From the NCBI GenBank assembly GCA_965219385.1, contig CBDCNM010000001.1, positions 360,631 through 424,630 on the forward strand: a DNA stretch of 64,000 bases, read 5' to 3'. Positions 1 to 64,000 of the stretch are shown piece after piece (position 1 is the first letter of the stretch; the number at the start of each line of letters is the position of its first letter). The position numbers and the translations under genes are program-made. Source of the stretch: Candidatus Latescibacterota bacterium (GTDB lineage Bacteria > Latescibacterota > UBA2968 > UBA8231). The notes beneath the pieces were generated by a model. The model worked only from the letters and a program-made list of their open reading frames with translations, was not told the DNA's origin and searched no databases.

Positions 1-831
1 CAGCGCGAACCGCCCTATGGTGCCTTCGCCTTTAATCTGCGCGCCTCCTACCGCCAGGAAACGGCTGGTCTGGTCGACAATTTCGCGCGCATCAACCGCC
101 GGCGCATTGCCGTGTTCTATCAGGCCGATGCCTACGGCCGCAGCGGCTGGGCCGGCGTGCGAAGCGCCCTGAAAAGGCACGGGAAACGGATCGTCGGAGA
201 GGCCACTTACCGGCGCGGCGAACGGTTCACCGGCACCATGCGCAAACAGGTCGAAATCCTGAAGGCGTCCAAGCCCGAAGCGGTGATCTGCATCGGGGCC
301 TATGCCGCCTGCGCGGCCTTTGCCCGCGATGCCGTAGACCTCGGCCTGCAGGTGCCCTTTGCCAACCTGTCCTTTGTCGGCAGCGAAAATCTCCTCAAGC
401 TGCTCACCGAGGGGCGCGGTGACAGCCAGCGCTATACGCAATGGCTGGTAAACTCCCAGGTGGTGCCCAGTTACGAAGAAATATCCAGACCCGCGGTCCA
501 AGAGTATCGCGACTTGATGAAGCGCTACGCCCCGCAGCTTCCCCCGGAGCTGTTGAAAGACCCCTATACGCCCTTTGCCCACAGCTTCGTCAGCCTCGAG
601 GGCTTTCTCAACGCCAAGTTGATGGTCGAAATTCTGCACCGCCTCGGGGCCGAGCCGCAGCGTAGCCAACTTGAAGGCGCGGTCTTCTCCGTCGAGGATT
701 TCGATCTGGGCATCGGCGAACGGGTCTCCTTTGGTCCCAATCGTCGCCAGGGTCTCCAGCGCGTGTACTACACGGTTGTCGATGGAGGCCGTTTTGTCCC
801 ACTGGACGATTGGCGCGCCAGGTTTGCATGA
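1..831 (+). CDS. ABC-type periplasmic substrate-binding protein (LivJ-like, type 1 PBP), 5' partial
   Basis: Frame open from base 1 (FNLRASYRQE...IAVFYQADAYGRSG, SFVG, SLEGFLNA); stop overlaps next ATG (ATGA 828-831). Confidence 0.8.
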   Translation, partial: QREPPYGAFAFNLRASYRQETAGLVDNFARINRRRIAVFYQADAYGRSGWAGVRSALKRHGKRIVGEATYRRGERFTGTMRKQVEILKASKPEAVICIGAYAACAAFARDAVDLGLQVPFANLSFVGSENLLKLLTEGRGDSQRYTQWLVNSQVVPSYEEISRPAVQEYRDLMKRYAPQLPPELLKDPYTPFAHSFVSLEGFLNAKLMVEILHRLGAEPQRSQLEGAVFSVEDFDLGIGERVSFGPNRRQGLQRVYYTVVDGGRFVPLDDWRARFA

Positions 832-1559
832 TGGTGATAAAAGTCCAAAAGCTCTTTAAGAAAACGCTGTTCGGCGTCTTTTCCCTGTTTGGCTTGATCG
901 GCCTGTCGACCTCCATTCTGTGCGTCTATACGGTCGATACGCACCTGTCGGCCGAATACGAGAGCAATAGCCGCGACATCGCCAAGACCATCGCCGATTC
1001 CAGTGTGGACATTCTCTTGAATCGCGACTTGGCGGCGTTGCAGTCGCTCATCGATCAATTCGTCGAGATTCAAGGCATAAAGTATATCTACATTACGGAC
1101 GAAGCCGGCGAGTTTCTCGCCCACACCTTTGTGCCGGGCATTCCCGCAGAGATTCGAGCCGGCGATCCGTTTAATATGACGACTGTGGAGCGCAGCCTGC
1201 CTGGAATGGGCGATTTCGTCGAAGTGGGCAGTCCGATTCTGGCCGGCGTCGCCGGGACGGTTCACGTGGGCATGGACACCGATCTGATCGCGCTGAAAAT
1301 TCAACGAGCAATCGGTCAGCAGGTCTACCTTTTCTCCATCATACTCGTCGTCGGCGTCTTTGCCGCCATCTGGTTGGTCAATCTGGCGGCAAAACCGCTG
1401 GGCGCGCTCTTGGGCTATGCCGTGGGCATGGCGCGTGGCGGGAATGATGGGGAGGCCGCGGACGACAAACTTCTGGCGCGCGACGACGAAGTCGGGCATC
1501 TAGCTCGACTCTTCCTCTATGTTGCCGAAAGGGAGCCGCGCCCGCCGCCTGGCGAGTGA
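828..1559 (+). CDS. Two-TM membrane sensor protein with HAMP domain, no output domain
   Basis: Two hydrophobic segments flanking an extracytoplasmic domain; C-terminal KPLGAL...RDDEVGHLARLF HAMP pattern. Confidence 0.7.
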   Translation: MMVIKVQKLFKKTLFGVFSLFGLIGLSTSILCVYTVDTHLSAEYESNSRDIAKTIADSSVDILLNRDLAALQSLIDQFVEIQGIKYIYITDEAGEFLAHTFVPGIPAEIRAGDPFNMTTVERSLPGMGDFVEVGSPILAGVAGTVHVGMDTDLIALKIQRAIGQQVYLFSIILVVGVFAAIWLVNLAAKPLGALLGYAVGMARGGNDGEAADDKLLARDDEVGHLARLFLYVAEREPRPPPGE

Positions 1560-2894
1560 TTGGCGATTGAGGTCTTAGGGAAAATGGCGAAACGAAGGAT
1601 GCTGATTCCGCGTTCGATGATGGCTCTATTCTGCACGTTTCTGCAGATCTGTTTTGGGACGGTGTATGCGTGGAGTTTCTTTCAAACGCTCTTGGTCCGG
1701 CAACTGGGTTGGTCGTTCACGGAAACGGCTTGGGCTTTCAGCCTGGCGATCTTTTCGCTGGGAACCTCGGCGGCTTGGGCTGGCGCGATGCTGCCGCGGG
1801 TCGGACCGCGGCGCTTGGCAGTGGCCGGTAGCCTCATGTTTTCGAGCGGCTATTTGCTGGCGAGTCTGGCGCTTCACCTGGACACTCTCGCGCTGTTCTA
1901 TGTGGGGTATGGCGTCATCGGGGGGGCGGGAATCGGGCTGGGCTATGTGACGCCCGTGGCGACGGTGGCCAAATGGTTCCCGGACCGAAAGGGATTGGCG
2001 ACTGGAATTGTCGTGATGGGGTTTGGGGTGGGCGCGTTGCTGTTGAGCAAAGGCTTGGCGCCCCTGCTCGTATTCCACATGGAAGGCGATCTGTCCCATG
2101 TCTTCTTGGGGCTCGGGGTGATCTTTGCCGGCGTACTGATCCCTTGCAGCTTGATGTTGAGCAATCCCCCGGTCGCCGTTGGAGCCGTTGCCGAACAGGG
2201 TCGCAACGACGAGTCGGACTCGGTTGCGCCTTATCTGCGGTCCTCCGAGTTCGCCCTCATGTGGATCGTCTTCTTCTTCAATATCGCCGCCGGCATCTCC
2301 GTCATCAGCTTTCAGTCGGAGCTCCTGCAGGAAGTTTGGGGCTTGGCCGATCCCTCGGTGGAGCCGGCGACGCTGGCCGAATACGGGGCGACGCTGATCG
2401 CCGTCAGTTCGCTGTGCAACGGCGTGGGCCGGCTGTTTTGGGGGTTGCTATCGGACCGGCTGGGGCGCGTCAGGGTCTTCAGAATTCTGCTCGCGAGTCA
2501 GATGGTCGTCTTTGGCATCTTGATGACCGAGCGCAATCCCTATGTTTTTTCGGCCCTCGTTTGTTATATACTCTTGTGCTTTGGAGGGGGCTTTGCCACC
2601 ATGCCCTCTTTCGTGCTCGATGTTTTTGGCCCTCAAAAGATGTCGACGATCTACGGGACCATTTTGACGGCCTGGGCGGCGGCGGGGATTTGTGGTCCGC
2701 TGTACGTGGGGTATCTGAAGGATGAATATCCCGACCGGGCGTTCATCTATTGCTTCCTGATTGGGATTCTGATGCTCGGGCTTGGATATGTATTTTCTTA
2801 TTTGTTGAGCGACGATCGCATTCGCCTCCGTCGGCCGACCTTGGCGGATACGCTGTGTCAGTATGGTATTTCGCCCCTGAGGCAAGGTAACTGA
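1560..2894 (+). CDS. OFA-family MFS transporter (oxalate/formate antiporter-like)
   Basis: GTVYAWS, KWFPDRKGLATG, NGVGRLFWGLLSDRLGR, FGGGFATMP motifs; start may be ATG 1584. Confidence 0.9.
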   Translation: MAIEVLGKMAKRRMLIPRSMMALFCTFLQICFGTVYAWSFFQTLLVRQLGWSFTETAWAFSLAIFSLGTSAAWAGAMLPRVGPRRLAVAGSLMFSSGYLLASLALHLDTLALFYVGYGVIGGAGIGLGYVTPVATVAKWFPDRKGLATGIVVMGFGVGALLLSKGLAPLLVFHMEGDLSHVFLGLGVIFAGVLIPCSLMLSNPPVAVGAVAEQGRNDESDSVAPYLRSSEFALMWIVFFFNIAAGISVISFQSELLQEVWGLADPSVEPATLAEYGATLIAVSSLCNGVGRLFWGLLSDRLGRVRVFRILLASQMVVFGILMTERNPYVFSALVCYILLCFGGGFATMPSFVLDVFGPQKMSTIYGTILTAWAAAGICGPLYVGYLKDEYPDRAFIYCFLIGILMLGLGYVFSYLLSDDRIRLRRPTLADTLCQYGISPLRQGN

Positions 2895-2897
2895 ATC

Positions 2898-3035
2898 ATA
2901 CTGGGGGTGTTGGCCCCCCCTGATCCTTCATCGCTTGCGGCAGGAGCACATCGTGCTCCAACGGCGTCCGCCAGCGATCATGACTGCCGGGTATGAGTTC
3001 GTGGCACTCGTCGTCGACCAGCGCCAGGAACAGGC
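2898..3035 (-). pseudogene. Phytanoyl-CoA dioxygenase (PhyH)-like internal fragment
   Basis: Minus strand reads LFLALVDDECHELIPGSHDRWRT; no start. Confidence 0.45.
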
Positions 3036-3062
3036 TCACGCCGTTCCGCTCAGTTCTGGTGA

Positions 3063-5480
3063 TTGCAGCGTCGGCAAGATACCGGTGGAAGCAGATACGT
3101 GGGGACGAATCAAAGCATCCTTCCTATAGTTTGTGGCGCCCCGCGGCTCATGGTACAAGCCGTTGAGCCCGCTCTCGAAAAAGCGCTGGGGCCACCCATC
3201 CGCCGCCAGCGGGACAATCTCCGTCCGCTGAGGGGCGCCGCCTGCCATCCTCGGCTCTTCTTACCGGCACTGTGGCTGCTGGCCGCGAGTGCGGTGCAGG
3301 CGGCCACCCTCAGCGGTTTCATCAGCGATGCGGACAACGGCGAGGTCCTGTCCCTGGCCACCATCGTCGTGGAGGGGACCAGGCTAGGCGCGCACAGCAA
3401 CAGCAGCGGCTACTACGCCGTCAAGCAGGTCCCGGCCGGCGCGTACGCAGTGGTTGTGTCCCACGTGGGCTACCAGACCGGCCGGGACACGCTGCGCTTC
3501 GAGGACGCAGGGGAGGTGCGGCGGGACTGGGCCCTGGCGCCCCGGCCGGTGGCTCTCGAAGAGGAGATCGTAGTCCAGGCCGAGCGCGCGGAATTGGAGC
3601 AGGCCACCCAGAGTAGTTTCATCCGTCTGCCGGTCGAGCCCTTGCAGCAGATGCCGGCCATTGGCGAAGCCGATCTGCTGCGTAGCTTGCAGTTGTTGCC
3701 GGGGATCCAGTCGGCCTCGGATGTCAGCAGCGGCCTGTACGTGCGCGGCGGTGGTCCAGACCAGACGGCCATTCTTCTCGACCACATTCCCCTGTACAAT
3801 CCCTCCCACCTCTTCGGCTTCTTCTCGACCTTCAACCCGGACGCCATCAAGGATGTCCAGCTCTACAAAGGAGCCTATCCGGCTGCGTACGGCCGCACCC
3901 TCGGGGCGGTGCTCGACGTGAGCAACCGCGAGGGCAATAGACAACGCTTCAGCGGCCGGGGCGGCGTCAGCCTGATTGCGAGCCGCTTGCTGGCCGAAGG
4001 GCCGGTGGGGCAAGGCTCGTGGATGATGGCCGGCCGCCGCACCTACCTGGAGCCGGTGCTCGGCGCCATCCGCTCCCAGGGGGTGGACATCCCGTTGAAC
4101 TATTACTTTTACGACTTCAACGGCAAAGTCAACCAGCGGTGGGGCGACGACACCTTTACGGTGAGCACCTACTGGGGCCAGGACGACCTGCGGGTAGACA
4201 TAGAAGACGAGAATGAGTCCTTCGTCGATCTGCGCTGGGGCAACCGCGCCTTTACGGCGCGCTGGACCCGGGTGTTCTCGCCGGCCCTGTTCGGCCATTT
4301 CATGGCGGCCGGCTCGTCCTACGAAAACGCCCTCTTGTTCAGTTTCTTCGACACGCCTTTCAGCATTGCCAACCGCATCCGCGACTGGTCGCTCAAGGGC
4401 GACGTGGATTACTTTGCCAACCGCGACCACACCCTCACCCTCGGTTTTCTGGCCACCCTATTCGAGTTCGACTATTCCGAGTCCTTCAATCAGCAGGATG
4501 AGCCTCCCCTGCACCAGAGGTCGGCGCTGGTCTCGGCCTACGTGCAGGACGAGTGGCAGGCCGGGCCGACCACGCGGCTGCGACTGGGGGGACGGGGCAC
4601 CTATTTCAGCGTCGGGGATCGCCTCCACTTCATGCCGCGGCTGTCCCTGAGCCGCGCCCTCAGCGACAAAATCCGCATCAAGGCCGCCGCCGGGATGTAC
4701 CGCCAGTACCTGCAGCTGATCACCACCGAAGCCTTCAGCGGCGGCGATTTCTGGGTGCCGCTGGATAGCAGTGTCGAGCCCGGGCGCTCCTACCAGGGAG
4801 TCGTAGGAACCGGGTGGACCCCGTCGCGGCGCTACCAGCTCTCGGTGGAGGGCTACTATACGGACCTGGCGAACCTGGTGGTGCTGGACAACGCGGTGGC
4901 CGTCGATAGCGAAGACACGCGCTCGGACGACATATTCAAAAGCGGCGGCAGCGGCTGGGCCAGCGGGCTCGAAGTCTTCTTGCAGCGGCGCACCGGGGCC
5001 CTCACCGGCTGGGTGGGCTATACCCTGGGCTGGACCCGGCGCACCTTCCCCGAACTGAACGGCGGGCGCGCCTTCCCCCCCAAGTACGATCGGCGCCACG
5101 ACCTGTCTTTCGTGGTCTCGTACCAAGCGGGGAAATGGCGCCTGGGCTCGAACCTCGTGTACGCCACCGGGCAGGCCTTCACCCCGGCCTCGGCCCGCTA
5201 TTCCCTGCGCGTGCCGACCACCGGGGTGGTGGAAGACTACGTGCTGCCGGCACGGCGCAACAGCGCCCGCCTGCTGCCCTACCACCGCCTCGATGCCAGC
5301 GCCAGCCGCGAGTTCGGGCTGTGGGGCCTCGACGTCGAGTTCTACCTGCAAATTTTCAATCTCTATAGCCGGCGCAACGAGTGGTTCGTGCAGTTCGACA
5401 CGAACAAACCCGAGACCGAGCCGGAGGTGTTCAAACAGTTGCCCATCGTGCCGACGCTGGGCTTCAATTTTTCGTTTTGA
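3063..5480 (+). CDS. TonB-dependent receptor (carboxypeptidase-regulatory-like N-domain, plug, barrel)
   Basis: Signal peptide RLFLPALWLLAASAVQA, GEADLLRSLQLLPG, VRGGGPDQ, C-terminal FNFSF; true start uncertain. Confidence 0.9.
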   Translation: MQRRQDTGGSRYVGTNQSILPIVCGAPRLMVQAVEPALEKALGPPIRRQRDNLRPLRGAACHPRLFLPALWLLAASAVQAATLSGFISDADNGEVLSLATIVVEGTRLGAHSNSSGYYAVKQVPAGAYAVVVSHVGYQTGRDTLRFEDAGEVRRDWALAPRPVALEEEIVVQAERAELEQATQSSFIRLPVEPLQQMPAIGEADLLRSLQLLPGIQSASDVSSGLYVRGGGPDQTAILLDHIPLYNPSHLFGFFSTFNPDAIKDVQLYKGAYPAAYGRTLGAVLDVSNREGNRQRFSGRGGVSLIASRLLAEGPVGQGSWMMAGRRTYLEPVLGAIRSQGVDIPLNYYFYDFNGKVNQRWGDDTFTVSTYWGQDDLRVDIEDENESFVDLRWGNRAFTARWTRVFSPALFGHFMAAGSSYENALLFSFFDTPFSIANRIRDWSLKGDVDYFANRDHTLTLGFLATLFEFDYSESFNQQDEPPLHQRSALVSAYVQDEWQAGPTTRLRLGGRGTYFSVGDRLHFMPRLSLSRALSDKIRIKAAAGMYRQYLQLITTEAFSGGDFWVPLDSSVEPGRSYQGVVGTGWTPSRRYQLSVEGYYTDLANLVVLDNAVAVDSEDTRSDDIFKSGGSGWASGLEVFLQRRTGALTGWVGYTLGWTRRTFPELNGGRAFPPKYDRRHDLSFVVSYQAGKWRLGSNLVYATGQAFTPASARYSLRVPTTGVVEDYVLPARRNSARLLPYHRLDASASREFGLWGLDVEFYLQIFNLYSRRNEWFVQFDTNKPETEPEVFKQLPIVPTLGFNFSF

Positions 5481-5484
5481 GGAG
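5368..5484 (+). repeat. Direct repeat copy 1: 3' end of TonB receptor gene plus RBS
   Basis: Matches 12388-12504 (5 mismatches in 117 bp); 5403-5484 identical to 27282-27363. Confidence 0.95.
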
Positions 5485-5558
5485 AAAGTCGTGCGCTATT
5501 AAGAGTTGGACGGCGGGGCACAGGGCAGGTATGAGACCCGGTTCTATAGAATTTCTAC

Positions 5559-6206
5559 TCACTTGCGCGCAATGCGGCACGACTTCCAGTTCTTTGACCA
5601 ATGTTCATCGGACTGGACATGGCCCGCCCGAACGCTCTTGCAGACATTGTACCTGAATTCCTCGGCCGGAAATGCTCGTGCCAACCGTATCACCACCCCT
5701 TCCCGTTCACCACCCAATACGGATGGCTCCGTGTGCGCCTTGCTTACGAAGTCCTGAATTTCGTCAACGGAGCAGAACAAGCCCTCGAACAGAATGGGAG
5801 CTACCGGAATGTCGTGTCCCTGTGCATAATCCACCATCGTCCGGAACGACGAAAAGGTACCATCCCCAAAGCGAAGTGCGAAGGCATAAAAGGTTTCGTT
5901 CTCGGCGACGGGTTCATATTCGATGCTGTGTACTCCGTAGATATCTTCACCATAAAGAAACACGTTCGGGTCCATCACCTTCCAAGCATGGTGTTTCTTG
6001 ACCATCGCCATCCACTTGCCATTCGAAGAAGCGGAGACACTACGTGCATAAACTTCACCCTGGTGAAGGAGTGTATTGCCTCCATCGATCTTCTCGGTTA
6101 CGACAATCGGTGATCCTATGAACTGCGTCGGGTCGGCAAGAGCTTCGCCGTCTCGGACAGCCGCTGGCGAGTCTGGCCAGTAGGGAGTTTTTGGATACTT
6201 GAGCAT
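5559..6206 (-). CDS. RNA ligase family protein (Rnl2-like nucleotidyltransferase)
   Basis: KYPKTPYWP N-terminus, motif I TEKIDG, YGE, FYAF, EGVVIR, KSVR. Confidence 0.85.
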   Translation of the reverse strand: MLKYPKTPYWPDSPAAVRDGEALADPTQFIGSPIVVTEKIDGGNTLLHQGEVYARSVSASSNGKWMAMVKKHHAWKVMDPNVFLYGEDIYGVHSIEYEPVAENETFYAFALRFGDGTFSSFRTMVDYAQGHDIPVAPILFEGLFCSVDEIQDFVSKAHTEPSVLGGEREGVVIRLARAFPAEEFRYNVCKSVRAGHVQSDEHWSKNWKSCRIARK

Positions 6207-6234
6207 ATGACCTGACGTCGAAAACAACGAACAT

Positions 6235-6717
6235 CTACGGACTCGATCTTGAGGCATGCTGTGGGCAAAGCTGTTTTACCGTCACACCCAAACACTTCGT
6301 CAGCGCCTCCTGCTGACTCCAGTCGCTATCCGTCGCGTTCAGGATGGTAGCTTGGGCAACCAAGGCCGCTGCGAGAAACTTGCGATCGGATTTGTCCAAA
6401 TCGTTTTCCGGCAGCTCTTTGAAGCCGAGGCGATCATCGCTGCATGGCGTAATCGAAACTCGACGCACGCGGGTTTTGTCGTACCCGTGATTGAAAAGAT
6501 GCCTGAAGAACATGTCTCCCACCCCCGGGACGCCTGCGAAATTCAGGTTTTCTTTGTATTCGTCGAATATGAGACCACCGTCGTCAACTACAACAACCTG
6601 CCGGCGGCAAACGTCCTCCAGTTTTTCTACACACGCCAATTGGCACTCGGGATCCACGTGTGTGTTTCTTCCGTTCGCCGCTATGGCAACGTTGGTGTCT
6701 ACGACATATGGCGTCAT
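6235..6717 (-). CDS. PIN-domain protein (putative RNase)
   Basis: VVDTNV N-terminus, DRKFLAAA and ATDSD acidic motifs; start overlaps ATPase stop. Confidence 0.65.
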   Translation of the reverse strand: MTPYVVDTNVAIAANGRNTHVDPECQLACVEKLEDVCRRQVVVVDDGGLIFDEYKENLNFAGVPGVGDMFFRHLFNHGYDKTRVRRVSITPCSDDRLGFKELPENDLDKSDRKFLAAALVAQATILNATDSDWSQQEALTKCLGVTVKQLCPQHASRSSP

Positions 6718-8081
6718 TGTGATGCTCCGATCCGTCTTTTCAGTGCTTCTTTGCTGATCGCGGCGATTTCGCCCATTTCATCTCCAAAAAAGTTATCCGG
6801 CCAGTTCTCTATATCACCCCACTCATTCAGCTTGAGGTCGTTCAATTTGGCTGCACCGCGTTTTGTATTAACGAAATAGAGTTTCAAGTCTGACGATGGC
6901 ATGCTGCCTTCGGCCACGCGACGCTGGAAGCGCCGCAGTAGATGCTCACTGTGGCTTTCTACGATGATCTGCACTTGGCGCGTCTTGGCCACTGCGAGCA
7001 TTACGTCCGCCAGCCCGCTTTGAGCGGACGGATGCAGATGAATCTCAGGCTGCTCCATCAGCACGATCGAGCCCTCCGGCACATAATACAGGAGGACCAA
7101 AACGGGCAGGATTTGGGAGACGCCAAAACCGACATCCGTCAGCATCGTTTCGGGGCTGGTGCGATCCCTTCGCACGCGGACCTGGTAGAGGTTTGACCCA
7201 GACGCGATTTCTTTAATTTGGAACGAATCGATCAGGCCTAGTTCTCGCAACCAATAGGCAATCATTTCCTGAAACTTCATGTATCGCTTGCGCGGTGCGA
7301 GGTTTCGCTTTTCGCCGTGCGCGGTAGCCGCCAGAATGGCATCGACAGTGCGTTCACCGCGCGGCCCCACGTCAGCGGGTCTGGCCCCGGACCAGTGGTA
7401 CTCGCGCTGCGGATGATCCCGGAGAGGGCCAAGATAGAATATCCTGTCCATTAAAGCTTCGTACTCGGCTTCGAATTGACTTAGAAAGCCCGTATTTTGA
7501 AAGTAGGTACGGGCCTGATCGGGGAAAAGGTGGGTCTTGACCGGGCCGGGCAATGCCCAGCCTCGTCCTTGATTCCGAATGAACGCTAGACCCTCTGACC
7601 TGAGCTCGAACTTACTGGATTCGTCTGCTCTTGGTTCGATGGCGAAAACGGTGTTGTCAAATCTATATTTCACATAATGCGCCGACAGATGTGAACCTTT
7701 CAATCCTACCCGAGAGCTCTCTTGCAGACTGCTTCCCGTGAAGAGTACCTCATTGCGAGGGCCCCTCGGGTCGTTGACCTTGAGAGGCCTCGGGAGCGTC
7801 CAATCCAGCGTCCAATCAATGTACGATGCTTGGTTGCCTTGATGTACCAAGGTTTGGTAATTTCCCAGATTCACCAGATTGGTCGGGCCTCCGGTCGGGC
7901 CTCCGAAGTCCAGCACGAGACCCCGATCCGTCGCATTCTTCGTCTGCTTGAGCAAGAGCAAAAACTGAAGCACGCTACTCTTGCCCGAGCTGTTTGTGCC
8001 GAAAAGGCCGGTGACCTTCCCTAAAGCTATCTGTAACTCACGCCATGCCTTGAAGTTAGTAATATCAAGAGATTTCAACAT
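6714..8081 (-). CDS. ABC/AAA_21-type ATPase with C-terminal DUF3696
   Basis: Walker A GTNSSGKS, DVGFGVSQ signature, EQPEIHLHP, ESHSEH, G-x-I-x-NWPDNFF tail. Confidence 0.9.
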   Translation of the reverse strand: MLKSLDITNFKAWRELQIALGKVTGLFGTNSSGKSSVLQFLLLLKQTKNATDRGLVLDFGGPTGGPTNLVNLGNYQTLVHQGNQASYIDWTLDWTLPRPLKVNDPRGPRNEVLFTGSSLQESSRVGLKGSHLSAHYVKYRFDNTVFAIEPRADESSKFELRSEGLAFIRNQGRGWALPGPVKTHLFPDQARTYFQNTGFLSQFEAEYEALMDRIFYLGPLRDHPQREYHWSGARPADVGPRGERTVDAILAATAHGEKRNLAPRKRYMKFQEMIAYWLRELGLIDSFQIKEIASGSNLYQVRVRRDRTSPETMLTDVGFGVSQILPVLVLLYYVPEGSIVLMEQPEIHLHPSAQSGLADVMLAVAKTRQVQIIVESHSEHLLRRFQRRVAEGSMPSSDLKLYFVNTKRGAAKLNDLKLNEWGDIENWPDNFFGDEMGEIAAISKEALKRRIGASQ

Positions 8082-8310
8082 TGGTTGCTCTCCTTCCTTT
8101 GAGCAGGGTCGGCACTTCGATGCCTTTGGCGAGGTCTCGTTCCAGAATCACGCCGACCGGCCATGCCCCTCTCGGTGCTCTACTACAGTGGTCATTTTGG
8201 GCACGTGCTGCAAGGCGAAATTTACAGCTTCAGCGGCCCTCGCCAGCATAACACCCTCCCGTAGTAGCCTCTCGATACGGACGCGAGGGCAGCGGATAGG
8301 GATTATACTA

Positions 8311-8430
8311 GAAGCGGTTTCATAACTTGATAGGGGGTTAGGTTTTTTCTTTTTTTATTCTTATTGTATTCGCTCTGCAAAAGGAGCCTACCTATGTCGC
8401 GCCATACTTACGAATTGACGATCCCAGTGG
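8311..8430 (+). mobile_element. Remnant left end of IS5-family element
   Basis: TA|GAAGCGGTTTCATAA end, RBS AAGGAG, ATG 8394 giving MSRHTYELT(DPQW after a 1-nt shift), then truncated. Confidence 0.45.
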
Positions 8431-8538
8431 TGGTTTTTGCGTTTTGAGGCGGGTGTCCCTTCTTGTCAGGTTGACTCCGTAACGATAATAGCTGCGCAAT
8501 CCGTAACTCCGGCAACCGTTGCCTATAGGAGAAGCCGA

Positions 8539-9325
8539 TCACAGTTTCTTGGCTTTGATGAGTTTGATCGAGTCCTGTACCGTCTCGTATTGCGTTGGAA
8601 GGAAGTGCGTAAGCCAGAGCTCAAGTATCTCCAGCACATCGCGAGGCCGACACTCATCGTCATCAACGCCGATTTCGGCAAGTAAGTCGTTGAGTGTATT
8701 TTCAGTCACTTGGCCATCCTTATTGATGCACTGAATCACCCGGCTGACGAGAGGGGTTTGGTTGATCGTAGCGGCAACCCATGCTTGGAACTCTTCATCG
8801 TTCATTCCGGGAACGGTGCCGATCTGTTTGAGTTCTTCTTGCATCGTCTGGAGAGCAGAGCGGCTGACGTCACAATTGCCGCAATAGACCGAATAGAGTT
8901 CCTCGGGATTCCTAGTGCGTGGAACCCAATCCGGCGGTAGCAGCCCCATTGTCGTTTCGTCGTCTATTTCCGATGGTATCACGTCGGGCAATCCCCAGAG
9001 CCTCTCAAGCAATTCCTCAAGACGATCGCGTTGTTCCGCAGTCGCGAGTACCGATCCAGAAAGCAACGCTTCCTCGAATTCGACAATGTGATCGGCAGTC
9101 CGCGCAACAGGTGTGAGCAATTCCAAGTTGGCAGGCGTTCGCCAGCCAAGTGCCGTGAAGGTGACATTAGCCGATCCGATGAGGCACATGTTATCGGCGG
9201 CGAAAAACTTGGCGTGCAGGTCGTACCGCAAATATAGCGGTACCTTCTTCGACTCAGCTATATCGTAGACGCCTAGATCAGAAGCCCCCGCAAGCAGATC
9301 CGCCGGTCGCCATCGCGTGACGATG
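8539..9325 (-). pseudogene. PLD-family (HKD) nuclease-like protein, N-terminus deleted
   Basis: IVTRWRPADLLAGASD, LHAKFFAAD...IGSANVT motif; no own start, joined out of frame to sspC. Confidence 0.7.
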
Positions 9326-9988
9326 GGCGTACTCCTCGAAAGCTTGATGAAGGATACCGACAACAATGAGCCGCTTGCCGCTGCGCGAAGCCCGCTCCGC
9401 GAGTTCTTGAAACAGGTAAATGTCCGATCCGTCGTTCGCCGCGGCCTCCAGGAATTTTCCCATCTCGTCAATGAAGACCAACAAACCACCGCCGGCACGC
9501 GGATAGCACTCCGCAATTTCATCAAGAGCATCGAGGACGCGCTTATCAGTCCAGGATTTTGACCCCCGTCCGGTTAGGAAATCAGTCGCCATGATAGCTT
9601 CGCCAATCACCTGTGCCGGGCGCTCCCGCCGGCCGACCACAGGTAGGATGCGCCAGCCTCTCGTCCGGGGTGGCAACGCTTTCCAGATAAGCGCTGCCGT
9701 TTCCCGGCCCAGTACGGATGCCGCATTGCGCGAGAGCTTCCTGTCCCCGTTGAGCGCGGCACTCAGGGCGATGACCAAGCTCGACTTTCCGCTGCCGTAG
9801 GGACCGGTCCAGGTGAATGCGCCTTGACCGTTCTCAGCCACATGCCGCGCCATGGTCTCAAGGACCTCGGCGGAGGATCGAGGACAGATGAATCCATCCA
9901 ATGCCGCCGGATCGCCAAGATCACTGTCGATGCGGATCGCGCGCTGAAAACGGCGGGCGATCTGTATCCGATCGGCGAGCGCCATCAC
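9278..9988 (-). pseudogene. sspC: SspC-like ATPase, N-terminal ~220 aa only
   Basis: RRFQRAIRIDSD, Walker A GPYGSGKS, IDEMGKFLE, LHQAFEEYAHR then abrupt loss of homology. Confidence 0.75.
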
Positions 9989-10003
9989 GCGCCGTCCTTT
10001 CTG

Positions 10004-10939
10004 TCACGAACCAACGTAGTCGCCCTCGATGAAGTCGATCGCATCTTCACCATTCAAATCGTGGTTCCGGATTAGCTGCTTCAGCCCGGTCGTTTCTGAC
10101 CATCTGTAGAGGCCATTGCTTACACCTTCGAGGGTAGAAAGACGATCCATCAAGTCGTTCTCGTCCAGCAGAAAGACCCTTCCCGGCGATCCGGGCTCAT
10201 AGGCGAGGGCCTCGAAGGAAAGGGTTCGCGCGGTGGAAAAGCCCGACCAGAAATGGGTGACGGCATAACAAAACACGCCAGGCCCGAGCGCAGGCTTGCG
10301 CCCTCGAACGAACCGGAATCCGTCACGTTTTCCAATAGGCCTGATCAGCCCAAGTTCCGTGAGTGGGGACTCCAAGGTATCCTCGTGACTTGCCTTCCCC
10401 GTTGGTAGCTGCGACACGTAAGAGCGCACAAAGCAGGCAACGTCGTTCCTGATCGTAGCGGTGGATGAGCGTCGCCATTCACGATCCTTTGCCAGCTTCT
10501 CCAAGCTCTTGACAAGCATGTCGCGCTCGAAGGATGGTGCGGGGAAGTAGTTGAATGCCCAAAACCACGTGGTCTTGTCAGGTTGGCCGCACAGCTGCCA
10601 GTGAACAAGCCACGCGGTAGCCGGGTTTTCCATGTACGGGTCGAGGCCATCTGCGGCAAATAAACGCTGGCCAAGTGCTGTGGTTACTGTGTGACGCGAT
10701 GCGTCCTTGATGATACCCGCCGCAGTGGCCCAATGCCGTATAGAGGCCACCATGTTCTTGCCGACCCCAAACCGTGCGATGGCGTCGTCCGCCAAGAAGA
10801 CCGACCTGTTATTTTCGTCGCCCTCGGTTTCCCGGACGGCATCGAAGGCTTTCTTGAGCCACCCATATCGGAGCGGAAACGTCTCGTGACCGGATAGCTG
10901 CGGTTGGTAGTCGTCGCGGTGGAGGGGACCTCGTATCAT
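10004..10939 (-). CDS. sspB: DUF4007 protein, SspB-like nickase
   Basis: SGHETFPLRYGWLKK, FGVGKNMVASIRHW, DPYME, ESPLTELGLI, PGRVFLL. Confidence 0.85.
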   Translation of the reverse strand: MIRGPLHRDDYQPQLSGHETFPLRYGWLKKAFDAVRETEGDENNRSVFLADDAIARFGVGKNMVASIRHWATAAGIIKDASRHTVTTALGQRLFAADGLDPYMENPATAWLVHWQLCGQPDKTTWFWAFNYFPAPSFERDMLVKSLEKLAKDREWRRSSTATIRNDVACFVRSYVSQLPTGKASHEDTLESPLTELGLIRPIGKRDGFRFVRGRKPALGPGVFCYAVTHFWSGFSTARTLSFEALAYEPGSPGRVFLLDENDLMDRLSTLEGVSNGLYRWSETTGLKQLIRNHDLNGEDAIDFIEGDYVGS

Positions 10940-11153
10940 TGCCTCTCTGCGCCTGGATGGAACGTCCAGGTTGACGATACCGATATTTTTCGGTATTGTC
11001 AATAATTAACTGGCGACATCCTCCAGGAGCTATAGCAATCCTAAATGAGATGTGAAATCTGATGTGATATAAGTATTTGTTTTTACAGGGAAAGCGATGG
11101 ATAAATTCACGAATTACGTAGGGTTGCTATAGGGATGGGCAAATGAGCTAAGC

Positions 11154-12338
11154 ATGGACAATCGAGAGACCATCTACGCGGATTATCAGGCGACCACGCC
11201 GGTTGATCCACGGGTCTTGACAAAGATGGCCCCCTGTTGGGGCAGATCATTCGGCAATCCTCACTCGAGCGATCATGTCTTCGGTTGGCGAGCCGACAAG
11301 GCGGTTCAGGAAGCGGCCGCATCCGTAGCGGCGTTGATAGGCGCCGACGCCGATGAGGTGATCTTCACCTCCGGCGCCACCGAAGCCAACAACCTCGCGT
11401 TGCTCGGTCTTGCCCGGCGCGCGCCGGGCGTCCGTCGACGTATTCTGGTCAGCGCAATCGAGCACAAGTGTGTCTTGGGTGCCGCGCGGACGCTATCCGC
11501 GCGTGAAGGATTCACCGTCGAGACCATTGCAGTGGACCGGGAAGGATTTATCGACTTCGATGTGTTGGAAGAACGCGTAGACGAAAGTGTTCTTCTCCTT
11601 TCCGTAATGGCGGTGAACAACGAAGTTGGGACCATCCAGGACATTCCACGGATTGCCAAACTGCTCGCGCCCCACGGCATACTGTTTCACTGTGATGCAG
11701 CGCAAGCTCCCTGCGCCATGGACGTGAGTGATCTTGCCACCCATACCGACCTGATGAGCCTTTCAGGGCATAAGATGTACGGCCCACAGGGTATCGGTGC
11801 GTTGTACATCCGCCGCAATCTCAAAGAGTCGATCGAGCCATTGATCTATGGTGGGGGGCAGCAAGAAGGCCTGCGTTCCGGTACCGTTCCGATGCCGCTT
11901 TGTGTCGGCTTGGGGACGGCTGTCGAGATCGTTGCCGACGCCGACGCCGAAGAGGAGCGCACACGGGTTGCTCGCCGACGCGATACATTTGTTCACCTAC
12001 TACAAAGCGGAGAATTCCCAGTCACCGTCAACGGAACGATCGGCGAGCGGCGGCATCCGGGCAACGCCAACATCTGCTTTGACGGCTTCCATGCGCAAGA
12101 CATCCTTGGCGTCCTTCAGCCTCGGCTCGCCGCATCCACCGGCGCTGCATGTGCGTCGGGCATTCCCGAGCCATCGCACGTACTGCGCGCCCTCGGTCTG
12201 ACTACAACACAAAGCGACGCTTCCATTCGCTTTAGCTTTGGCCGGTTCACTACCTTCGAGGATATTGAGAATGCGGCACACCTGGTTGGGGGAGCTCTTG
12301 CTACCCTTTCTTTCGAGACCGCATCCCGACCTGGATGA
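11154..12338 (+). CDS. sspA: Cysteine desulfurase (IscS/DndA/SspA-like)
   Basis: DYQATTP, FTSGATEANN, HCDAAQ, SGHKMYGPQG, STGAACASG; divergent from sspB. Confidence 0.85.
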   Translation: MDNRETIYADYQATTPVDPRVLTKMAPCWGRSFGNPHSSDHVFGWRADKAVQEAAASVAALIGADADEVIFTSGATEANNLALLGLARRAPGVRRRILVSAIEHKCVLGAARTLSAREGFTVETIAVDREGFIDFDVLEERVDESVLLLSVMAVNNEVGTIQDIPRIAKLLAPHGILFHCDAAQAPCAMDVSDLATHTDLMSLSGHKMYGPQGIGALYIRRNLKESIEPLIYGGGQQEGLRSGTVPMPLCVGLGTAVEIVADADAEEERTRVARRRDTFVHLLQSGEFPVTVNGTIGERRHPGNANICFDGFHAQDILGVLQPRLAASTGAACASGIPEPSHVLRALGLTTTQSDASIRFSFGRFTTFEDIENAAHLVGGALATLSFETASRPG

Positions 12339-12387
12339 CCTGTTCAATGCACCCCCTAAGTAGCAGAGCCTATCCACTCTGCCTTGT

Positions 12388-12509
12388 GCCGGCGCAACGA
12401 GTGGTTCGTGCAGTTCGACACGAACAAACCCGAGACCAGGCCGGAGGTGGTCAAGCAATTGCCCATCGTGCCGACGCTGGGCTTCAATTTTTCGTTTTGA
12501 GGAGGACAT
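12388..12509 (+). repeat. Direct repeat copy 2 of TonB 3' end plus RBS GGAGGA
   Basis: 117-bp match to 5368-5484; continues GAGGACAT as in copy 3; abuts brxF start. Confidence 0.95.
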
Positions 12510-12512
12510 GTG

Positions 12513-12989
12513 ATGGCGGAACCCCTTGCAGACCAAATTATGCGAAAGGTCGAGCAGGCCGCCGAGCTCTATCACCGGCTGGTGTTGGTCGTCGCACCGG
12601 CAGGCGCAGGCAAAACCACTGCGTTGCAGGATGTGCGGAATCGCACTGGTGCGCCCCTGGTGAATGTCAACCTCGAGCTTTCTCGTCAAATGCTGGAGTT
12701 GACCGAGCGCCAGCGGGCCTTGCAGCTACCTCATCTTCTTCGAGAGATAGTCAGCAATGGCGGTGATGAGACGGTCCTGCTTGACAACATTGAAGTCATC
12801 TTCGATATTGGCCTGAAACAGGACCCGCTTAGACTGCTCCAGGGACTCTCCCGCAACAAGACCGTGGTGGCCGCATGGAACGGCAACATCGTTGAAGATT
12901 CTTTGACCTATGCCGCTCCAGACCACCCGGAGTACAAACGCTATCCGATGAGTGGTTTTCTGGTGGCAAGCCCGGAGGTGACGATATGA
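12513..12989 (+). CDS. brxF: BREX-3 P-loop protein BrxF
   Basis: [45 protein letters not shown]. Confidence 0.9.
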
Positions 12990-13023
12990 AACCGACAAAT
13001 TCTACTGCAAGAGAGCAGATGCG

Positions 13024-16000
13024 ATGAAATACGGGGACCTGATTCAGTTTGAACCCATCGAGTCCGTGATCCAGTTGCGGGACGCCGATGAAGTCGCCGC
13101 GGCCCGGCAGCTTGTCGCGACCTACGTCATCTCCGAGGAGATGGCGGAAAAACTGGTGGGCCTAGTCATCCCCCAGTTGCAATTTGAGCAGCCGACCGAC
13201 AACAAGGGTCTTCTGGTAGTCGGCAACTACGGCACGGGCAAATCCCACCTGATGTCGGTGCTCTCCGGGCTTGCGGAGAATACCGACCTCGTAGCGAGTC
13301 TGAGCAATGCCGACGTGGCGAATGCTGCCGGAAAAATCGGCGGCCGGTTCAAGGTGGTCCGTACCGAGATCGGAGCCACCATCATGTCCCTGCGGGACAT
13401 CCTTGTGGCCGAGTTGGAGGAGCATCTCGTGGCGATGGGCGTGAGTTACAGTTTCCCCTCCGCTGACGAGGTATCCAACAACAAACGATCCTTTGAAGAA
13501 ATGATGACCGCGTTCCACCAGGAGTTTCCGGACCACGGCCTACTTCTCGTGGTGGACGAACTGCTCGATTATCTGCGCACCCGCAAGGATCAGGAACTCA
13601 TCCTGGACCTGAACTTCCTCCGTGAAATCGGCGAGGTTTGCAAGGACCTGCGCTTCCGCTTCATGGCCGGTGTACAGGAAGCCATCTTCGATAGTCCCCG
13701 CTTTTCCTTTGTGGCCGACAGCATCCGCCGGGTGAAGGATCGGTTCGAGCAAGTGCTCATCGCCCGCAAAGACGTCAAGTTCGTGGTGGCGGAGCGGCTG
13801 CTCAAGAAAACCGGCGAGCAACAGGTCAAAATACGCGAATACCTTACGCCCTTCGGCAAATTCTACGGCCAGATGAACGAGCGCATGGATGAGTTCGTTC
13901 GCCTCTTTCCGGTGCATCCGGATTATATCGACACCTTTGAGCGGGTGACCGCCGTGGAAAAGCGCGAGGTGTTGAAGACGCTCTCTCTAGCCATGAAGAA
14001 AATGCTCAACCAGGACATGCCGGACGACCGTCCTGGGCTTATTGCCTACGACACCTATTGGACCAACCTCCGCGAGAACCCCTCGTTTCGCGCCGTGCCG
14101 GACATCAAGGCGGTCATCGACTGCAGCGAAGTGCTGGAGTCCCGCATCCAGCAGGCGTTCACGCGCCCGGCCTACAAGCCCATGGCGCTACGGCTCATCC
14201 ATGCCCTTTCGGTCCACCGGCTTACCACCGGCGACATCTATGCCACTTTGGGCGCAACGGCCGGGGAGTTGCGGGACGGGCTTTGCCTATATCAACCGGG
14301 TATTGAGGAATTGGGCGGCGATCCGGCCGACGATCTGCTCTCGCAGGTGGAGACCGTCCTCCGGGAAATTCACAAGACGGTCAACGGTCAATTCATTTCA
14401 TCGAACCCGGACAACCGGCAGTTTTATCTCGACCTGAAGAAGACCGACGACTTTGATGCGCTGATCGAGAAGCGTGCCGAGAGCCTCGACGCCTCCCAGC
14501 TAGATCGTTACTACTACGAGGCCCTGAAACGGGTCATGGAGTGTACGGACCAGACCTACGTCACTGGCTACAAGATCTGGCAGCACGAGCTGGAGTGGCT
14601 GGAGCGAAAGGCAGCACGGCAGGGGTATCTCTTCTTCGGTGCGCCCAACGAACGCTCCACCGCCGTCCCCCCCCGGGACTTTTACCTCTATTTCATTCAG
14701 CCCTTTGATGCGCCGCATTTCAAGGATGAAAAAAACTCCGACGAGTTATTCCTGTGGCTCTCCAACATGGACAGCGAGTTCCGCACGGCACTCGGAAACT
14801 ACGCCGCGGCCCTGGACTTGGCCTCCACTTCATCGGGGCACGCCAAGTCCACCTACGAGTCCAAGTCATCCCATTTTCTGCGGGATTTGGTGCAGTGGTT
14901 GCAAAAGCACATGACCGATGCTTTCGAGGTCACCTATCAGGGACGCAGCAAGTCGCTCACCGAATGGGCCAAGGGCAAGTCTATCCGGGAACTGTCCGGC
15001 ATTGGCTCCCATGAGCGCATCAATTTCCGCGATTTGGTCAACACTATCGCCGGCGTTTGTCTGGAAGCGCACTTTGAGGATCAGGCACCTGAATATCCCT
15101 CCTTCTCGGTGCTCATCACCGGAGCCAACCGGGACCAGGCCGCGCAAGATGCCCTGCGCGCTATCGCCGGCCAAAACCGCACTAAACAGGCAACAGCAGT
15201 ACTAGATGCCCTACAACTGCTCGATGGCGAACGCCTCAATTCTGACAAGTCCAAGTACGCCAAATACATCCTCGAGCTACTCGAAAAGAAGGGCCATGGC
15301 CAAGTGGTCAATCACTCCGAACTGATCCAGGACGACAAGGGGGTGGAGTACCTGGACAAGGACCGTCAGCGTCTGGAGCCTGAATGGGTTGCTGTCGTCC
15401 TGGCCGTCCTGGTCTATTCCGGCGATCTGGTGCTCGCCATTCCGGGCAAGAAGTTCGACGCCACCGGCCTGCCGCAATTGGCAGGGACTGGCGTGGACGA
15501 ACTCGCGGAGTTCAAGCACATTGAACGGCCCAAAGACTGGAATCTGCCGGGCCTCAAGGCCCTGTTTGAACTGCTCGGTCTCACGCCCGGCTTGGCGCAG
15601 CTAGTCACCCAGAGCGAGGAAGACCCGGTCAAACAGTTGCAGAAAGCCATTTCCGCATCGGTGGAAAAGCTGGTGCTCCTGCAGCAGAGCCTGCAACGCG
15701 GTCTGATCTTTTGGGACCGGAACCTGTTGGCCGAGGAGGAAACACAGAAATTCCGCGCACGGCTCGATGAGACCAAGACCTTCTTAGAAACGCTCCAGGT
15801 CTATACCTCGCCCGGCAGACTCAAGAATTTCCGCTACGACGCGCAGGAGGTCGCATCCCATCGGGATGGACTCGATTCCCTAGCTGAGATCGAATCCCTC
15901 CAGGAACTGGTGGCCGATCTCGGCACTACTGCGTCCTTCCTCTCAACCGCCGAGGCAGTGCTATCTGCGGAACACGAGTGGGTGAACAAGACGAAAGAGG

Positions 16001-16749
16001 CACGTGACGAGGCCCTTGCTCAACTCGGCGATCCGGCCAAGCGCGGCGCGGACTTCCGCCAGCAGGCCCAGCGCAAATTGGCTGACCTCAAGGCGGAATA
16101 TCTACAGATATACTTGGGGTTGCACGCTAAGGCGCGGCTGGGCGTGAACGAGGACAAGCGCAAGATCGAGCTGGTGAGCGACGAGCGGCTCAAGGTGCTG
16201 CAGAAGCTATCCACCATTGAGTTGATGCCCCGCCAGCACCTCACCGACTTTCAAAACCGCCTCGCCGGTTTGAAGAGTTGCTTTGCCCTCACAGAACAAG
16301 AGGTGGACGCCGCGCCCGTCTGCCCGCATTGTGGCTTCAAACCAAGCGCGGAGCCGGCCACCGCTCCTGCCAGAACGGTTCTGGACGGTTTGGACGACGA
16401 GCTTGACAAGCTGGTGGCCAGCTGGACCCAGACGCTACTGACCAACCTGGAGGACCCGACCACAAAGGGCAACCTGGACCTGCTCAAGCCCGATGCCAAG
16501 AAACTGGTGGATGGCTTCATCGACAAGCGGGTCCTCCCGGACGAACTCGACCAGGACTTTATCCACGCCTTGGGCGAGGTGTTTTCCGGTCTCCAGAAGG
16601 TACCGGTCAAGACCGCTAACCTGCGGGCTGCCCTGCTCTCCGGCGGTTCACCGGTAACGCCGGTGGAAATGAAGAAGCGGTTCGAGGAGTACCTGGACGA
16701 ACTCACTAAAGGCAAAGAGCCCGACAAGGTAAGGATCGTGCTGGAGTGA
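13024..16749 (+). CDS. brxC: BREX-3 ATPase BrxC (DUF6079)
   Basis: [35 protein letters not shown]-terminal CPHC, 1241 aa. Confidence 0.9.
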
Positions 16750-16753
16750 ACAC

Positions 16754-18640
16754 ATGACGCAGGATGAACTGATAGAACTGCTCAACGCGCATGAATGGCG
16801 CGATGTTGAGTTTAAGGAAGCGCAACGCGCCGTGCCGCGAAATGCCTATGAGACGGTATCTGCTTTTGCAAACACTGAGGGCGGTCATCTTGTATTCGGC
16901 GTCAAGAAGAGCGGGCAGGACATGAAGGTCGTCGGCGTTCTCGATGTCGATAAAGTTCAGAGCGAATTCCTGACTACGTTGCGGCAACCCGACAAGATAA
17001 GCATGGTGGTGGATGTTCGGGAGGGACTGCACAAGTACGACGACTCGGATCTGCTTATCTTCTACGTGCCCGAAGTGCATCGTTCGCACAAGCCCGTCTT
17101 TCTGAACGGGGATATTCGCCGCTCGTTCGTTCGCAGCGGAGGAAGCGACATTCGCTGCTCGGACAACGAACGGAATCGATTTCTCATGGACGCGGCGGCG
17201 GAACGATATGACGGCCAATCTGTCGATCTTGACCTGAGTACGGCGCTCGACTTGGAAAGCATTAAGTGGTACCGGGGGACCTATGAAGGACGGCTGGGGA
17301 ACCTATCCTATGCAACGCTATCCGACAGGGATTTCCTCAACGAGATGGGCTTACTTGTTGAAGAACACGGCCAACTATCTCCATCACGCTCAGCGATTCT
17401 TTTGTTTGGAACCAATGCGGCCTTCCGACAACTCCTGCCGCGTCCTGTAGTGGATTGTCAGAGATTTTCGCTGGCTCGCGACAGGGCCGATGCTGGTGAA
17501 CGCTGGAGTGACCGACTTGTGCTCGACGAGAATCTCATCCGCACTTGGCAGTCCCTTGTCGATTGGTACCAGAGGTTCGCGGAAACGCCGTTCCGAATTG
17601 ATCCCACATCTCTGCAGCGAGATGATACGCCGCCGGACTACCGCGCCTTTCGCGAATCAATGGTCAACCTTCTCATCCACCAGGATTACTCTGATCATTC
17701 TCGTAAGGCGAGTATCCGCCACTATACCGACCAGACCGTTTTCTGGAATCCCGGCGATGCCTTCGCCACCGATGCTGATCTACTTGAACCCGGTGAAAAA
17801 GAGGTTCGCAATCCCCGAATCGTGACGGCCTTTCGGCGCATCGGGCTGAGCGAGAATGCCGGATGGGGACTGCGCGATGTCTTCCGCAACTGGCAGCAAT
17901 TAGGCCACGTTCCACCCACTATTGCCAACCTCAAGGGACGCAAGTGCTTTGAGCTCATCCTGAGAAAAGAAGAACTTCTGTCAGAGCAGCAGATTCTTTT
18001 TCAGGCAAGCCTCGGCGTACAACTCACCGATGAACAGGCAAGGGTATTCGCATTTGGCTGCCGGGAACAGGCAATCACGCTTTCGCAGATCAAGGTCGTA
18101 ACGGGTCTTACAGGACCGGATGCCAGGGAGCTTGCCGACGCCTTGGTCACAAAAGTGCTCTTCAGAATTATTGAAGCCGGAAGAAAGTACGCTTTGGCTG
18201 AGCATCTGGAGGATCGGTTTCGTCAAACTGACCAAGCTGCTGACCAAGCTGATGCACGGGGTGAGGACTTGGTCACTGTACAAGTTCAGCTCAGGCCGCC
18301 CGACTTGTCCAGTGGACAAGTCGAAGAACATTCCGATGACTTGTCCGCTGTACAAGTTCAGCCTTTGACAGAGTTGTCTGCAACACACTGGAAAATCATT
18401 GACTTATGTGATGTGCCTCGTCGTCTGGCCGATATTCTGGAAGCCCTTGGCGTGACCAACCGGGGTTATTTCAAGGAACACCACCTCGATCCGCTGATTA
18501 AGTCCGGGATTGTGGAAATGACTAACCCGGAGAAACCCCGGGCGTCGAACCAGCAATATGTCATTACAGAAGCAGGAGCCCAACTAAAGGCACGGCGCAT
18601 GTCGGAAGAAGATGACCGAAGTGAGGACAAAGATGGCTAA
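16754..18640 (+). CDS. Schlafen/AlbA_2 domain + HATPase_c_4 + C-terminal HTH protein
   Basis: EWRDVEFKEA, SAFANTEGG, RESMVNLLIHQDY, NPG, RNPRI, PEKPRASNQQY. Confidence 0.8.
   Translation: MTQDELIELLNAHEWRDVEFKEAQRAVPRNAYETVSAFANTEGGHLVFGVKKSGQDMKVVGVLDVDKVQSEFLTTLRQPDKISMVVDVREGLHKYDDSDLLIFYVPEVHRSHKPVFLNGDIRRSFVRSGGSDIRCSDNERNRFLMDAAAERYDGQSVDLDLSTALDLESIKWYRGTYEGRLGNLSYATLSDRDFLNEMGLLVEEHGQLSPSRSAILLFGTNAAFRQLLPRPVVDCQRFSLARDRADAGERWSDRLVLDENLIRTWQSLVDWYQRFAETPFRIDPTSLQRDDTPPDYRAFRESMVNLLIHQDYSDHSRKASIRHYTDQTVFWNPGDAFATDADLLEPGEKEVRNPRIVTAFRRIGLSENAGWGLRDVFRNWQQLGHVPPTIANLKGRKCFELILRKEELLSEQQILFQASLGVQLTDEQARVFAFGCREQAITLSQIKVVTGLTGPDARELADALVTKVLFRIIEAGRKYALAEHLEDRFRQTDQAADQADARGEDLVTVQVQLRPPDLSSGQVEEHSDDLSAVQVQPLTELSATHWKIIDLCDVPRRLADILEALGVTNRGYFKEHHLDPLIKSGIVEMTNPEKPRASNQQYVITEAGAQLKARRMSEEDDRSEDKDG
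18228..18362. repeat. 12-bp tandem pair plus three 36-bp-period palindromic units inside the AlbA_2 gene
   Basis: CTGACCAAGCTG x2 (18228-18251); GACTTG...ACAAGT at 18266, 18302, 18338; perfect IR CGACTTGTCCA-G-TGGACAAGTCG 18301-18323. Confidence 0.8.
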
Positions 18641-21419
18641 ACATGACGACAGCTCATCTCTGTTCCCGGAAGCCCATACCGCCAAACCGCAGGGGCCGGT
18701 GGAATGTCTGGGCATGACCTTTGAAAACGATGAGACGCGCCGGGAGTATTTCCTGGGGAAGCTGCGCGAGAAGCTCAAGGACCCGGAGTTCCGCAAGATT
18801 GAGGGGTTCCCGACTGGTGAAGACGAGGACATCTTGGCCCTGTCTGATCCGCCGTATTATACCGCCTGCCCGAATCCGTTCATTGAGGATTTCATCAAGC
18901 ACTATGGGAAGCCGTATAATCCGAGCACTCCATACTCCATCGAGCCATATTCCGGCGAGCTAGCCGCTAGCCGCAACAATCGTTTTGTGAATGCTCATTC
19001 CTATGCCACAAAGGTCCCCTACGAGATAATTTGCAAGCTAATTTTGCATTACACCCAACCCGGCGACATTGTACTCGATTCTTTTGCAGGGACCGGAATG
19101 ACTGCTGTAGCTGGGCAGCTATGTGGCAACCCGGCTACAGTTGACGCTATGGGAATGAAGGTAGCCTCTACTAACGATCATACGGCAGTCGATGGTCAAC
19201 TGTTCAATGCTTTAGGTACACGTCAAGTCTTGGCTGGTGACCTATGCCCCGCTGCAACATTCCTAGCTGCCAACTTTAATCTGCCATTATCGGAGCAAGA
19301 ATTCAAAGAATCAATCGACAAGATCCTAGAGACGGTTGAAACAGAATGCGGATGGATGTACGAAACACGTCACGACAAGAATACACTCGGACGGATTTTA
19401 TGCACGGTCTGGTCGGATGTGTTTGTCTGCCCTGAGTGTACAGGCAACATTGTTTTTTGGGACGTAGCTGTAGATACCAAAGGCGGGACTATCCGCGACA
19501 TCATCGAATGTTCGCACTGTGGGGCAAAGTCTACAAAGCGAAAGCTAGAACGCGCCTGGACTACAAAATATGACAAGCAGTTGCAAACTCCTGTGCGGCA
19601 ATTCAAACAATTGCCAGTGCTAATTTTATATAAACATGGCGGTAAACGCTATGAGAAGAAACCCGATATATATGACTTGAATCTACTAGCCAAGATAGAA
19701 GATTTCGACATTCCTTACTGGTTTCCGACAGACAGAATGCCGGTAGGTGAAGAGTCTCGCCGAAACGACATTATCGGCCTTACACATGTCCATCATTTCT
19801 TCACTCGTCGCAATCTAGCTGCACTTGCTTGCGCGTGGTCAACTGTGCGCTCACTTCGAGAGCGCTTCATGCTTACGAGCATGATGTATAAGTCTTCCGT
19901 TTTGTGCGCACCACTAATGAGCAATTACTTCGCTGCTCAGAGAGGCGAAGCGCGTGGGGGTTGGGTTGGGAAGGAACGGTCAGGCACGCTATATTGCCCC
20001 TCGATTCATAGCGAGGTTTCGATCGCGTCGCAGATTGAATCGCGTCGCAATGCAGTTACTGTGACGGCAGCGTCGCAGCAACTGCCCTGCATCACCACAT
20101 CTTCCGCCACAGTGATGTCGATAGCTGAAGACAGCATTGACTACATTTTTACCGACCCCCCCTTCGGATCAAACAAGATGTATTCAGAGTTGAACTTCCT
20201 TTGGGAATCGTGGCTGAAGGTAAAGACGAACAACGCGTTAGAGGCAATAAGCAACAGGGCACAGAAGAAGGGACTTCAAGAATACGAAGATCTGATGAGG
20301 CGTGGATTTGTGCAGTACTACCGCGTCCTCAAGCCAGGACGATGGCTGACTGTGGAATTCTCCAATACAAGCAACGCAGTCTGGAACGCGTTACAGAATG
20401 CGTTAGGGGCCGCGGGTTTTGTCGTCGCCGATGTGACAAGTCTCAACAAGAAGCAGGGCTCGATATTGGGGTACACAACTGCAACTGCTGCGAGACAGGA
20501 CCTTGCCATCTCTGCCTACAAACCCAACGGAGGCCTTGAGAATCGGTTCAAGCTGACAGCCGGAACAGAGGAAGGCGTGTGGGACTTTGTCCGAACACAC
20601 CTGAAACAGCTCCCGGTGTTCGTTTCCAAAGATGGTCAGGCTGAAGTCATTGCCGAACGCCAGAACTACCTGCTCTTCGACCGCATGGTTGCCTTCCACG
20701 TCCAGCGTGGTGTGACGGTGCCTTTATCCGCTGCCGAGTTTTACACAGGTATAGAAAAGCGGTTTCCTCCACGTGACGGTATGTATTTCCTGCCCAACCA
20801 GGCTGCTGAGTACGATAAGAAGCGAATGACAGTCAAGGAGGTACTCCAGCTTCAGCTTTTCGTTTCCGACGAGGCATCGGCCATCCAGTGGCTCAAGCAG
20901 CAACTCACCAAGAGGCCGCAGACCTTCCAAGACATCCATCCGCAATTCTTGAAAGAGATCGGCGGCTGGCAGAAACATGAAAAGACCTTGGAGCTTTCCG
21001 TACTGCTTGGAGAGAACTTCCTGCGCTACGACGGCAAGGGCGAAGTCCCCAGCCAGATTCACAGCTATCTTTCGTCGAACTTCAAGGAACTCCGCAACTT
21101 AGCCAAGGACAACCCATCGCTCAAGGCCAAGGCCAAGGATCGCTGGTATGTACCCGACCCGAACAAGGCCGGTGAACGGGAGAAGCTGCGCGAAAGAACC
21201 CTAATACGAGAATTTGAAGAGTACCGGGAATCCAGACAGAAACGCCTGAAGGTGTTTCGTCTTGAGGCTGTTCGAGCCGGATTCAAGAAGGCATGGCAAG
21301 AGCGCGACTACGCCACTATAATAGCTGTCGCAGAGAAAATTCCGGAGACGATCCTCCAAGAGGATTCTAAGCTCCTCATGTGGTATGACCAAGCGTTGAT
21401 AAGGAAGGGAGGCGAGTGA
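18633..21419 (+). CDS. pglXI: BREX-3 DNA methyltransferase PglXI
   Basis: SDPPYYTACPNP, DSFAGTGMT, YIFTDPPF, Zn-ribbon CPEC/CSHC, LLMWYDQA tail. Confidence 0.88.
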   Translation: MAKHDDSSSLFPEAHTAKPQGPVECLGMTFENDETRREYFLGKLREKLKDPEFRKIEGFPTGEDEDILALSDPPYYTACPNPFIEDFIKHYGKPYNPSTPYSIEPYSGELAASRNNRFVNAHSYATKVPYEIICKLILHYTQPGDIVLDSFAGTGMTAVAGQLCGNPATVDAMGMKVASTNDHTAVDGQLFNALGTRQVLAGDLCPAATFLAANFNLPLSEQEFKESIDKILETVETECGWMYETRHDKNTLGRILCTVWSDVFVCPECTGNIVFWDVAVDTKGGTIRDIIECSHCGAKSTKRKLERAWTTKYDKQLQTPVRQFKQLPVLILYKHGGKRYEKKPDIYDLNLLAKIEDFDIPYWFPTDRMPVGEESRRNDIIGLTHVHHFFTRRNLAALACAWSTVRSLRERFMLTSMMYKSSVLCAPLMSNYFAAQRGEARGGWVGKERSGTLYCPSIHSEVSIASQIESRRNAVTVTAASQQLPCITTSSATVMSIAEDSIDYIFTDPPFGSNKMYSELNFLWESWLKVKTNNALEAISNRAQKKGLQEYEDLMRRGFVQYYRVLKPGRWLTVEFSNTSNAVWNALQNALGAAGFVVADVTSLNKKQGSILGYTTATAARQDLAISAYKPNGGLENRFKLTAGTEEGVWDFVRTHLKQLPVFVSKDGQAEVIAERQNYLLFDRMVAFHVQRGVTVPLSAAEFYTGIEKRFPPRDGMYFLPNQAAEYDKKRMTVKEVLQLQLFVSDEASAIQWLKQQLTKRPQTFQDIHPQFLKEIGGWQKHEKTLELSVLLGENFLRYDGKGEVPSQIHSYLSSNFKELRNLAKDNPSLKAKAKDRWYVPDPNKAGEREKLRERTLIREFEEYRESRQKRLKVFRLEAVRAGFKKAWQERDYATIIAVAEKIPETILQEDSKLLMWYDQALIRKGGE

Positions 21420-24214
21420 TGTTTATAGAAGTAGTTAAACTCCAGAATGCACCCAATACAGAAAAGGGAAACCTCCTAGAGAAACTTGCAGAAGAGTTTC
21501 TAAGGGTGCAAGGGTATGAAGTCTCTAAGCAAGTTAGGGTTACTGCCTCTGAATTAGATTTGCTCTGTAACCACAAAGTTTCAGAGAAGAAAATTTATGT
21601 AGAGTGCAAGGCTCAAAAGGATTCTCTTTCTGCGGATGTTCTAACAAAACTTCTGGGTAATGTAAATTTCCACGAATATTCTGAAGGCTGGCTTATTAGC
21701 ACTGGCCCTTTGAGTAAGGACGCCAAAGGATTCATGGCTGAATGGGAAAAGAAAGAGCTTGAAAAGAAGGAAAAGTTAAGTATCTATACACCCGATAGAG
21801 TTTTAGATTCGCTGCAGGACGCCAAATTAATAACACATCCACCCACTGAAACAGCATTAAAACTCATACGAGAAACGGACCTTTCAATAGGCGATTGGGT
21901 GTTGCTTGTAACTCCTTGGGGAAACTACTGGGCGTGCCCATTATTGCTCAATGGGTTAACCAATTCGGTGATCTTGTTTTGTGCCCTGAATGCTCGTCAA
22001 ATTTCTGATGAAATTGTCTTTGAACATATTAAAACTTCAGATTTCAGTTTGAGGGATTTTGAGTTTTTGAGCGTTGAAAGTGTTGAAAAATCCAATAAAA
22101 ATATCGCTCAACAAAAAGACACGGCAATTGTTGAGGTAGAGTTTGGTGAGAAATGGTCTGACTATCGGCCAGCTCGTCCAGAACACTTTGTTGGACGAAA
22201 AAAGGTGCAAAAAGAACTTCTACAGTTTTTCACTTCTGTAAAAAAGGGCAGGACAGAATCGCGTATCTTTGCCATAAAGGGTGATTCCGGCATTGGGAAG
22301 AGTTCTCTCGTGGCGAAGATGCGAGCTGTGGCCAAAAGTAGCCACAAGCCCAATAATCTATTTCTTTACGCTGTCGATATGAGAGCTGCAAATGATGCCT
22401 CTTATGTTTCCTCTTCACTCATGAAGGCCTTAAAATCAGCGGCAATTCAAGGCCTTGGTCACGAAAACGATCTGAAAATCAGTAATTATAATGATCCGCT
22501 ACAAAGTGAGTCTATTAGTACATTCCTATCTGAATGTAAGAAAAAGCATGAATTGATCATTTTTGTTTTTGATCAGTTTGAAGAACTGTACTCGAAGTCG
22601 GAGTTATTTGCGGTCTTTGAGGCAGCAAAGAGGCTTATGTTTTCTGTTATATCTGCTTCTTCAAACTTGGTACTGGGATTTGCATGGAAAACGGACAGTT
22701 CTGTACCTCAAGAACATCCTGCTTACCACATGTGGCACGAATTATCCGATCACCGTTTTGAGGTGTCACTCAAACCATTTAGCCATTCAGATGCAGAGCA
22801 ATCGTTGAAAGTCTTTGAAGCTGAATTGGGTGAGAAAATTCGGCCAGAGCTCCGTAAGTATCTATTGGAAAACAGCCAGGGATATCCTTGGCTGTTAAAA
22901 AAACTATGCATACATTTTTATCATCAATTGAAAAACGGTGTCAGTCAACAGGAGATGGCGAACCGATCATTAGATATTTCATCTCTATTTGATCAAGATT
23001 TGAACAATCTGAATGATTCAGAAATGGGATGCCTGAAATCAGTTGCACAGAATGCACCTATGGACTGGTACGAAGTCCTTGAGTATGCTGGACACGATGT
23101 AGTTCAGTCTCTTCAGAATAAGCGCCTACTGATCAGACGGGGGGATAAGCTTAATCTATATTGGGATATTTTTCGCGATTATGTGCGTTTTGATACCATC
23201 CCATCAATTCCGTTCACCTACATTCCCCAATCGCCATCTATAGATGCATTGCTGCATGTTTCTCAGGAACTTGACGATGCTGAAGGGAAATCTCTCCAAG
23301 AATTGGCGGACAGGTCGAAACTTAAGGAAAGTACCGTTAGGAATATCATCCATGATTTAGAACAGTTTGGAGTTATAAGCATTGCTGAAGGTCAGATCAA
23401 AATTGATGATCACTTGAATGATTTTGATGAGAGATCAATCTTATCCAATATCAGAATAGTGTTTAAAAGACACGCATTCACTGAATTACTAAAGAAAAAT
23501 AATACCCTGAAGTCCGGTGATACGGAGCAGTTGATAACCTATCTCAAACAGATAAATCCCACTGCACAACACCATATTCGTACATGGAACACATATGCCC
23601 AAAGAATGGTTGTCTGGTTAAAAGCCTTTGGTTTAATTCGCAATGAGAGCGATGGAGTCAGGTACGAAGATCTGGGTGATATTTCTGGTGGTGATGTTAA
23701 AAAATGGAGTGGTGAACGAAAAAGAATAGTCTTTTTGGGAGATACTTCGCCAGCGAAAGTTATCGAAGCTTTCGATTTGTTAAAGCAAGGGGCGAAATCA
23801 CAGATCAGCATGAAGAATTTGGGATTCCGCAATGCATGTGTTGTACTATACCGTTTTCGGTTGGTAGAATTGACATCTGCCGGTGAATATCGAGTGCCTG
23901 AATATGCTATAATATTTTCGTCAATAAAGGTGATCTGGGAAGAAGCAGGAAAGGAAGAATCAATTAGACTAGCAATAGATTTGTTAACAAAGAACCCCCA
24001 TCTTTCAGGTAAAAAAATTGGTAACTTTGTAGCTACAAAATTCAAAAGAGATTGGAAACCCGCTTCCTGTCAGCGAGTTGGCAATAGTCTCCGGCAATGG
24101 GGTGTGTGGCTAATGACCCCTTTATCTATAGATTGTTCTATACCACCCGCACCGGGGCGCAATACACCAAGACATGATGTACAACCTAGTTTGTTCGATC
24201 TGGAGAATGAATAA
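21416..24214 (+). CDS. Mrr-like PD-(D/E)XK endonuclease fused to STAND-type P-loop NTPase and wHTH
   Basis: KGNLLE...ELDL...YVECK; Walker A GDSGIGKS; Walker B FVFDQFEE; visibly AT-rich gene. Confidence 0.75.
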   Translation: MMFIEVVKLQNAPNTEKGNLLEKLAEEFLRVQGYEVSKQVRVTASELDLLCNHKVSEKKIYVECKAQKDSLSADVLTKLLGNVNFHEYSEGWLISTGPLSKDAKGFMAEWEKKELEKKEKLSIYTPDRVLDSLQDAKLITHPPTETALKLIRETDLSIGDWVLLVTPWGNYWACPLLLNGLTNSVILFCALNARQISDEIVFEHIKTSDFSLRDFEFLSVESVEKSNKNIAQQKDTAIVEVEFGEKWSDYRPARPEHFVGRKKVQKELLQFFTSVKKGRTESRIFAIKGDSGIGKSSLVAKMRAVAKSSHKPNNLFLYAVDMRAANDASYVSSSLMKALKSAAIQGLGHENDLKISNYNDPLQSESISTFLSECKKKHELIIFVFDQFEELYSKSELFAVFEAAKRLMFSVISASSNLVLGFAWKTDSSVPQEHPAYHMWHELSDHRFEVSLKPFSHSDAEQSLKVFEAELGEKIRPELRKYLLENSQGYPWLLKKLCIHFYHQLKNGVSQQEMANRSLDISSLFDQDLNNLNDSEMGCLKSVAQNAPMDWYEVLEYAGHDVVQSLQNKRLLIRRGDKLNLYWDIFRDYVRFDTIPSIPFTYIPQSPSIDALLHVSQELDDAEGKSLQELADRSKLKESTVRNIIHDLEQFGVISIAEGQIKIDDHLNDFDERSILSNIRIVFKRHAFTELLKKNNTLKSGDTEQLITYLKQINPTAQHHIRTWNTYAQRMVVWLKAFGLIRNESDGVRYEDLGDISGGDVKKWSGERKRIVFLGDTSPAKVIEAFDLLKQGAKSQISMKNLGFRNACVVLYRFRLVELTSAGEYRVPEYAIIFSSIKVIWEEAGKEESIRLAIDLLTKNPHLSGKKIGNFVATKFKRDWKPASCQRVGNSLRQWGVWLMTPLSIDCSIPPAPGRNTPRHDVQPSLFDLENE

Positions 24215-24356
24215 AAGCTGTTTCAAAACTAGCGTCGGGCCGCATCAAGGGTTGTCAAGTGCCTTCGCATTGAGCGTTTTTCATAGGGCGAGACGCTCTG
24301 GATCCGACGCTTTTTCTTCACACAAGGAACCGAACCTGGAGTTTTGGGACCACTTC
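24214..24356. mobile_element. MITE-like element (IS5-type ends)
   Basis: Imperfect terminal IRs AAAGCTGTTTCAAAACT / GAAGTGGTCCCAAAACT (12/17), TA on both sides, inner IR AGCGTCGG/CCGACGCT. Confidence 0.55.
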
Positions 24357-24481
24357 TAGTCATATTTTGGTAATGAGGTGCTAGCCACAACAATTCTTGT
24401 AAGACCATTGAGTCCCATAGACGTTGGATTAAAGATGTTCAAAAATGCCTCCGACAGCTATCATATTTCAAAGATGTATCC

Positions 24482-26488
24482 ATGAGTAACTGGCGCAACC
24501 AGATTCTCCGCGAATTCACGCCCAACGTAGCCCGTCTGACACTGGTCGCCGACCCTGACGGGCTGCTTTTGGAAGAAGGTATTCTTGCGGGCATTCGTGA
24601 GCGGGGATTTGAACTGATTCCGTTCGAGGATCACATCGCCTTTCGGTATGCCTACGAGACCCAGTTCCGTTCCCGCTGGGATCGAGGCGAGCAGACAGAA
24701 CTGGTGGTCGTACTGCACTCCGAGGCCCGAGACCTGGGCTGCTTGCCATACGATCTGCTCCAGGCTGGTCGTCGGCTTTCGTTCAGCCTGGGCGAGATTT
24801 TCCCCAACCTGAGCTATCCGGTTGTGGCCGCCTTGGACCGGCGAGACTTGGACGCGCTGGACGATGCCCAGGAGCAGTACGCGCCCGATGTGCTGGGAGA
24901 CAACGCGACCATAAAATTTGTCCTGCGGCATGTTTTCGAGATTGCACCGGAACTCATCCAAGAGCCATCCGATTTGTTGCGGGTGCTGCTGCGCCGCCAC
25001 CACCGAGAACAGCGGATTCCGTCCTTGTTGAACGAGCGATTTGTCCAGTTGCTCCGCCAGCAGCATGGATTTGGAGACTGGCCACTCGAAATGATCGTTT
25101 CAGACCGGCAGGCATTTTTCGCCTTTCTCCAGGAACGCTGGCCTATCTTTCTCGACCGGGCAGCGAGCGAAGAAGGTCTCGTCGTTCGGGAGCGCACGGA
25201 ACCTTATGCTTTAGAGTTTTCCGGCCCTACGGATTTGCCATTCGATCACGACGATATCCGTATCTATATCGACAACCTGTTTCTCGAAGGACTGCTCGAA
25301 GCCGTCCCATACGAACAGGCTGAATCGTTGTCAAAGCCTTGGCTCGTTATTGGCATCCGGAGAGATGAGCAGGCGGACCGAGAGCGCCGCGTGGATGGCC
25401 TTCTCTGCACTTTGGCCTCCACTATTCCGCAAGAGGAGACACAGCACGACGACTGGTTCCGCTTTGCCAGAACCTGGGCCGAATTGGTTGCCCTGTCTCT
25501 GGAATCGGATGCGATGTTGCCAGAGCCTGTAAGTCAAAAGATGGAGACGTTGCAAGCACGAATTGACGCTGCGCTTGTGCCTTGGCTGGTAAACCGTTAT
25601 CCGGGATTGAGCAATTTGCCGCCAGATCCGCCGGTCATGCTGCACCACATTCCCCGTTTCCTTGCCAGGCATGTCAATGATGCCAAGGAACACAAGGTGG
25701 CGTTCGTCCTAATAGATGGCCTTTCGCTGGATCAGTGGATCGTCGCCCGCAAGGAGCTTGCCAAGCAACGCTCCGAGTACCGTTTCCGAGAGCACGCAGT
25801 GTTCGCTTGGATACCCACCATCACCTCGGTTTCGCGCCAAGCAGCCTTTGCCGGCAAGCCACCCATCTACTTTCCGAACAGTATTGGCACCACGAACAAG
25901 GAGCCAGCCTTGTGGACGAAATTTTGGGTGGACCAAGGGCTGACACAGCAAGAAGTCGGATATGCCAAAGGGCTTGGGGACGGCGCACTGGATCGCGTAG
26001 AGGAGATGATTGCTCGGCTACGAATGCGTGTCGTCGGTTTGGTTGTTGACAAAGTAGATAGGATCATGCACGGCATGGAACTTGGCGCTGCGGGGATGCA
26101 CAACCAGGTTCGGCAGTGGGCCGGTCAACCGTTCATGGCGAACCTTGTCGATCTGCTTCTGGAAAACGGATTCCGTGTTCACCTATCTTCGGATCATGGA
26201 AATATTGAGGCTGCCGGGTGCGGCCGTCCCGCAGAGGGAGTGGTTGCGGACTTGCGCGGTGAGCGTGCTCGAATCTATCCAGATTCTTTACTGCGTGGTC
26301 AGGTCAAAGAGCGATTTCCAGACGCCCTGGAATGGCCACCAATTGGGCTGCCGGAGGACTATCTACCTCTGCTTGCCACGGGTCGCTCGGCGTTTGTTCG
26401 CGAGACCGAACGCCTTGTCGGTCACGGCGGAGCATCGCTTGAAGAACTGGTCGTCCCTCTTGTTCAGATCGAAAGGAGGGACAATTGA
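24482..26488 (+). CDS. pglZ: BREX-3 phosphatase PglZ
   Basis: LVADPDGLL, LIDGLSLDQW, PTITSVSRQA, SDHGN, HGGASLEELVVP. Confidence 0.92.
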   Translation: MSNWRNQILREFTPNVARLTLVADPDGLLLEEGILAGIRERGFELIPFEDHIAFRYAYETQFRSRWDRGEQTELVVVLHSEARDLGCLPYDLLQAGRRLSFSLGEIFPNLSYPVVAALDRRDLDALDDAQEQYAPDVLGDNATIKFVLRHVFEIAPELIQEPSDLLRVLLRRHHREQRIPSLLNERFVQLLRQQHGFGDWPLEMIVSDRQAFFAFLQERWPIFLDRAASEEGLVVRERTEPYALEFSGPTDLPFDHDDIRIYIDNLFLEGLLEAVPYEQAESLSKPWLVIGIRRDEQADRERRVDGLLCTLASTIPQEETQHDDWFRFARTWAELVALSLESDAMLPEPVSQKMETLQARIDAALVPWLVNRYPGLSNLPPDPPVMLHHIPRFLARHVNDAKEHKVAFVLIDGLSLDQWIVARKELAKQRSEYRFREHAVFAWIPTITSVSRQAAFAGKPPIYFPNSIGTTNKEPALWTKFWVDQGLTQQEVGYAKGLGDGALDRVEEMIARLRMRVVGLVVDKVDRIMHGMELGAAGMHNQVRQWAGQPFMANLVDLLLENGFRVHLSSDHGNIEAAGCGRPAEGVVADLRGERARIYPDSLLRGQVKERFPDALEWPPIGLPEDYLPLLATGRSAFVRETERLVGHGGASLEELVVPLVQIERRDN

Positions 26489-27267
26489 ACGGACGAAAAA
26501 CCCAGATCGGCTTCAGCCAACGTATCCGACTTGAGTGGTTCGAGCAGACAGCCAATTTGATACTGGCTGGGAACGACAGGACCATAATCAACGATTCGCT
26601 CCAGGATCTGTTGCAGGACAAGGTGTCAGTCGGTGGTGAATCCGTTAGGGGCAACAGGGAAAAAGTGATCACCATCCTGTTGAAGACTTGGATTACCGTG
26701 CCTCGTGAATTGGAGAAGCTACGGGACGAAGGCTTGAAGATACTACAATTACTCGCTCGCAAAGACCGAATTGCTGTTCACTGGGGCATGACGCTGGCAG
26801 CCTACCCCTTTTGGGGCGCGGTCGCGGCGCACACCGGCAGGCTCTTGCGGCTTCAGGGAACAGCCGCGGCAGCACACGTCCAGCGACGGGTCAAGGAGGA
26901 ATACGGTGAACGCAAAACCGCGTCACGGGCTGCCCGGCGTGTGCTTCGATCATTCATCGATTGGGGCGTTTTGAACGAGACGCAGGACAAAGGCGTCTAT
27001 GATCAAGGGAAACAGTACTCGGTTGAGGAACCCAGGCTCATCGCCTGGATGGTGGAGGCATCTCTCTGCTCCCGTTCGAACGGGTCTGCCGCCACAAAAG
27101 ACCTGCTCGACAGTCCAAGCATCTTTCCATTCCGCTTCCCCTATATCTCAGCCGAGCATGTGGCATCTCTCTCGCCTCGTCTAGATATGCTACGGCACAG
27201 TCTGGATGATAATCTTGTGATGCTGCGTGGAGAAGGTCATGACAGCGGGAAGGGAGGGGCAAAATGA
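26485..27267 (+). CDS. brxA: BREX-3 BrxA-like protein
   Basis: IGFSQRIRLEW, HWGM-AAYPF, YGER, SFIDWGVL; terminal gene of type 3 BREX order. Confidence 0.75.
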   Translation: MNGRKTQIGFSQRIRLEWFEQTANLILAGNDRTIINDSLQDLLQDKVSVGGESVRGNREKVITILLKTWITVPRELEKLRDEGLKILQLLARKDRIAVHWGMTLAAYPFWGAVAAHTGRLLRLQGTAAAAHVQRRVKEEYGERKTASRAARRVLRSFIDWGVLNETQDKGVYDQGKQYSVEEPRLIAWMVEASLCSRSNGSAATKDLLDSPSIFPFRFPYISAEHVASLSPRLDMLRHSLDDNLVMLRGEGHDSGKGGAK

Positions 27268-27281
27268 CCTTTCCTTATACC

Positions 27282-27369
27282 AACAAACCCGAGACCGAGC
27301 CGGAGGTGTTCAAACAGTTGCCCATCGTGCCGACGCTGGGCTTCAATTTTTCGTTTTGAGGAGGACATC
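27282..27369 (+). repeat. Direct repeat copy 3 of TonB 3' end plus native RBS of DUF4249 gene
   Basis: 82 bp identical to 5403-5484. Confidence 0.95.
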
Positions 27370-28371
27370 GTGCGCTACGTTTTTATCGTCCTGTGCCTGA
27401 CGGCCTGCACCGCCGAGCGCCAGCCGTGGGACCTCTTCGGCTCGGTGGAAGAAGAGAGCGAGCTGGTGGTGGACGGGGTGCTGCTGGTCAACCACGACCT
27501 GCCCGATCTGTTCGTGCGGCGCACCCTGCCTCTGGCCGCGGCCGTGCGCCACGATTCCAGCTATGTTTTTGATCCGGCCGACATCGATTCTACCGGGCGC
27601 CTGGTGCGCCCATCCTACAGCACCTACAGCCGGGACGCGGCGGGGGTGACCGGCGCCCAGGTGCGCGTCGTCCAGGGGGCCCAGGTCTTCGAGTACGCAC
27701 CCGACCCGGCTTGGCCGGGCCGCTATCTGCCGCCGGAGGCGCCCCGGGTGGAGGCCCTGACCGAGTACCGGCTGGAAGTGGAAGTAAAGGGAAAGAGGGT
27801 GCGGGCGCGCACGACCACGCCGGATCGGATGCGGGTGCGGCAGACGGTGCTAATCGACGAGGAGACCCTGGAGGTCCTGCGGACTCTCAAGTCGTTTGCC
27901 GAGGCCGGGGACGGAGTGTACACGGCGCCGGAGAATCAGCTCACCTATCTGGAGGGTCTGCTGGAAATCCACCTGGACACGGGGACCGCGAAGGGGTACC
28001 AGTTGGCCCTGATCACTCTGGAACCGATCCTGAGATTCGTCGACGACGATATAGAGGACTTCTACGACGAGGAGGATGAGCACGCGTTGCGGGCCAACGA
28101 ATCGCCGCCCCTATCCGTGAGCGCCGGCATCGTGCGATTGCCGTGGCTGGCGGTGGTTTTTGAAGGGCGCACTCTGGTGAAGATGTACGCGCTGGACCAC
28201 AACTGGTTCGAGTACGCCCGCTCCAGCCCCAACCATCAGGAGAGAGGGGGCTTTGGGGGGCTGGCCGGCGACCAGTTCGAGCGGCCGTTCTTTCAGGTGG
28301 AGGGAGGCATCGGGCTGTTTGGCTCGGCGGCGGTGGATTCGGTGGGGTTTGTCGTCCTGCCGCGGCCGTGA
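27370..28371 (+). CDS. DUF4249-family lipoprotein (usual partner of TonB receptor)
   Basis: Lipobox-like LTAC, LVVDGVL, C-terminal VEGGIGLFGS. Confidence 0.75.
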   Translation: MRYVFIVLCLTACTAERQPWDLFGSVEEESELVVDGVLLVNHDLPDLFVRRTLPLAAAVRHDSSYVFDPADIDSTGRLVRPSYSTYSRDAAGVTGAQVRVVQGAQVFEYAPDPAWPGRYLPPEAPRVEALTEYRLEVEVKGKRVRARTTTPDRMRVRQTVLIDEETLEVLRTLKSFAEAGDGVYTAPENQLTYLEGLLEIHLDTGTAKGYQLALITLEPILRFVDDDIEDFYDEEDEHALRANESPPLSVSAGIVRLPWLAVVFEGRTLVKMYALDHNWFEYARSSPNHQERGGFGGLAGDQFERPFFQVEGGIGLFGSAAVDSVGFVVLPRP

Positions 28372-28469
28372 CGGGCCGGATCAGCACTCCCGCTTCCTAG
28401 CTGGCTTGGCTGATCCACAACTCCAAATACAACTTGACTCAACTACCGCTGTGATGATATAATCATCAG

Positions 28470-28738
28470 CCATCCGCTCGGCGACCTTCGTGGACTTGAT
28501 CTATGGCATCGTGCTCTACCCGTTCAAGGAGGTCAGCCACATCCCGATGAGCACGACCTGGGTCTTCGTCGGTCTGCTGGCTGGACGCGAGATCGCCATC
28601 GCCTGGAACGAAAAGCACCGCGGCCGTCAGGAGGTGTCCCGGCTGCTGCTCTCCGATCTGGCCAAGATCGTCGCCGGCCTCCTCGTCAGTGTCGCCCTCG
28701 CCTATCTGCTGCCCGTATTGCAGGAGCAGTTCGGCTAG
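28470..28738 (+). pseudogene. C-terminal fragment of a membrane transporter-like protein
   Basis: FKEVSHIPMSTTWVFVGLLAGREIAI; lacks N-terminal part. Confidence 0.5.
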
Positions 28739-29439
28739 AAAGACCAACCGAAGTTTGGGGCTGTGGATTTAGCCGCTTTTATCACCGTGACGGGTACGAC
28801 GCGCCACAGGCAGGCCGCGTCGTACCCGGCGTCCGTCAGCGCGGCGAGTTCGTCTTCCACGGGAAAGTAGGTGTCTTCGTCGGCCCATTCCTTGAAATGG
28901 CTCCAGGCGCGCTCCTCCGCGATGCCGCAGGAGACGAGGTGGGCCGCCCAGGTCTCGTATTCGGCTTGGCGCGCGCCGAGGTCGGTGGGCATGGTCGCAT
29001 CCGCGTTCACGAACACGCCGCCCGGGCGCAACGCGGCGTGAATTGCGCCGAAGATCGTCCGTTTTTCGGCCAACGTGGGAACATGGTGCAGCGCCAGGGA
29101 GGCGACCACCGCGTCGCAAGCGGGGAGCGGGCCTTGGAACGCTCGCTCGGTGTACTGCACTCGTGAAGCGAAGGGAGCGAGCCGCTCGCGGGCCTGATCG
29201 AGCATCTCGGCGTCGGCGTCAATCAACTCGACCCTGGATCCCTCGCATCGCCGCAATACGGCTTGCGTCAACGCGCCGGTGCCGGCGCCGAGGTCGATCA
29301 CTTTTTCGGGCTTGGTCTCGGCAACGGCGTTTGCGGCTCGCGCCAGCATCTCCTCGTAGGCGGGAATGAAAGCGCGGATGCTCTTATCGTAAGCCTCAAT
29401 TTCAACGCGCAGATGGCGTCGTACGGAATGGCTCATCAT
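28735..29439 (-). CDS. Class I SAM-dependent methyltransferase (CmoA-like)
   Basis: IDLGAGTG, SLALHH, LRPGGVFVNAD; ORF extends in frame to ATG 29523 through an ATPase remnant. Confidence 0.85.
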   Translation of the reverse strand: MMSHSVRRHLRVEIEAYDKSIRAFIPAYEEMLARAANAVAETKPEKVIDLGAGTGALTQAVLRRCEGSRVELIDADAEMLDQARERLAPFASRVQYTERAFQGPLPACDAVVASLALHHVPTLAEKRTIFGAIHAALRPGGVFVNADATMPTDLGARQAEYETWAAHLVSCGIAEERAWSHFKEWADEDTYFPVEDELAALTDAGYDAACLWRVVPVTVIKAAKSTAPNFGWSF

Positions 29440-29453
29440 CTTTCCAGTGGACT

Positions 29454-29621
29454 CCAGATTTACCAGATCGTTCGGTCCGCCGAAGTCCAGCACGAGACCT
29501 CGATCCATCGCATTCTTCGTCATGATCTCTTTCGCGCCTCCACTATAGTTATTTTCGGCGCGTGCTGCAAGGCGAAATTTACAGGTTCAGCGGCGCCTCG
29601 CCAGCATAACGCCTTCTCGTA
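29454..29621 (-). repeat. Diverged copy of ATPase-gene fragment (7865-7944) and its upstream region (8182-8263)
   Basis: TKNAMDRGLVLDFGGP vs TKNATDRGLVLDFGGP; shared GTGCTGCAAGGCGAAATTTACAG. Confidence 0.9.
29542..29570 (-). promoter_or_regulatory. Sigma70-like promoter
   Basis: TTGCAG-N17-TATAGT on minus strand upstream of ATG 29523. Confidence 0.5.
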
Positions 29622-29640
29622 TTGAGTTTTACTAAAGTCA

Positions 29641-29814
29641 GTACGCCATGATTCCAGCTATGTTTTTGACCCGGCCGACATCGATTCGACCGGGCGCCTC
29701 GTGCGCCCATCCCACGGCGCCTACAGCCGGGATGCGGCGGGGGTGACCAACGCCCAGGTGCGCATCGTCGAAAGGGACCGTGTCTTCGAGTACGCGGCCG
29801 GTCCGGCTCGGCCT
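29641..29814 (+). repeat. Diverged internal copy of DUF4249 gene segment 27544-27717
   Basis: Ungapped 174-bp alignment; first five differences are synonymous. Confidence 0.9.
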
Positions 29815-29921
29815 TGCGCGTACATGAAGCGCTGAAAGCGAGGCCGATTCTGCCCCTGTCCGAGGTGCGCAATCGCACGATGCTCTCCTTCCCCACTGCT
29901 TCCTCGGCGAGGTTCAATCGT

Positions 29922-30296
29922 CGAGGAGACGAGGAAGCTGCCGCGTCCGTCATCAAGAAGGCCCACAAGCCGGGCGCGGTGGAACCGGACCCTGGTCGAA
30001 GCCACTGTGGACGGCCAGCGCCGCGTCGTCGAATACGAGCCCGACAGCGAGCAGGTGCCGCTGCTCGACGAGGGCGGCATTGCGGGCTTCCTGCGCGCAA
30101 GGTGCTGCCCTATGCGCCGGACGCCTGGTACGACCCGGCGAGCGTCAGGACCGGGTACGAGATCAGCTTCACGCGCTACTTTTACCAGCCGCAGCCGCTG
30201 CGCTCGCTGGCGCAGATACGGGCCGATATTCTGGCGGTGGAGAGGGAGACAGAGGGGCTGCTGGGGGAGATTATCGGGGACGGCGAGGGGGCGTGA
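29922..30296 (+). pseudogene. hsdM: Type I RM HsdM C-terminal fragment, frameshifted
   Basis: VVEYEPDS, VLPYAPDAW, GYEISFTRYFY, RSLAQIRADI spread over different frames. Confidence 0.85.
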
Positions 30297-30574
30297 GTGC
30301 ATGGCCGTTTGCGATGTGCGCCACGCCATTCGCTTCGCCGTTACCCTTGCGTCGATGCCCTAAACTATTTTAATTTACTTGAACTCGACAAGTTTCAGTC
30401 CCATGATTTTTATAACGGACTGTTCGACAACAAGTTACACAGATGAAATCTTGCAAATGAAAAATCCCGGAATTCAGTCGTATTTTTTGGTATTTTCCTC
30501 TGAGAAGCATTTCCAGAATACCGCGATTTGGAGCGAACCTGTCGTTTTTAAGTCATTAGCGGTGACAAAGAGCC

Positions 30575-31987
30575 ATGGGCTCGACTAATCGAGAAGACGA
30601 GTGGGTTGCCCATTTTCGCCTACAACCCTATCCCGGCTACAAGCCCTCCGGCGTCGAGTGGCTGGGCGACGTGCCGGCGCATTGGGAGGTGCGACGGCTT
30701 CGGAATGCGATAGATATGCGGGTAAGCAACGTGGACAAACACGTAAAAGAGGACGAAAATCCGGTCCGTCTTTGCAACTACGTTGATGTCTACAAAAATG
30801 ACTACATCAACGAACAGATGAACTTCATGCAGGCAACTGCTACCTCTGAGGAAATAGAGCGTTTCCGGCTTGAGAAAGATGATATCCTCATCACCAAGGA
30901 CTCCGAGACGTGGGATGACATTGGAGTGCCAGCATTGGTCACTGAGCCGGCCTCCGATCTTATTTCAGGCTATCACTTGGCCTTGTTGCGCCCAAGAGCT
31001 GATGAGCTTGTTGGCGGCTATTTGCTTCGTGCTTTGCAGAGCAAGGGTCTGGCTTATCAGTTCCATATCGAGGCGAAAGGCGTAACCAGATATGGACTTT
31101 CCCACGCTGGCATCAAATCGGTGTGGCTTCCTCTCCCGCCCCTCCCCGAACAAACCGCCATCGTCCGCTATCTCGACCACGTCAACGAATGCATCCGTCG
31201 CTACATCAGCGGCAAGCAAAAGCTCATCCGGCTGCTGGAGGAAGAAAAGCAGGCCGTCATCAACCACGCCGTCACTCGTGGCCTCGACCCCAACGTCCGC
31301 CTCAAGTCCTCGGGTGTCGAGTGGCTGGGCGACGTGCCAGCGCATTGGGAGGTGCGGCGACTACGCTACTTGGTCAAAGGAAAGCTGACATACGGTGCCA
31401 ATGCTGCAGCTGAGTATACAGACCCTGATTGGCCTCGCTATTTGCGAATCACAGATTTCGATCAGGACGGAGTGCTCAAGAGCAATACGTTTCGATCTCT
31501 GCTCCCAGAGGTGGCGAAAGATTACTTGGTTCAACCCGGAGATCTCCTGTTGGCACGAAGTGGTGCCACAGTGGGAAAAGCATTCTTAGTTCCGGCAGAT
31601 GCTGGCGAAGCGTGTTATGCTGGCTACTTGATTCGTGCCCGACCGCACCATGCACTAATCGAACCGTACTTTTTGTTCTCATTCACCCAAAGTACAGGCT
31701 TTACTCGTTGGAAGGATTCGACATTTATTGTTTCCACAATTGAGAACATCAGTGCCGAAAAGTATGCTGATTTGCACGTTCCGTGTCCCCCGTTATCAGA
31801 ACAGTCACAGATTATTCACTACCTCGACAAGGCAACCGCCGCCATCGACGCCGCCATCAGCCGCGCCCGGCGCCAAATCGAGTTGCTGCAGGAATACCAC
31901 ACCCGCCTGATTGCCGACGTGGTCACCGGCCAACTGGACGTGCGCGGGGCAGCGGCCAATCTGCCCCTTCGAGCGCCCAGAAGATAA
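30575..31987 (+). CDS. hsdS: Type I RM specificity subunit HsdS
   Basis: Two SGVEWLGDVPAHWEVRRL repeats, PPLPEQ / PPLSEQ, LIADVVTGQLDV. Confidence 0.92.
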   Translation: MGSTNREDEWVAHFRLQPYPGYKPSGVEWLGDVPAHWEVRRLRNAIDMRVSNVDKHVKEDENPVRLCNYVDVYKNDYINEQMNFMQATATSEEIERFRLEKDDILITKDSETWDDIGVPALVTEPASDLISGYHLALLRPRADELVGGYLLRALQSKGLAYQFHIEAKGVTRYGLSHAGIKSVWLPLPPLPEQTAIVRYLDHVNECIRRYISGKQKLIRLLEEEKQAVINHAVTRGLDPNVRLKSSGVEWLGDVPAHWEVRRLRYLVKGKLTYGANAAAEYTDPDWPRYLRITDFDQDGVLKSNTFRSLLPEVAKDYLVQPGDLLLARSGATVGKAFLVPADAGEACYAGYLIRARPHHALIEPYFLFSFTQSTGFTRWKDSTFIVSTIENISAEKYADLHVPCPPLSEQSQIIHYLDKATAAIDAAISRARRQIELLQEYHTRLIADVVTGQLDVRGAAANLPLRAPRR

Positions 31988-32089
31988 GCATTGTTATATG
32001 ATCTACGAGTATATGGAACATGCGTTGAAAGCGCTACTATCGAGGCCGGAGGCACTGGGTATTCGGGCAATCGAAGTGGACATTAGAGT

Positions 32090-32127
32090 CCATACGGACT
32101 GAATTTATGTTAATTCAGTCCGTATGG
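32090..32127. terminator. Perfect 16-bp inverted repeat followed by T-rich tract
   Basis: CCATACGGACTGAATT-tatgtt-AATTCAGTCCGTATGG then TGTTTTT. Confidence 0.5.
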
Positions 32128-32152
32128 TGTTTTTCCCCAAGAAAGGAAATCC

Positions 32153-32533
32153 ATGAAACGGCAGAACATCTCAACCCACAGACCGTTTGAAGAGGAATAC
32201 GCCTATTCGCGGGCGGTGCGCGTCGGCGATCAAATCCACGTGGCCGGTACCTGTGCCCAGCCACCGCACGACGAGGGAGATGCCTACGAACAGGCGACGG
32301 CCGCCCTCGACATTATCGGCGCGGCGCTGGCGGAAGCGAGGGCCGGCTTCGCAGACGTGGTGCGGACGGTGGTCTATGTAACCGATATGTCGGATATGAA
32401 GGAAGTGGCGCGGGCCCATCGCGAGCGCTTCGCCGACGTCATGCCGGCTTCCACGCTGGTTCAGGTAGCGGCGTTGGGCAGGCCCAACCTGTGCATCGAG
32501 ATCGAGGCATACGCTATTGTGACGGAGGGATGA
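32153..32533 (+). CDS. RidA/YjgF-family protein
   Basis: YSRAVRVG, VAGT, DVVRT, PASTLVQV, IEIEA. Confidence 0.9.
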   Translation: MKRQNISTHRPFEEEYAYSRAVRVGDQIHVAGTCAQPPHDEGDAYEQATAALDIIGAALAEARAGFADVVRTVVYVTDMSDMKEVARAHRERFADVMPASTLVQVAALGRPNLCIEIEAYAIVTEG

Positions 32534-32574
32534 TCCGGCGGTGGAGCCGGAACGAACACCAGAGAGAGGACTCC

Positions 32575-33816
32575 GTGGGTCATACTAGCGAGATACGGGT
32601 CGGCGTCGTCGGGGTGCGGCGCGGCGAGAGCTTCATCAAGGGAGCCACCGATGCGGTGGGGATGAAGCTGGTCGCTATCTGCGACGTGTGGGAGGAGCGC
32701 CTGCAGGCTGCGGGTCGCACCTACGGCGTGGCGACCTTCACCGACTACGACGCCTTCCTGGGCTACGACCTGGATGCGGTCATCCTGGCCAACTACTTCC
32801 ACGAGCACGCACCGTTTGCAGTCAAGGCGCTGGACGCCGGCAAGCACGTGCTCTCGGAGACGGCGGCCAACGGCACGATCGCCGATGGCGTGGCGCTCTG
32901 CCGGGCGGTGGAGCGCTCGGGACGCATCTACATGCTCGCCGAGAACTACTGCTACACGCTCTTCAGCCAGGAGATGCGCAGGCTGTACCAGACCGGCGAG
33001 ATCGGTCGCGTGACCTACGCCGAGGGCGAGTACAACCACCCCATGGCGCCCGACGCGCGCCTGCGGCTGGCTCCCGGCGATCACCACTGGCGGAACTGGC
33101 TGCCCTCCACCTACTACTGCACCCATGCCCTGGCGCCGCTGGTGTACATCACCGGTTCCATGCCCACGATGGTCAACGCCCTGTCTATCGCCGCACCCGA
33201 GATCGACGCGCTCACCGTGCGTCGAGGGGATCCCGGCTCGGTGATCCTGTGCCGCACGGATGACGGCGCGGTGTTCCGCATCTTCGGGCTGGTGCTACCC
33301 GGACACAGCAACTGGTACCGGGTGCACGGCACGCGGGGGGCGATGGAGATCGCGCGAGGTCCAGGCTACTTCGGACCCGGCCAGGTGCGCGTGTGGCACG
33401 AGGAGTGGAACCACTGGCCCGATCAACCGCTCGAGCGCTTGTACCTCCCCGAATGGCCGGAGCACGCCGAGCTTGCCGAGGGCGCCGGACACGGTGGCGG
33501 GGACTTCTGGACCAACTTTCACTTCGCCCAGGCGATCAGGTCGGGTGAGCCGCCGTTCCTGAATGTGTACCGGGCCGTCGCCATGAGTTCGGCCGGCATC
33601 ATCGCGTGGAGGAGCGCGCTGGAGCAGGGACGCCCGTTCGAGATCCCGGACTTCGCCGATGAGGTGCAGAGAAAGCGGTACCAGGACGACACCTGGTCGC
33701 CGTGGCCGGGAGATTCGCCGCCGGCGCCGCCCAGCATCCTGGCGACGAGGGAGCCCACGCCGGAGGCGAAGTCGCGGGCCAGGATGCTCTGGGAAGAGAT
33801 GGGCTACGGCCGATGA
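32575..33816 (+). CDS. Gfo/Idh/MocA oxidoreductase
   Basis: GTG start after GAGAGGA; RVGVVG, AGKHVLSE, AENY, GHGGGDF. Confidence 0.85.
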   Translation: MGHTSEIRVGVVGVRRGESFIKGATDAVGMKLVAICDVWEERLQAAGRTYGVATFTDYDAFLGYDLDAVILANYFHEHAPFAVKALDAGKHVLSETAANGTIADGVALCRAVERSGRIYMLAENYCYTLFSQEMRRLYQTGEIGRVTYAEGEYNHPMAPDARLRLAPGDHHWRNWLPSTYYCTHALAPLVYITGSMPTMVNALSIAAPEIDALTVRRGDPGSVILCRTDDGAVFRIFGLVLPGHSNWYRVHGTRGAMEIARGPGYFGPGQVRVWHEEWNHWPDQPLERLYLPEWPEHAELAEGAGHGGGDFWTNFHFAQAIRSGEPPFLNVYRAVAMSSAGIIAWRSALEQGRPFEIPDFADEVQRKRYQDDTWSPWPGDSPPAPPSILATREPTPEAKSRARMLWEEMGYGR

Positions 33817-33847
33817 CGGAATGATGGTAATCAAGGGGGGATTGTTA

Positions 33848-34333
33848 ATGGACAACAAAAAGGACTGGCGCAATCACGGGGTGCGGGTGGTGACGAGTGA
33901 TCGGTTGGATTTTAATACGCCACAGACATCGGGGATGACGCGTGCAGCGGCGATCAATTGTGCAAGTGCGGGCGCTGAAAAGCTCTGGGCAGGTACGGTT
34001 GAGATTCATCCCAATGCAAAGACTGGAGCGCACCATCACGGAGCATTGGAAAGTGTGATCTATGTGGTGCGCGGCAAGGCGCGAATGCGGTGGGGCGATC
34101 AACTGGAGTATGTGGCAGAAGCAGGGCCGGGTGATTTTATCTATGTGCCGCCTTATGTGCCGCATCAGGAGATCAATGCCAGTCAGGATGAACCTTTGGA
34201 ATGCGTGCTGGTGCGCAGCGATCAGGAGCCTGTGGTCGTGAATCTGGATATTCTGGCTGTTGAAGCACCTGAAGAAGTGTATTGGATTGATCCGATCCAT
34301 CCCGATCCGAATCCCCCTACAGGCTCCAACTAA
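33848..34333 (+). CDS. Cupin domain protein
   Basis: TGAHHHGALESVIYV, GDFIYVPPYVPHQEIN. Confidence 0.88.
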   Translation: MDNKKDWRNHGVRVVTSDRLDFNTPQTSGMTRAAAINCASAGAEKLWAGTVEIHPNAKTGAHHHGALESVIYVVRGKARMRWGDQLEYVAEAGPGDFIYVPPYVPHQEINASQDEPLECVLVRSDQEPVVVNLDILAVEAPEEVYWIDPIHPDPNPPTGSN

Positions 34334-34339
34334 CTCGCC

Positions 34340-34468
34340 GCTTCGAGCACCTGGTCCGCTGATGCGCCGTTGCGCCTCGCCCAGGAAGCGGTCCATCACC
34401 TGCTCATCGGCCTCGGTGAAGAGGCGGTCGTAGGTCAGGTATCCATTCTCCCGGTAGAACCGGACCTA
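34340..34468 (-). pseudogene. PhyH-like N-terminal fragment
   Basis: VRFYRENGYLTYDRLF preceded by in-frame TAG. Confidence 0.4.
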
Positions 34469-34854
34469 CTCTCCTTCCTGTCATCCGCTGCCGCCCACGA
34501 CCTGTTTGCGGGCACGGCGTTTGTTCTGAGAAGGGTAACGGGCTCTCCCGGAGCGGAATGACAACTGCCCGACGGGAGCCAACGCCCGTTTTACCAGGGC
34601 TCCAAAGCCGGTCAGCCCGGTTCGGCTTCGCGAGGTGAACATGCTCGGCGTCCAGGCGTGGTCCCAGATCCAGATCGAACATGCTGCATCGAAACGCAAA
34701 ACAACGATTCCAGTTCCCTCGCAACCTGATGAAATCGAAGTAGTCCAGGAACTGGCGAATTCTAAGGGCATTGATTCTGCGGATTTGATCCGGGAATGGA
34801 TTCTCGAAAGAATTGGGATTTCTTGATCTCTAGCGGGATATTGGTTCAGTTTTC

Positions 34855-37026
34855 TTGCCGCCAGGCTCAAAATCAACTATTGTAGACGAGCAACGCAGAG
34901 GAACGATCGGAAATCGCGTCATAACCGCCGAAATACGGGAACGGGAACAGGCGCGACAGGAGTACCAAGAGGCTATCGAAGAGGGCCGCAGTGCGTCACT
35001 CCTCGAGCAGCAGCGGCCCAACGTATTCCAGATGACCCTGGGCAACATCCTGCCGGGGGATCGCATTTTCGTCGAGTTGAGCTATACCGAAACCCTCGTT
35101 CCCACCGAAGGTGAGTACGAGTTCGTCTATCCGACCGTCGTCGGACCGCGGTACTCGGAGACCCCTCTGGCCGAGGCCGACCCCAGGGACCTGTTCGTAA
35201 CGACGCCGTACACCCATGAGGGGAAGCCGGCGGCCTACGGTTTCGATATCGACGTCGAGTTGACCACCGGGGTGCCGATTCAAGCGCTGTCCTCGATTTC
35301 GCACGACATTGACGTCTCTTACCCGGAGGCCGGTCGAGCCCGGGTTGAGCTGGTCGAGTCGGAAGAGTCCGGCGGCAACCGGGATTACATCCTGCGCTAC
35401 AGCCTGGCGGGGGACCAGATCGAATCCGGCCTGCTGCTCTACGAGGGGGAGGAGGAGAACTTCTTCCTGTTCATGGGCCAGCCGCCGGAGCGTGTCCTCG
35501 AGGAGGAGATTCCCCCGCGGGAGTACATATTCGTGGTCGACGTATCCGGATCGATGAGCGGCTATCCGCTTGACGTCTCCAAGGCGCTGCTCAGGGATCT
35601 GATTGGGCAGCTTCGTCCGACCGACCACTTCAATGTGCTGCTTTTTGCCTGGGGTTCCCTCCTGATGTCGGAACAGTCGCTCCCGGCATCGAACGAGAAC
35701 ATCGAGCTGGCACTCGATGTCATCAATGTCACCGAGGGAGGGGGCGGCACCCGGCTCGGGGCTGCCCTCGAGCGCGCCATGCAGCTGCCGAGAACGAGCG
35801 AGAAGACCTCCCGCTCGATCGTGATCGCCACCGACGGGTACATCGACGTGGAAGCGGAGGTGTTCGACCTGATCAGGGACAATCTCGGAGATGCGAACGT
35901 CTTCGCCTTCGGCATCGGTACCAGCGTCAACCGCTTCCTGATCGAAGGTATAGCGCGCATGGGATTTGGCGAGCCGTTCGTCGTTGCGCAAGAGTCCGAG
36001 GCGAAAGACACTGCCGCCCGGTTCCGGGAGTACATCCGCACGCCCGTTCTTTCGGGAACTACATTCGCGGCCGAAGGATTCGAAATCTACGAAGTGGAGC
36101 CGGCCTCCATTCCGGACCTGCTGGCGGAGCGTCCGGTCGTGGTCTACGGGAAATGGCGAGGGGATCTGCAAGGCACCGTGTCGCTGCGAGGGCATACGGG
36201 TCTGGGGGAGTACGGCGTCGATATCGATGTTTCGCAGGTGACTCCCGACGAGTCCAACGCGGCGCTCCGCTATCTCTGGGCCCGCCGGCGCATCGCGACC
36301 CTGGGAGACTACGCGGGAGTGGGGCTCGAGGCGCGGGTAAGGAGCCACATCATGGAGCTGGGGCTGACCTACAACCTGCTGACCTCTTACACCTCCTTCG
36401 TTGCGGTGGACCGGGTCGTGCGCAACGATGGCACCGAGCTGTCCAGAGTGGAACAGCCGCTGCCCCTGCCCCAGGGCGTCTCGGATTCGGCCGTCGGCGG
36501 CGGTGGCGGCACCACCACCGCAATCGAAGAACAGCTTGAGACCGCCTCGTGGTTCGGCAAGCACTTCCATCTGACCAGCGGCGTCTGGATCGATTCCGAG
36601 TTCACCTTCGGCGATCCGGTCGTGGAATATACCGCAGTGCAGTCTCCGCCGGCCGAGCTGAAGAGTTTTGCCGTCTTCCAGCGAGACATGATCGTGGTGG
36701 CGGCGGGACAAGCCTATCGGCTGCGGGGACCGGCTCGTCCTACCGCTGCAGTACTGCACCAGAACGCGCCCAACCCATTCAATGCCGAGACCATGATCAA
36801 GATCAGCATTACCGACAGGCACCCCGGGCCGCTGCGTCTGGAGATCTACGATCTGTCCGGGCAGAGGGTGCGGGTCCACACGTGGGCGGGTCTCAGTCCC
36901 GGGGAGCACGCCTTCTCGTGGGATGGCAGGGACGAGCGTGGCAATGCGGTAGGGTCCGGCGTCTACTTCTATCGCCTTTCCACCGTCGGTCATACGGCGG
37001 TGCGGAAGATGCTGCTGTTGAAGTAA
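34855..37026 (+). CDS. VIT-vWA domain protein with C-terminal FlgD Ig-like domain, 5' truncated
   Basis: Begins mid-VIT (AEIREREQARQEY...LLEQQRPNVF); DVSGSM MIDAS; QNAPNPFN...WDGRD...SGVYFY. Confidence 0.8.
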   Translation: MPPGSKSTIVDEQRRGTIGNRVITAEIREREQARQEYQEAIEEGRSASLLEQQRPNVFQMTLGNILPGDRIFVELSYTETLVPTEGEYEFVYPTVVGPRYSETPLAEADPRDLFVTTPYTHEGKPAAYGFDIDVELTTGVPIQALSSISHDIDVSYPEAGRARVELVESEESGGNRDYILRYSLAGDQIESGLLLYEGEEENFFLFMGQPPERVLEEEIPPREYIFVVDVSGSMSGYPLDVSKALLRDLIGQLRPTDHFNVLLFAWGSLLMSEQSLPASNENIELALDVINVTEGGGGTRLGAALERAMQLPRTSEKTSRSIVIATDGYIDVEAEVFDLIRDNLGDANVFAFGIGTSVNRFLIEGIARMGFGEPFVVAQESEAKDTAARFREYIRTPVLSGTTFAAEGFEIYEVEPASIPDLLAERPVVVYGKWRGDLQGTVSLRGHTGLGEYGVDIDVSQVTPDESNAALRYLWARRRIATLGDYAGVGLEARVRSHIMELGLTYNLLTSYTSFVAVDRVVRNDGTELSRVEQPLPLPQGVSDSAVGGGGGTTTAIEEQLETASWFGKHFHLTSGVWIDSEFTFGDPVVEYTAVQSPPAELKSFAVFQRDMIVVAAGQAYRLRGPARPTAAVLHQNAPNPFNAETMIKISITDRHPGPLRLEIYDLSGQRVRVHTWAGLSPGEHAFSWDGRDERGNAVGSGVYFYRLSTVGHTAVRKMLLLK

Positions 37027-37060
37027 TGACAGGGTGAGGGAGCTGAGCGACCGTAAGCCC

Positions 37061-37265
37061 ATGACGAGCCGGATCGAGACTCTAGAAGCGCAGAAATTCC
37101 CAGGTTTCTGGGTGCGCATCGCCAGTGCGGTGATCGACTCATTGGGGTTCGCCTTCGCAACCAGCGTAGCCTTCCTCCTGTTCCTGCATTTCGACGAACG
37201 TTTGAGTACGGAAGCGCTTCTGAAGCTCTTCCTGTTCCTGTGGTTTCCAGCGAGCCTGATCGGCA
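37061..37265 (+). pseudogene. RDD-family N-terminal fragment
   Basis: FPGFWVRIASAVID followed by TM segments, then unrelated sequence. Confidence 0.5.
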
Positions 37266-37269
37266 AAGG

Positions 37270-37750
37270 GCATCGTCCACGGCGTGTCCATCTTGTAGCG
37301 CAGCGGCTCGGTCACGCGGCCTCGTCCGGTGGCCAGGTCGCCGGCCAGGACCCGGGAATCGTGCGCCCGCCCGCGCTCGAGCATCGACCTCAAGGCGGCC
37401 TGGAGTTCGTCCACCTTCCGCGGGGAGATGAAATCCTCGCCCCAGTTCATTGGGGGACTCGCGTCGCCAATGTGAGTGGAAGTAGAGGGTCTCGGGGGTG
37501 TGCTGGACATCCAGGCTGAATTGGATGTCATAGACGAAATGAATTAGGTCTTTCGCGGATTCATTCGCGATGGAAATCCGCGCCGCGGTGCGAAAAGGCA
37601 TCGACACACAGCAGTTGAAGCCCGGCCCTCCGGGTCTGAGAAGAGAGCGCATTCGAAAGGAACTCTGCGCCCGAGGCCGAGACCAAAGAAGTCACCGAGC
37701 GGCGCGGACACGGCGGGAGTCGAAGCGTTGTCCCAGCGGATGTCAAGGCG
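37270..37750 (-). pseudogene. DUF2961 (GH172-like) fragment with frameshifts
   Basis: RLDIRWD...PAVSAPLGDFFG, PEGR, MPFRTAARI, LYFHSHWRR in different frames. Confidence 0.7.
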
Positions 37751-37875
37751 CTGAACGTACGCACGGGTCGGGCAAGGTCTCTGAAGATCGTTTGCCGGTC
37801 CTTCGGCAGGGCTCCCAATACGGTTGGGTTGCCGGTCGACCCGTATCGGAGTCAACCCGGCACTCGAGAGGGCTA
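37741..37875 (+). repeat. Intergenic repeat family copy A
   Basis: Shares TGTCAAGG..ACGCACGGGTCGGGCAAG with 47046 and CTTCGGCAG..GTCAACCCGG with ~49169. Confidence 0.75.
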
Positions 37876-37909
37876 GCCCAGACGGAGACGTCCTGGCATT
37901 GTCCGGCGA

Positions 37910-38340
37910 TTATTCCTCTTTTACGGCGCCCAATCGCACCGCCGGGTTCTCGATTTTTTCTTGGGAGGCGGCGGTAGCGAGTTTTTGGTCGAAGGTCGCC
38001 AGTTTGGCCTTGCGGCGGATGGCCGTCTCTAGGTAGCTAGCGTCGTATATAGTCAGGTCATGGCGTTGTGCAAGGTCTATAACCGCCATTTCGTCGTGTT
38101 CGTCATCCACAGTGGACGAGAAATCTTGGGTAAGTTGAAGCAAGCATTCAGATCGCTTTGTTCGATTCGCCCCCTTTTCATCGCCATTAGTAGGACGTTA
38201 CGCACCTCATACCAGAAAATAGCTGGCGTCGTACAGTCTCCGGCAGGCAAATTTTTTACTATTTCTTTGGCCGATTGATTGTGCTCTTCGTCTTTCAACA
38301 GAGCGGCAATCATCACTGATGCGTCAAGTACGGTAAGCAT
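37910..38340 (-). pseudogene. vapC: VapC PIN toxin with one frameshift (~38140)
   Basis: VLDAS, PAIFWYEVRNVL in one frame; LTIYDASYLETA...LATFDQKL in the -1 frame. Confidence 0.8.
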
Positions 38341-41183
38341 CAGCGTCTCCCCTCGTCTCTCCACGCCCGTATCTCATCCTGCGTTACGGGCTTCATCCTT
38401 TTGCGTCGTTCATCGGCAACCTTGAATGCTTTCGCCATGACGAGATCTTGCAACGTCGGGTGATGGTCCGAAAATTCTGACTGATTGATGCGCGTGTATT
38501 TCCAAGACTTTCCAGTGATTTCGCTTACGCGCTTGCACCAGTTCCGTGCGGCGACGTCCTTTTCGACAGTGCCTTCCCAGACTCGGCCTTTGGTTTCGAT
38601 GATCCAGTTCACTTCGCCACCTTCGGCCTTTTGGACGACCACCCAGTCGGGATAGTAGAAGCCTATGGCACCGCTAGGCTTCAGGTAGTCGATGCGGAAC
38701 ACGGTTCCGGACGTGCCCTGTTCTGTCGTCCCAAGTGCTGCGAAGCGCACGACATCTCCGGAGCGATCCAGGAACGCTACGAAGCTGCGCTCAAAGTCGT
38801 TATAGGTGGCGACGAAATTGAAAATAGTTTTCTTCGCCTCTAATGGCGGCAAGTTTCTCCGCCAGCTAAAGGGCTTCGTCTGTGACAGACGAGAATCCTC
38901 TTTCTCGAACTCGACTGCACGCCGCTCGATGGTGAGATTCGCGATCGCACGGGCCACGTATTTGGCAATGCCCTCCTGCAACTCTAGCCGCGCCAGATGA
39001 GAGCGGATGGTTTCATCGGCCAGTTCGATTTTTTGCCCAAAACAACGATTTACAACATAGTCCTGCACAATCGGATACATCTCCGCAAAGCAGTTGGTTA
39101 GCTTGGCATGGTTAGCGGCTTTGTTGGCGATGCTCGCCAGCAGGTCTTGCGCGGGCCGTGGCTCCACAGCAATGTCGGCTTGATGGACCTCGGTCTCTGT
39201 CATTGTGAATTCCATCTTCAGACCGATCCGGAACGATTCGGCTAGGTCTTCTTGGTCGAAAATTGCTTCAAGCGAATACACATCCAAGGTGGACAGCTTG
39301 CGGAAATTATGCTTTAGGCTCGGCTTGGTTATCGGAATAGCGATGTCGTACTTCAGTCGCTCCTGCACAGGCTCGATGATGACCGGTGGTGGCGGATTGG
39401 TGTCAGTACTGGCTACACCAACGCCCTCGGTTTCTAGTTGGTCGCGTAGGACCTTGAGCAGGTTGCGCGTGCCAAGCACCTCCAGGGTCTGCGTTTGGTC
39501 GGGGCTTACCTGTGTCATCAGGCGCAGTCCGCGACCGATCACCTGTTCCGGGAGTATTTCGGCTTGTGCGGTGAAGGGGCGCAGCCCCAGTACCACTGTC
39601 ACGTTGCGCACGTCCCACCCCTCGCGCAGCATCATCACGCTGACAATAGCTTTAATTTTGCTCTCAGCCTTATCGATGTCCCGTGCTGCTTGCCGGGCCT
39701 TTTCGAGGTCTCCTTGCCGAACTTCTCCGGTATTGTCCGTATGGATGACGAGCACCTCGGATTCCTTGAAGCCGAACGCCGGCGTTTTCCACAGATATTC
39801 CCCCAAGGCGTCCGCATAGACATTCTTCTCAGCCATGATAAAGAGTACCGGCCTCGTGTTGAGCTGTTTGTACACTGCCCAATGTTCCTGCCAACGCTGC
39901 ACAGCGGCCTGCAACCAGTAGCCATACTTCTCGGCGACGTTTTCCTTGGTAACCCCGTCGGGATCTCCGGTTGGCTGATTCGGATCATCCTCCTTGGTTA
40001 CGATGAGTGGTGCCTTGACGATCTTATCCTCCACGGCCTGCGCCAACGGGTAGTCCACGACCGTCCAGGGGAAGTACATGCCGTTCTGGTCTTTTGGCGT
40101 GGCCGAAAAGTCGAGCCAAGCGCAGAGGCCCTGCGGCAACGTGTTGTGGATGGCGAGCAGCGATTTACTCCAAGCCAAGTCCTCGTTGTGGACGTGATGC
40201 GCTTCGTCATTCAGGACGACGAGGTCTTTTAGGGACTTCACGCGATCTAGCATGGAACGCTGACTGGATGACGCTAGGTCTTTCTCGGGCTTCCGGCCCA
40301 AGAGGGCATCAACGGCGTTTTTCGCACTCTTCTCCTCGTCGCGAGATTCGTAGAGTTGGTGGATGTTGGTGAGGAATAGGTTCCCGGACGGGTCCGGTTC
40401 GGGAGTCTCTCCGCGCAAGATCACCTTTTGCGCGAAGTGGCCTTTCCACTCAGGTGGAATCAGGGGCAACTCGTGGAATATGAGATTGTTGGCAAAGTCC
40501 TTTTCTAGCCGCTGATAGACGATCACGTTGGGTGCCACGATGAGGAAGTTCGTGGAGAGTTCCGAGCCAGATACACGCTGTTTGTGGAAGCGTGACCAGA
40601 CGACCGCCATAGCCATCACCCAAGTTTTGCCCGAACCAGTGGCCATCTTGAAGGCGAAGCGGCGCAGATCCTCGGGCGGCAGGTCCTGTACGCCCTCTCG
40701 GTCTAGTTCCGGCACATAGCGGCGAATTTGTCGCTGGCCGTCCATCGTGGTCTGAAATTCGATATTATTCGAGAACAAGTCTTTCTGAGTGATTTTTCCG
40801 TACGTCTCAATGAGCGCCTTGGCATCTCGCTGCTCGGCGATCTCTACTAGCCACACCAGCGTCTCAATCGCTTCGCGTTGGCAGAAGTAATATCGGAACG
40901 GTACATCAAATCCGTTTACCGTATGGTCCTCGTCGAACCAATACTCAAACAAGCGCTGGGAGACTTCCGACGCACCCTCGTAGCTACTGTATCGCCAAGT
41001 ATCTACTTCGTCACGAATTTTCGACACCAGCAAGAGATCACTCGGGCGGCGGCCAGAGTCATTCTCGCGCCAACCGGTCGACGCATCGTTGTCTTTGACC
41101 AAGTAGGAAGTGGGTTTTTCCCACGGGCGGCGATCTCGAATTTCCGGTAGATCCTTGTCGTAGTTGATGACGGCTTTTGCCAT
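38340..41183 (-). CDS. res: Type III restriction subunit Res with extra antitoxin-like C-terminal tail
   Basis: MATGSGKT, DEAHH, SATP, LREGWD, YYPDW...IIETKG. Confidence 0.9.
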   Translation of the reverse strand: MAKAVINYDKDLPEIRDRRPWEKPTSYLVKDNDASTGWRENDSGRRPSDLLLVSKIRDEVDTWRYSSYEGASEVSQRLFEYWFDEDHTVNGFDVPFRYYFCQREAIETLVWLVEIAEQRDAKALIETYGKITQKDLFSNNIEFQTTMDGQRQIRRYVPELDREGVQDLPPEDLRRFAFKMATGSGKTWVMAMAVVWSRFHKQRVSGSELSTNFLIVAPNVIVYQRLEKDFANNLIFHELPLIPPEWKGHFAQKVILRGETPEPDPSGNLFLTNIHQLYESRDEEKSAKNAVDALLGRKPEKDLASSSQRSMLDRVKSLKDLVVLNDEAHHVHNEDLAWSKSLLAIHNTLPQGLCAWLDFSATPKDQNGMYFPWTVVDYPLAQAVEDKIVKAPLIVTKEDDPNQPTGDPDGVTKENVAEKYGYWLQAAVQRWQEHWAVYKQLNTRPVLFIMAEKNVYADALGEYLWKTPAFGFKESEVLVIHTDNTGEVRQGDLEKARQAARDIDKAESKIKAIVSVMMLREGWDVRNVTVVLGLRPFTAQAEILPEQVIGRGLRLMTQVSPDQTQTLEVLGTRNLLKVLRDQLETEGVGVASTDTNPPPPVIIEPVQERLKYDIAIPITKPSLKHNFRKLSTLDVYSLEAIFDQEDLAESFRIGLKMEFTMTETEVHQADIAVEPRPAQDLLASIANKAANHAKLTNCFAEMYPIVQDYVVNRCFGQKIELADETIRSHLARLELQEGIAKYVARAIANLTIERRAVEFEKEDSRLSQTKPFSWRRNLPPLEAKKTIFNFVATYNDFERSFVAFLDRSGDVVRFAALGTTEQGTSGTVFRIDYLKPSGAIGFYYPDWVVVQKAEGGEVNWIIETKGRVWEGTVEKDVAARNWCKRVSEITGKSWKYTRINQSEFSDHHPTLQDLVMAKAFKVADERRKRMKPVTQDEIRAWRDEGRR

Positions 41184-41185
41184 GG

Positions 41186-43216
41186 CTATTTCACCTCAAC
41201 ATCAAGAGCTTGCGAGGTGTCGTTGCCGAAGATATCAATTACTTTGACCAGTGCCCGGTACTTGCCGGACTTCTCGTAGGTGTGGGGTTCGGAATCAAGC
41301 GAGAGCGTTCGATCTTTACGGGTGCGGTAGGCGACCCACTCCTGCATGAAGGTGTCGTTCTGAAAGTCCCAGTCCACGGCCCAGTAGTCGATGTAGTCGG
41401 ACCACTTCGCAACTTTGTCCCGTACTTCGTCGGGAATGAGTTCTGAGTTGGGGATGACGAAGTTTTGCAGCTCCACTTGCGCCGTGAGTTCCTGCGGTTT
41501 TTTGACTGTTGCCTTTAGATAGGCCAACTCGAAGAAACGGACGTCGCCTTTGGCGGTCGCCTGCTCTTCCATGACTTCGCGGGGAATTTGCAACAGCGAA
41601 AGGTTGACGCCCTTATTTTTTGCTGCTGGCACCACGAGGTTTTGCAGGCCCATTTCCCATTCCCAGCCGAGGATATGCAGGTCTTTTTGCTTGAGCTTGG
41701 CGCATTCTTCTACGGCATCGTCGATTTCGTCGAAGGTCACAGGCGCATCTACCGCGCCGATGTGAATCATGGCGCGGCCTTTTTTGCCGTGTAGATGTGC
41801 TAGACCTGAAAGCGGCTGTGCGCCGTAGAGCTTGAGAATGAAGGCGAGGTATTCATAGAGCGCCTGCTCGGTCGGCGGCTGATTTTTTGCGCCGCCAAAC
41901 ATTACTCCTTGCCAGTATTGGCGTTCGTATTTGCCGAGGTTGAGAATCTCGAATGGTTTACAGTTTTCAATATCGAGCATGCGCTTGCGGGTAACGTGGA
42001 TGCCCCAGCGACCCAAGTCGCAGCCGATCCAGCGGCGGCCGAGTTTCTCGGCGACGGCGAGGGTGGTACCGGAACCACAGAAAAAGTCGGCGATGAGATC
42101 GCCTTCAGTTGAAGCATAATTAACTATTCTCTCAAGTAAAGTTTCTTTTTTTTCAGTTGGATATATAGGTTTCGCAGCTTGAGAATTCAAATCTTCCCAT
42201 AAATCACTAGCTATTTTCTGAGGGTTTGGTGCTATCCAGTGTTCAATTTTACCCCTTGGGGAAACTCTTATGAATTCCTTATTTTTGTCAGATAACCAAG
42301 ATTCATATACATCCAAGTTTCTATTTATACATTGTTTATAATTTTCAACAGCTTTGAATGCTCGTTCTTTTTTCCATTTCCATTGCCCGGAAGTGATATT
42401 CTTACCAAGTATTTCATATCTCATAGTTGGCCTGTCAGCATTATTCCAAAAATCTTTCCAATATCCTTTAGGGTGCAAGATTTGAGATTTTTCAGTAAAT
42501 AGAGGATAAAAATTAGTTTCAAGATGTTTAGAATAATGAAAAATTGAATCTTTTCCATAAGGTAAGTTTTTAATTTTGCTAAATTGATTTTGTAAGTTTT
42601 TAGTCACTCTTTTTGTTGTTATTTCATTACGAAAGTTTTCTTTCCCAAACACCTCGTCCAAAATCAACCGAATATAGCTATTCACTCGCCAATCGCAATG
42701 AACATAAATGCTGCCTTTGTCACTAAGCAAGTCTCGCATCAGTGCCAATCGCTCGTAGATCATGATAATAAAAGAATCCGTACCCTTCCCCCAAGTATCC
42801 CGATACGCCTTTTCTTCAATAACTGATTGTTCCTTGAATACTTCCTCCTTCGACTCACCGACTTGCGTCGTAAATGAAAAATCTGCCCCCGTCGCAAAAG
42901 GTGGGTCTATGTAGATCAGGTCAATCTTCCCAGCGAACTTCTCCAGCAACGAATTCATCACTAGCAGATTGTCACCCCAGATGAGTTTGTTCTTCCATCC
43001 ATCCTCGAAGGTGTCACCCTCCGTACCTTCGTATATGTCGAAAAGGGATGCCTGTACGCCGCCGTGCTTTTTCGCTTCGCGCGTAGCGCGGCTCTCATTG
43101 ACAGTTTCGATGATTTGGAATGGCAGGTTGACCCGTGGAACTTCCTTGAGCGTTCCATCCTCGTTGTACTTGTCGGGCCAAACCAATTCGGTCTTCGTGA
43201 TGTCGATCTTCGCCAT
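41186..43216 (-). CDS. mod: Type III RM adenine methyltransferase Mod
   Basis: YIDPPF, DFFCGSGTT (beta order), VKVIDIFGNDT. Confidence 0.92.
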   Translation of the reverse strand: MAKIDITKTELVWPDKYNEDGTLKEVPRVNLPFQIIETVNESRATREAKKHGGVQASLFDIYEGTEGDTFEDGWKNKLIWGDNLLVMNSLLEKFAGKIDLIYIDPPFATGADFSFTTQVGESKEEVFKEQSVIEEKAYRDTWGKGTDSFIIMIYERLALMRDLLSDKGSIYVHCDWRVNSYIRLILDEVFGKENFRNEITTKRVTKNLQNQFSKIKNLPYGKDSIFHYSKHLETNFYPLFTEKSQILHPKGYWKDFWNNADRPTMRYEILGKNITSGQWKWKKERAFKAVENYKQCINRNLDVYESWLSDKNKEFIRVSPRGKIEHWIAPNPQKIASDLWEDLNSQAAKPIYPTEKKETLLERIVNYASTEGDLIADFFCGSGTTLAVAEKLGRRWIGCDLGRWGIHVTRKRMLDIENCKPFEILNLGKYERQYWQGVMFGGAKNQPPTEQALYEYLAFILKLYGAQPLSGLAHLHGKKGRAMIHIGAVDAPVTFDEIDDAVEECAKLKQKDLHILGWEWEMGLQNLVVPAAKNKGVNLSLLQIPREVMEEQATAKGDVRFFELAYLKATVKKPQELTAQVELQNFVIPNSELIPDEVRDKVAKWSDYIDYWAVDWDFQNDTFMQEWVAYRTRKDRTLSLDSEPHTYEKSGKYRALVKVIDIFGNDTSQALDVEVK

Positions 43217-43282
43217 TATCCTGCTCCCTAGATTTGCTTAAATATTCATGATCTTAGATGAGGATTTCAAGGTCAGCGGGCG

Positions 43283-46147
43283 TCATGCGACCGCCTCCGC
43301 CCATCCGATAACGCCTTCCGCATGGCACAGCATCCGCAGATCGCACTCTTGACAAATTTTCGCTTCGGGCGGTGCCTTAACTGCGAACTGCCCCGTCTGA
43401 ATTCGGTTGACGGTCTCGTCGAAGTGCCGGCCCGCCTCTTTCACCCATTCCGGGCGATACGGCAGCATCATGAGCGCATCTTCCCTGTGTTCCTCTGCGG
43501 TCCAATAGAGAAGTAGCCGGTCCACATGCTTACCGTGCCGCTGCTCTAGAATATGTGCATAGGTGCAAAGTTGTCGTCCGTACGCGGCGATTAGATCGGG
43601 GGTACTCTTTGGGCGTGGTGAGGTCTTAAAGTCCAGCAGTTCCAGCTTGCCGTCGCCGCCAAGCAGCAGGTCCACCTTTCCGGTGAGGATGTAGCCGTTC
43701 TTCTCCAGCGACACATCCACCTCTGTCTCGATAATCCGGTTCATCCCGTCTTGGTTATGCCGGAAGTAATTGACTACCTGCGTGAAGGCCAACTCTTTCG
43801 CTTTATCGCCGATAGGGCGCCTGCCAGAAAGGTATAGGAACCGGAAAGTCCGTTCAAACAGCTCGCGGATACGCGCCTCGTCGAGCGTATGGAGCCGTCT
43901 GTCAAGGGCGATACGGTGGATGTCTTCAATGGACTGATGCACGAGCAGTCCGAAGAACATCTCCGCTGAACGGGAGGGCGTGAAGTCGTATTCGCGGAAG
44001 AACTGATATTGGCGCGGACAAGTTTCGTAAATCTTGAGGTCGCCGGTGAAGCTATACGTCTTCTTGACCGGCATACGCTCTTGTGGCTCGAAAGACTGGG
44101 CGGCGAGCAGTTCCTTCTGGACGTAGGGCCACTGGGGGAGTCCCTGCCAGATGGATGCGAAGTGCCTTTTCGGTTGTTCGTACGCTGTGAGCACCAGCAC
44201 CTTCTGCGGCCTTGAAAACGCCACGTAGTGCAGCCGCATGCGGTCGAAAAGGGTGATGCGGTTTTCAGGCTCGAAAGGCGGTCGGTGATAGAAGGGCGCA
44301 AGATTGTGGTCGATTTGCTTGGGGCTGCCTACCGATGCCGAGAGTGAGCCAACCACGACCACCGGAAACTCAAGCCCCTTAGCCTGATGGATGGTCATCA
44401 CCTGCACATGGCCTTTGGGGAACGGCCGGTCCGGATCCTCGTACTCATTGATGCCGCCGGCGTGGAGGAATCGCAAGAAGCTATTGAAAAAATGGAAGCG
44501 GATGTACTCGCGGTTTCTATAAGTAATGACTGGGTAATGGTAGTAGTTTTGAAAGACACTCAGGAGTTCAGAGAAGATGGCAAAGTTGCGGGCGGTATTT
44601 TCGTTCCGGGTGACATTCCTGAACGGCTCCAGCGCGAGCAGTTGATAGAAGTAGTCAGCCGGACGCAGGTCGAGTGTCTCGCCCTCCTGAAGCGCGTTGA
44701 TCTCGCCGGTCCACCGCTGAAGAGCCTCGGCGAGTGGATGCGGAGGTGCGAAACGCTTGCCGAGGTGAACGATGGCCTCGTCCACGTACTCCGCCAGTTG
44801 CTTGACGGCACCGGCGACTTCTCCCCGCCCGTCGCCGTACCAGCCGAATAAGACTGCGTAGCAAGCGACCAAATCACGGATCTCCGGGATATTGAAGAAG
44901 ATACGCGCCCGAGGGCAGAACGCAGGAATACCTTTGGTCTTGAGCGCCTCCAGATACCGGCCGCTGTGATCTTCGCGCACACTGTGCAGGAGCAACGCGA
45001 CCTGACTATAATCTGTTATGACCTCATTCGTCTTCAGGAACTCGACGAGATCGGCAAACCGTTCGGCCTCATCGCGGCGGTCGCGGCCCCAGATACTAAT
45101 GACGGAAGGGTAGTCAGGATACTGCCCGTGAGGGTCCGCCGAGATGGTCTTATCGTGGCGGAATGAACCCCCGTTTGGATTGGACCAGTCAGCCGAGGCC
45201 ATCCAGCGATCGTAGCGTTCCACGATCTCACGGTGGGAACGGTAATTAGTCGTCAACTTGGCAATCCGACAATTTGGGATACGCTGTGCGAACTCTAAGA
45301 TGTTACGCACGGTCGCGCCCCTGAAACGATAGAGACTTTGGTCCTCGTCTCCGACCACACACAGGTTGTTGTTCGGTTCCGCCAACTTGAGAAGAAGCTG
45401 CTCTTGGATGTAGTTGGTGTCCTGGTATTCGTCTACTAGCAGGTAGCGCACGTCCGGAGATACGGCGCCTGCGTTCGCAGGGTTGTCGAGTAGGTCGTAC
45501 ACGAGTCGCTGTAGGTGGGCGAAATCTACCCGATTGGCTTGTAAGAGAGCTTGCTCGTAGCGTTGGTAGGCGGCTCCAACAGCCTTGAGGAGCGCGTTGT
45601 CAGAAGCCACGAGCCGACAAGGATCGATAAGCTCTTCCGTGATCTTGTCAAAATAGCCGCGTGTTCCTTCAATGGCTGTCCAGCGCGTCTTCCAGCGGGT
45701 GAGAAACAGGTCGTTGTCGAGAGGGCCGACGATCTCGTCAAAGTGTTCGTGGATGAAGAGAAGCTGCGTCAGTTCGTCCAGCGTTTCGTAGTTGTGCCCG
45801 AGTTCCGTCCGGTGCCGGTGTTGGGTCAGCGCCTGGTGGCAGAAGCCGTGGATGGTCGAGACCGTCAGTTCGGAAAGGTTGCCTCCGTAGCGCACCTTGT
45901 GGGCGGCCGCCGCCAGCCGGTCGCGCATCTCGAAGGCGGCCTTCTCGGTAAAGGTGCAAAGCACGATTTCCTTTGGCTCGGCCTTGTCCAGCAACAGGAG
46001 ATTCAAGGCCCTCAAGACGATGCTGAAGGTCTTGCCGGACCCCGGCCCCGCGATCACGAGGAGCGGGCCGTCGAGATGGCCAATAACCTCGCGCTGGCTG
46101 TCGATGAGTTCTGGATAATGCCTTGGGATCGCGGGCGCGATGCTCAT
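43283..46147 (-). CDS. UvrD/REP helicase with C-terminal PD-(D/E)XK nuclease
   Basis: AGPGSGKT, VDEYQD, VGDEDQS, TIHQAKGLEF, GKVD..LDFKT, CPRQY/CQECD..C. Confidence 0.9.
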   Translation of the reverse strand: MSIAPAIPRHYPELIDSQREVIGHLDGPLLVIAGPGSGKTFSIVLRALNLLLLDKAEPKEIVLCTFTEKAAFEMRDRLAAAAHKVRYGGNLSELTVSTIHGFCHQALTQHRHRTELGHNYETLDELTQLLFIHEHFDEIVGPLDNDLFLTRWKTRWTAIEGTRGYFDKITEELIDPCRLVASDNALLKAVGAAYQRYEQALLQANRVDFAHLQRLVYDLLDNPANAGAVSPDVRYLLVDEYQDTNYIQEQLLLKLAEPNNNLCVVGDEDQSLYRFRGATVRNILEFAQRIPNCRIAKLTTNYRSHREIVERYDRWMASADWSNPNGGSFRHDKTISADPHGQYPDYPSVISIWGRDRRDEAERFADLVEFLKTNEVITDYSQVALLLHSVREDHSGRYLEALKTKGIPAFCPRARIFFNIPEIRDLVACYAVLFGWYGDGRGEVAGAVKQLAEYVDEAIVHLGKRFAPPHPLAEALQRWTGEINALQEGETLDLRPADYFYQLLALEPFRNVTRNENTARNFAIFSELLSVFQNYYHYPVITYRNREYIRFHFFNSFLRFLHAGGINEYEDPDRPFPKGHVQVMTIHQAKGLEFPVVVVGSLSASVGSPKQIDHNLAPFYHRPPFEPENRITLFDRMRLHYVAFSRPQKVLVLTAYEQPKRHFASIWQGLPQWPYVQKELLAAQSFEPQERMPVKKTYSFTGDLKIYETCPRQYQFFREYDFTPSRSAEMFFGLLVHQSIEDIHRIALDRRLHTLDEARIRELFERTFRFLYLSGRRPIGDKAKELAFTQVVNYFRHNQDGMNRIIETEVDVSLEKNGYILTGKVDLLLGGDGKLELLDFKTSPRPKSTPDLIAAYGRQLCTYAHILEQRHGKHVDRLLLYWTAEEHREDALMMLPYRPEWVKEAGRHFDETVNRIQTGQFAVKAPPEAKICQECDLRMLCHAEGVIGWAEAVA

Positions 46148-46833
46148 AACAGCCCCGCCTTCCTGAAGCTGAAGGTCTCCGACGCCGACACAATCAGGTG
46201 GTCTACAACCCGAAGGCTAATGGTTTCGGCGGCCAGCACGACGGCCCGCGTGACCACCTTGTCTTGCTCGCTCGGCTCGACGTTGCCGTTCGGATGGTTG
46301 TGCGCGAGTACGAGTGCCGCCGCTTGGCGCTTGAGCGCGGCCTCCACGACGCGGCGCGGATACACCGCTGTCCGATCAACTATGCCTTCCTGAAGCGTTT
46401 CCACACCATCGCGGAGCAGCCGATATGAGGAGTCGAGGTACGCCACGGCGAATACCTCGTGCTTGAGATGGCCGATCCGCATGCGCCAGAAGTCGCTGAT
46501 CCGCTCCGGGTCGCTCAGCACTTCTGCTCCCTCCGATGTTTCCTGTAAGTAGAGCGTCGCCGTTTCGCGGATGACTTTCAGGGAGATCGCGGAGACCTCG
46601 CCGATGCCTTCTACGGTTTGCAATTCTTGATGTGTTGCATCCAAAATCCCTCGCAGACTACCGAAGCGCCAGAGCAGTGCCTTCGCAGGTTCCTTTACAT
46701 CGGTGCGGGGGATGGCCAAGGTCAACAACAACTCAATGACCTCGTGCTCCGCGAATCCTGTAAAGCCGCTCTTGAGGAAGCGTTCGCGAAGACGCTTACG
46801 GTGCCCGTGGTAATGAGGTTCAGTCTTCGCCAC
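46144..46833 (-). CDS. radC: RadC/JAB-domain protein
   Basis: GHRKRLRERF, AHNHPNGNVEPSEQD, DHLIV. Confidence 0.92.
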   Translation of the reverse strand: MAKTEPHYHGHRKRLRERFLKSGFTGFAEHEVIELLLTLAIPRTDVKEPAKALLWRFGSLRGILDATHQELQTVEGIGEVSAISLKVIRETATLYLQETSEGAEVLSDPERISDFWRMRIGHLKHEVFAVAYLDSSYRLLRDGVETLQEGIVDRTAVYPRRVVEAALKRQAAALVLAHNHPNGNVEPSEQDKVVTRAVVLAAETISLRVVDHLIVSASETFSFRKAGLL

Positions 46834-47045
46834 TATCCGGCCCCTTGGATTTGTTCAAATATTCGCGCCCCGCTGTCGTCAGGCGGTAGCGTTGCTTGCT
46901 GCTGGGCGGCTTGTCGGGAATCGTCATTTCGATTAGGCCGGCTTGCAGGGCGGGGAACAGATAGACCTTGTTGAAGTGGTCCCCATGTTTTAGGCCACTA
47001 GGAGATGCTTCGTATAGGTATAATAAGGTACCGTTATCGATATTT

Positions 47046-47230
47046 TGTCAAGGTGCCGAGAGCGCACGCACGGGTCGGGCAAGCTCCCTGATGATCGTTT
47101 GCGGTCTCGCCGGGTCGTTCGGCCAAGCCGTACGGCCATCGCCGGAGGCCGGACCGGCAGGCCGACCCCGACCAGCTAGGGACGGAGGGCGGCGCGGTCC
47201 GGGCGGCGATGATCCTCAGACGACCGCCAT
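47046..47230 (+). repeat. Intergenic repeat family copy B
   Basis: Shares GCCGTACGGCC, CCCGACCAGCTAG, GGGCGGCGATGATCCTCAG with copy C. Confidence 0.8.
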
Positions 47231-47279
47231 CCGCCTGAGACATTACACGCCAGCGGCCGTCCACCCGTACTGAGCCTCC

Positions 47280-49035
47280 TCAGCGCTGCCAATAGTAAGA
47301 TAATTTGAGTTGCAGCGAGCGGCTGGCCTGTTGCAGACCTCCCTCCGTATCCCAGACCTGATTGTACACAAGGAACAGATCGCTACCGGGCAGATAGCGG
47401 TAGTTGAACAGGAAATTGCCGCCCACCAGCTCCTGGGCGCTGTTCCACTGCAAGAAGCCGCGCACGAACATATCGGGAGAGAAGGAATAGAGGAAGCGGT
47501 GCCCGAACAGGTGGGTGTTGAAGGCGCCGTCGGGCAGGCTGATGTGGTTGAACTCGTAGCTGCCCTCCAGCTCCAGGCGGGCATTGTGGCGCCAGACGGC
47601 CTGGGTGGAAACGCGGTGGCGGGTGCCGTTGAAGAAATCGCCGTATTCGTACGAAGTGCGACCCGAGAGGCGGCGGCTCGAATTGGCGAAGAGATTGAGC
47701 TGGTAGCTGCCAAATTCGTACGTGCCCGGGGGGATTTCCTGATCGTCGCGTATTGCAAAAGCCTCGTCCAAAAGTTCGTAGCGCTGGCGGTAGCGCGCCC
47801 CGATCCAGTCTCCCACTTCCAAAGGGTGAAGTCCACGCCGGCGGTGCGGTTGTAGTCGGCCCCGGAGCCGGGTTGCTTGTCGATGGCGATAAAGCCGAGG
47901 TTGGAGCGGCCCAGCATATCGCGCTTGAGGCGCAGGACCGTGAAGTCGGTCTGGGCCACGCGCAGGGTGTCGAGGAGGTTTAATCGCAGGGTATCGACGA
48001 TGGCTTGCCCACTCGTCTCGACTTGGTCCTCGTCGAGCAGATTGCCGTCTGCGGTGACAAAGCGGTCCTCCTCCTCTTCATCGACAAAGGTCATGGCCTG
48101 GGTGGTCATGCGCAGGGCGCCAATCTGGTAGGGGCCGGCACGTCCGGTGAGTTTGCCCCCGGCCAATACGGGCAGGTTGTGCTCCTCTTCAATGCCAATG
48201 CGACGGCTGTAGAACAGCAGGGTGGGTGGCCGGCCGCCGAGGTCCTGCCTTTCGACGCGTTCGCCCAAGGCAAAAATGCCGGCCCCTTCGAGGAAAAAGT
48301 CGCGTTTCTCGGGGAAGAACAGGCTGAAGCGGGTGAGGTTGATCTGCTCCTGGTCGGCTTCCACCTGGGCGAAATCGGTTCTGTAGGACAGGTCCAAGGT
48401 CAGCGAGGGGGTGAGGCCGTATTTGAAATCCAGGCCCGGGTCCAGGTCGTATTCAGTGGAGCCGTCGGCCGTGAAATCGCGCCGGGTGCCGCTCAGCAAG
48501 AAGGGGACGACCGCTAGGGGCGGGCGGCTCTGAAGCTGGCCCAAACCCGTCAGGACCGCCAGACGCTGTCCCAGGCCTGGTTGCGGGTGCGGCCCTCGTC
48601 GGTGAGCAGCAGGTCCTGGCGGGCGCCCAAGGGATTGGTGCTAAAGTAAAAGCCGCCGCGGCGGTCGTTATAGGGATCGAGGATAATCTGGATATTGTCG
48701 TTCTCATTCAGGTCGGCATCGCGCCGCATCTGGTTGGCCACCAGGCGGTCGGCTTGGCTGTCGAAACAGCGCAGGGCAAAGTACAGATGGTCGTCGTCAA
48801 AGAGGATGCGGACCTGGGTCTGCTCGGTGGGCTGAGCGCCTTCGACGGGCTCGCGCTGGAAAAAGTCGGCCATGGTCGGGGCCTGGTGCCAGACCAAATC
48901 GTCGAGGCGACCGTCGATGCGGGGGGGCGCGGGCGTGCGAGCGGCCTGGACGACGGGGGTTTCCCGAGCTTGGCCCGGTGCGGCGAGTAGCGCCAGGACG
49001 ACGGCGCTTTTGGCAATGGACGGTAGAGGGTTCAA
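47280..49035 (-). pseudogene. CBM9/DUF5916 protein with two internal deletions
   Basis: PPRIDGRLDD (N), DFAQVEAD..NLTRFSLFFPEKRDFFLEG (middle), PGSDLFLVYN..KLSY (C) in discontinuous ORFs. Confidence 0.85.
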
Positions 49036-49156
49036 GGTACAGGCTTAGGTCTTCTCACTTGAGTAAGTGAAGCTCGATTACCGCCGTTTCTCTGTCAAGG
49101 AAGGTTCAGGACGAGATTGGTTCGATACATGCTCGGCTCTCCGTTGACACAAGATC

Positions 49157-49430
49157 CCGGGCAAGCTCCTTCGGCAGTGTTCGCAGTACGGGTTTGTTGC
49201 CTGTCGGCACGTAGCGGGGGTCAACCCGGTACTGGAGGGCCCTTGAGGGCGCACCAGGCCGTACGGCCGGCGGAGGAGGCAGTCGCCAAGGACGTCAGGC
49301 GGCGAACTCGAACTGCGGCTGCGGCGGAGCCCTCGCCGGAGACCGGGCCGGCAGCCCGACCCCGACCAGCTAGCGACGGATCGAGGGCAGCTCGGCCTGG
49401 GCGGCGATGATCCTCAGGCGACCGCCACAG
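49157..49430 (+). repeat. Intergenic repeat family copy C
   Basis: Blocks shared with copies A and B in the same orientation; TGTCAAGG also at 49093. Confidence 0.75.
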
Positions 49431-49570
49431 GCAGCGCCTTCGCTGACGTCGACATCTTCTGGTTGTCGTGTCCTGGGCCAGGTTCGACCCGTCGCTGTCG
49501 GACTCCTTGAGAACATAGCCGCAAAGATATATATTATAGATATGAATAGATATAACAAGGAGGTATTCTA

Positions 49571-49810
49571 ATGGGCGCGAGATCCCACATCGCCAAATGG
49601 GGCACCAGCTTGGCCGTCCGCATCCCCAAGCCCATCGCTGAGCAATGGGGCGTTCACGAAGGCTCTGCCATCGAGATAGTCTCGCACGGTGACCAAGTTG
49701 TGATGCGCAAGAGGACCTATAACCTGGCCGACATGCTGGACCGGGTGACGGAGGACAATCTTCATCCCGAGTTGGGCACCGGTCCGGCCCAAGGCAACGA
49801 GGCATGGTAG
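49571..49810 (+). CDS. mazE: MazE/AbrB antitoxin
   Basis: KWGTSLAVRIPK, YNLADML, GPAQGNEAW. Confidence 0.92.
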   Translation: MGARSHIAKWGTSLAVRIPKPIAEQWGVHEGSAIEIVSHGDQVVMRKRTYNLADMLDRVTEDNLHPELGTGPAQGNEAW

Positions 49811-50148
49811 AGCGAGCGTATGTCCCAGGCACGGGAGACATTGTGTGGCTTACCTTCACACCTCAGGCTGGACATGAACAAGCCGGGCGTCGTCCCGCCC
49901 TGGTTTTGAGTCCGCGGAGCTACAACGAGAAAACGGGTCTGGCGCTGTTCTGTCCCATCACGTCTAAAGTTAAGGGCTATCCCTTCGAGGTTGCTCTTCC
50001 TCCCGCTAGTGCCGCTACGGGAGTCATCTTGGCTGACCAGATCAAGAGCTTGGACTGGCGAGCACGACGAACCCACTTTGCGTCTCAAGCCCCATCGCAC
50101 GTGGTAGGTGAAGTCTTGGAAAAGCTGACGGTCCTTCTCCCGGGGTAA
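49804..50148 (+). CDS. mazF: MazF endoribonuclease toxin
   Basis: PQAGHEQAGRRPALVLS, CPITS, KGYPFEV, DQIKSLDWRAR. Confidence 0.95.
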   Translation: MVERAYVPGTGDIVWLTFTPQAGHEQAGRRPALVLSPRSYNEKTGLALFCPITSKVKGYPFEVALPPASAATGVILADQIKSLDWRARRTHFASQAPSHVVGEVLEKLTVLLPG

Positions 50149-50165
50149 GAGCGCGGTTCTCGGAA

Positions 50166-51158
50166 TCACGTCCACTCAAATATCACACCCAACGCTTCTT
50201 GTGGATTGTCGGCGAGCATGGCGTAGGTGGTTTGGCAATCGGCGGGATTGGCGACGTGGGTGATTAGATCTTCGATGGGCAACTTGCCTGCGGCCATCAA
50301 GCGCAAGACCAGATCGCGGTCTCTGCTTTTGTTCCAGGGATAATAAATGTGTTCGTCGTCCGGGGTTTTGGGCTGATGCGCGCCGAGGATGGAGATTTCG
50401 CGCTGGTGAACTTCGGGTAGAAAACTTACTTCGATGGTGCCGCGCGGAGACCCCAGCGCGACTAAGCGGCCCCCTAGCCGCGGCAAAGTTAGGGCCATGG
50501 GATAGACTGCGGGGATGCCGGTTGCTTCGACGACTATATCGACGCCATCGCTCACGCAATGCTGGCGCACAGTTTCGGCGACATCGCCTGTGGTGTTGGG
50601 ATTGATGCAAACATCCGCGCCCCGATCCTTGGCTTTGCCCAGCCGGAATTCGTCCAGATCGATTGCAATGACCGGGAGTGCGCCGGCCAACCGCGCAAAG
50701 GTCGCAGCCAATTGGCCCACAATGCCCACGCCGGTTATGGCAACGGTCTCGCCCAATTCGGGACGGCCAACCCGATGTCCGTGCAGGGCAATGGCACCCA
50801 TGACCATGAATGCCGTGGATTTGGGCGAGACGCCAGCGGGTGCTTTGCGGAAATTGCCGGTCAGGACCGCGTGGCTTGCGTGGTTGCCTTGTCCAGCAAT
50901 GCGGTCGCCGGGTTGTATTCCCTTGACATCTTTGCCGACTTCGAGTACCACACCCGTGTTGCAGTAGCCGGTGGAGCGCGGGAATGCTATCGCACTCGCT
51001 GGTTCGCCGCCGTGGGTGTAGCCGTAGATTTCCGTGCCAACGCTTACGGCGGTGTAGTCGTTTTGCACCAAAATGCCGTGGTCGGGGATGCGCGGCAACT
51101 CAAAGTCCGCCAATTCGATCCGCCGGATGTCTGTGCACATTAATCGCTGTGGTTTCAC
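50166..51158 (-). CDS. Zinc-binding/MDR alcohol dehydrogenase
   Basis: VSVGTE, GVGIVG Rossmann motif, VEATG. Confidence 0.85.
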   Translation of the reverse strand: MKPQRLMCTDIRRIELADFELPRIPDHGILVQNDYTAVSVGTEIYGYTHGGEPASAIAFPRSTGYCNTGVVLEVGKDVKGIQPGDRIAGQGNHASHAVLTGNFRKAPAGVSPKSTAFMVMGAIALHGHRVGRPELGETVAITGVGIVGQLAATFARLAGALPVIAIDLDEFRLGKAKDRGADVCINPNTTGDVAETVRQHCVSDGVDIVVEATGIPAVYPMALTLPRLGGRLVALGSPRGTIEVSFLPEVHQREISILGAHQPKTPDDEHIYYPWNKSRDRDLVLRLMAAGKLPIEDLITHVANPADCQTTYAMLADNPQEALGVIFEWT

Positions 51159-51323
51159 GGCTGTTTCCTCTGTGAACTCCTCTTTGCTCTGAAAATCAAT
51201 CGCAAATGGACGTAGTGCGATCAGCCTGGTCAATTATACTCGGCCCAACGACTCGACTGGGAGCTATGCCGCCACCTTAAAGGTCGGGCAACGCCAAGAG
51301 CCAGCGCAATGATCGCCGACCGG

Positions 51324-52292
51324 CTAGATAGTCACCTCGCCGAACATCGGATAGTAACGGTAGAAACGATGATACGCTGCAATTTGGGATGGTTTCAGAC
51401 GAAATCCAAGCTCCGAAACTTCGGGCTCGGTAGGTGACGAGTCGCAAGGCATCAACTGATCTAGTGAGGCTTTTTCTTTTAGGGTTAGGGGCGGGACACC
51501 GATGGATAGCTGCCTGTTCTCGTCCATTGGCTCGGTACTGTTCTTGGTTTCGAAGATCTCGGCGGTTTTTTGGGCATACTGCTCGTCTGCGATGACAGCA
51601 CCGACCGTTACCATGGGTGCGTTATCTTGGTACTTAATGTTAAATATGGGCACTATATTGTCGTTACTCCGTCCTGCTATGCGTACTTGTCGGTGCATAT
51701 GCGTAAAAAGCAGGGATGCGAGGAAAGCTGGATATTTTGAGGCCTGCATAGCTCCCTTGGGTAGAGTTTGCGGGATTAAATCGCCTGCGACATGATGCAA
51801 CTTCTCTTGATCATCTTCAAACTCCCGTCCGTCCGCATCTTGGTTCGGCAAGCTTCCCTTGTGAGCGTTGATCGTCACAATCAAAAGGCTACCGGTCAAG
51901 GCGTATTGGCACAGAGTCGTAAGATCCTTTAAGACAGGCCCATCGATGCTTGTATCGTAATCGAGCCAGACGAGAAGTTTCTTTTCTTCGAATTTAAGGC
52001 GGGGCAACACGTCGACACTTTCGCCGGGTTCAACGCTGACACACGCATATGGCTTATTGAATTTCGCACGGCTGGCTAGATACTCGTCTTCTTCGATCGA
52101 AATCATGTCCGTGATAGACAGGTATTTGTGAGCAAGTACGAAATCGACGAACCACAAAGCACCAAACCCAATGTATCTGTATCCAGCGAAGTTATAGGCT
52201 GGCGTAAGACGGACTAAGGAATCGAATACGATCTTGCGCTCTACCGTCTTGTTCGGCCTAATAGCATAATTGACGTAGTCAGCAGACGCCAT
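51324..52292 (-). CDS. Putative SAM-dependent O-methyltransferase-like protein
   Basis: NYAIRPNKTVERK, YIGFGALWFVDF, MISIE, VWLDYD, YQDNAPM. Confidence 0.65.
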   Translation of the reverse strand: MASADYVNYAIRPNKTVERKIVFDSLVRLTPAYNFAGYRYIGFGALWFVDFVLAHKYLSITDMISIEEDEYLASRAKFNKPYACVSVEPGESVDVLPRLKFEEKKLLVWLDYDTSIDGPVLKDLTTLCQYALTGSLLIVTINAHKGSLPNQDADGREFEDDQEKLHHVAGDLIPQTLPKGAMQASKYPAFLASLLFTHMHRQVRIAGRSNDNIVPIFNIKYQDNAPMVTVGAVIADEQYAQKTAEIFETKNSTEPMDENRQLSIGVPPLTLKEKASLDQLMPCDSSPTEPEVSELGFRLKPSQIAAYHRFYRYYPMFGEVTI

Positions 52293-52293
52293 G

Positions 52294-53616
52294 CTACTCC
52301 TCCCCTTCCACTTCATTCTCCATGAAATACTCGAAGGTTTTTTCTCCAACTCCTCTGTATGACATGCGCGCGTTTCCGAACGCTTTGGCTACCTTTTTCA
52401 CTTCAGCTTGGGGTTTCTTATAAAGAATGTTGGCCATCTTAATGTGTGGCTTATCTGAAGTAGCTGGAACCTTGAACGTTTGATTTTCCTTAATGTCAAA
52501 GAACGCTACGGAGGAAGCCGCGCGTTCTCTCTTTTTTGCTTCGTCCAAATCGACCTTGCGTTGATTCGTGTATTCAATCCAAGGCTGTGTAGCCGCCTTC
52601 ATTTCCTTTAGGGCACGTCGATAGTGAAGTGAACTCCCGTCAACGTCACGCTTAGTTGTAGTCCAAGGAAGAAGATTCGGATTGTTTCCATGGAAGAGTA
52701 CCATACCCATAAAACCGTTGTACTGCGGATGCCAGCTAGGGAATCCCTCATTGCCCCATACGGTCCGGTGTGTCTTATCTGCTGCGAGAACAACACGATC
52801 ATTACAGAAAACAAACCAGCCATAGTAACCAGTCTCGACACGATTACTAGGTTCATTGCTGTTTGGCGGAGGTGCAGCCATTCCTGCGAGTATATCGACT
52901 TGTACGCCGTCCTCATCTTCGTAAGTTTTTCTGAACGGTTGAAACTCTTCTCCGGTCCTAACAGCGTATTGATGCCCGTTGACGGCTTCTCCATTGATAG
53001 AGATCTTGAATCCCTTTTCGATGAAACGCGAATAGTCGCGCGCAACGATGCGGGTTAAACGGTTAACGAAAGTAGGATCGGAGAATTCTTGGGCGATGCC
53101 GTTATACAAATTCTCGATTCGTATAACAGTGCCAGCGTCCTCGATTCGGTCAGCGTCATACATATCGAATTCCCAGAGATCATGCTGTAGCCAATTGCCG
53201 ACATCGATCTCACATCGGAATGCCTCTTTTGTAGTCGAGCTATGGATTTCGATGTTCTTTCCAATTTTCAGGATAGCGCGTTTCATTCCGATTCCGTAAA
53301 GCCCGATGGAAAAGCCTTCGTCGGCTGGCGCATCGGGACGGCGTCCGAAATGAAAAGCGTAGTCGATGGCGTCACTTATGCTGATCCCACCGCAATTGTC
53401 CTCAATCCTGAATTCTTGGGAATCAATATGCAATGCCGTGTGAAATTGCTCATAGCTTTCTATCATTTTGCCATCGCCATCCTTCGCTACTATCGTCCGG
53501 CGCGCTCCATCTAAACAATTGTCGACTAGATCGAGAATACAGTTCTCTAGGGATATGTCTTTCGTTATCATCCGTACGAAGAAGTCTTTGGTAGGCGAGG
53601 CATTAGCTTTATTCAT
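52294..53616 (-). CDS. GHKL/MORC-type ATPase (HATPase_c_3)
   Basis: ILDLVDNCLD, DNCGGI, IGLYGIGMKRA, GT-I, CNDRVV, LPWTTTK. Confidence 0.85.
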   Translation of the reverse strand: MNKANASPTKDFFVRMITKDISLENCILDLVDNCLDGARRTIVAKDGDGKMIESYEQFHTALHIDSQEFRIEDNCGGISISDAIDYAFHFGRRPDAPADEGFSIGLYGIGMKRAILKIGKNIEIHSSTTKEAFRCEIDVGNWLQHDLWEFDMYDADRIEDAGTVIRIENLYNGIAQEFSDPTFVNRLTRIVARDYSRFIEKGFKISINGEAVNGHQYAVRTGEEFQPFRKTYEDEDGVQVDILAGMAAPPPNSNEPSNRVETGYYGWFVFCNDRVVLAADKTHRTVWGNEGFPSWHPQYNGFMGMVLFHGNNPNLLPWTTTKRDVDGSSLHYRRALKEMKAATQPWIEYTNQRKVDLDEAKKRERAASSVAFFDIKENQTFKVPATSDKPHIKMANILYKKPQAEVKKVAKAFGNARMSYRGVGEKTFEYFMENEVEGEE

Positions 53617-53695
53617 CGGGTATACTCCGAATGAGAGGACTTGAACAACCTGTTTGGAAAGGGACAAAAATCGCCGCTACTCATGTGGGCGTCAT

Positions 53696-54943
53696 CTACG
53701 ATTTCTCGCTATTGAACGCAAGTTCTGCGTGGCGCTTCGGGATCACATCGTCGGGAACATCGTAGCGCTCTGCGGCCTGCGTTATAGTAAGTTTGAGCAA
53801 AGCCGGATCGTTGAGTCTGAGTTCCTTGGCGGGGATGCATGGGGTTCCACCAAGTGCGGCCATGATCCGGGCAGCAATAGCCCGTGCGAGCAATGGCGGT
53901 ACGGAATTACCAATCTGGCGAAAGCCGTGCCACTTGGTAACGTGGAAACGAAACCAATCCGGGTAGGAATGGAGTCGGGCCGCTTCTCGATTTGTAATAC
54001 AGCGGGGACTGTGGGGATGAATAGGCCGAGGGGATGTGAAAGCGCCCCGATCACTTGCGGTGCCGGAACGGATCGTATTGCAGACGCCAGCGGGGTTCAG
54101 CTTGTGAAACCGGCTGACAGGCTCGGTCTCACCGAAGGATGTCGCTACGAATCGCCGCCGGGATTTTTCGGTATGATCCGTCCGGAGGCTAGATGTGAGC
54201 AGAGTTCTATCAAAGATTCTCCGATATCCGAAGTCTTCGGGATCGTCGGTTAGGCCGCGCAGCTTGCGAGCATAAGCGGAGGGCTTGCCGAACCGCGCTT
54301 CGGTCCAGTCACGCTTGATCAGTTCTGGATACCGATCAGCCTCAGGCAGATCGCTGATCGCATCGGCGACGGCGACACGATCTTTTTTGGGTTCGGGGTA
54401 GCTAGGTAACTCTTGGCCCTTGCCTGCACCCACTAGGAAGAGGCGGTAGCGATTCTGGGGTACCCCGTAATCGGCAGCATTGAGAATTCTATACGGCAAA
54501 AGGACGCGGTATCCGCCCCGTTCGAAAGCCTCGATCATTTGTTCTAGGACTTGGCGGTGACTCCCAACGGTTAGTCCCTTCACGTTTTCGAAAGCAAAGT
54601 ACGCGGGCTGCAATTCGAGAACCAAACGGACAAAGTGGTGCACAAGGGAGCTACGGGGATCATCGAGCGCGCGCTTCCCTATCAGAGAGAAGCTTTGACA
54701 GGGAGCTCCGCCAAAAACAACGGCGATATCCTTGGTGCCTAGGCCCGACATGTGTCGAATGTCTCCGCCATGAATGTCGAGCATATTGCGGCAGATCGTC
54801 GTGCAATAGGGAAAATTGAACTCGTGAGTTGCACAATGGATGGGATCGATCTCAACGGCGGCCGCGATGTCAAAACCGGCGGACTCAAAACCGAGGCTGA
54901 AACCTCCGGCTCCCGAAAAAAGATCAATTCCGATAGGTCGCAC
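53696..54943 (-). CDS. dcm: DNA (cytosine-5) methyltransferase
   Basis: DLFSGAGG, GGAPCQSFS, FENV, PQNRYR, REAARLHSYPD, QIGNSVPP. Confidence 0.93.
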   Translation of the reverse strand: MRPIGIDLFSGAGGFSLGFESAGFDIAAAVEIDPIHCATHEFNFPYCTTICRNMLDIHGGDIRHMSGLGTKDIAVVFGGAPCQSFSLIGKRALDDPRSSLVHHFVRLVLELQPAYFAFENVKGLTVGSHRQVLEQMIEAFERGGYRVLLPYRILNAADYGVPQNRYRLFLVGAGKGQELPSYPEPKKDRVAVADAISDLPEADRYPELIKRDWTEARFGKPSAYARKLRGLTDDPEDFGYRRIFDRTLLTSSLRTDHTEKSRRRFVATSFGETEPVSRFHKLNPAGVCNTIRSGTASDRGAFTSPRPIHPHSPRCITNREAARLHSYPDWFRFHVTKWHGFRQIGNSVPPLLARAIAARIMAALGGTPCIPAKELRLNDPALLKLTITQAAERYDVPDDVIPKRHAELAFNSEKS

Positions 54944-55011
54944 GATACTTCCCCCTTTTGCGAACCACAAGCATCGGATTCTTATACAATTATACCAATC
55001 CAGCCGGGATG

Positions 55012-56387
55012 TCAATCATCTTTATCCGTGCCCTTGAGTATTGTTGTCTCCATGCCAAACACACGATCCAAGAAATCTAAAACGGGCATATCATTACTAG
55101 CCGGGAGATGGGTAAAATCCATGGAGGGGTATACACCTATCCCGCCTTTTCGGAACGCGGCGATTGCACCAGCCTGCACAAGAATCTGGTTCGGGGTATA
55201 GCCGTCCACCACAATATCTGCAGCGATGCCTAGGCTGTGTACGATAAAAGGTTTTTGAGCCAAATACGGATGAAAGCGAGTATGATCATCGCCTGATACC
55301 TGTCGGCGTGTTTTTCATATCGGGTGGCAATGCGTCGGTTTTCTTTGAGCCGTCCGATGAGTCGTTCCACCACATTGCGCTGCCGATATAAGTCCTTGTC
55401 GAATCCGATGGCCTCAGGGGGATACTCCCCCTGCCGATTTTTTCGATGGGCGATCACGGGCTTGGTTCGCCGTTGGCGCAGTTTCTCGCGGATGGATTGA
55501 CTATCATAGGCTTTATCACCGGCCAGGGCTTCAAACCGGGTGCGCTTGGGACCGGGTTTGCCTCCAATGGCCACTGAATCGAGCAAGGCGTCTACCTGGG
55601 TGGATTCATGCTGCTGACCCGGGGTTATGGTAACCGTGATGGGCTTGCCCGCCCCTTCACAAAGGACATGAATTTTGGTGGTATAGCCGCCACGGCTTTG
55701 CCCAAGCCCCTGTTTTTGAAGGCTTTCTTCACGGCTTATGGAAACACCATTTATGTTTTTTTTGCCCCGGCGGCTGCTTTATGCGCCCGAACGATGCTCC
55801 CATCGAGGGCGGCGAACGTAAAATCGATCTGATCCATATGGCGCGCTTGGGCTTCTAACGCATCCAGGATCTGTTGCCATAAGCCTTTTTGTTCCCAACG
55901 ACGAAACCGGTCGGCCCCCGTGCTCCAAGGGCCGTACCGGGGGGGCAAATCGCGCCAAGGCGCGCCGGTGCGTAAAATCCAGAAAATGCCGTTGAGCACT
56001 TGGCGATGACTCCGATAAGGGCAGCCCGGTTTGCCCGACCGTTCGGCAGGTAACAACGGCTTTAGCAGGGCAAATTCTTCATCGGTTAAGTCGTAGCGGG
56101 CCATCGGTATCCCCTCCTTCGATTCAATGGTTGAAAGAGAGTATACCACGTCCCAATACTATTTCAAGCAATTATCGTACACAGCCTAGAAGATGCTGGC
56201 TATTATGCCCCCCGCCCACCTTCTCGTTATGGTTGCGACATCGATAACCGCTATTGATGAGAATAGGACGGCCAAGCCTAAGCCGCAACTGTTCGAGGGC
56301 GTTGACGAGCGTCGGACCCACTGGCGCTGCGCCGCAGCACGGGCACTCAAATTCATATCGAGAAAAATGCTTGGTTAAATCTCCCAT
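55012..56387 (-). pseudogene. Peptidase M15A (endolysin-like) interrupted by IS5
   Basis: HFSRYEFECPCC, SGYRC..HN, SQHLL|GIAADI rejoined after removing IS and one TA. Confidence 0.85.
55233..56186 (-). mobile_element. IS5-family (IS427-like) element, 954 bp
   Basis: Perfect 15-bp IRs GGCTGTGTACGATAA, TA duplication, orfA 55751-56104 and orfB joined by -1 shift at A8 (55756-55763). Confidence 0.93.
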
Positions 56388-56446
56388 CTCCTTCTCCTAC
56401 AACAATTAAACGCAATATCTTCTCTTCTCTTCCGATTGCGACAATA

Positions 56447-57349
56447 AGAGCGTCTAACAAAACCCTTTGAGATAATTCCAACAGATGAGTATACATCCGA
56501 TGTCCAGAAAGGCCTCATGGATATCATCACGCCGCTCCCAGCGGACTCGAAGACGACGAAACGGATGCAACCACGCCAACGTCCGTTCAACCACCCACCG
56601 GTAGACGCCCAAACCGCTGCCATGGGCTTGCCCACGCCGGGCCAACACCGAGCCGAGGCCCCGTTGCCGCAAGGCCCGCCGATGCGCCGGCCAATCATAG
56701 GCCCGGTCGCCTTGCACTCGATCAGGGCGATGGCGCGGGCGGCCCACCCGACCGGCCACCGGGGGAATGCGGTCTACCAATGGCAACAGGTGCCTCACAT
56801 CATGCCGATGCGCCCCGGTCACACCCACCGCCAAAGGTATCCCCTGGGCATCGGTGATTACAGGATGTTTGCTGCCCGGCTTGCCCCGATCGGTTGGATT
56901 GGGACCGGTTTGCGCCCCCCCCTAACGGCCCGCACTGAGGCACTATCGACCACCGCACGAGACCAGTCGATCTGGTCAGCCGCACGCAGTTGGTTCAACA
57001 GGATATGATGGACGCTTTTCCAGACCCCCGCTTTTTGCCAAGCGCGCAGGCGGCGCCAACAGGTCATGCCCGAGCCGCACCCCATTTCTTGAGGCAGATA
57101 TTCCCACGGAAGGCCCGTTTTGAGCACAAAAACAATGCCGGTGAGCACGCTACGGTTATCTAACGGGGGACGGCCGCCTTTAGGGCTAGCTACATAGGGG
57201 GGTAAAACCGGTTCAATCAATTCCCATAATCCATCGTCGAGTACGGGCTTGGCCATCAATACACCTCCATACCAAGAGGATCGCATCAATACCACAGAGG
57301 CTAATATAGCTCAGCCTATACGCAATAGCAAGGTTTTATTAGGGACTCT
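56447..57349 (-). mobile_element. IS5-family element, 903 bp
   Basis: IRs AGAGCGTCTAACAAAA / AGAGTCCCTAATAAAA, TA flanks, orfA 56858-57256, orfB to 56454, -1 shift at G-run ~56915-56922. Confidence 0.9.
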
Positions 57350-57755
57350 TAGTACATGCGTAGGCGATGTCAAGCTGTGTAGGAAACTCTGCTTGTTCCA
57401 TAGTCTAGGAATACCTCCCTGTCGAAATAGAAAATCCACATGCAGAGACCTGAAGCACATCCGGCCATTGGTCGAATCAAGGTCTATAGCCGACATTTCC
57501 TCAACAATTTGTTCGTCTCACGCTGCATGGTCCGCCGTAACCACCCGGGTGCGCCGATTCCGTCAGGACGCCGAGTTCGATCCTGGACGGGAGCGGTCCG
57601 AGCCACAGGCCGATACGCTGGCCACGCGGCTAGGTCCTTCCAACCGTCACCTTCGTATGATTATGCTTCGACCTCGTGTGGATCATGCGGTTCTTCGCGT
57701 ATCAGTACGGAGTTTCGGCCTCGGCAGCCCCACCAGATATGCGCTCCACCTGCTC

Positions 57756-59311
57756 TCAGCAGTGGTTGGTGAAGCGGCGTTGGTCTTTGTGCCGGATATG
57801 GTGCATGTCGAATTCTGGCGATTCGTTTGCCGCGATTCCATCGAGGAAGTCGAGGGCCACGCGAATGGATTCGAGCAGGTGTTCTGCCATGCCTCGGGTG
57901 AGATTGCTCTTCACGACAATGCGGAACATACACGATTTCGCGTCCGCGTCGCAAAAAAGAGGGAGTTGCTCGCCCGACAGGGGATGTTCGAATCGCATCC
58001 GATAGCTGCCCACATACCAGTGATGCTGGGAAAGCACATGCTGCAGGTCAACATCGTCGTAGCCCAACTCGCATGCTGGATTTAGCCTTGCCGTCACCAC
58101 CGGCAGACAGCCCTCGTCGCCGTGGTCGAGCATTGCGAAGCGAGGTTTGCCGACGTGGGTCATCGCCCGCAGTCCGTCGCGCAGAAAGCGAGCGTTCTCC
58201 ATCATGTTGTCACAGCATTGGCGATAACCAGACATACCATAGTGAAGCAGCTTGTAGTACTGGCCGTAAACCCCCGCCGCCGGCCTAGAAAAATTCAAGG
58301 TATATGACTCCGCCTTGCCGCCGAGGTAGCTCACGGAGATGGCGACGTGCTCACTCAGGTCGGCGCGATGTCGCCAGACGATCCAACCCGTGCCGCAAAT
58401 GGATTCGCCGTACTTGTGCCCACTTGAGGATATCGACAACACGTTGCTGACGCGGAAGTCCCACGGAGGTAGGTTGTCTTGGAAAGGCGCGATGAAGCCG
58501 CCGGATGCGGCATCGACGTGGATGCCCACCTGATAGCCTCTTTCGGCGTTGATTTGGTCGATAACATCGCTCGCTGCTTGGACTGGATCGTAGTGGCCCC
58601 CATAGTGATTTCCCATGATGCAAACCACACCCATGGTCTGATCGTCGATCTGCTCGCGAACCTGTTCTGGGTCCAACGTGAATGTTTTCACCGATGGCTG
58701 GATCAACCTCGGTTCGACATCCATGTATTTGAGCAACTTTTCCCACGCCGCCTGAAAACAGGTGGTGATGATCAGATTCGGCCGTACCTGCAGGATTTGC
58801 TCCACTGTTTTCCCTTGGCGCTTTGCGTACCAATTGCGCCAGCGGAACTTCAGCGCTAGCCCGGCGAGCAGGCAAGCCTCAGTGGAACCGACTGTGCCCG
58901 CGCCCGGGAAGACACCGTAATCTTCGGACTCTGGGTCTTGGGGCAATGCCACAGGTTGGCGATCATGTTGACGATCGCGTCGTGCAGTTTATACGACTGG
59001 GGATATACCGTCTGGTCGGCGAGGTTCACCCGCAGACCCATGAGGGCGATGGCCTCCTCCTCTTGCTCGAGGGCGACGTTCACGTAGGAAGAGGTATTCA
59101 ACCTGTGATCGAAATCGAGCACATGCGCGTTTTCCACCATCAGCTTGACGGCCTCGCGATCCAACCCGGTATCGGGAATGCGCTGCAGGTTGAACCAGTC
59201 CCGTTGGACCAGGGGAGACCAGTAATAACCGCTTCTACTCGCCTGCGCCTGCGCCTGCTTTGCGCGAAGCTGCTCTACTTCTTGCCGTAAATGAGTTATT
59301 TCGTCCGTCAT
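57756..59311 (-). pseudogene. Glutamate decarboxylase-like PLP enzyme with one frameshift (~58935)
   Basis: NTSSYVN..NLADQTVYP..NLWHCP then GTVGSTEA, HVDAASGGF, SGHKYG in the -1 frame. Confidence 0.8.
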
Positions 59312-59402
59312 GGGTGCTCTCTCACTTCTATTTCTATTTTTATATTTAAGCGCTATATCGGTGCGGTTGGTTCCCTGTCGGACCGAGAGTGGGGAATGGC
59401 CA

Positions 59403-61139
59403 CTATTGGGACGAGCCGGCGGCGTCCGGGTCCCAGATCGCTACCGGATTCGCCGGGTCCGGATCGACGGGCCAGAGCCCGCGGCCGCTTCCCGTGAACG
59501 GAATGGAGGCGAAGTCCAGGGTGCAGACCCCGGGGCCGTCGAACAGCAGGCCGCGCTCCCAGGGGGCGTCGAAGGCCGCCATCCACCCGGTCATGTTCTT
59601 GGCCATGACCGCGAGGGCGGCGTCCGGCTGCAGCCCGACGCACTCGTAGAAGGCCGGATCCGGGGTCAGGGCCGGGTACGAGCAGGCGACGAGTTGGATC
59701 TGCCCCGACTCGATGACCGCGGCTTCCCCCATCGAGAAGGCTTGGCCCGTGTAGGCTCCGCCTCGGGTCTTGTAGTTGCCCTCGCCCGTCCAGATCACGC
59801 GCCCTTCCCAAGAGACCGGCGGGTCGCCGGTGGTGAAGCGGGTCGCCCCGCGGCGGGCCGCGGCGACGGTGCCTGGGTCGACCACCCAGAGCAGCACCTT
59901 GCCAGGCAGTTCTTCGCAAAGCGGCAACAGCCGCCGCAGGGCCTCGGCGCTGTGGCCGGGGGAGCCTCCAGAGGTCGCGTCCGCGGTGTCGACTAGCACC
60001 CAGGGCTCTGGACCCTTGCGCCGGAGCTTCTGCAGGATCTCGGGCCAGGGGGTGAGTTGGCTTCTCCAGTGGTGCCTCTGGGCGTACCACTCGCTGGCGA
60101 GCTTCTGCAGCTCATCGAGGGGGACGCCTCCTCCGGTGGCGGTGACGACCACGGAGGAACCCATTTCGTCGATGTCCATCCAAGGCTGCACCGGCAGGAT
60201 GCAGACGTCGAGGACGTCTTCGTGCCGTCGTTCCAGTTCGCGGGCGCGGGTGAGCAGGTCGCACAGGTGGCCCGCGAAATGAGTGCTGTCCGTCGGCGGC
60301 ATCAGAGCGGACACCTTGGCCGCAGCGCGGGTGAAAGGGCCCGAGTGCAGGGCCAAGCGCGCGGCACGCTCGCCGGTGGCGGTGAAGTCCATGCGCCTGC
60401 GAATATGCGCTGAGTCATAAAGCTCAGTGCCGATCCAGTTGCGGTGGAGCTTCTCTGCTGCTTGGTATGTAGAGCCTCCTCCTCCAAAAGGATCAAAGAC
60501 AGTATCTCCTGGCTCGGTTGAAATAAGGATGGCTCGTTCGGGAATTACCAGCTTTAGTTCATTTACCCCTGGCCGAACCTTAAACTTTTTATGGCGATTA
60601 GGAGAGGTATCCGTCCAAAAATCCGTCAAATTCACTCCTGCGGGATTCATCTTGTTGCGGTGGCCGCCGTAGTCTCGAATTTCCTTACCGCAATGTCGGC
60701 AGGTTTCAATTGGCAGGCGAAGCTTATTGAACACGCGGGGTGTGCCTCGGGTATAGTAGAGGAGGGCATAATGTGCTGGATAGAGCTTTTTCCCACGTGG
60801 GTAGGTTCCCTTCATGGTAAGCGCAATCCAGTGCCTGAAGTCCAATCGTTCCCCCATGATCGGAGCAAACTGGACCGCGAGTTCCGGTGTAGCGTAGAGG
60901 AAAAACGCGCCACCCGGTTTTAAAATTCGGCAGCACTCAAGAATCCATTCCCGGCACCAAATCAAATACTCAGCCCGCGTCAGCTTATCATTGTAGCCAT
61001 TCTTGTAGTCCTTCCCGATGTTGAATGGAGGATCGGCAAAGATGGTATCGATGACCTCCGACTTCATGCGCTCAAGCACCTGAAGACAATCGGCGTCGTA
61101 GAGAACGCCGTGGGATGTGGTCAAAAACGGCTGATTCAT
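59403..61139 (-). CDS. Chimeric ORF: BamHI-like N4-C/N6-A DNA methyltransferase (~250 aa) fused to MlrC/M81 peptidase C-terminal part
   Basis: FADPPFN, CRHCGKEIRDYGG, DPFGGGG; from ~60392 DFTATGERAARL, QPWMD, DTADATSGG; GC rises at junction. Confidence 0.8.
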   Translation of the reverse strand: MNQPFLTTSHGVLYDADCLQVLERMKSEVIDTIFADPPFNIGKDYKNGYNDKLTRAEYLIWCREWILECCRILKPGGAFFLYATPELAVQFAPIMGERLDFRHWIALTMKGTYPRGKKLYPAHYALLYYTRGTPRVFNKLRLPIETCRHCGKEIRDYGGHRNKMNPAGVNLTDFWTDTSPNRHKKFKVRPGVNELKLVIPERAILISTEPGDTVFDPFGGGGSTYQAAEKLHRNWIGTELYDSAHIRRRMDFTATGERAARLALHSGPFTRAAAKVSALMPPTDSTHFAGHLCDLLTRARELERRHEDVLDVCILPVQPWMDIDEMGSSVVVTATGGGVPLDELQKLASEWYAQRHHWRSQLTPWPEILQKLRRKGPEPWVLVDTADATSGGSPGHSAEALRRLLPLCEELPGKVLLWVVDPGTVAAARRGATRFTTGDPPVSWEGRVIWTGEGNYKTRGGAYTGQAFSMGEAAVIESGQIQLVACSYPALTPDPAFYECVGLQPDAALAVMAKNMTGWMAAFDAPWERGLLFDGPGVCTLDFASIPFTGSGRGLWPVDPDPANPVAIWDPDAAGSSQ

Positions 61140-61374
61140 TTGAAAACTTTAACGCTCAAAGATGGAGTGGTTACCAGGAGGGAAGTTATACCCTCTTCTC
61201 AAATAGAGTCGTAGAAGCCATCGGCTTTAGCAATGGTAATGTCCTACTAGCTTTACCGTATCTTGTGGCTAGTATTCTTATAAATTTATAAATCTGTAGT
61301 TCCAGGTCAACTATATAGAGGCCATTGTCGAGATCTTCAACCTGCTCAATACGGATAATTTTCGCGACCCTTCC

Positions 61375-61440
61375 AGAGCCTGGACTGGCGAGCACGACGA
61401 ACCCACTTTGAGTCTCAAGCCCCGTCGCATGTAGTGGGTG
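61375..61440 (+). repeat. Diverged copy of mazF segment 50045-50110
   Basis: 66-bp ungapped match with 6 mismatches. Confidence 0.92.
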
Positions 61441-61483
61441 TCACTCTCTACCCGAAGTGGGACCATTCAGAGTAGAGTTACGG

Positions 61484-62293
61484 CTAATTAGAAGCGGTTT
61501 CGTTCCTATTATTAGCCGCGGGAACGACCAGTGGACAGGGGCTGTGGGGGTGGGGAATGACCGTTACCGGGATCTCGTAGACAGCTTCTATTGTTTCGGC
61601 TTGCAGCACCTGCTCAGGAGGGCCTGTCGCCACCTGCCGTCCCTCTTTCAGGAGCAGGACGCGATCGGCGTATTGGGCCGCTAAATTGAGGTCGTGCAGC
61701 ACCATGAGCACGCCCACTTGGCGCTCGGCAAAGGCCCGCGCCACGGTCAAGGTGTGGTGTTGATGGGCCAGGTCCAGGCTGGACGTGGGTTCGTCCAGCA
61801 ACAGATAGCGCGGCCCCTTGTCCACCGCCTCCCAGATCTGCGCCAGTACCCGTCCCAGGTGGACGCGCTGACTCTCTCCCCCCGACAGCGTCGGGTAGAG
61901 GCGATCCTCCAGGTGATCGACGCCGGCCTCCTGCAGGGCCGCCCGCGCAATGGCGTAATCCCGCTGCGTTTCAGGGCCGCGCAGATGGGGGCTCCGGCCC
62001 ATGAGCGCCACTTCGAGTACTCGGAAGGGAAAGCTCAGGCTGGATTGTTGCGGCAAGACGGCGCGGATCTGGGCGCTGGCCTTTTTGTCCCAGGATGCCA
62101 GCACTCGTCCTTCCATCGACACCTTTCCCCTAGTCGGGGACAAGTCCCCGCACAATACTTTCAACAGGGTGGATTTGCCGGCGCCATTGGGCCCCAGAAC
62201 CGCCACCACTTCGCCGGGTCGCACCTGGATGGACACATCTTCCAGCAGGGTGCTCCCGTCCAAGACTACGCGTATATTGCGGCCTTCGAGCAT
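61484..62293 (-). CDS. hmuV: Heme ABC transporter ATPase
   Basis: GPNGAGKS, LSGGESQRV, RVLAQIW, LLLDEPT. Confidence 0.9.
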   Translation of the reverse strand: MLEGRNIRVVLDGSTLLEDVSIQVRPGEVVAVLGPNGAGKSTLLKVLCGDLSPTRGKVSMEGRVLASWDKKASAQIRAVLPQQSSLSFPFRVLEVALMGRSPHLRGPETQRDYAIARAALQEAGVDHLEDRLYPTLSGGESQRVHLGRVLAQIWEAVDKGPRYLLLDEPTSSLDLAHQHHTLTVARAFAERQVGVLMVLHDLNLAAQYADRVLLLKEGRQVATGPPEQVLQAETIEAVYEIPVTVIPHPHSPCPLVVPAANNRNETASN

Positions 62294-63429
62294 CAGAATT
62301 TCCCCAAGCGCCGCCCGCGCTGCAGCAAGTACATGAAGAAGGGACCGCCGATTATCGCCGTCACAATGCCGATGGGGAGTTCAGCCGGGGCGACCAACGT
62401 GCGGGCGATGAGGTCAGCTCCCAGAAGCAGGCTGGCACCCAAAAGAGCGGCACCGGGGAGCAAAAAGCGGTGGTCCGGTCCCAGGGTGAGCCGCAGCAGG
62501 TGGGGCACGACCAGACCGACAAAGCCGATGATGCCGGCCACGGCTACCGCCGCTCCCACGGACAAAGCGACCAGGAGAACTACTGAACGCTTGAGGCGCT
62601 CGACATCGCAGCCGAGATGGCCGGCTTCGGCCTCGCCCAGCAGCAGGGCGTTGAGGGGACGGGCGTAGCGCAATACCGCCAGGGTCGCAAGCCCGGTGAA
62701 CGGTGCAGCCGCGGCCACCGCCGGCCAGGTAGCCCCGCCCAGACTGCCCAGGCTCCAGAACGTCAGGCTGCGTAGTTGGGCGTCGTCCGCCACAAAGGTG
62801 AATACCCCGGTGATGGCCCCGGCCACGGCGTTGATGGCGATGCCGGCTAGCAGCATGGTGGATACGGAGACGCTGCCGTGGATCAGCGACAGGCGATAGA
62901 CCAGCAAGGTCGTGGCGGCACCACCGCCAAAAGCGGCGATGGACAGGGCAAAAGGCCCCAGCGTCTGGGTGGCGAAATCCAGCGTGGTCGCCCCCAGGAC
63001 AATGACGGCCACCGCGGCTACGGCCGCGCCACTGGAAACGCCGATGAGGCCGGGATCGGCCAGGGGATTGCGAAACAGGCCCTGCATGGCAGCGCCCGCA
63101 ACGGCCAGGCCACTGCCGATCAACATCCCCAGCAGGATCCGCGGCAGGCGAATGCTGAGGACGATGGCCTCGTGGTGGGGCTCAAAAGCCCAGGGCAGGG
63201 TCAGGTCCAGCCCTTTGCCGAGTACGGCCAGCACCTGGCCGGGGCTCATGGAGACGGCACCCGTTCCCAGGCACACCATGCTCAGCAGCCCCAGAAAGAC
63301 CGTTAGTAGCATTAGACCCAGGGCGCCCTTTTCCCCGGCCGAGACCTTTTGCAATAAGCGGCGCTTGGCTTGGTGCAGAGAAGACTCGGCTTGGGGTAGG
63401 GCGGCCTCGGCCGCTTTAATCAGGTTCAT
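62293..63429 (-). CDS. hmuU: Heme ABC transporter permease (FecCD)
   Basis: RLPRIL, FRNPLADPGLIGVSSGA, LGEAEAGHLG, ELPIG. Confidence 0.9.
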   Translation of the reverse strand: MNLIKAAEAALPQAESSLHQAKRRLLQKVSAGEKGALGLMLLTVFLGLLSMVCLGTGAVSMSPGQVLAVLGKGLDLTLPWAFEPHHEAIVLSIRLPRILLGMLIGSGLAVAGAAMQGLFRNPLADPGLIGVSSGAAVAAVAVIVLGATTLDFATQTLGPFALSIAAFGGGAATTLLVYRLSLIHGSVSVSTMLLAGIAINAVAGAITGVFTFVADDAQLRSLTFWSLGSLGGATWPAVAAAAPFTGLATLAVLRYARPLNALLLGEAEAGHLGCDVERLKRSVVLLVALSVGAAVAVAGIIGFVGLVVPHLLRLTLGPDHRFLLPGAALLGASLLLGADLIARTLVAPAELPIGIVTAIIGGPFFMYLLQRGRRLGKF

Positions 63430-64000
63430 TGTTTTCAGCTTTATTCGGGGTGTCGTACAGGGCTCGATTCAACGCCAGGGCCGCTTGGCCCAAACGGGGA
63501 CCAAATCCCAACAACAAGAGCCCATCCATTGACAGGATCCGGCCTTGTTGCCCTGCTGGCGTCAGCTCGAGCCCAGGTAATTGCCAGAGCCCCTGGGTAC
63601 CGCCGATGCTCTCCAAGCCACTGTCCATGAGCAGGATGACATCGGGCGCCGCGGCCACGGCCGCTTCAGAGGTGAGCGGCTTGTACCCACTATAGCCCTG
63701 GATGGCGTTGGCGCCGCCGGCCAGGCCGATCATGGTATCGGCTCCGGTGTCCTGGCCGGCGACCATCAGCGTGCCCTGGCCCCGGGCGTAGAGAAAGAGG
63801 ATTTTGGCTTTGGCCGCGGTCTGGGGGATGGAGGATTTTACCTGATGCAGATCTTCTTTGAGGGTTTGGATCAGCGCCGCACCGCGCGCCTGGACGTCTA
63901 GCGCGGCGGCGATGCGTTCGATCGTGTTGATGGCACCCTCTACCGTGGGTTCGTGGGGCAGGACGAGCACCGTTACGCCGGCGCTCTTGAGCTGTTGGAT
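63416..64000 (-). CDS. hmuT: Heme ABC transporter substrate-binding protein, 5' partial
   Basis: GYKPLTSEA, TPAG, MDGLLLLGFGPR; frame runs off window end. Confidence 0.85.
   Translation of the reverse strand: MQQLKSAGVTVLVLPHEPTVEGAINTIERIAAALDVQARGAALIQTLKEDLHQVKSSIPQTAAKAKILFLYARGQGTLMVAGQDTGADTMIGLAGGANAIQGYSGYKPLTSEAAVAAAPDVILLMDSGLESIGGTQGLWQLPGLELTPAGQQGRILSMDGLLLLGFGPRLGQAALALNRALYDTPNKAENNEPD

Follow-up and report, generated by a model that had tools for sequence, protein, structure and literature searches.

Restriction-modification genes can reportedly enter genomes by insertion with long target duplication, which Nobusato and colleagues are said to have described in 2000. In the cited portion of Furuta, Abe & Kobayashi 2010 (PMC2853133), such insertion comes with a long, variable target duplication, mobility genes are absent and the direct repeats often cover start or stop codons, which lets the target gene survive; the authors hypothesised that such inserts cycle through integration, amplification by way of the repeats, and release. 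CIMEs (Pavlovic 2004; Bellanger 2011; both cited in PMC5704250) derive from ICEs or IMEs and, according to the part of PMC5704250 drawn on here, are moved by the cognate site-specific integrase. For T6SS orphan arrays, the portion of Kirchberger et al. 2017 (PMC5361080) used here proposes a homologous anchor combined with illegitimate joining, with older units displaced downstream.

We analyzed a window of 64,000 nt (the whole stretch of DNA considered, hereafter the 64-kb window) from a Candidatus Latescibacterota bacterium. Three anti-phage units are stacked there over 22 kb between a TonB-dependent receptor gene (3063..5480, + strand; CarboxypepD_reg, Plug and barrel domains by Pfam; start codon uncertain) and its DUF4249 partner (27370..28371, +; Pfam). 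Receptor orthologues in relatives have 75–87% amino acid identity. The last ~113 nt of the receptor gene, which we call the anchor, recur within the array.

Repeat search and alignment give three copies in direct orientation, spaced 7.0 and 14.9 kb apart. Copy 1 (5368..5499, +) is the native tail, continuous with the receptor ORF; it covers the stop codon, GGAG, GTGCGCTAT and then TAA. Its end is the first 9 nt of the DUF4249 start followed by TAA, the dead start recognized in a preliminary description of this DNA. Copy 2 (12388..12509, +) is partial and 96% identical to copy 1 across 117 nt: the left 50 nt equal copy 1 and are followed by five variant bases, the stop codon and GGAGGACAT, a ribosome site that feeds brxF. 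The alignment contains the synonymous changes AAA/AAG and CAG/CAA noted earlier, which account for two of the five differing bases; the other three, read from alignments, alter two residues (GAG to AGG and TTC to GTC). Copy 3 (about 27279..27378, +), also partial, is continuous with the live DUF4249 start and equals copy 1 from ~27285 to 27363; this second repeat pair spans about 95 nt at 96% identity. The preliminary description had placed the copies at 5368, 12388 and 27282; the first two starts stand, while the third copy begins at about 27279. About 33 nt around the stop codon are common to all copies in the alignment. A search of the whole genome (5.8 Mb) found the anchor at these three places only (E 2e-64, 1e-48 and 3e-40; next-best match E 0.67), which bears out the claim of three direct receptor-tail copies. 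The reported absence of an integrase and a tRNA likewise held: no recombinase or transposase Pfam domain was found in the 15 cassette ORFs, no PF00589 match among ORFs of the 64-kb window and no tRNA or tmRNA in that window.

The cargo had been divided into two cassettes, but no fewer than three units can be distinguished in it, along with a PLD-family gene. Cassette 1 is composite. Its HEC-03 unit consists of an RNA ligase family gene (5559..6257, −; PF09414, E 3e-18), HEC-03A (PIN-like; 6235..6717, −; PADLOC PDLC04147, E 1e-64) and HEC-03B (an ATPase with Pfam AAA_15, AAA_21 and DUF3696; 6714..8081, −; PADLOC PDLC04148, E 2.5e-215). The adjacent A and B genes of this PADLOC candidate defence system are both full length. 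Out of 80 related loci the first 45 were listed, and most of these have the RNA ligase gene linked to the pair. The PLD-family gene (8539..9531, −; weak PLDc_2 match) has 307 relatives at E<=0.001, many with PF13091; its true start is probably near 9456, given that relatives are ~305 aa long. Beyond it lies a decayed Ssp unit. The Ssp phosphorothioation system comprises SspABCD plus a restriction partner. Here, sspB (DUF4007; 10004..11002, −) and sspA (cysteine desulfurase; 11154..12338, +), both by Pfam and PADLOC, are full length, sspC is a remnant (9278..9988, −; PADLOC SspC, E 1.6e-84) covering only the N-terminal ~220 positions (profile positions 1–220 of 1045), and SspD has no match among the ORFs scanned; the unit is not intact. 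A receptor-tail copy might be expected between the units inside cassette 1, and none is present there.

BREX type 3, in the set that Goldfarb and colleagues reportedly defined in 2015, consists of BrxF, BrxC, PglXI, BrxHII, PglZ and BrxA. Strong PADLOC matches cover five of these six genes: brxF (12510..12989, +; E 3.8e-78), brxC (DUF6079; 13024..16749, +; also Pfam), the pglXI methyltransferase (18612..21419, +; also Pfam), pglZ (24482..26488, +; also Pfam) and brxA (26485..27267, +; E 4.7e-101). No PADLOC match to BrxHII was found in the unit, leaving it one gene short of the six-gene set; between pglXI and pglZ, where BrxHII is expected, sits a Mrr_cat-STAND NTPase gene of ~40% GC (21416..24214, +; Pfam). 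An accessory gene with Schlafen/AlbA_2, HATPase_c_4 and Fic-like_C domains lies at 16754..18640 (+; Pfam). Beyond DUF4249, positions 29454..29813 (+) hold a 5' fragment of HEC-03B, its upstream region and a 5' fragment of DUF4249, a decayed second copy of the HEC-03/DUF4249 junction.

The same site was compared across relatives, as the preliminary description had proposed. From 76 genomes sampled overall, the census took in 38 evaluable family genomes and was derived by hand from coordinates and checked on fetched loci. The site is empty, with DUF4249 directly after the receptor and one tail copy, in 29/38. Repeat-flanked units occupy it in six (the array genome G000, and G018, G089, G091, G080 and G066), two have a STAND gene without repeats and one has a 190-nt insert. 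The five occupied relatives carry one or two of the units: the RNA-ligase/HEC-03 unit is alone in G091 and accompanied by a UPF0150 gene in G089, and the BREX-3 unit recurs in G018, of a different genus, where only the last 126 aa of the Schlafen/AlbA_2 gene are kept. Compared with the array genome, G018 has 94% amino acid identity in BrxC, 83% in its receptor and only 58% in DUF4249. Around the BREX unit, the receptor has 85% and DUF4249 78–84% identity, against 88–94% for the unit itself. A copy of sspA in G078 is 84% identical and has the same downstream junction.

The partial copies, or arms, travel with their cassettes. In both G000 and G018, the BREX-side copy has an identical left boundary that follows the same hairpin. 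Of the leftmost 20 nt of the G018 copy, 18 agree with copy 2, and over those 20 nt the receptors of G018 itself and of its congener G002 are unalignable. The left end is therefore of the array-genome allele type and not that of the G018 receptor: the G018 arm is imported. The AGG variant of copy 2 also recurs in this arm, in keeping with the earlier suggestion that copy 2 is a donor allele. The sspA-to-arm junction is common to G000 and G078, so that for two units an identical partial copy, with its left boundary unchanged, is found in different genera. Because empty and single-unit states occur and the AGG variant is present in G018, we conclude that units are added at the anchor with the copy moving along, and the accretion proposed earlier agrees with the site being empty in most relatives and holding single units in others.

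Within the arms, alleles are mosaic. Copy 2 has the host allele at the left and variants at the right, and copy 3 the reverse, which is what exchange inside the arm would give. An ATTCGCC variant is present in both G018 copies and in no other genome of the alignment, which points to gene conversion between them. Each of the four unit types has arm boundaries of its own, left and right, and the stretch common to all arms excludes the inferred BREX exchange interval. The inferred BREX intervals are adjacent, lying left of an AG/GA site in G000 and to its right in G018, so they could be mimicked by gene conversion at a later time or by a fixed crossover whose overlap is mismatched. For copy 3, the arm could simply derive from a donor with a host-identical allele, as G086 has that allele, and the boundary differences within unit types (G091 versus G089; G080 versus G066) could be later deletions.

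Judging from the sequences compared, the duplicated-tail pattern appears general across targets. In G086 and G078, duplicated DUF4249 tails (77 and 58 nt) border a Dam/DUF7687 cassette, and in G078 a displaced part of the array is flanked by a PhyH tail duplicated over 150 nt. In other phyla, HEC-03 cassettes are flanked by duplicated ends of unrelated host genes, namely rpoC (383 nt), an AcrB-family gene (94 nt) and a molybdopterin oxidoreductase gene (64 nt); the cassette behind rpoC occurs in a cultured Massilia strain. Flanking repeats were seen at 22/71 HEC-03 loci, a raw count without background control.

We consider it reasonably probable that the site is a recombinase-free insertion hotspot, at which serial insertion with long target duplication is driven by host recombination. 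At least three defence units would have been added in turn between receptor and DUF4249, each bordered on its DUF4249 side by an arm. Because the arm covers the stop codon and ribosome site, both the receptor and the next gene would stay intact. The host's own recombination would act on DNA received from relatives: a unit arriving with its arm would pair with the resident tail or an earlier arm, and a Campbell-type single exchange (for a circular form) or an ends-in exchange (for a linear piece) would leave a copy on each side. Where only one end is homologous, the other might be joined illegitimately inside the tail, creating a new arm. Recombination of one copy with another would delete or release whatever units lie between them, as the preliminary description also suggested, and gene conversion would keep the copies alike. 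We infer the type of recombination, any circular intermediate, the order of insertion and the loop-out of units; among the short assembled contigs of public sequencing runs, neither an excision junction nor a circle was seen. Arms of 45–130 nt at 85–95% identity are poor substrates for RecA-type recombination, and homology does not account for how a unit would first reach a new gene tail. More tentatively, and with rather less confidence than even odds, homology-armed, recombinase-free defence cassettes might circulate in these uncultured bacteria and in members of several other phyla, with host recombination inserting them behind the matching gene in any relative, stacking them on earlier cassettes and releasing them; each cassette may then bring its landing site along as a portable copy of the conserved tail of a host gene.

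A different origin, which we regard as unlikely, is a CIME-type array of decayed remnants of recombinase-integrated elements. The receptor tail would be attB, the three copies attL, a hybrid att and attR, and the integrase would have been lost or supplied in trans by a helper element, perhaps one from beyond the 76 genomes sampled. Tandem accretion of integrase-less, att-bounded elements at a target gene end is a defined pattern in the cited part of PMC5704250, but a recombinase domain was found at 0/6 repeat-flanked occupied sites among the 38 genomes (ORFs scanned). The genome has 10 tyrosine-recombinase matches, the nearest more than 460 kb from the array; yet the anchor has no further copy in that genome, and its core had 0 matches in viral and metagenome contig collections. 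The 33-nt stretch common to all copies at the stop codon could hold a core. Against this, the last 15 codons of the receptor show no extra synonymous conservation (0.81 versus 0.57–0.87 in other windows), and the anchor repeat folds no better than shuffles (z +0.89, no hairpin signal). The identical boundaries of the BREX arm in two genera would also suit an integrase, whereas the same layout, around these and other cassettes, at DUF4249, PhyH and unrelated genes in other phyla would require one for each target.

The copies could instead be pure scars that were never reused, with units that each arrived once from a relative (by one-sided homologous plus illegitimate, HFIR-like joining) or an array inherited through homologous replacement of its flanks; we give this little credence. 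For the block that G078 has at the PhyH tail, the simplest reading is a homologous anchor at one end with illegitimate joining at the other, the cited part of PMC5361080 accounts for T6SS orphan arrays likewise, and relics and truncations are frequent (the sspC remnant and 29454–29813). However, the right copy in G018 begins with foreign sequence and was not made from the G018 tail, the variant in both G018 copies indicates that copies recombine, and the flanking genes are not raised in identity beside the shared BREX unit, which argues against flank co-transfer. That contigs of different strains were misjoined at the shared 100-nt repeat is very improbable. The assembly is of metagenome type, and public sequencing runs, covered as short assembled contigs only, contain numerous related strains that have cassettes in common, the summed depth reaching ~430 over brxC versus ~6–9 for strain-specific parts. 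Nevertheless, the 5.8 Mb are assembled into 2 contigs, independent single-contig genomes have the same repeat-flanked layout, and zero-difference unitigs specific to cassette 1 (8114–9348) and to cassette 2 (18879–20681 and 21362–24244) agree in depth within a run (6.5, 5.8 and 5.9 in X5; 8.4, 8.6 and 8.6 in X6).

The array is a rich example of a known route of defence-gene movement. Most island finders seek integrases, tRNAs and transposases and would miss such cassettes. If systems the size of BREX cross genera on a short gene-tail copy, defence genes would flow through uncultured communities without a classical mobile element, and duplicated gene tails, if this is true, would give a simple means of spotting new cargo. 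The locus offers a natural series, from the empty site through one, two and three units, with decayed relics and cross-genus units besides, that could help settle the insertion mechanism, which the cited portion of Furuta et al. 2010 (PMC2853133) leaves undecided; the Massilia HEC-03 cassette behind rpoC offers a bench route to testing it. Should cassettes indeed circulate on homology arms, the result would be an integron-like array builder without an integrase, and the life cycle that the Kobayashi group proposed for restriction-modification genes would gain its missing 'release and re-infection' steps.

Compared with long target duplication as characterized in the cited part of PMC2853133, the locus has direct repeats of >30 bp, a relative with an uninterrupted single-copy site and an insert of <20 kb without a mobility gene. 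It falls outside the search filter used there (R and M homologues in the insert): the BREX unit has the PglXI methyltransferase and a Mrr_cat-domain gene, which are not a classical pair, and both are missing from the HEC-03 unit. What is carried here is BREX-3, HEC-03 with RNA ligase, and Ssp; a single anchor bears a tandem stack marked off by three copies; and the partial copy accompanies its unit between genera, where release and re-insertion are a hypothesis in that source. Like CIMEs, as described in the cited part of PMC5704250, these are integrase-less units bounded by target-gene-end repeats, and the stacking of new CIMEs at the copy next to the target resembles this array. Unlike CIMEs, an integrase or parent element was not found at the site in the 38 genomes, and the same layout occurs on many unrelated targets. 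Integron arrays similarly have tandem cassettes split by a recurring short site beside a fixed anchor, but here IntI and an attC-type hairpin (z +0.89) are absent and the recurring site is a coding gene tail. T6SS effector-immunity orphan arrays (and the Rhs/CDI arrays cited with them) also expand without an integrase behind a conserved upstream gene. There, according to the part of PMC5361080 drawn on here, the variable 3' part of the gene gives way to incoming DNA and the old immunity gene is left stranded, whereas here entire defence operons go in and leave the anchor gene as it was.

Three direct copies of the tail of a TonB receptor gene (the anchor) divide the region between that gene and its downstream partner, DUF4249 (27370–28371). 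A repeat search first located them at 5368, 12388 and 27247, and alignment and anchored comparison refined their limits. Copy 1 (5368–5499) is the original 3' end of the receptor ORF (3063–5480) and includes the stop codon, GGAG and GTGCGCTAT, followed by TAA. Copy 2 (12388–12509) matches copy 1 at 96% identity across 117 nt and ends in GGAGGACAT, with brxF immediately next. Copy 3 (about 27279–27378) repeats copy 1 exactly between about 27285 and 27363 and overlaps the live start of DUF4249 at 27370. The anchor is found at these three places only in the whole 5.8 Mb, two-contig genome (E 2e-64, 1e-48 and 3e-40; next match E 0.67). Alignment and whole-genome search agree that the repeat reported in the preliminary description is real. 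GC content is 0.40–0.59 inside the array against about 0.65 in the flanks.

The array had been described as lacking an integrase and a tRNA gene, and this holds: Pfam scans gave no recombinase or transposase domain in any of its 15 ORFs, and no tRNA or tmRNA gene was found in the 64 kb window. Folding of the repeat, examined for attC-like or other structure, is no better than that of shuffled sequences (z +0.89). Extra DNA-level constraint on the receptor tail was not found, the codon-identity fraction at same-residue pairs across 12 genomes being 0.81 for the last 15 codons and 0.57–0.87 for other windows. No sequence in viral_contigs or metagenome_contigs matched the anchor core pattern.

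Pfam and PADLOC scans gave the gene content. Copies 1 and 2 enclose an RNA-ligase gene, HEC-03A and HEC-03B (together the HEC-03 unit), a PLD-family gene, an sspC remnant spanning profile positions 1–220 of 1045, sspB and sspA; SspD had no match there. ORF 8539–9531 is the PLD-family gene, of about 305 aa, as judged from near-length relatives in a protein search. A longer or fused form of it was rejected, none being present among proteins of 579–2000 aa. Between copies 2 and 3 lie brxF, brxC, a Schlafen/AlbA_2-HATPase_c_4 gene, pglXI, an Mrr_cat-STAND gene (GC about 40%), pglZ and brxA, with no match to BrxHII.

We searched 76 genomes of the same family for the 133-nt anchor (55 matched at E≤1e-6) and for DUF4249 (68 matched at E≤1e-40). 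Coordinates were compared by hand and fetched loci checked, which allowed 38 genomes to be judged; the other 38 had weak matches or matches on split contigs. Both the empty site and the alternative cassettes for which the preliminary description looked to relatives are present. The site is empty in 29 of the 38, with the receptor stop within about 10–100 nt of the DUF4249 start, and holds repeat-flanked units in six, namely the window's genome (G000), G018, G089, G091, G080 and G066. Another relative, G083, has a non-coding insert of 190 nt. The last two of the 38, G093 and G097, carry an AAA_16/STAND ATPase gene (397 aa) at the site with no flanking repeat (loci L133 and L132). This gene also lies between receptor and DUF4249 in G018 (L038, 18058–19251), and is 81% identical at the amino acid level across these three genomes from two genera.

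Contents of the repeat-flanked sites differ. G091 has only the RNA-ligase/HEC-03 genes, with a second anchor copy of 45 nt; G089 has a UPF0150 gene as well (second copy 54–70 nt); G080 and G066 have the UPF0150 gene alone (47–75 nt); and G018, from another genus, has BREX-3 inside a 65-nt repeat pair. The earlier reading is largely right, except that the stretch between copies 1 and 2, taken as a single cassette, is composite: HEC-03 forms a separate unit, present by itself in G091. No anchor copy separates the HEC-03 unit from the PLD gene and truncated Ssp genes in the window, and we infer that one was lost there by deletion.

The BREX unit shared with G018 bears on how the copies arise. Between G018 and the window, amino acid identity reaches 94% in BrxC and 90% in PglZ, whereas the receptor stands at 83% and DUF4249 at 58%. 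In nucleotide sequence, identity is 88–94% across the shared unit and 78–85% in the flanking genes, with no rise beside the unit. The copy following brxA starts at the same point in both genomes, right after the same hairpin-like sequence. Its leftmost 20 nt in G018 match copy 2 of the window at 18 of 20 positions, and cannot be aligned to the receptor tail of G018 itself or of its congener G002; the G018 repeat pair comprises the last 65 nt only. These alignments thus show that this stretch of the G018 copy came in with the cassette and was not duplicated from the resident gene. The boundary at which sspA gives way to copy 2 is likewise kept in another relative, G078, where a deletion then joins it to a UPF0150 gene. 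As far as sequence comparison can tell, the partial copy moves together with its unit.

The BREX-3 interior has itself been exchanged (L038 11115–15132 in G018, window 16754–24214). Where the window carries the Mrr_cat-STAND gene, two others stand in G018, one SMC-like (AAA_21) and one Schlafen/HATPase_c_4, and PglXI is only 58% identical, against 88–94% for the ends of the unit.

The copies are mosaics. The first 50 nt of copy 2 are the same as in copy 1, and five differences follow, including an AGG variant common to the BREX-side copy of G018. Copy 3 carries a left edge from the cassette side and otherwise matches copy 1, a pattern expected if an incoming arm (a partial receptor tail bordering a unit) and the resident tail had recombined inside the copy. 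One variant is common to both G018 copies and absent from all other genomes in the alignment, suggesting that gene conversion has acted between the two copies. Arm limits also differ among four unit types, with left edges at about 38, 70, 95–111 and 100–124 in the alignment register and right edges 2–20 nt beyond the stop. A stretch of 33 nt is present in all copies, and the inferred BREX exchange interval falls outside it. Mosaics and arm limits are no more than suggestive, since a fixed-core model could also account for them through two events, later deletions or conversion.

Similar layouts occur at other gene tails. A Dam methylase/DUF7690-DUF7687 cassette lies behind DUF4249 between duplicated DUF4249 tails of 77 nt in G086 and 58 nt in G078; these DUF4249-tail hotspots, and one at the PhyH tail, are at L049 4193–5903 (G086) and at L048 4113–6915 and 7657–9947 (G078). 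Behind PhyH in G078, 150-nt PhyH-tail duplications enclose a displaced piece of the receptor-site array, made up of sspB', sspA, an arm stub, UPF0150 and a tail fragment. The window itself holds a relic at 29454–29813, just beyond a methyltransferase gene (28735–29523), in which a decayed copy of the HEC-03B 5' end and upstream region meets the 5' part of DUF4249. This suggests an older overlapping insertion or a locus duplication.

Three further direct repeats were seen in the window. One of 60 nt (84%; 37741–37800 and 47046–47106) surrounds a type III restriction-modification pair (Res 38340–41183, Mod 41186–43216), a UvrD-PD-(D/E)XK gene (43283–46147) and a RadC gene (46144–46833), with no recombinase domain in the ORFs between. 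Another of 95 nt (86%; 47135–47229 and 49329–49427) surrounds DUF5916 and CBM9 gene fragments. A 69-nt repeat (90%; 50042–50110 and 61372–61440) encloses about 11 kb with a C5 DNA methylase, an HATPase_c_3 gene, a Methyltransf_35 gene and ORF 59403–61139, which combines an N6_N4 methylase domain with the C-terminal half of an MlrC-type peptidase and looks like a fusion made by an insertion.

Genome-wide there are 486 local direct-repeat pairs, 47 of which have a copy across the stop of an ORF of at least 150 aa. Dropping eight pairs (two in the window, three longer than 20 kb and three near-duplicates) left 39 loci of 20 kb or less outside the window, a crude screen whose figures count loci and not insertion events. 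PF00589 was found in 0 of their 175 interior ORFs (Pfam, E≤1e-10). Transposase domains occur in seven loci (L141, L143, L148, L150, L159, L164 and L170), and domains that we read as typical of defence in at least seven (L138, L142, L145, L146, L160, L170 and L171). Further loci hold tandem paralogues or genes for repeat proteins (e.g. L155 and L163), and the screen includes several false positives.

Relatives of HEC-03B were taken from 80 loci in many phyla, and the three-gene set is kept in most of the first 45 listed. Self-comparison of the 71 loci of at least 9 kb found the cassette flanked by direct repeats in 22, a figure without background control. The repeat is a different host sequence in each of ten inspected loci of the 22. 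Gene tails serve as repeats in three annotated loci: rpoC with its terminator (383 nt), an AcrB-family gene (94 nt) and a molybdopterin oxidoreductase (64 nt). The first is Massilia aerilata KACC 12505, a cultured strain, in which the cassette (L097 5514–9084) follows rpoC between copies 97% identical; in another Massilia record (L098) the repeat pair measures 369 nt.

Ten public sequencing runs were found, five with at least half of the sampled words, and contigs of four were compared with window 4801–24800. These are short assembled contigs from mixed strains, none spanning a copy plus both flanks. A joint of 5392 to 12456 is present in one contig of each of three runs, with a side of 30–31 nt and a gap in the sequence between. 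It does not keep the register of the repeat and was not counted as an excision, since it most likely comes from a relative with BREX directly behind a divergent receptor tail, as in G018. A joint of 7944 to 8194 was rejected as a rearrangement, being the relic at 29469–29621 matched onto HEC-03B. Summed contig depth over brxF–brxC (12805–16139) is about 50–430 in runs X5, X6, X7 and X9, against about 6–9 for strain-specific parts; many organisms in these communities thus carry nearly identical BREX-3 sequence.

We consider the array to be probably the product of serial insertion with long target duplication, by host recombination acting on DNA from relatives. An arm already on the incoming unit would recombine with the resident receptor tail; homology on one side and an illegitimate join at the other would create a new arm, for which the G078 block at PhyH is the clearest candidate. 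The genome matches ComEC and DprA, not Ku, which is uninformative, as ComEC and DprA were also matched in 10–11 of 14 control genomes. The idea that the HEC-03 unit mobilises itself through the PIN nuclease, ATPase and ligase that it encodes was rejected, since BREX, Ssp, UPF0150 and Dam units share the layout without those genes.

A site-specific recombinase, lost or acting in trans, could instead have built a CIME-type array, an integrase-less element bounded by att sites, in which the copies would be attL, hybrid att and attR. Although the layout fits, we regard this as unlikely: no recombinase domain was found in the ORFs scanned at the occupied sites, the genome has no further anchor copy, the receptor tail lacks extra conservation or structure, and the same layout occurs on many unrelated targets. 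That the copies are pure scars we consider quite doubtful. An assembly artefact is highly improbable given strain-specific unitigs of both cassettes at equal depth within each run and independent assemblies with the same layout.

In the literature, we found little on the same layout with other defence systems, within limited coverage, and one report has restriction-modification genes that are not repeat-flanked. Furuta et al. (PMC2853133) describe repeats that often cross start or stop codons, and note that experiments have yet to support release and re-infection. The array is genuine, and its kind has been described before, most likely as insertion with long target duplication. New here are the cargo, its stacking behind one anchor and the evidence from relatives that a landing-site copy moves with its cassette; the Massilia locus L097 offers a cultured carrier of the same layout.
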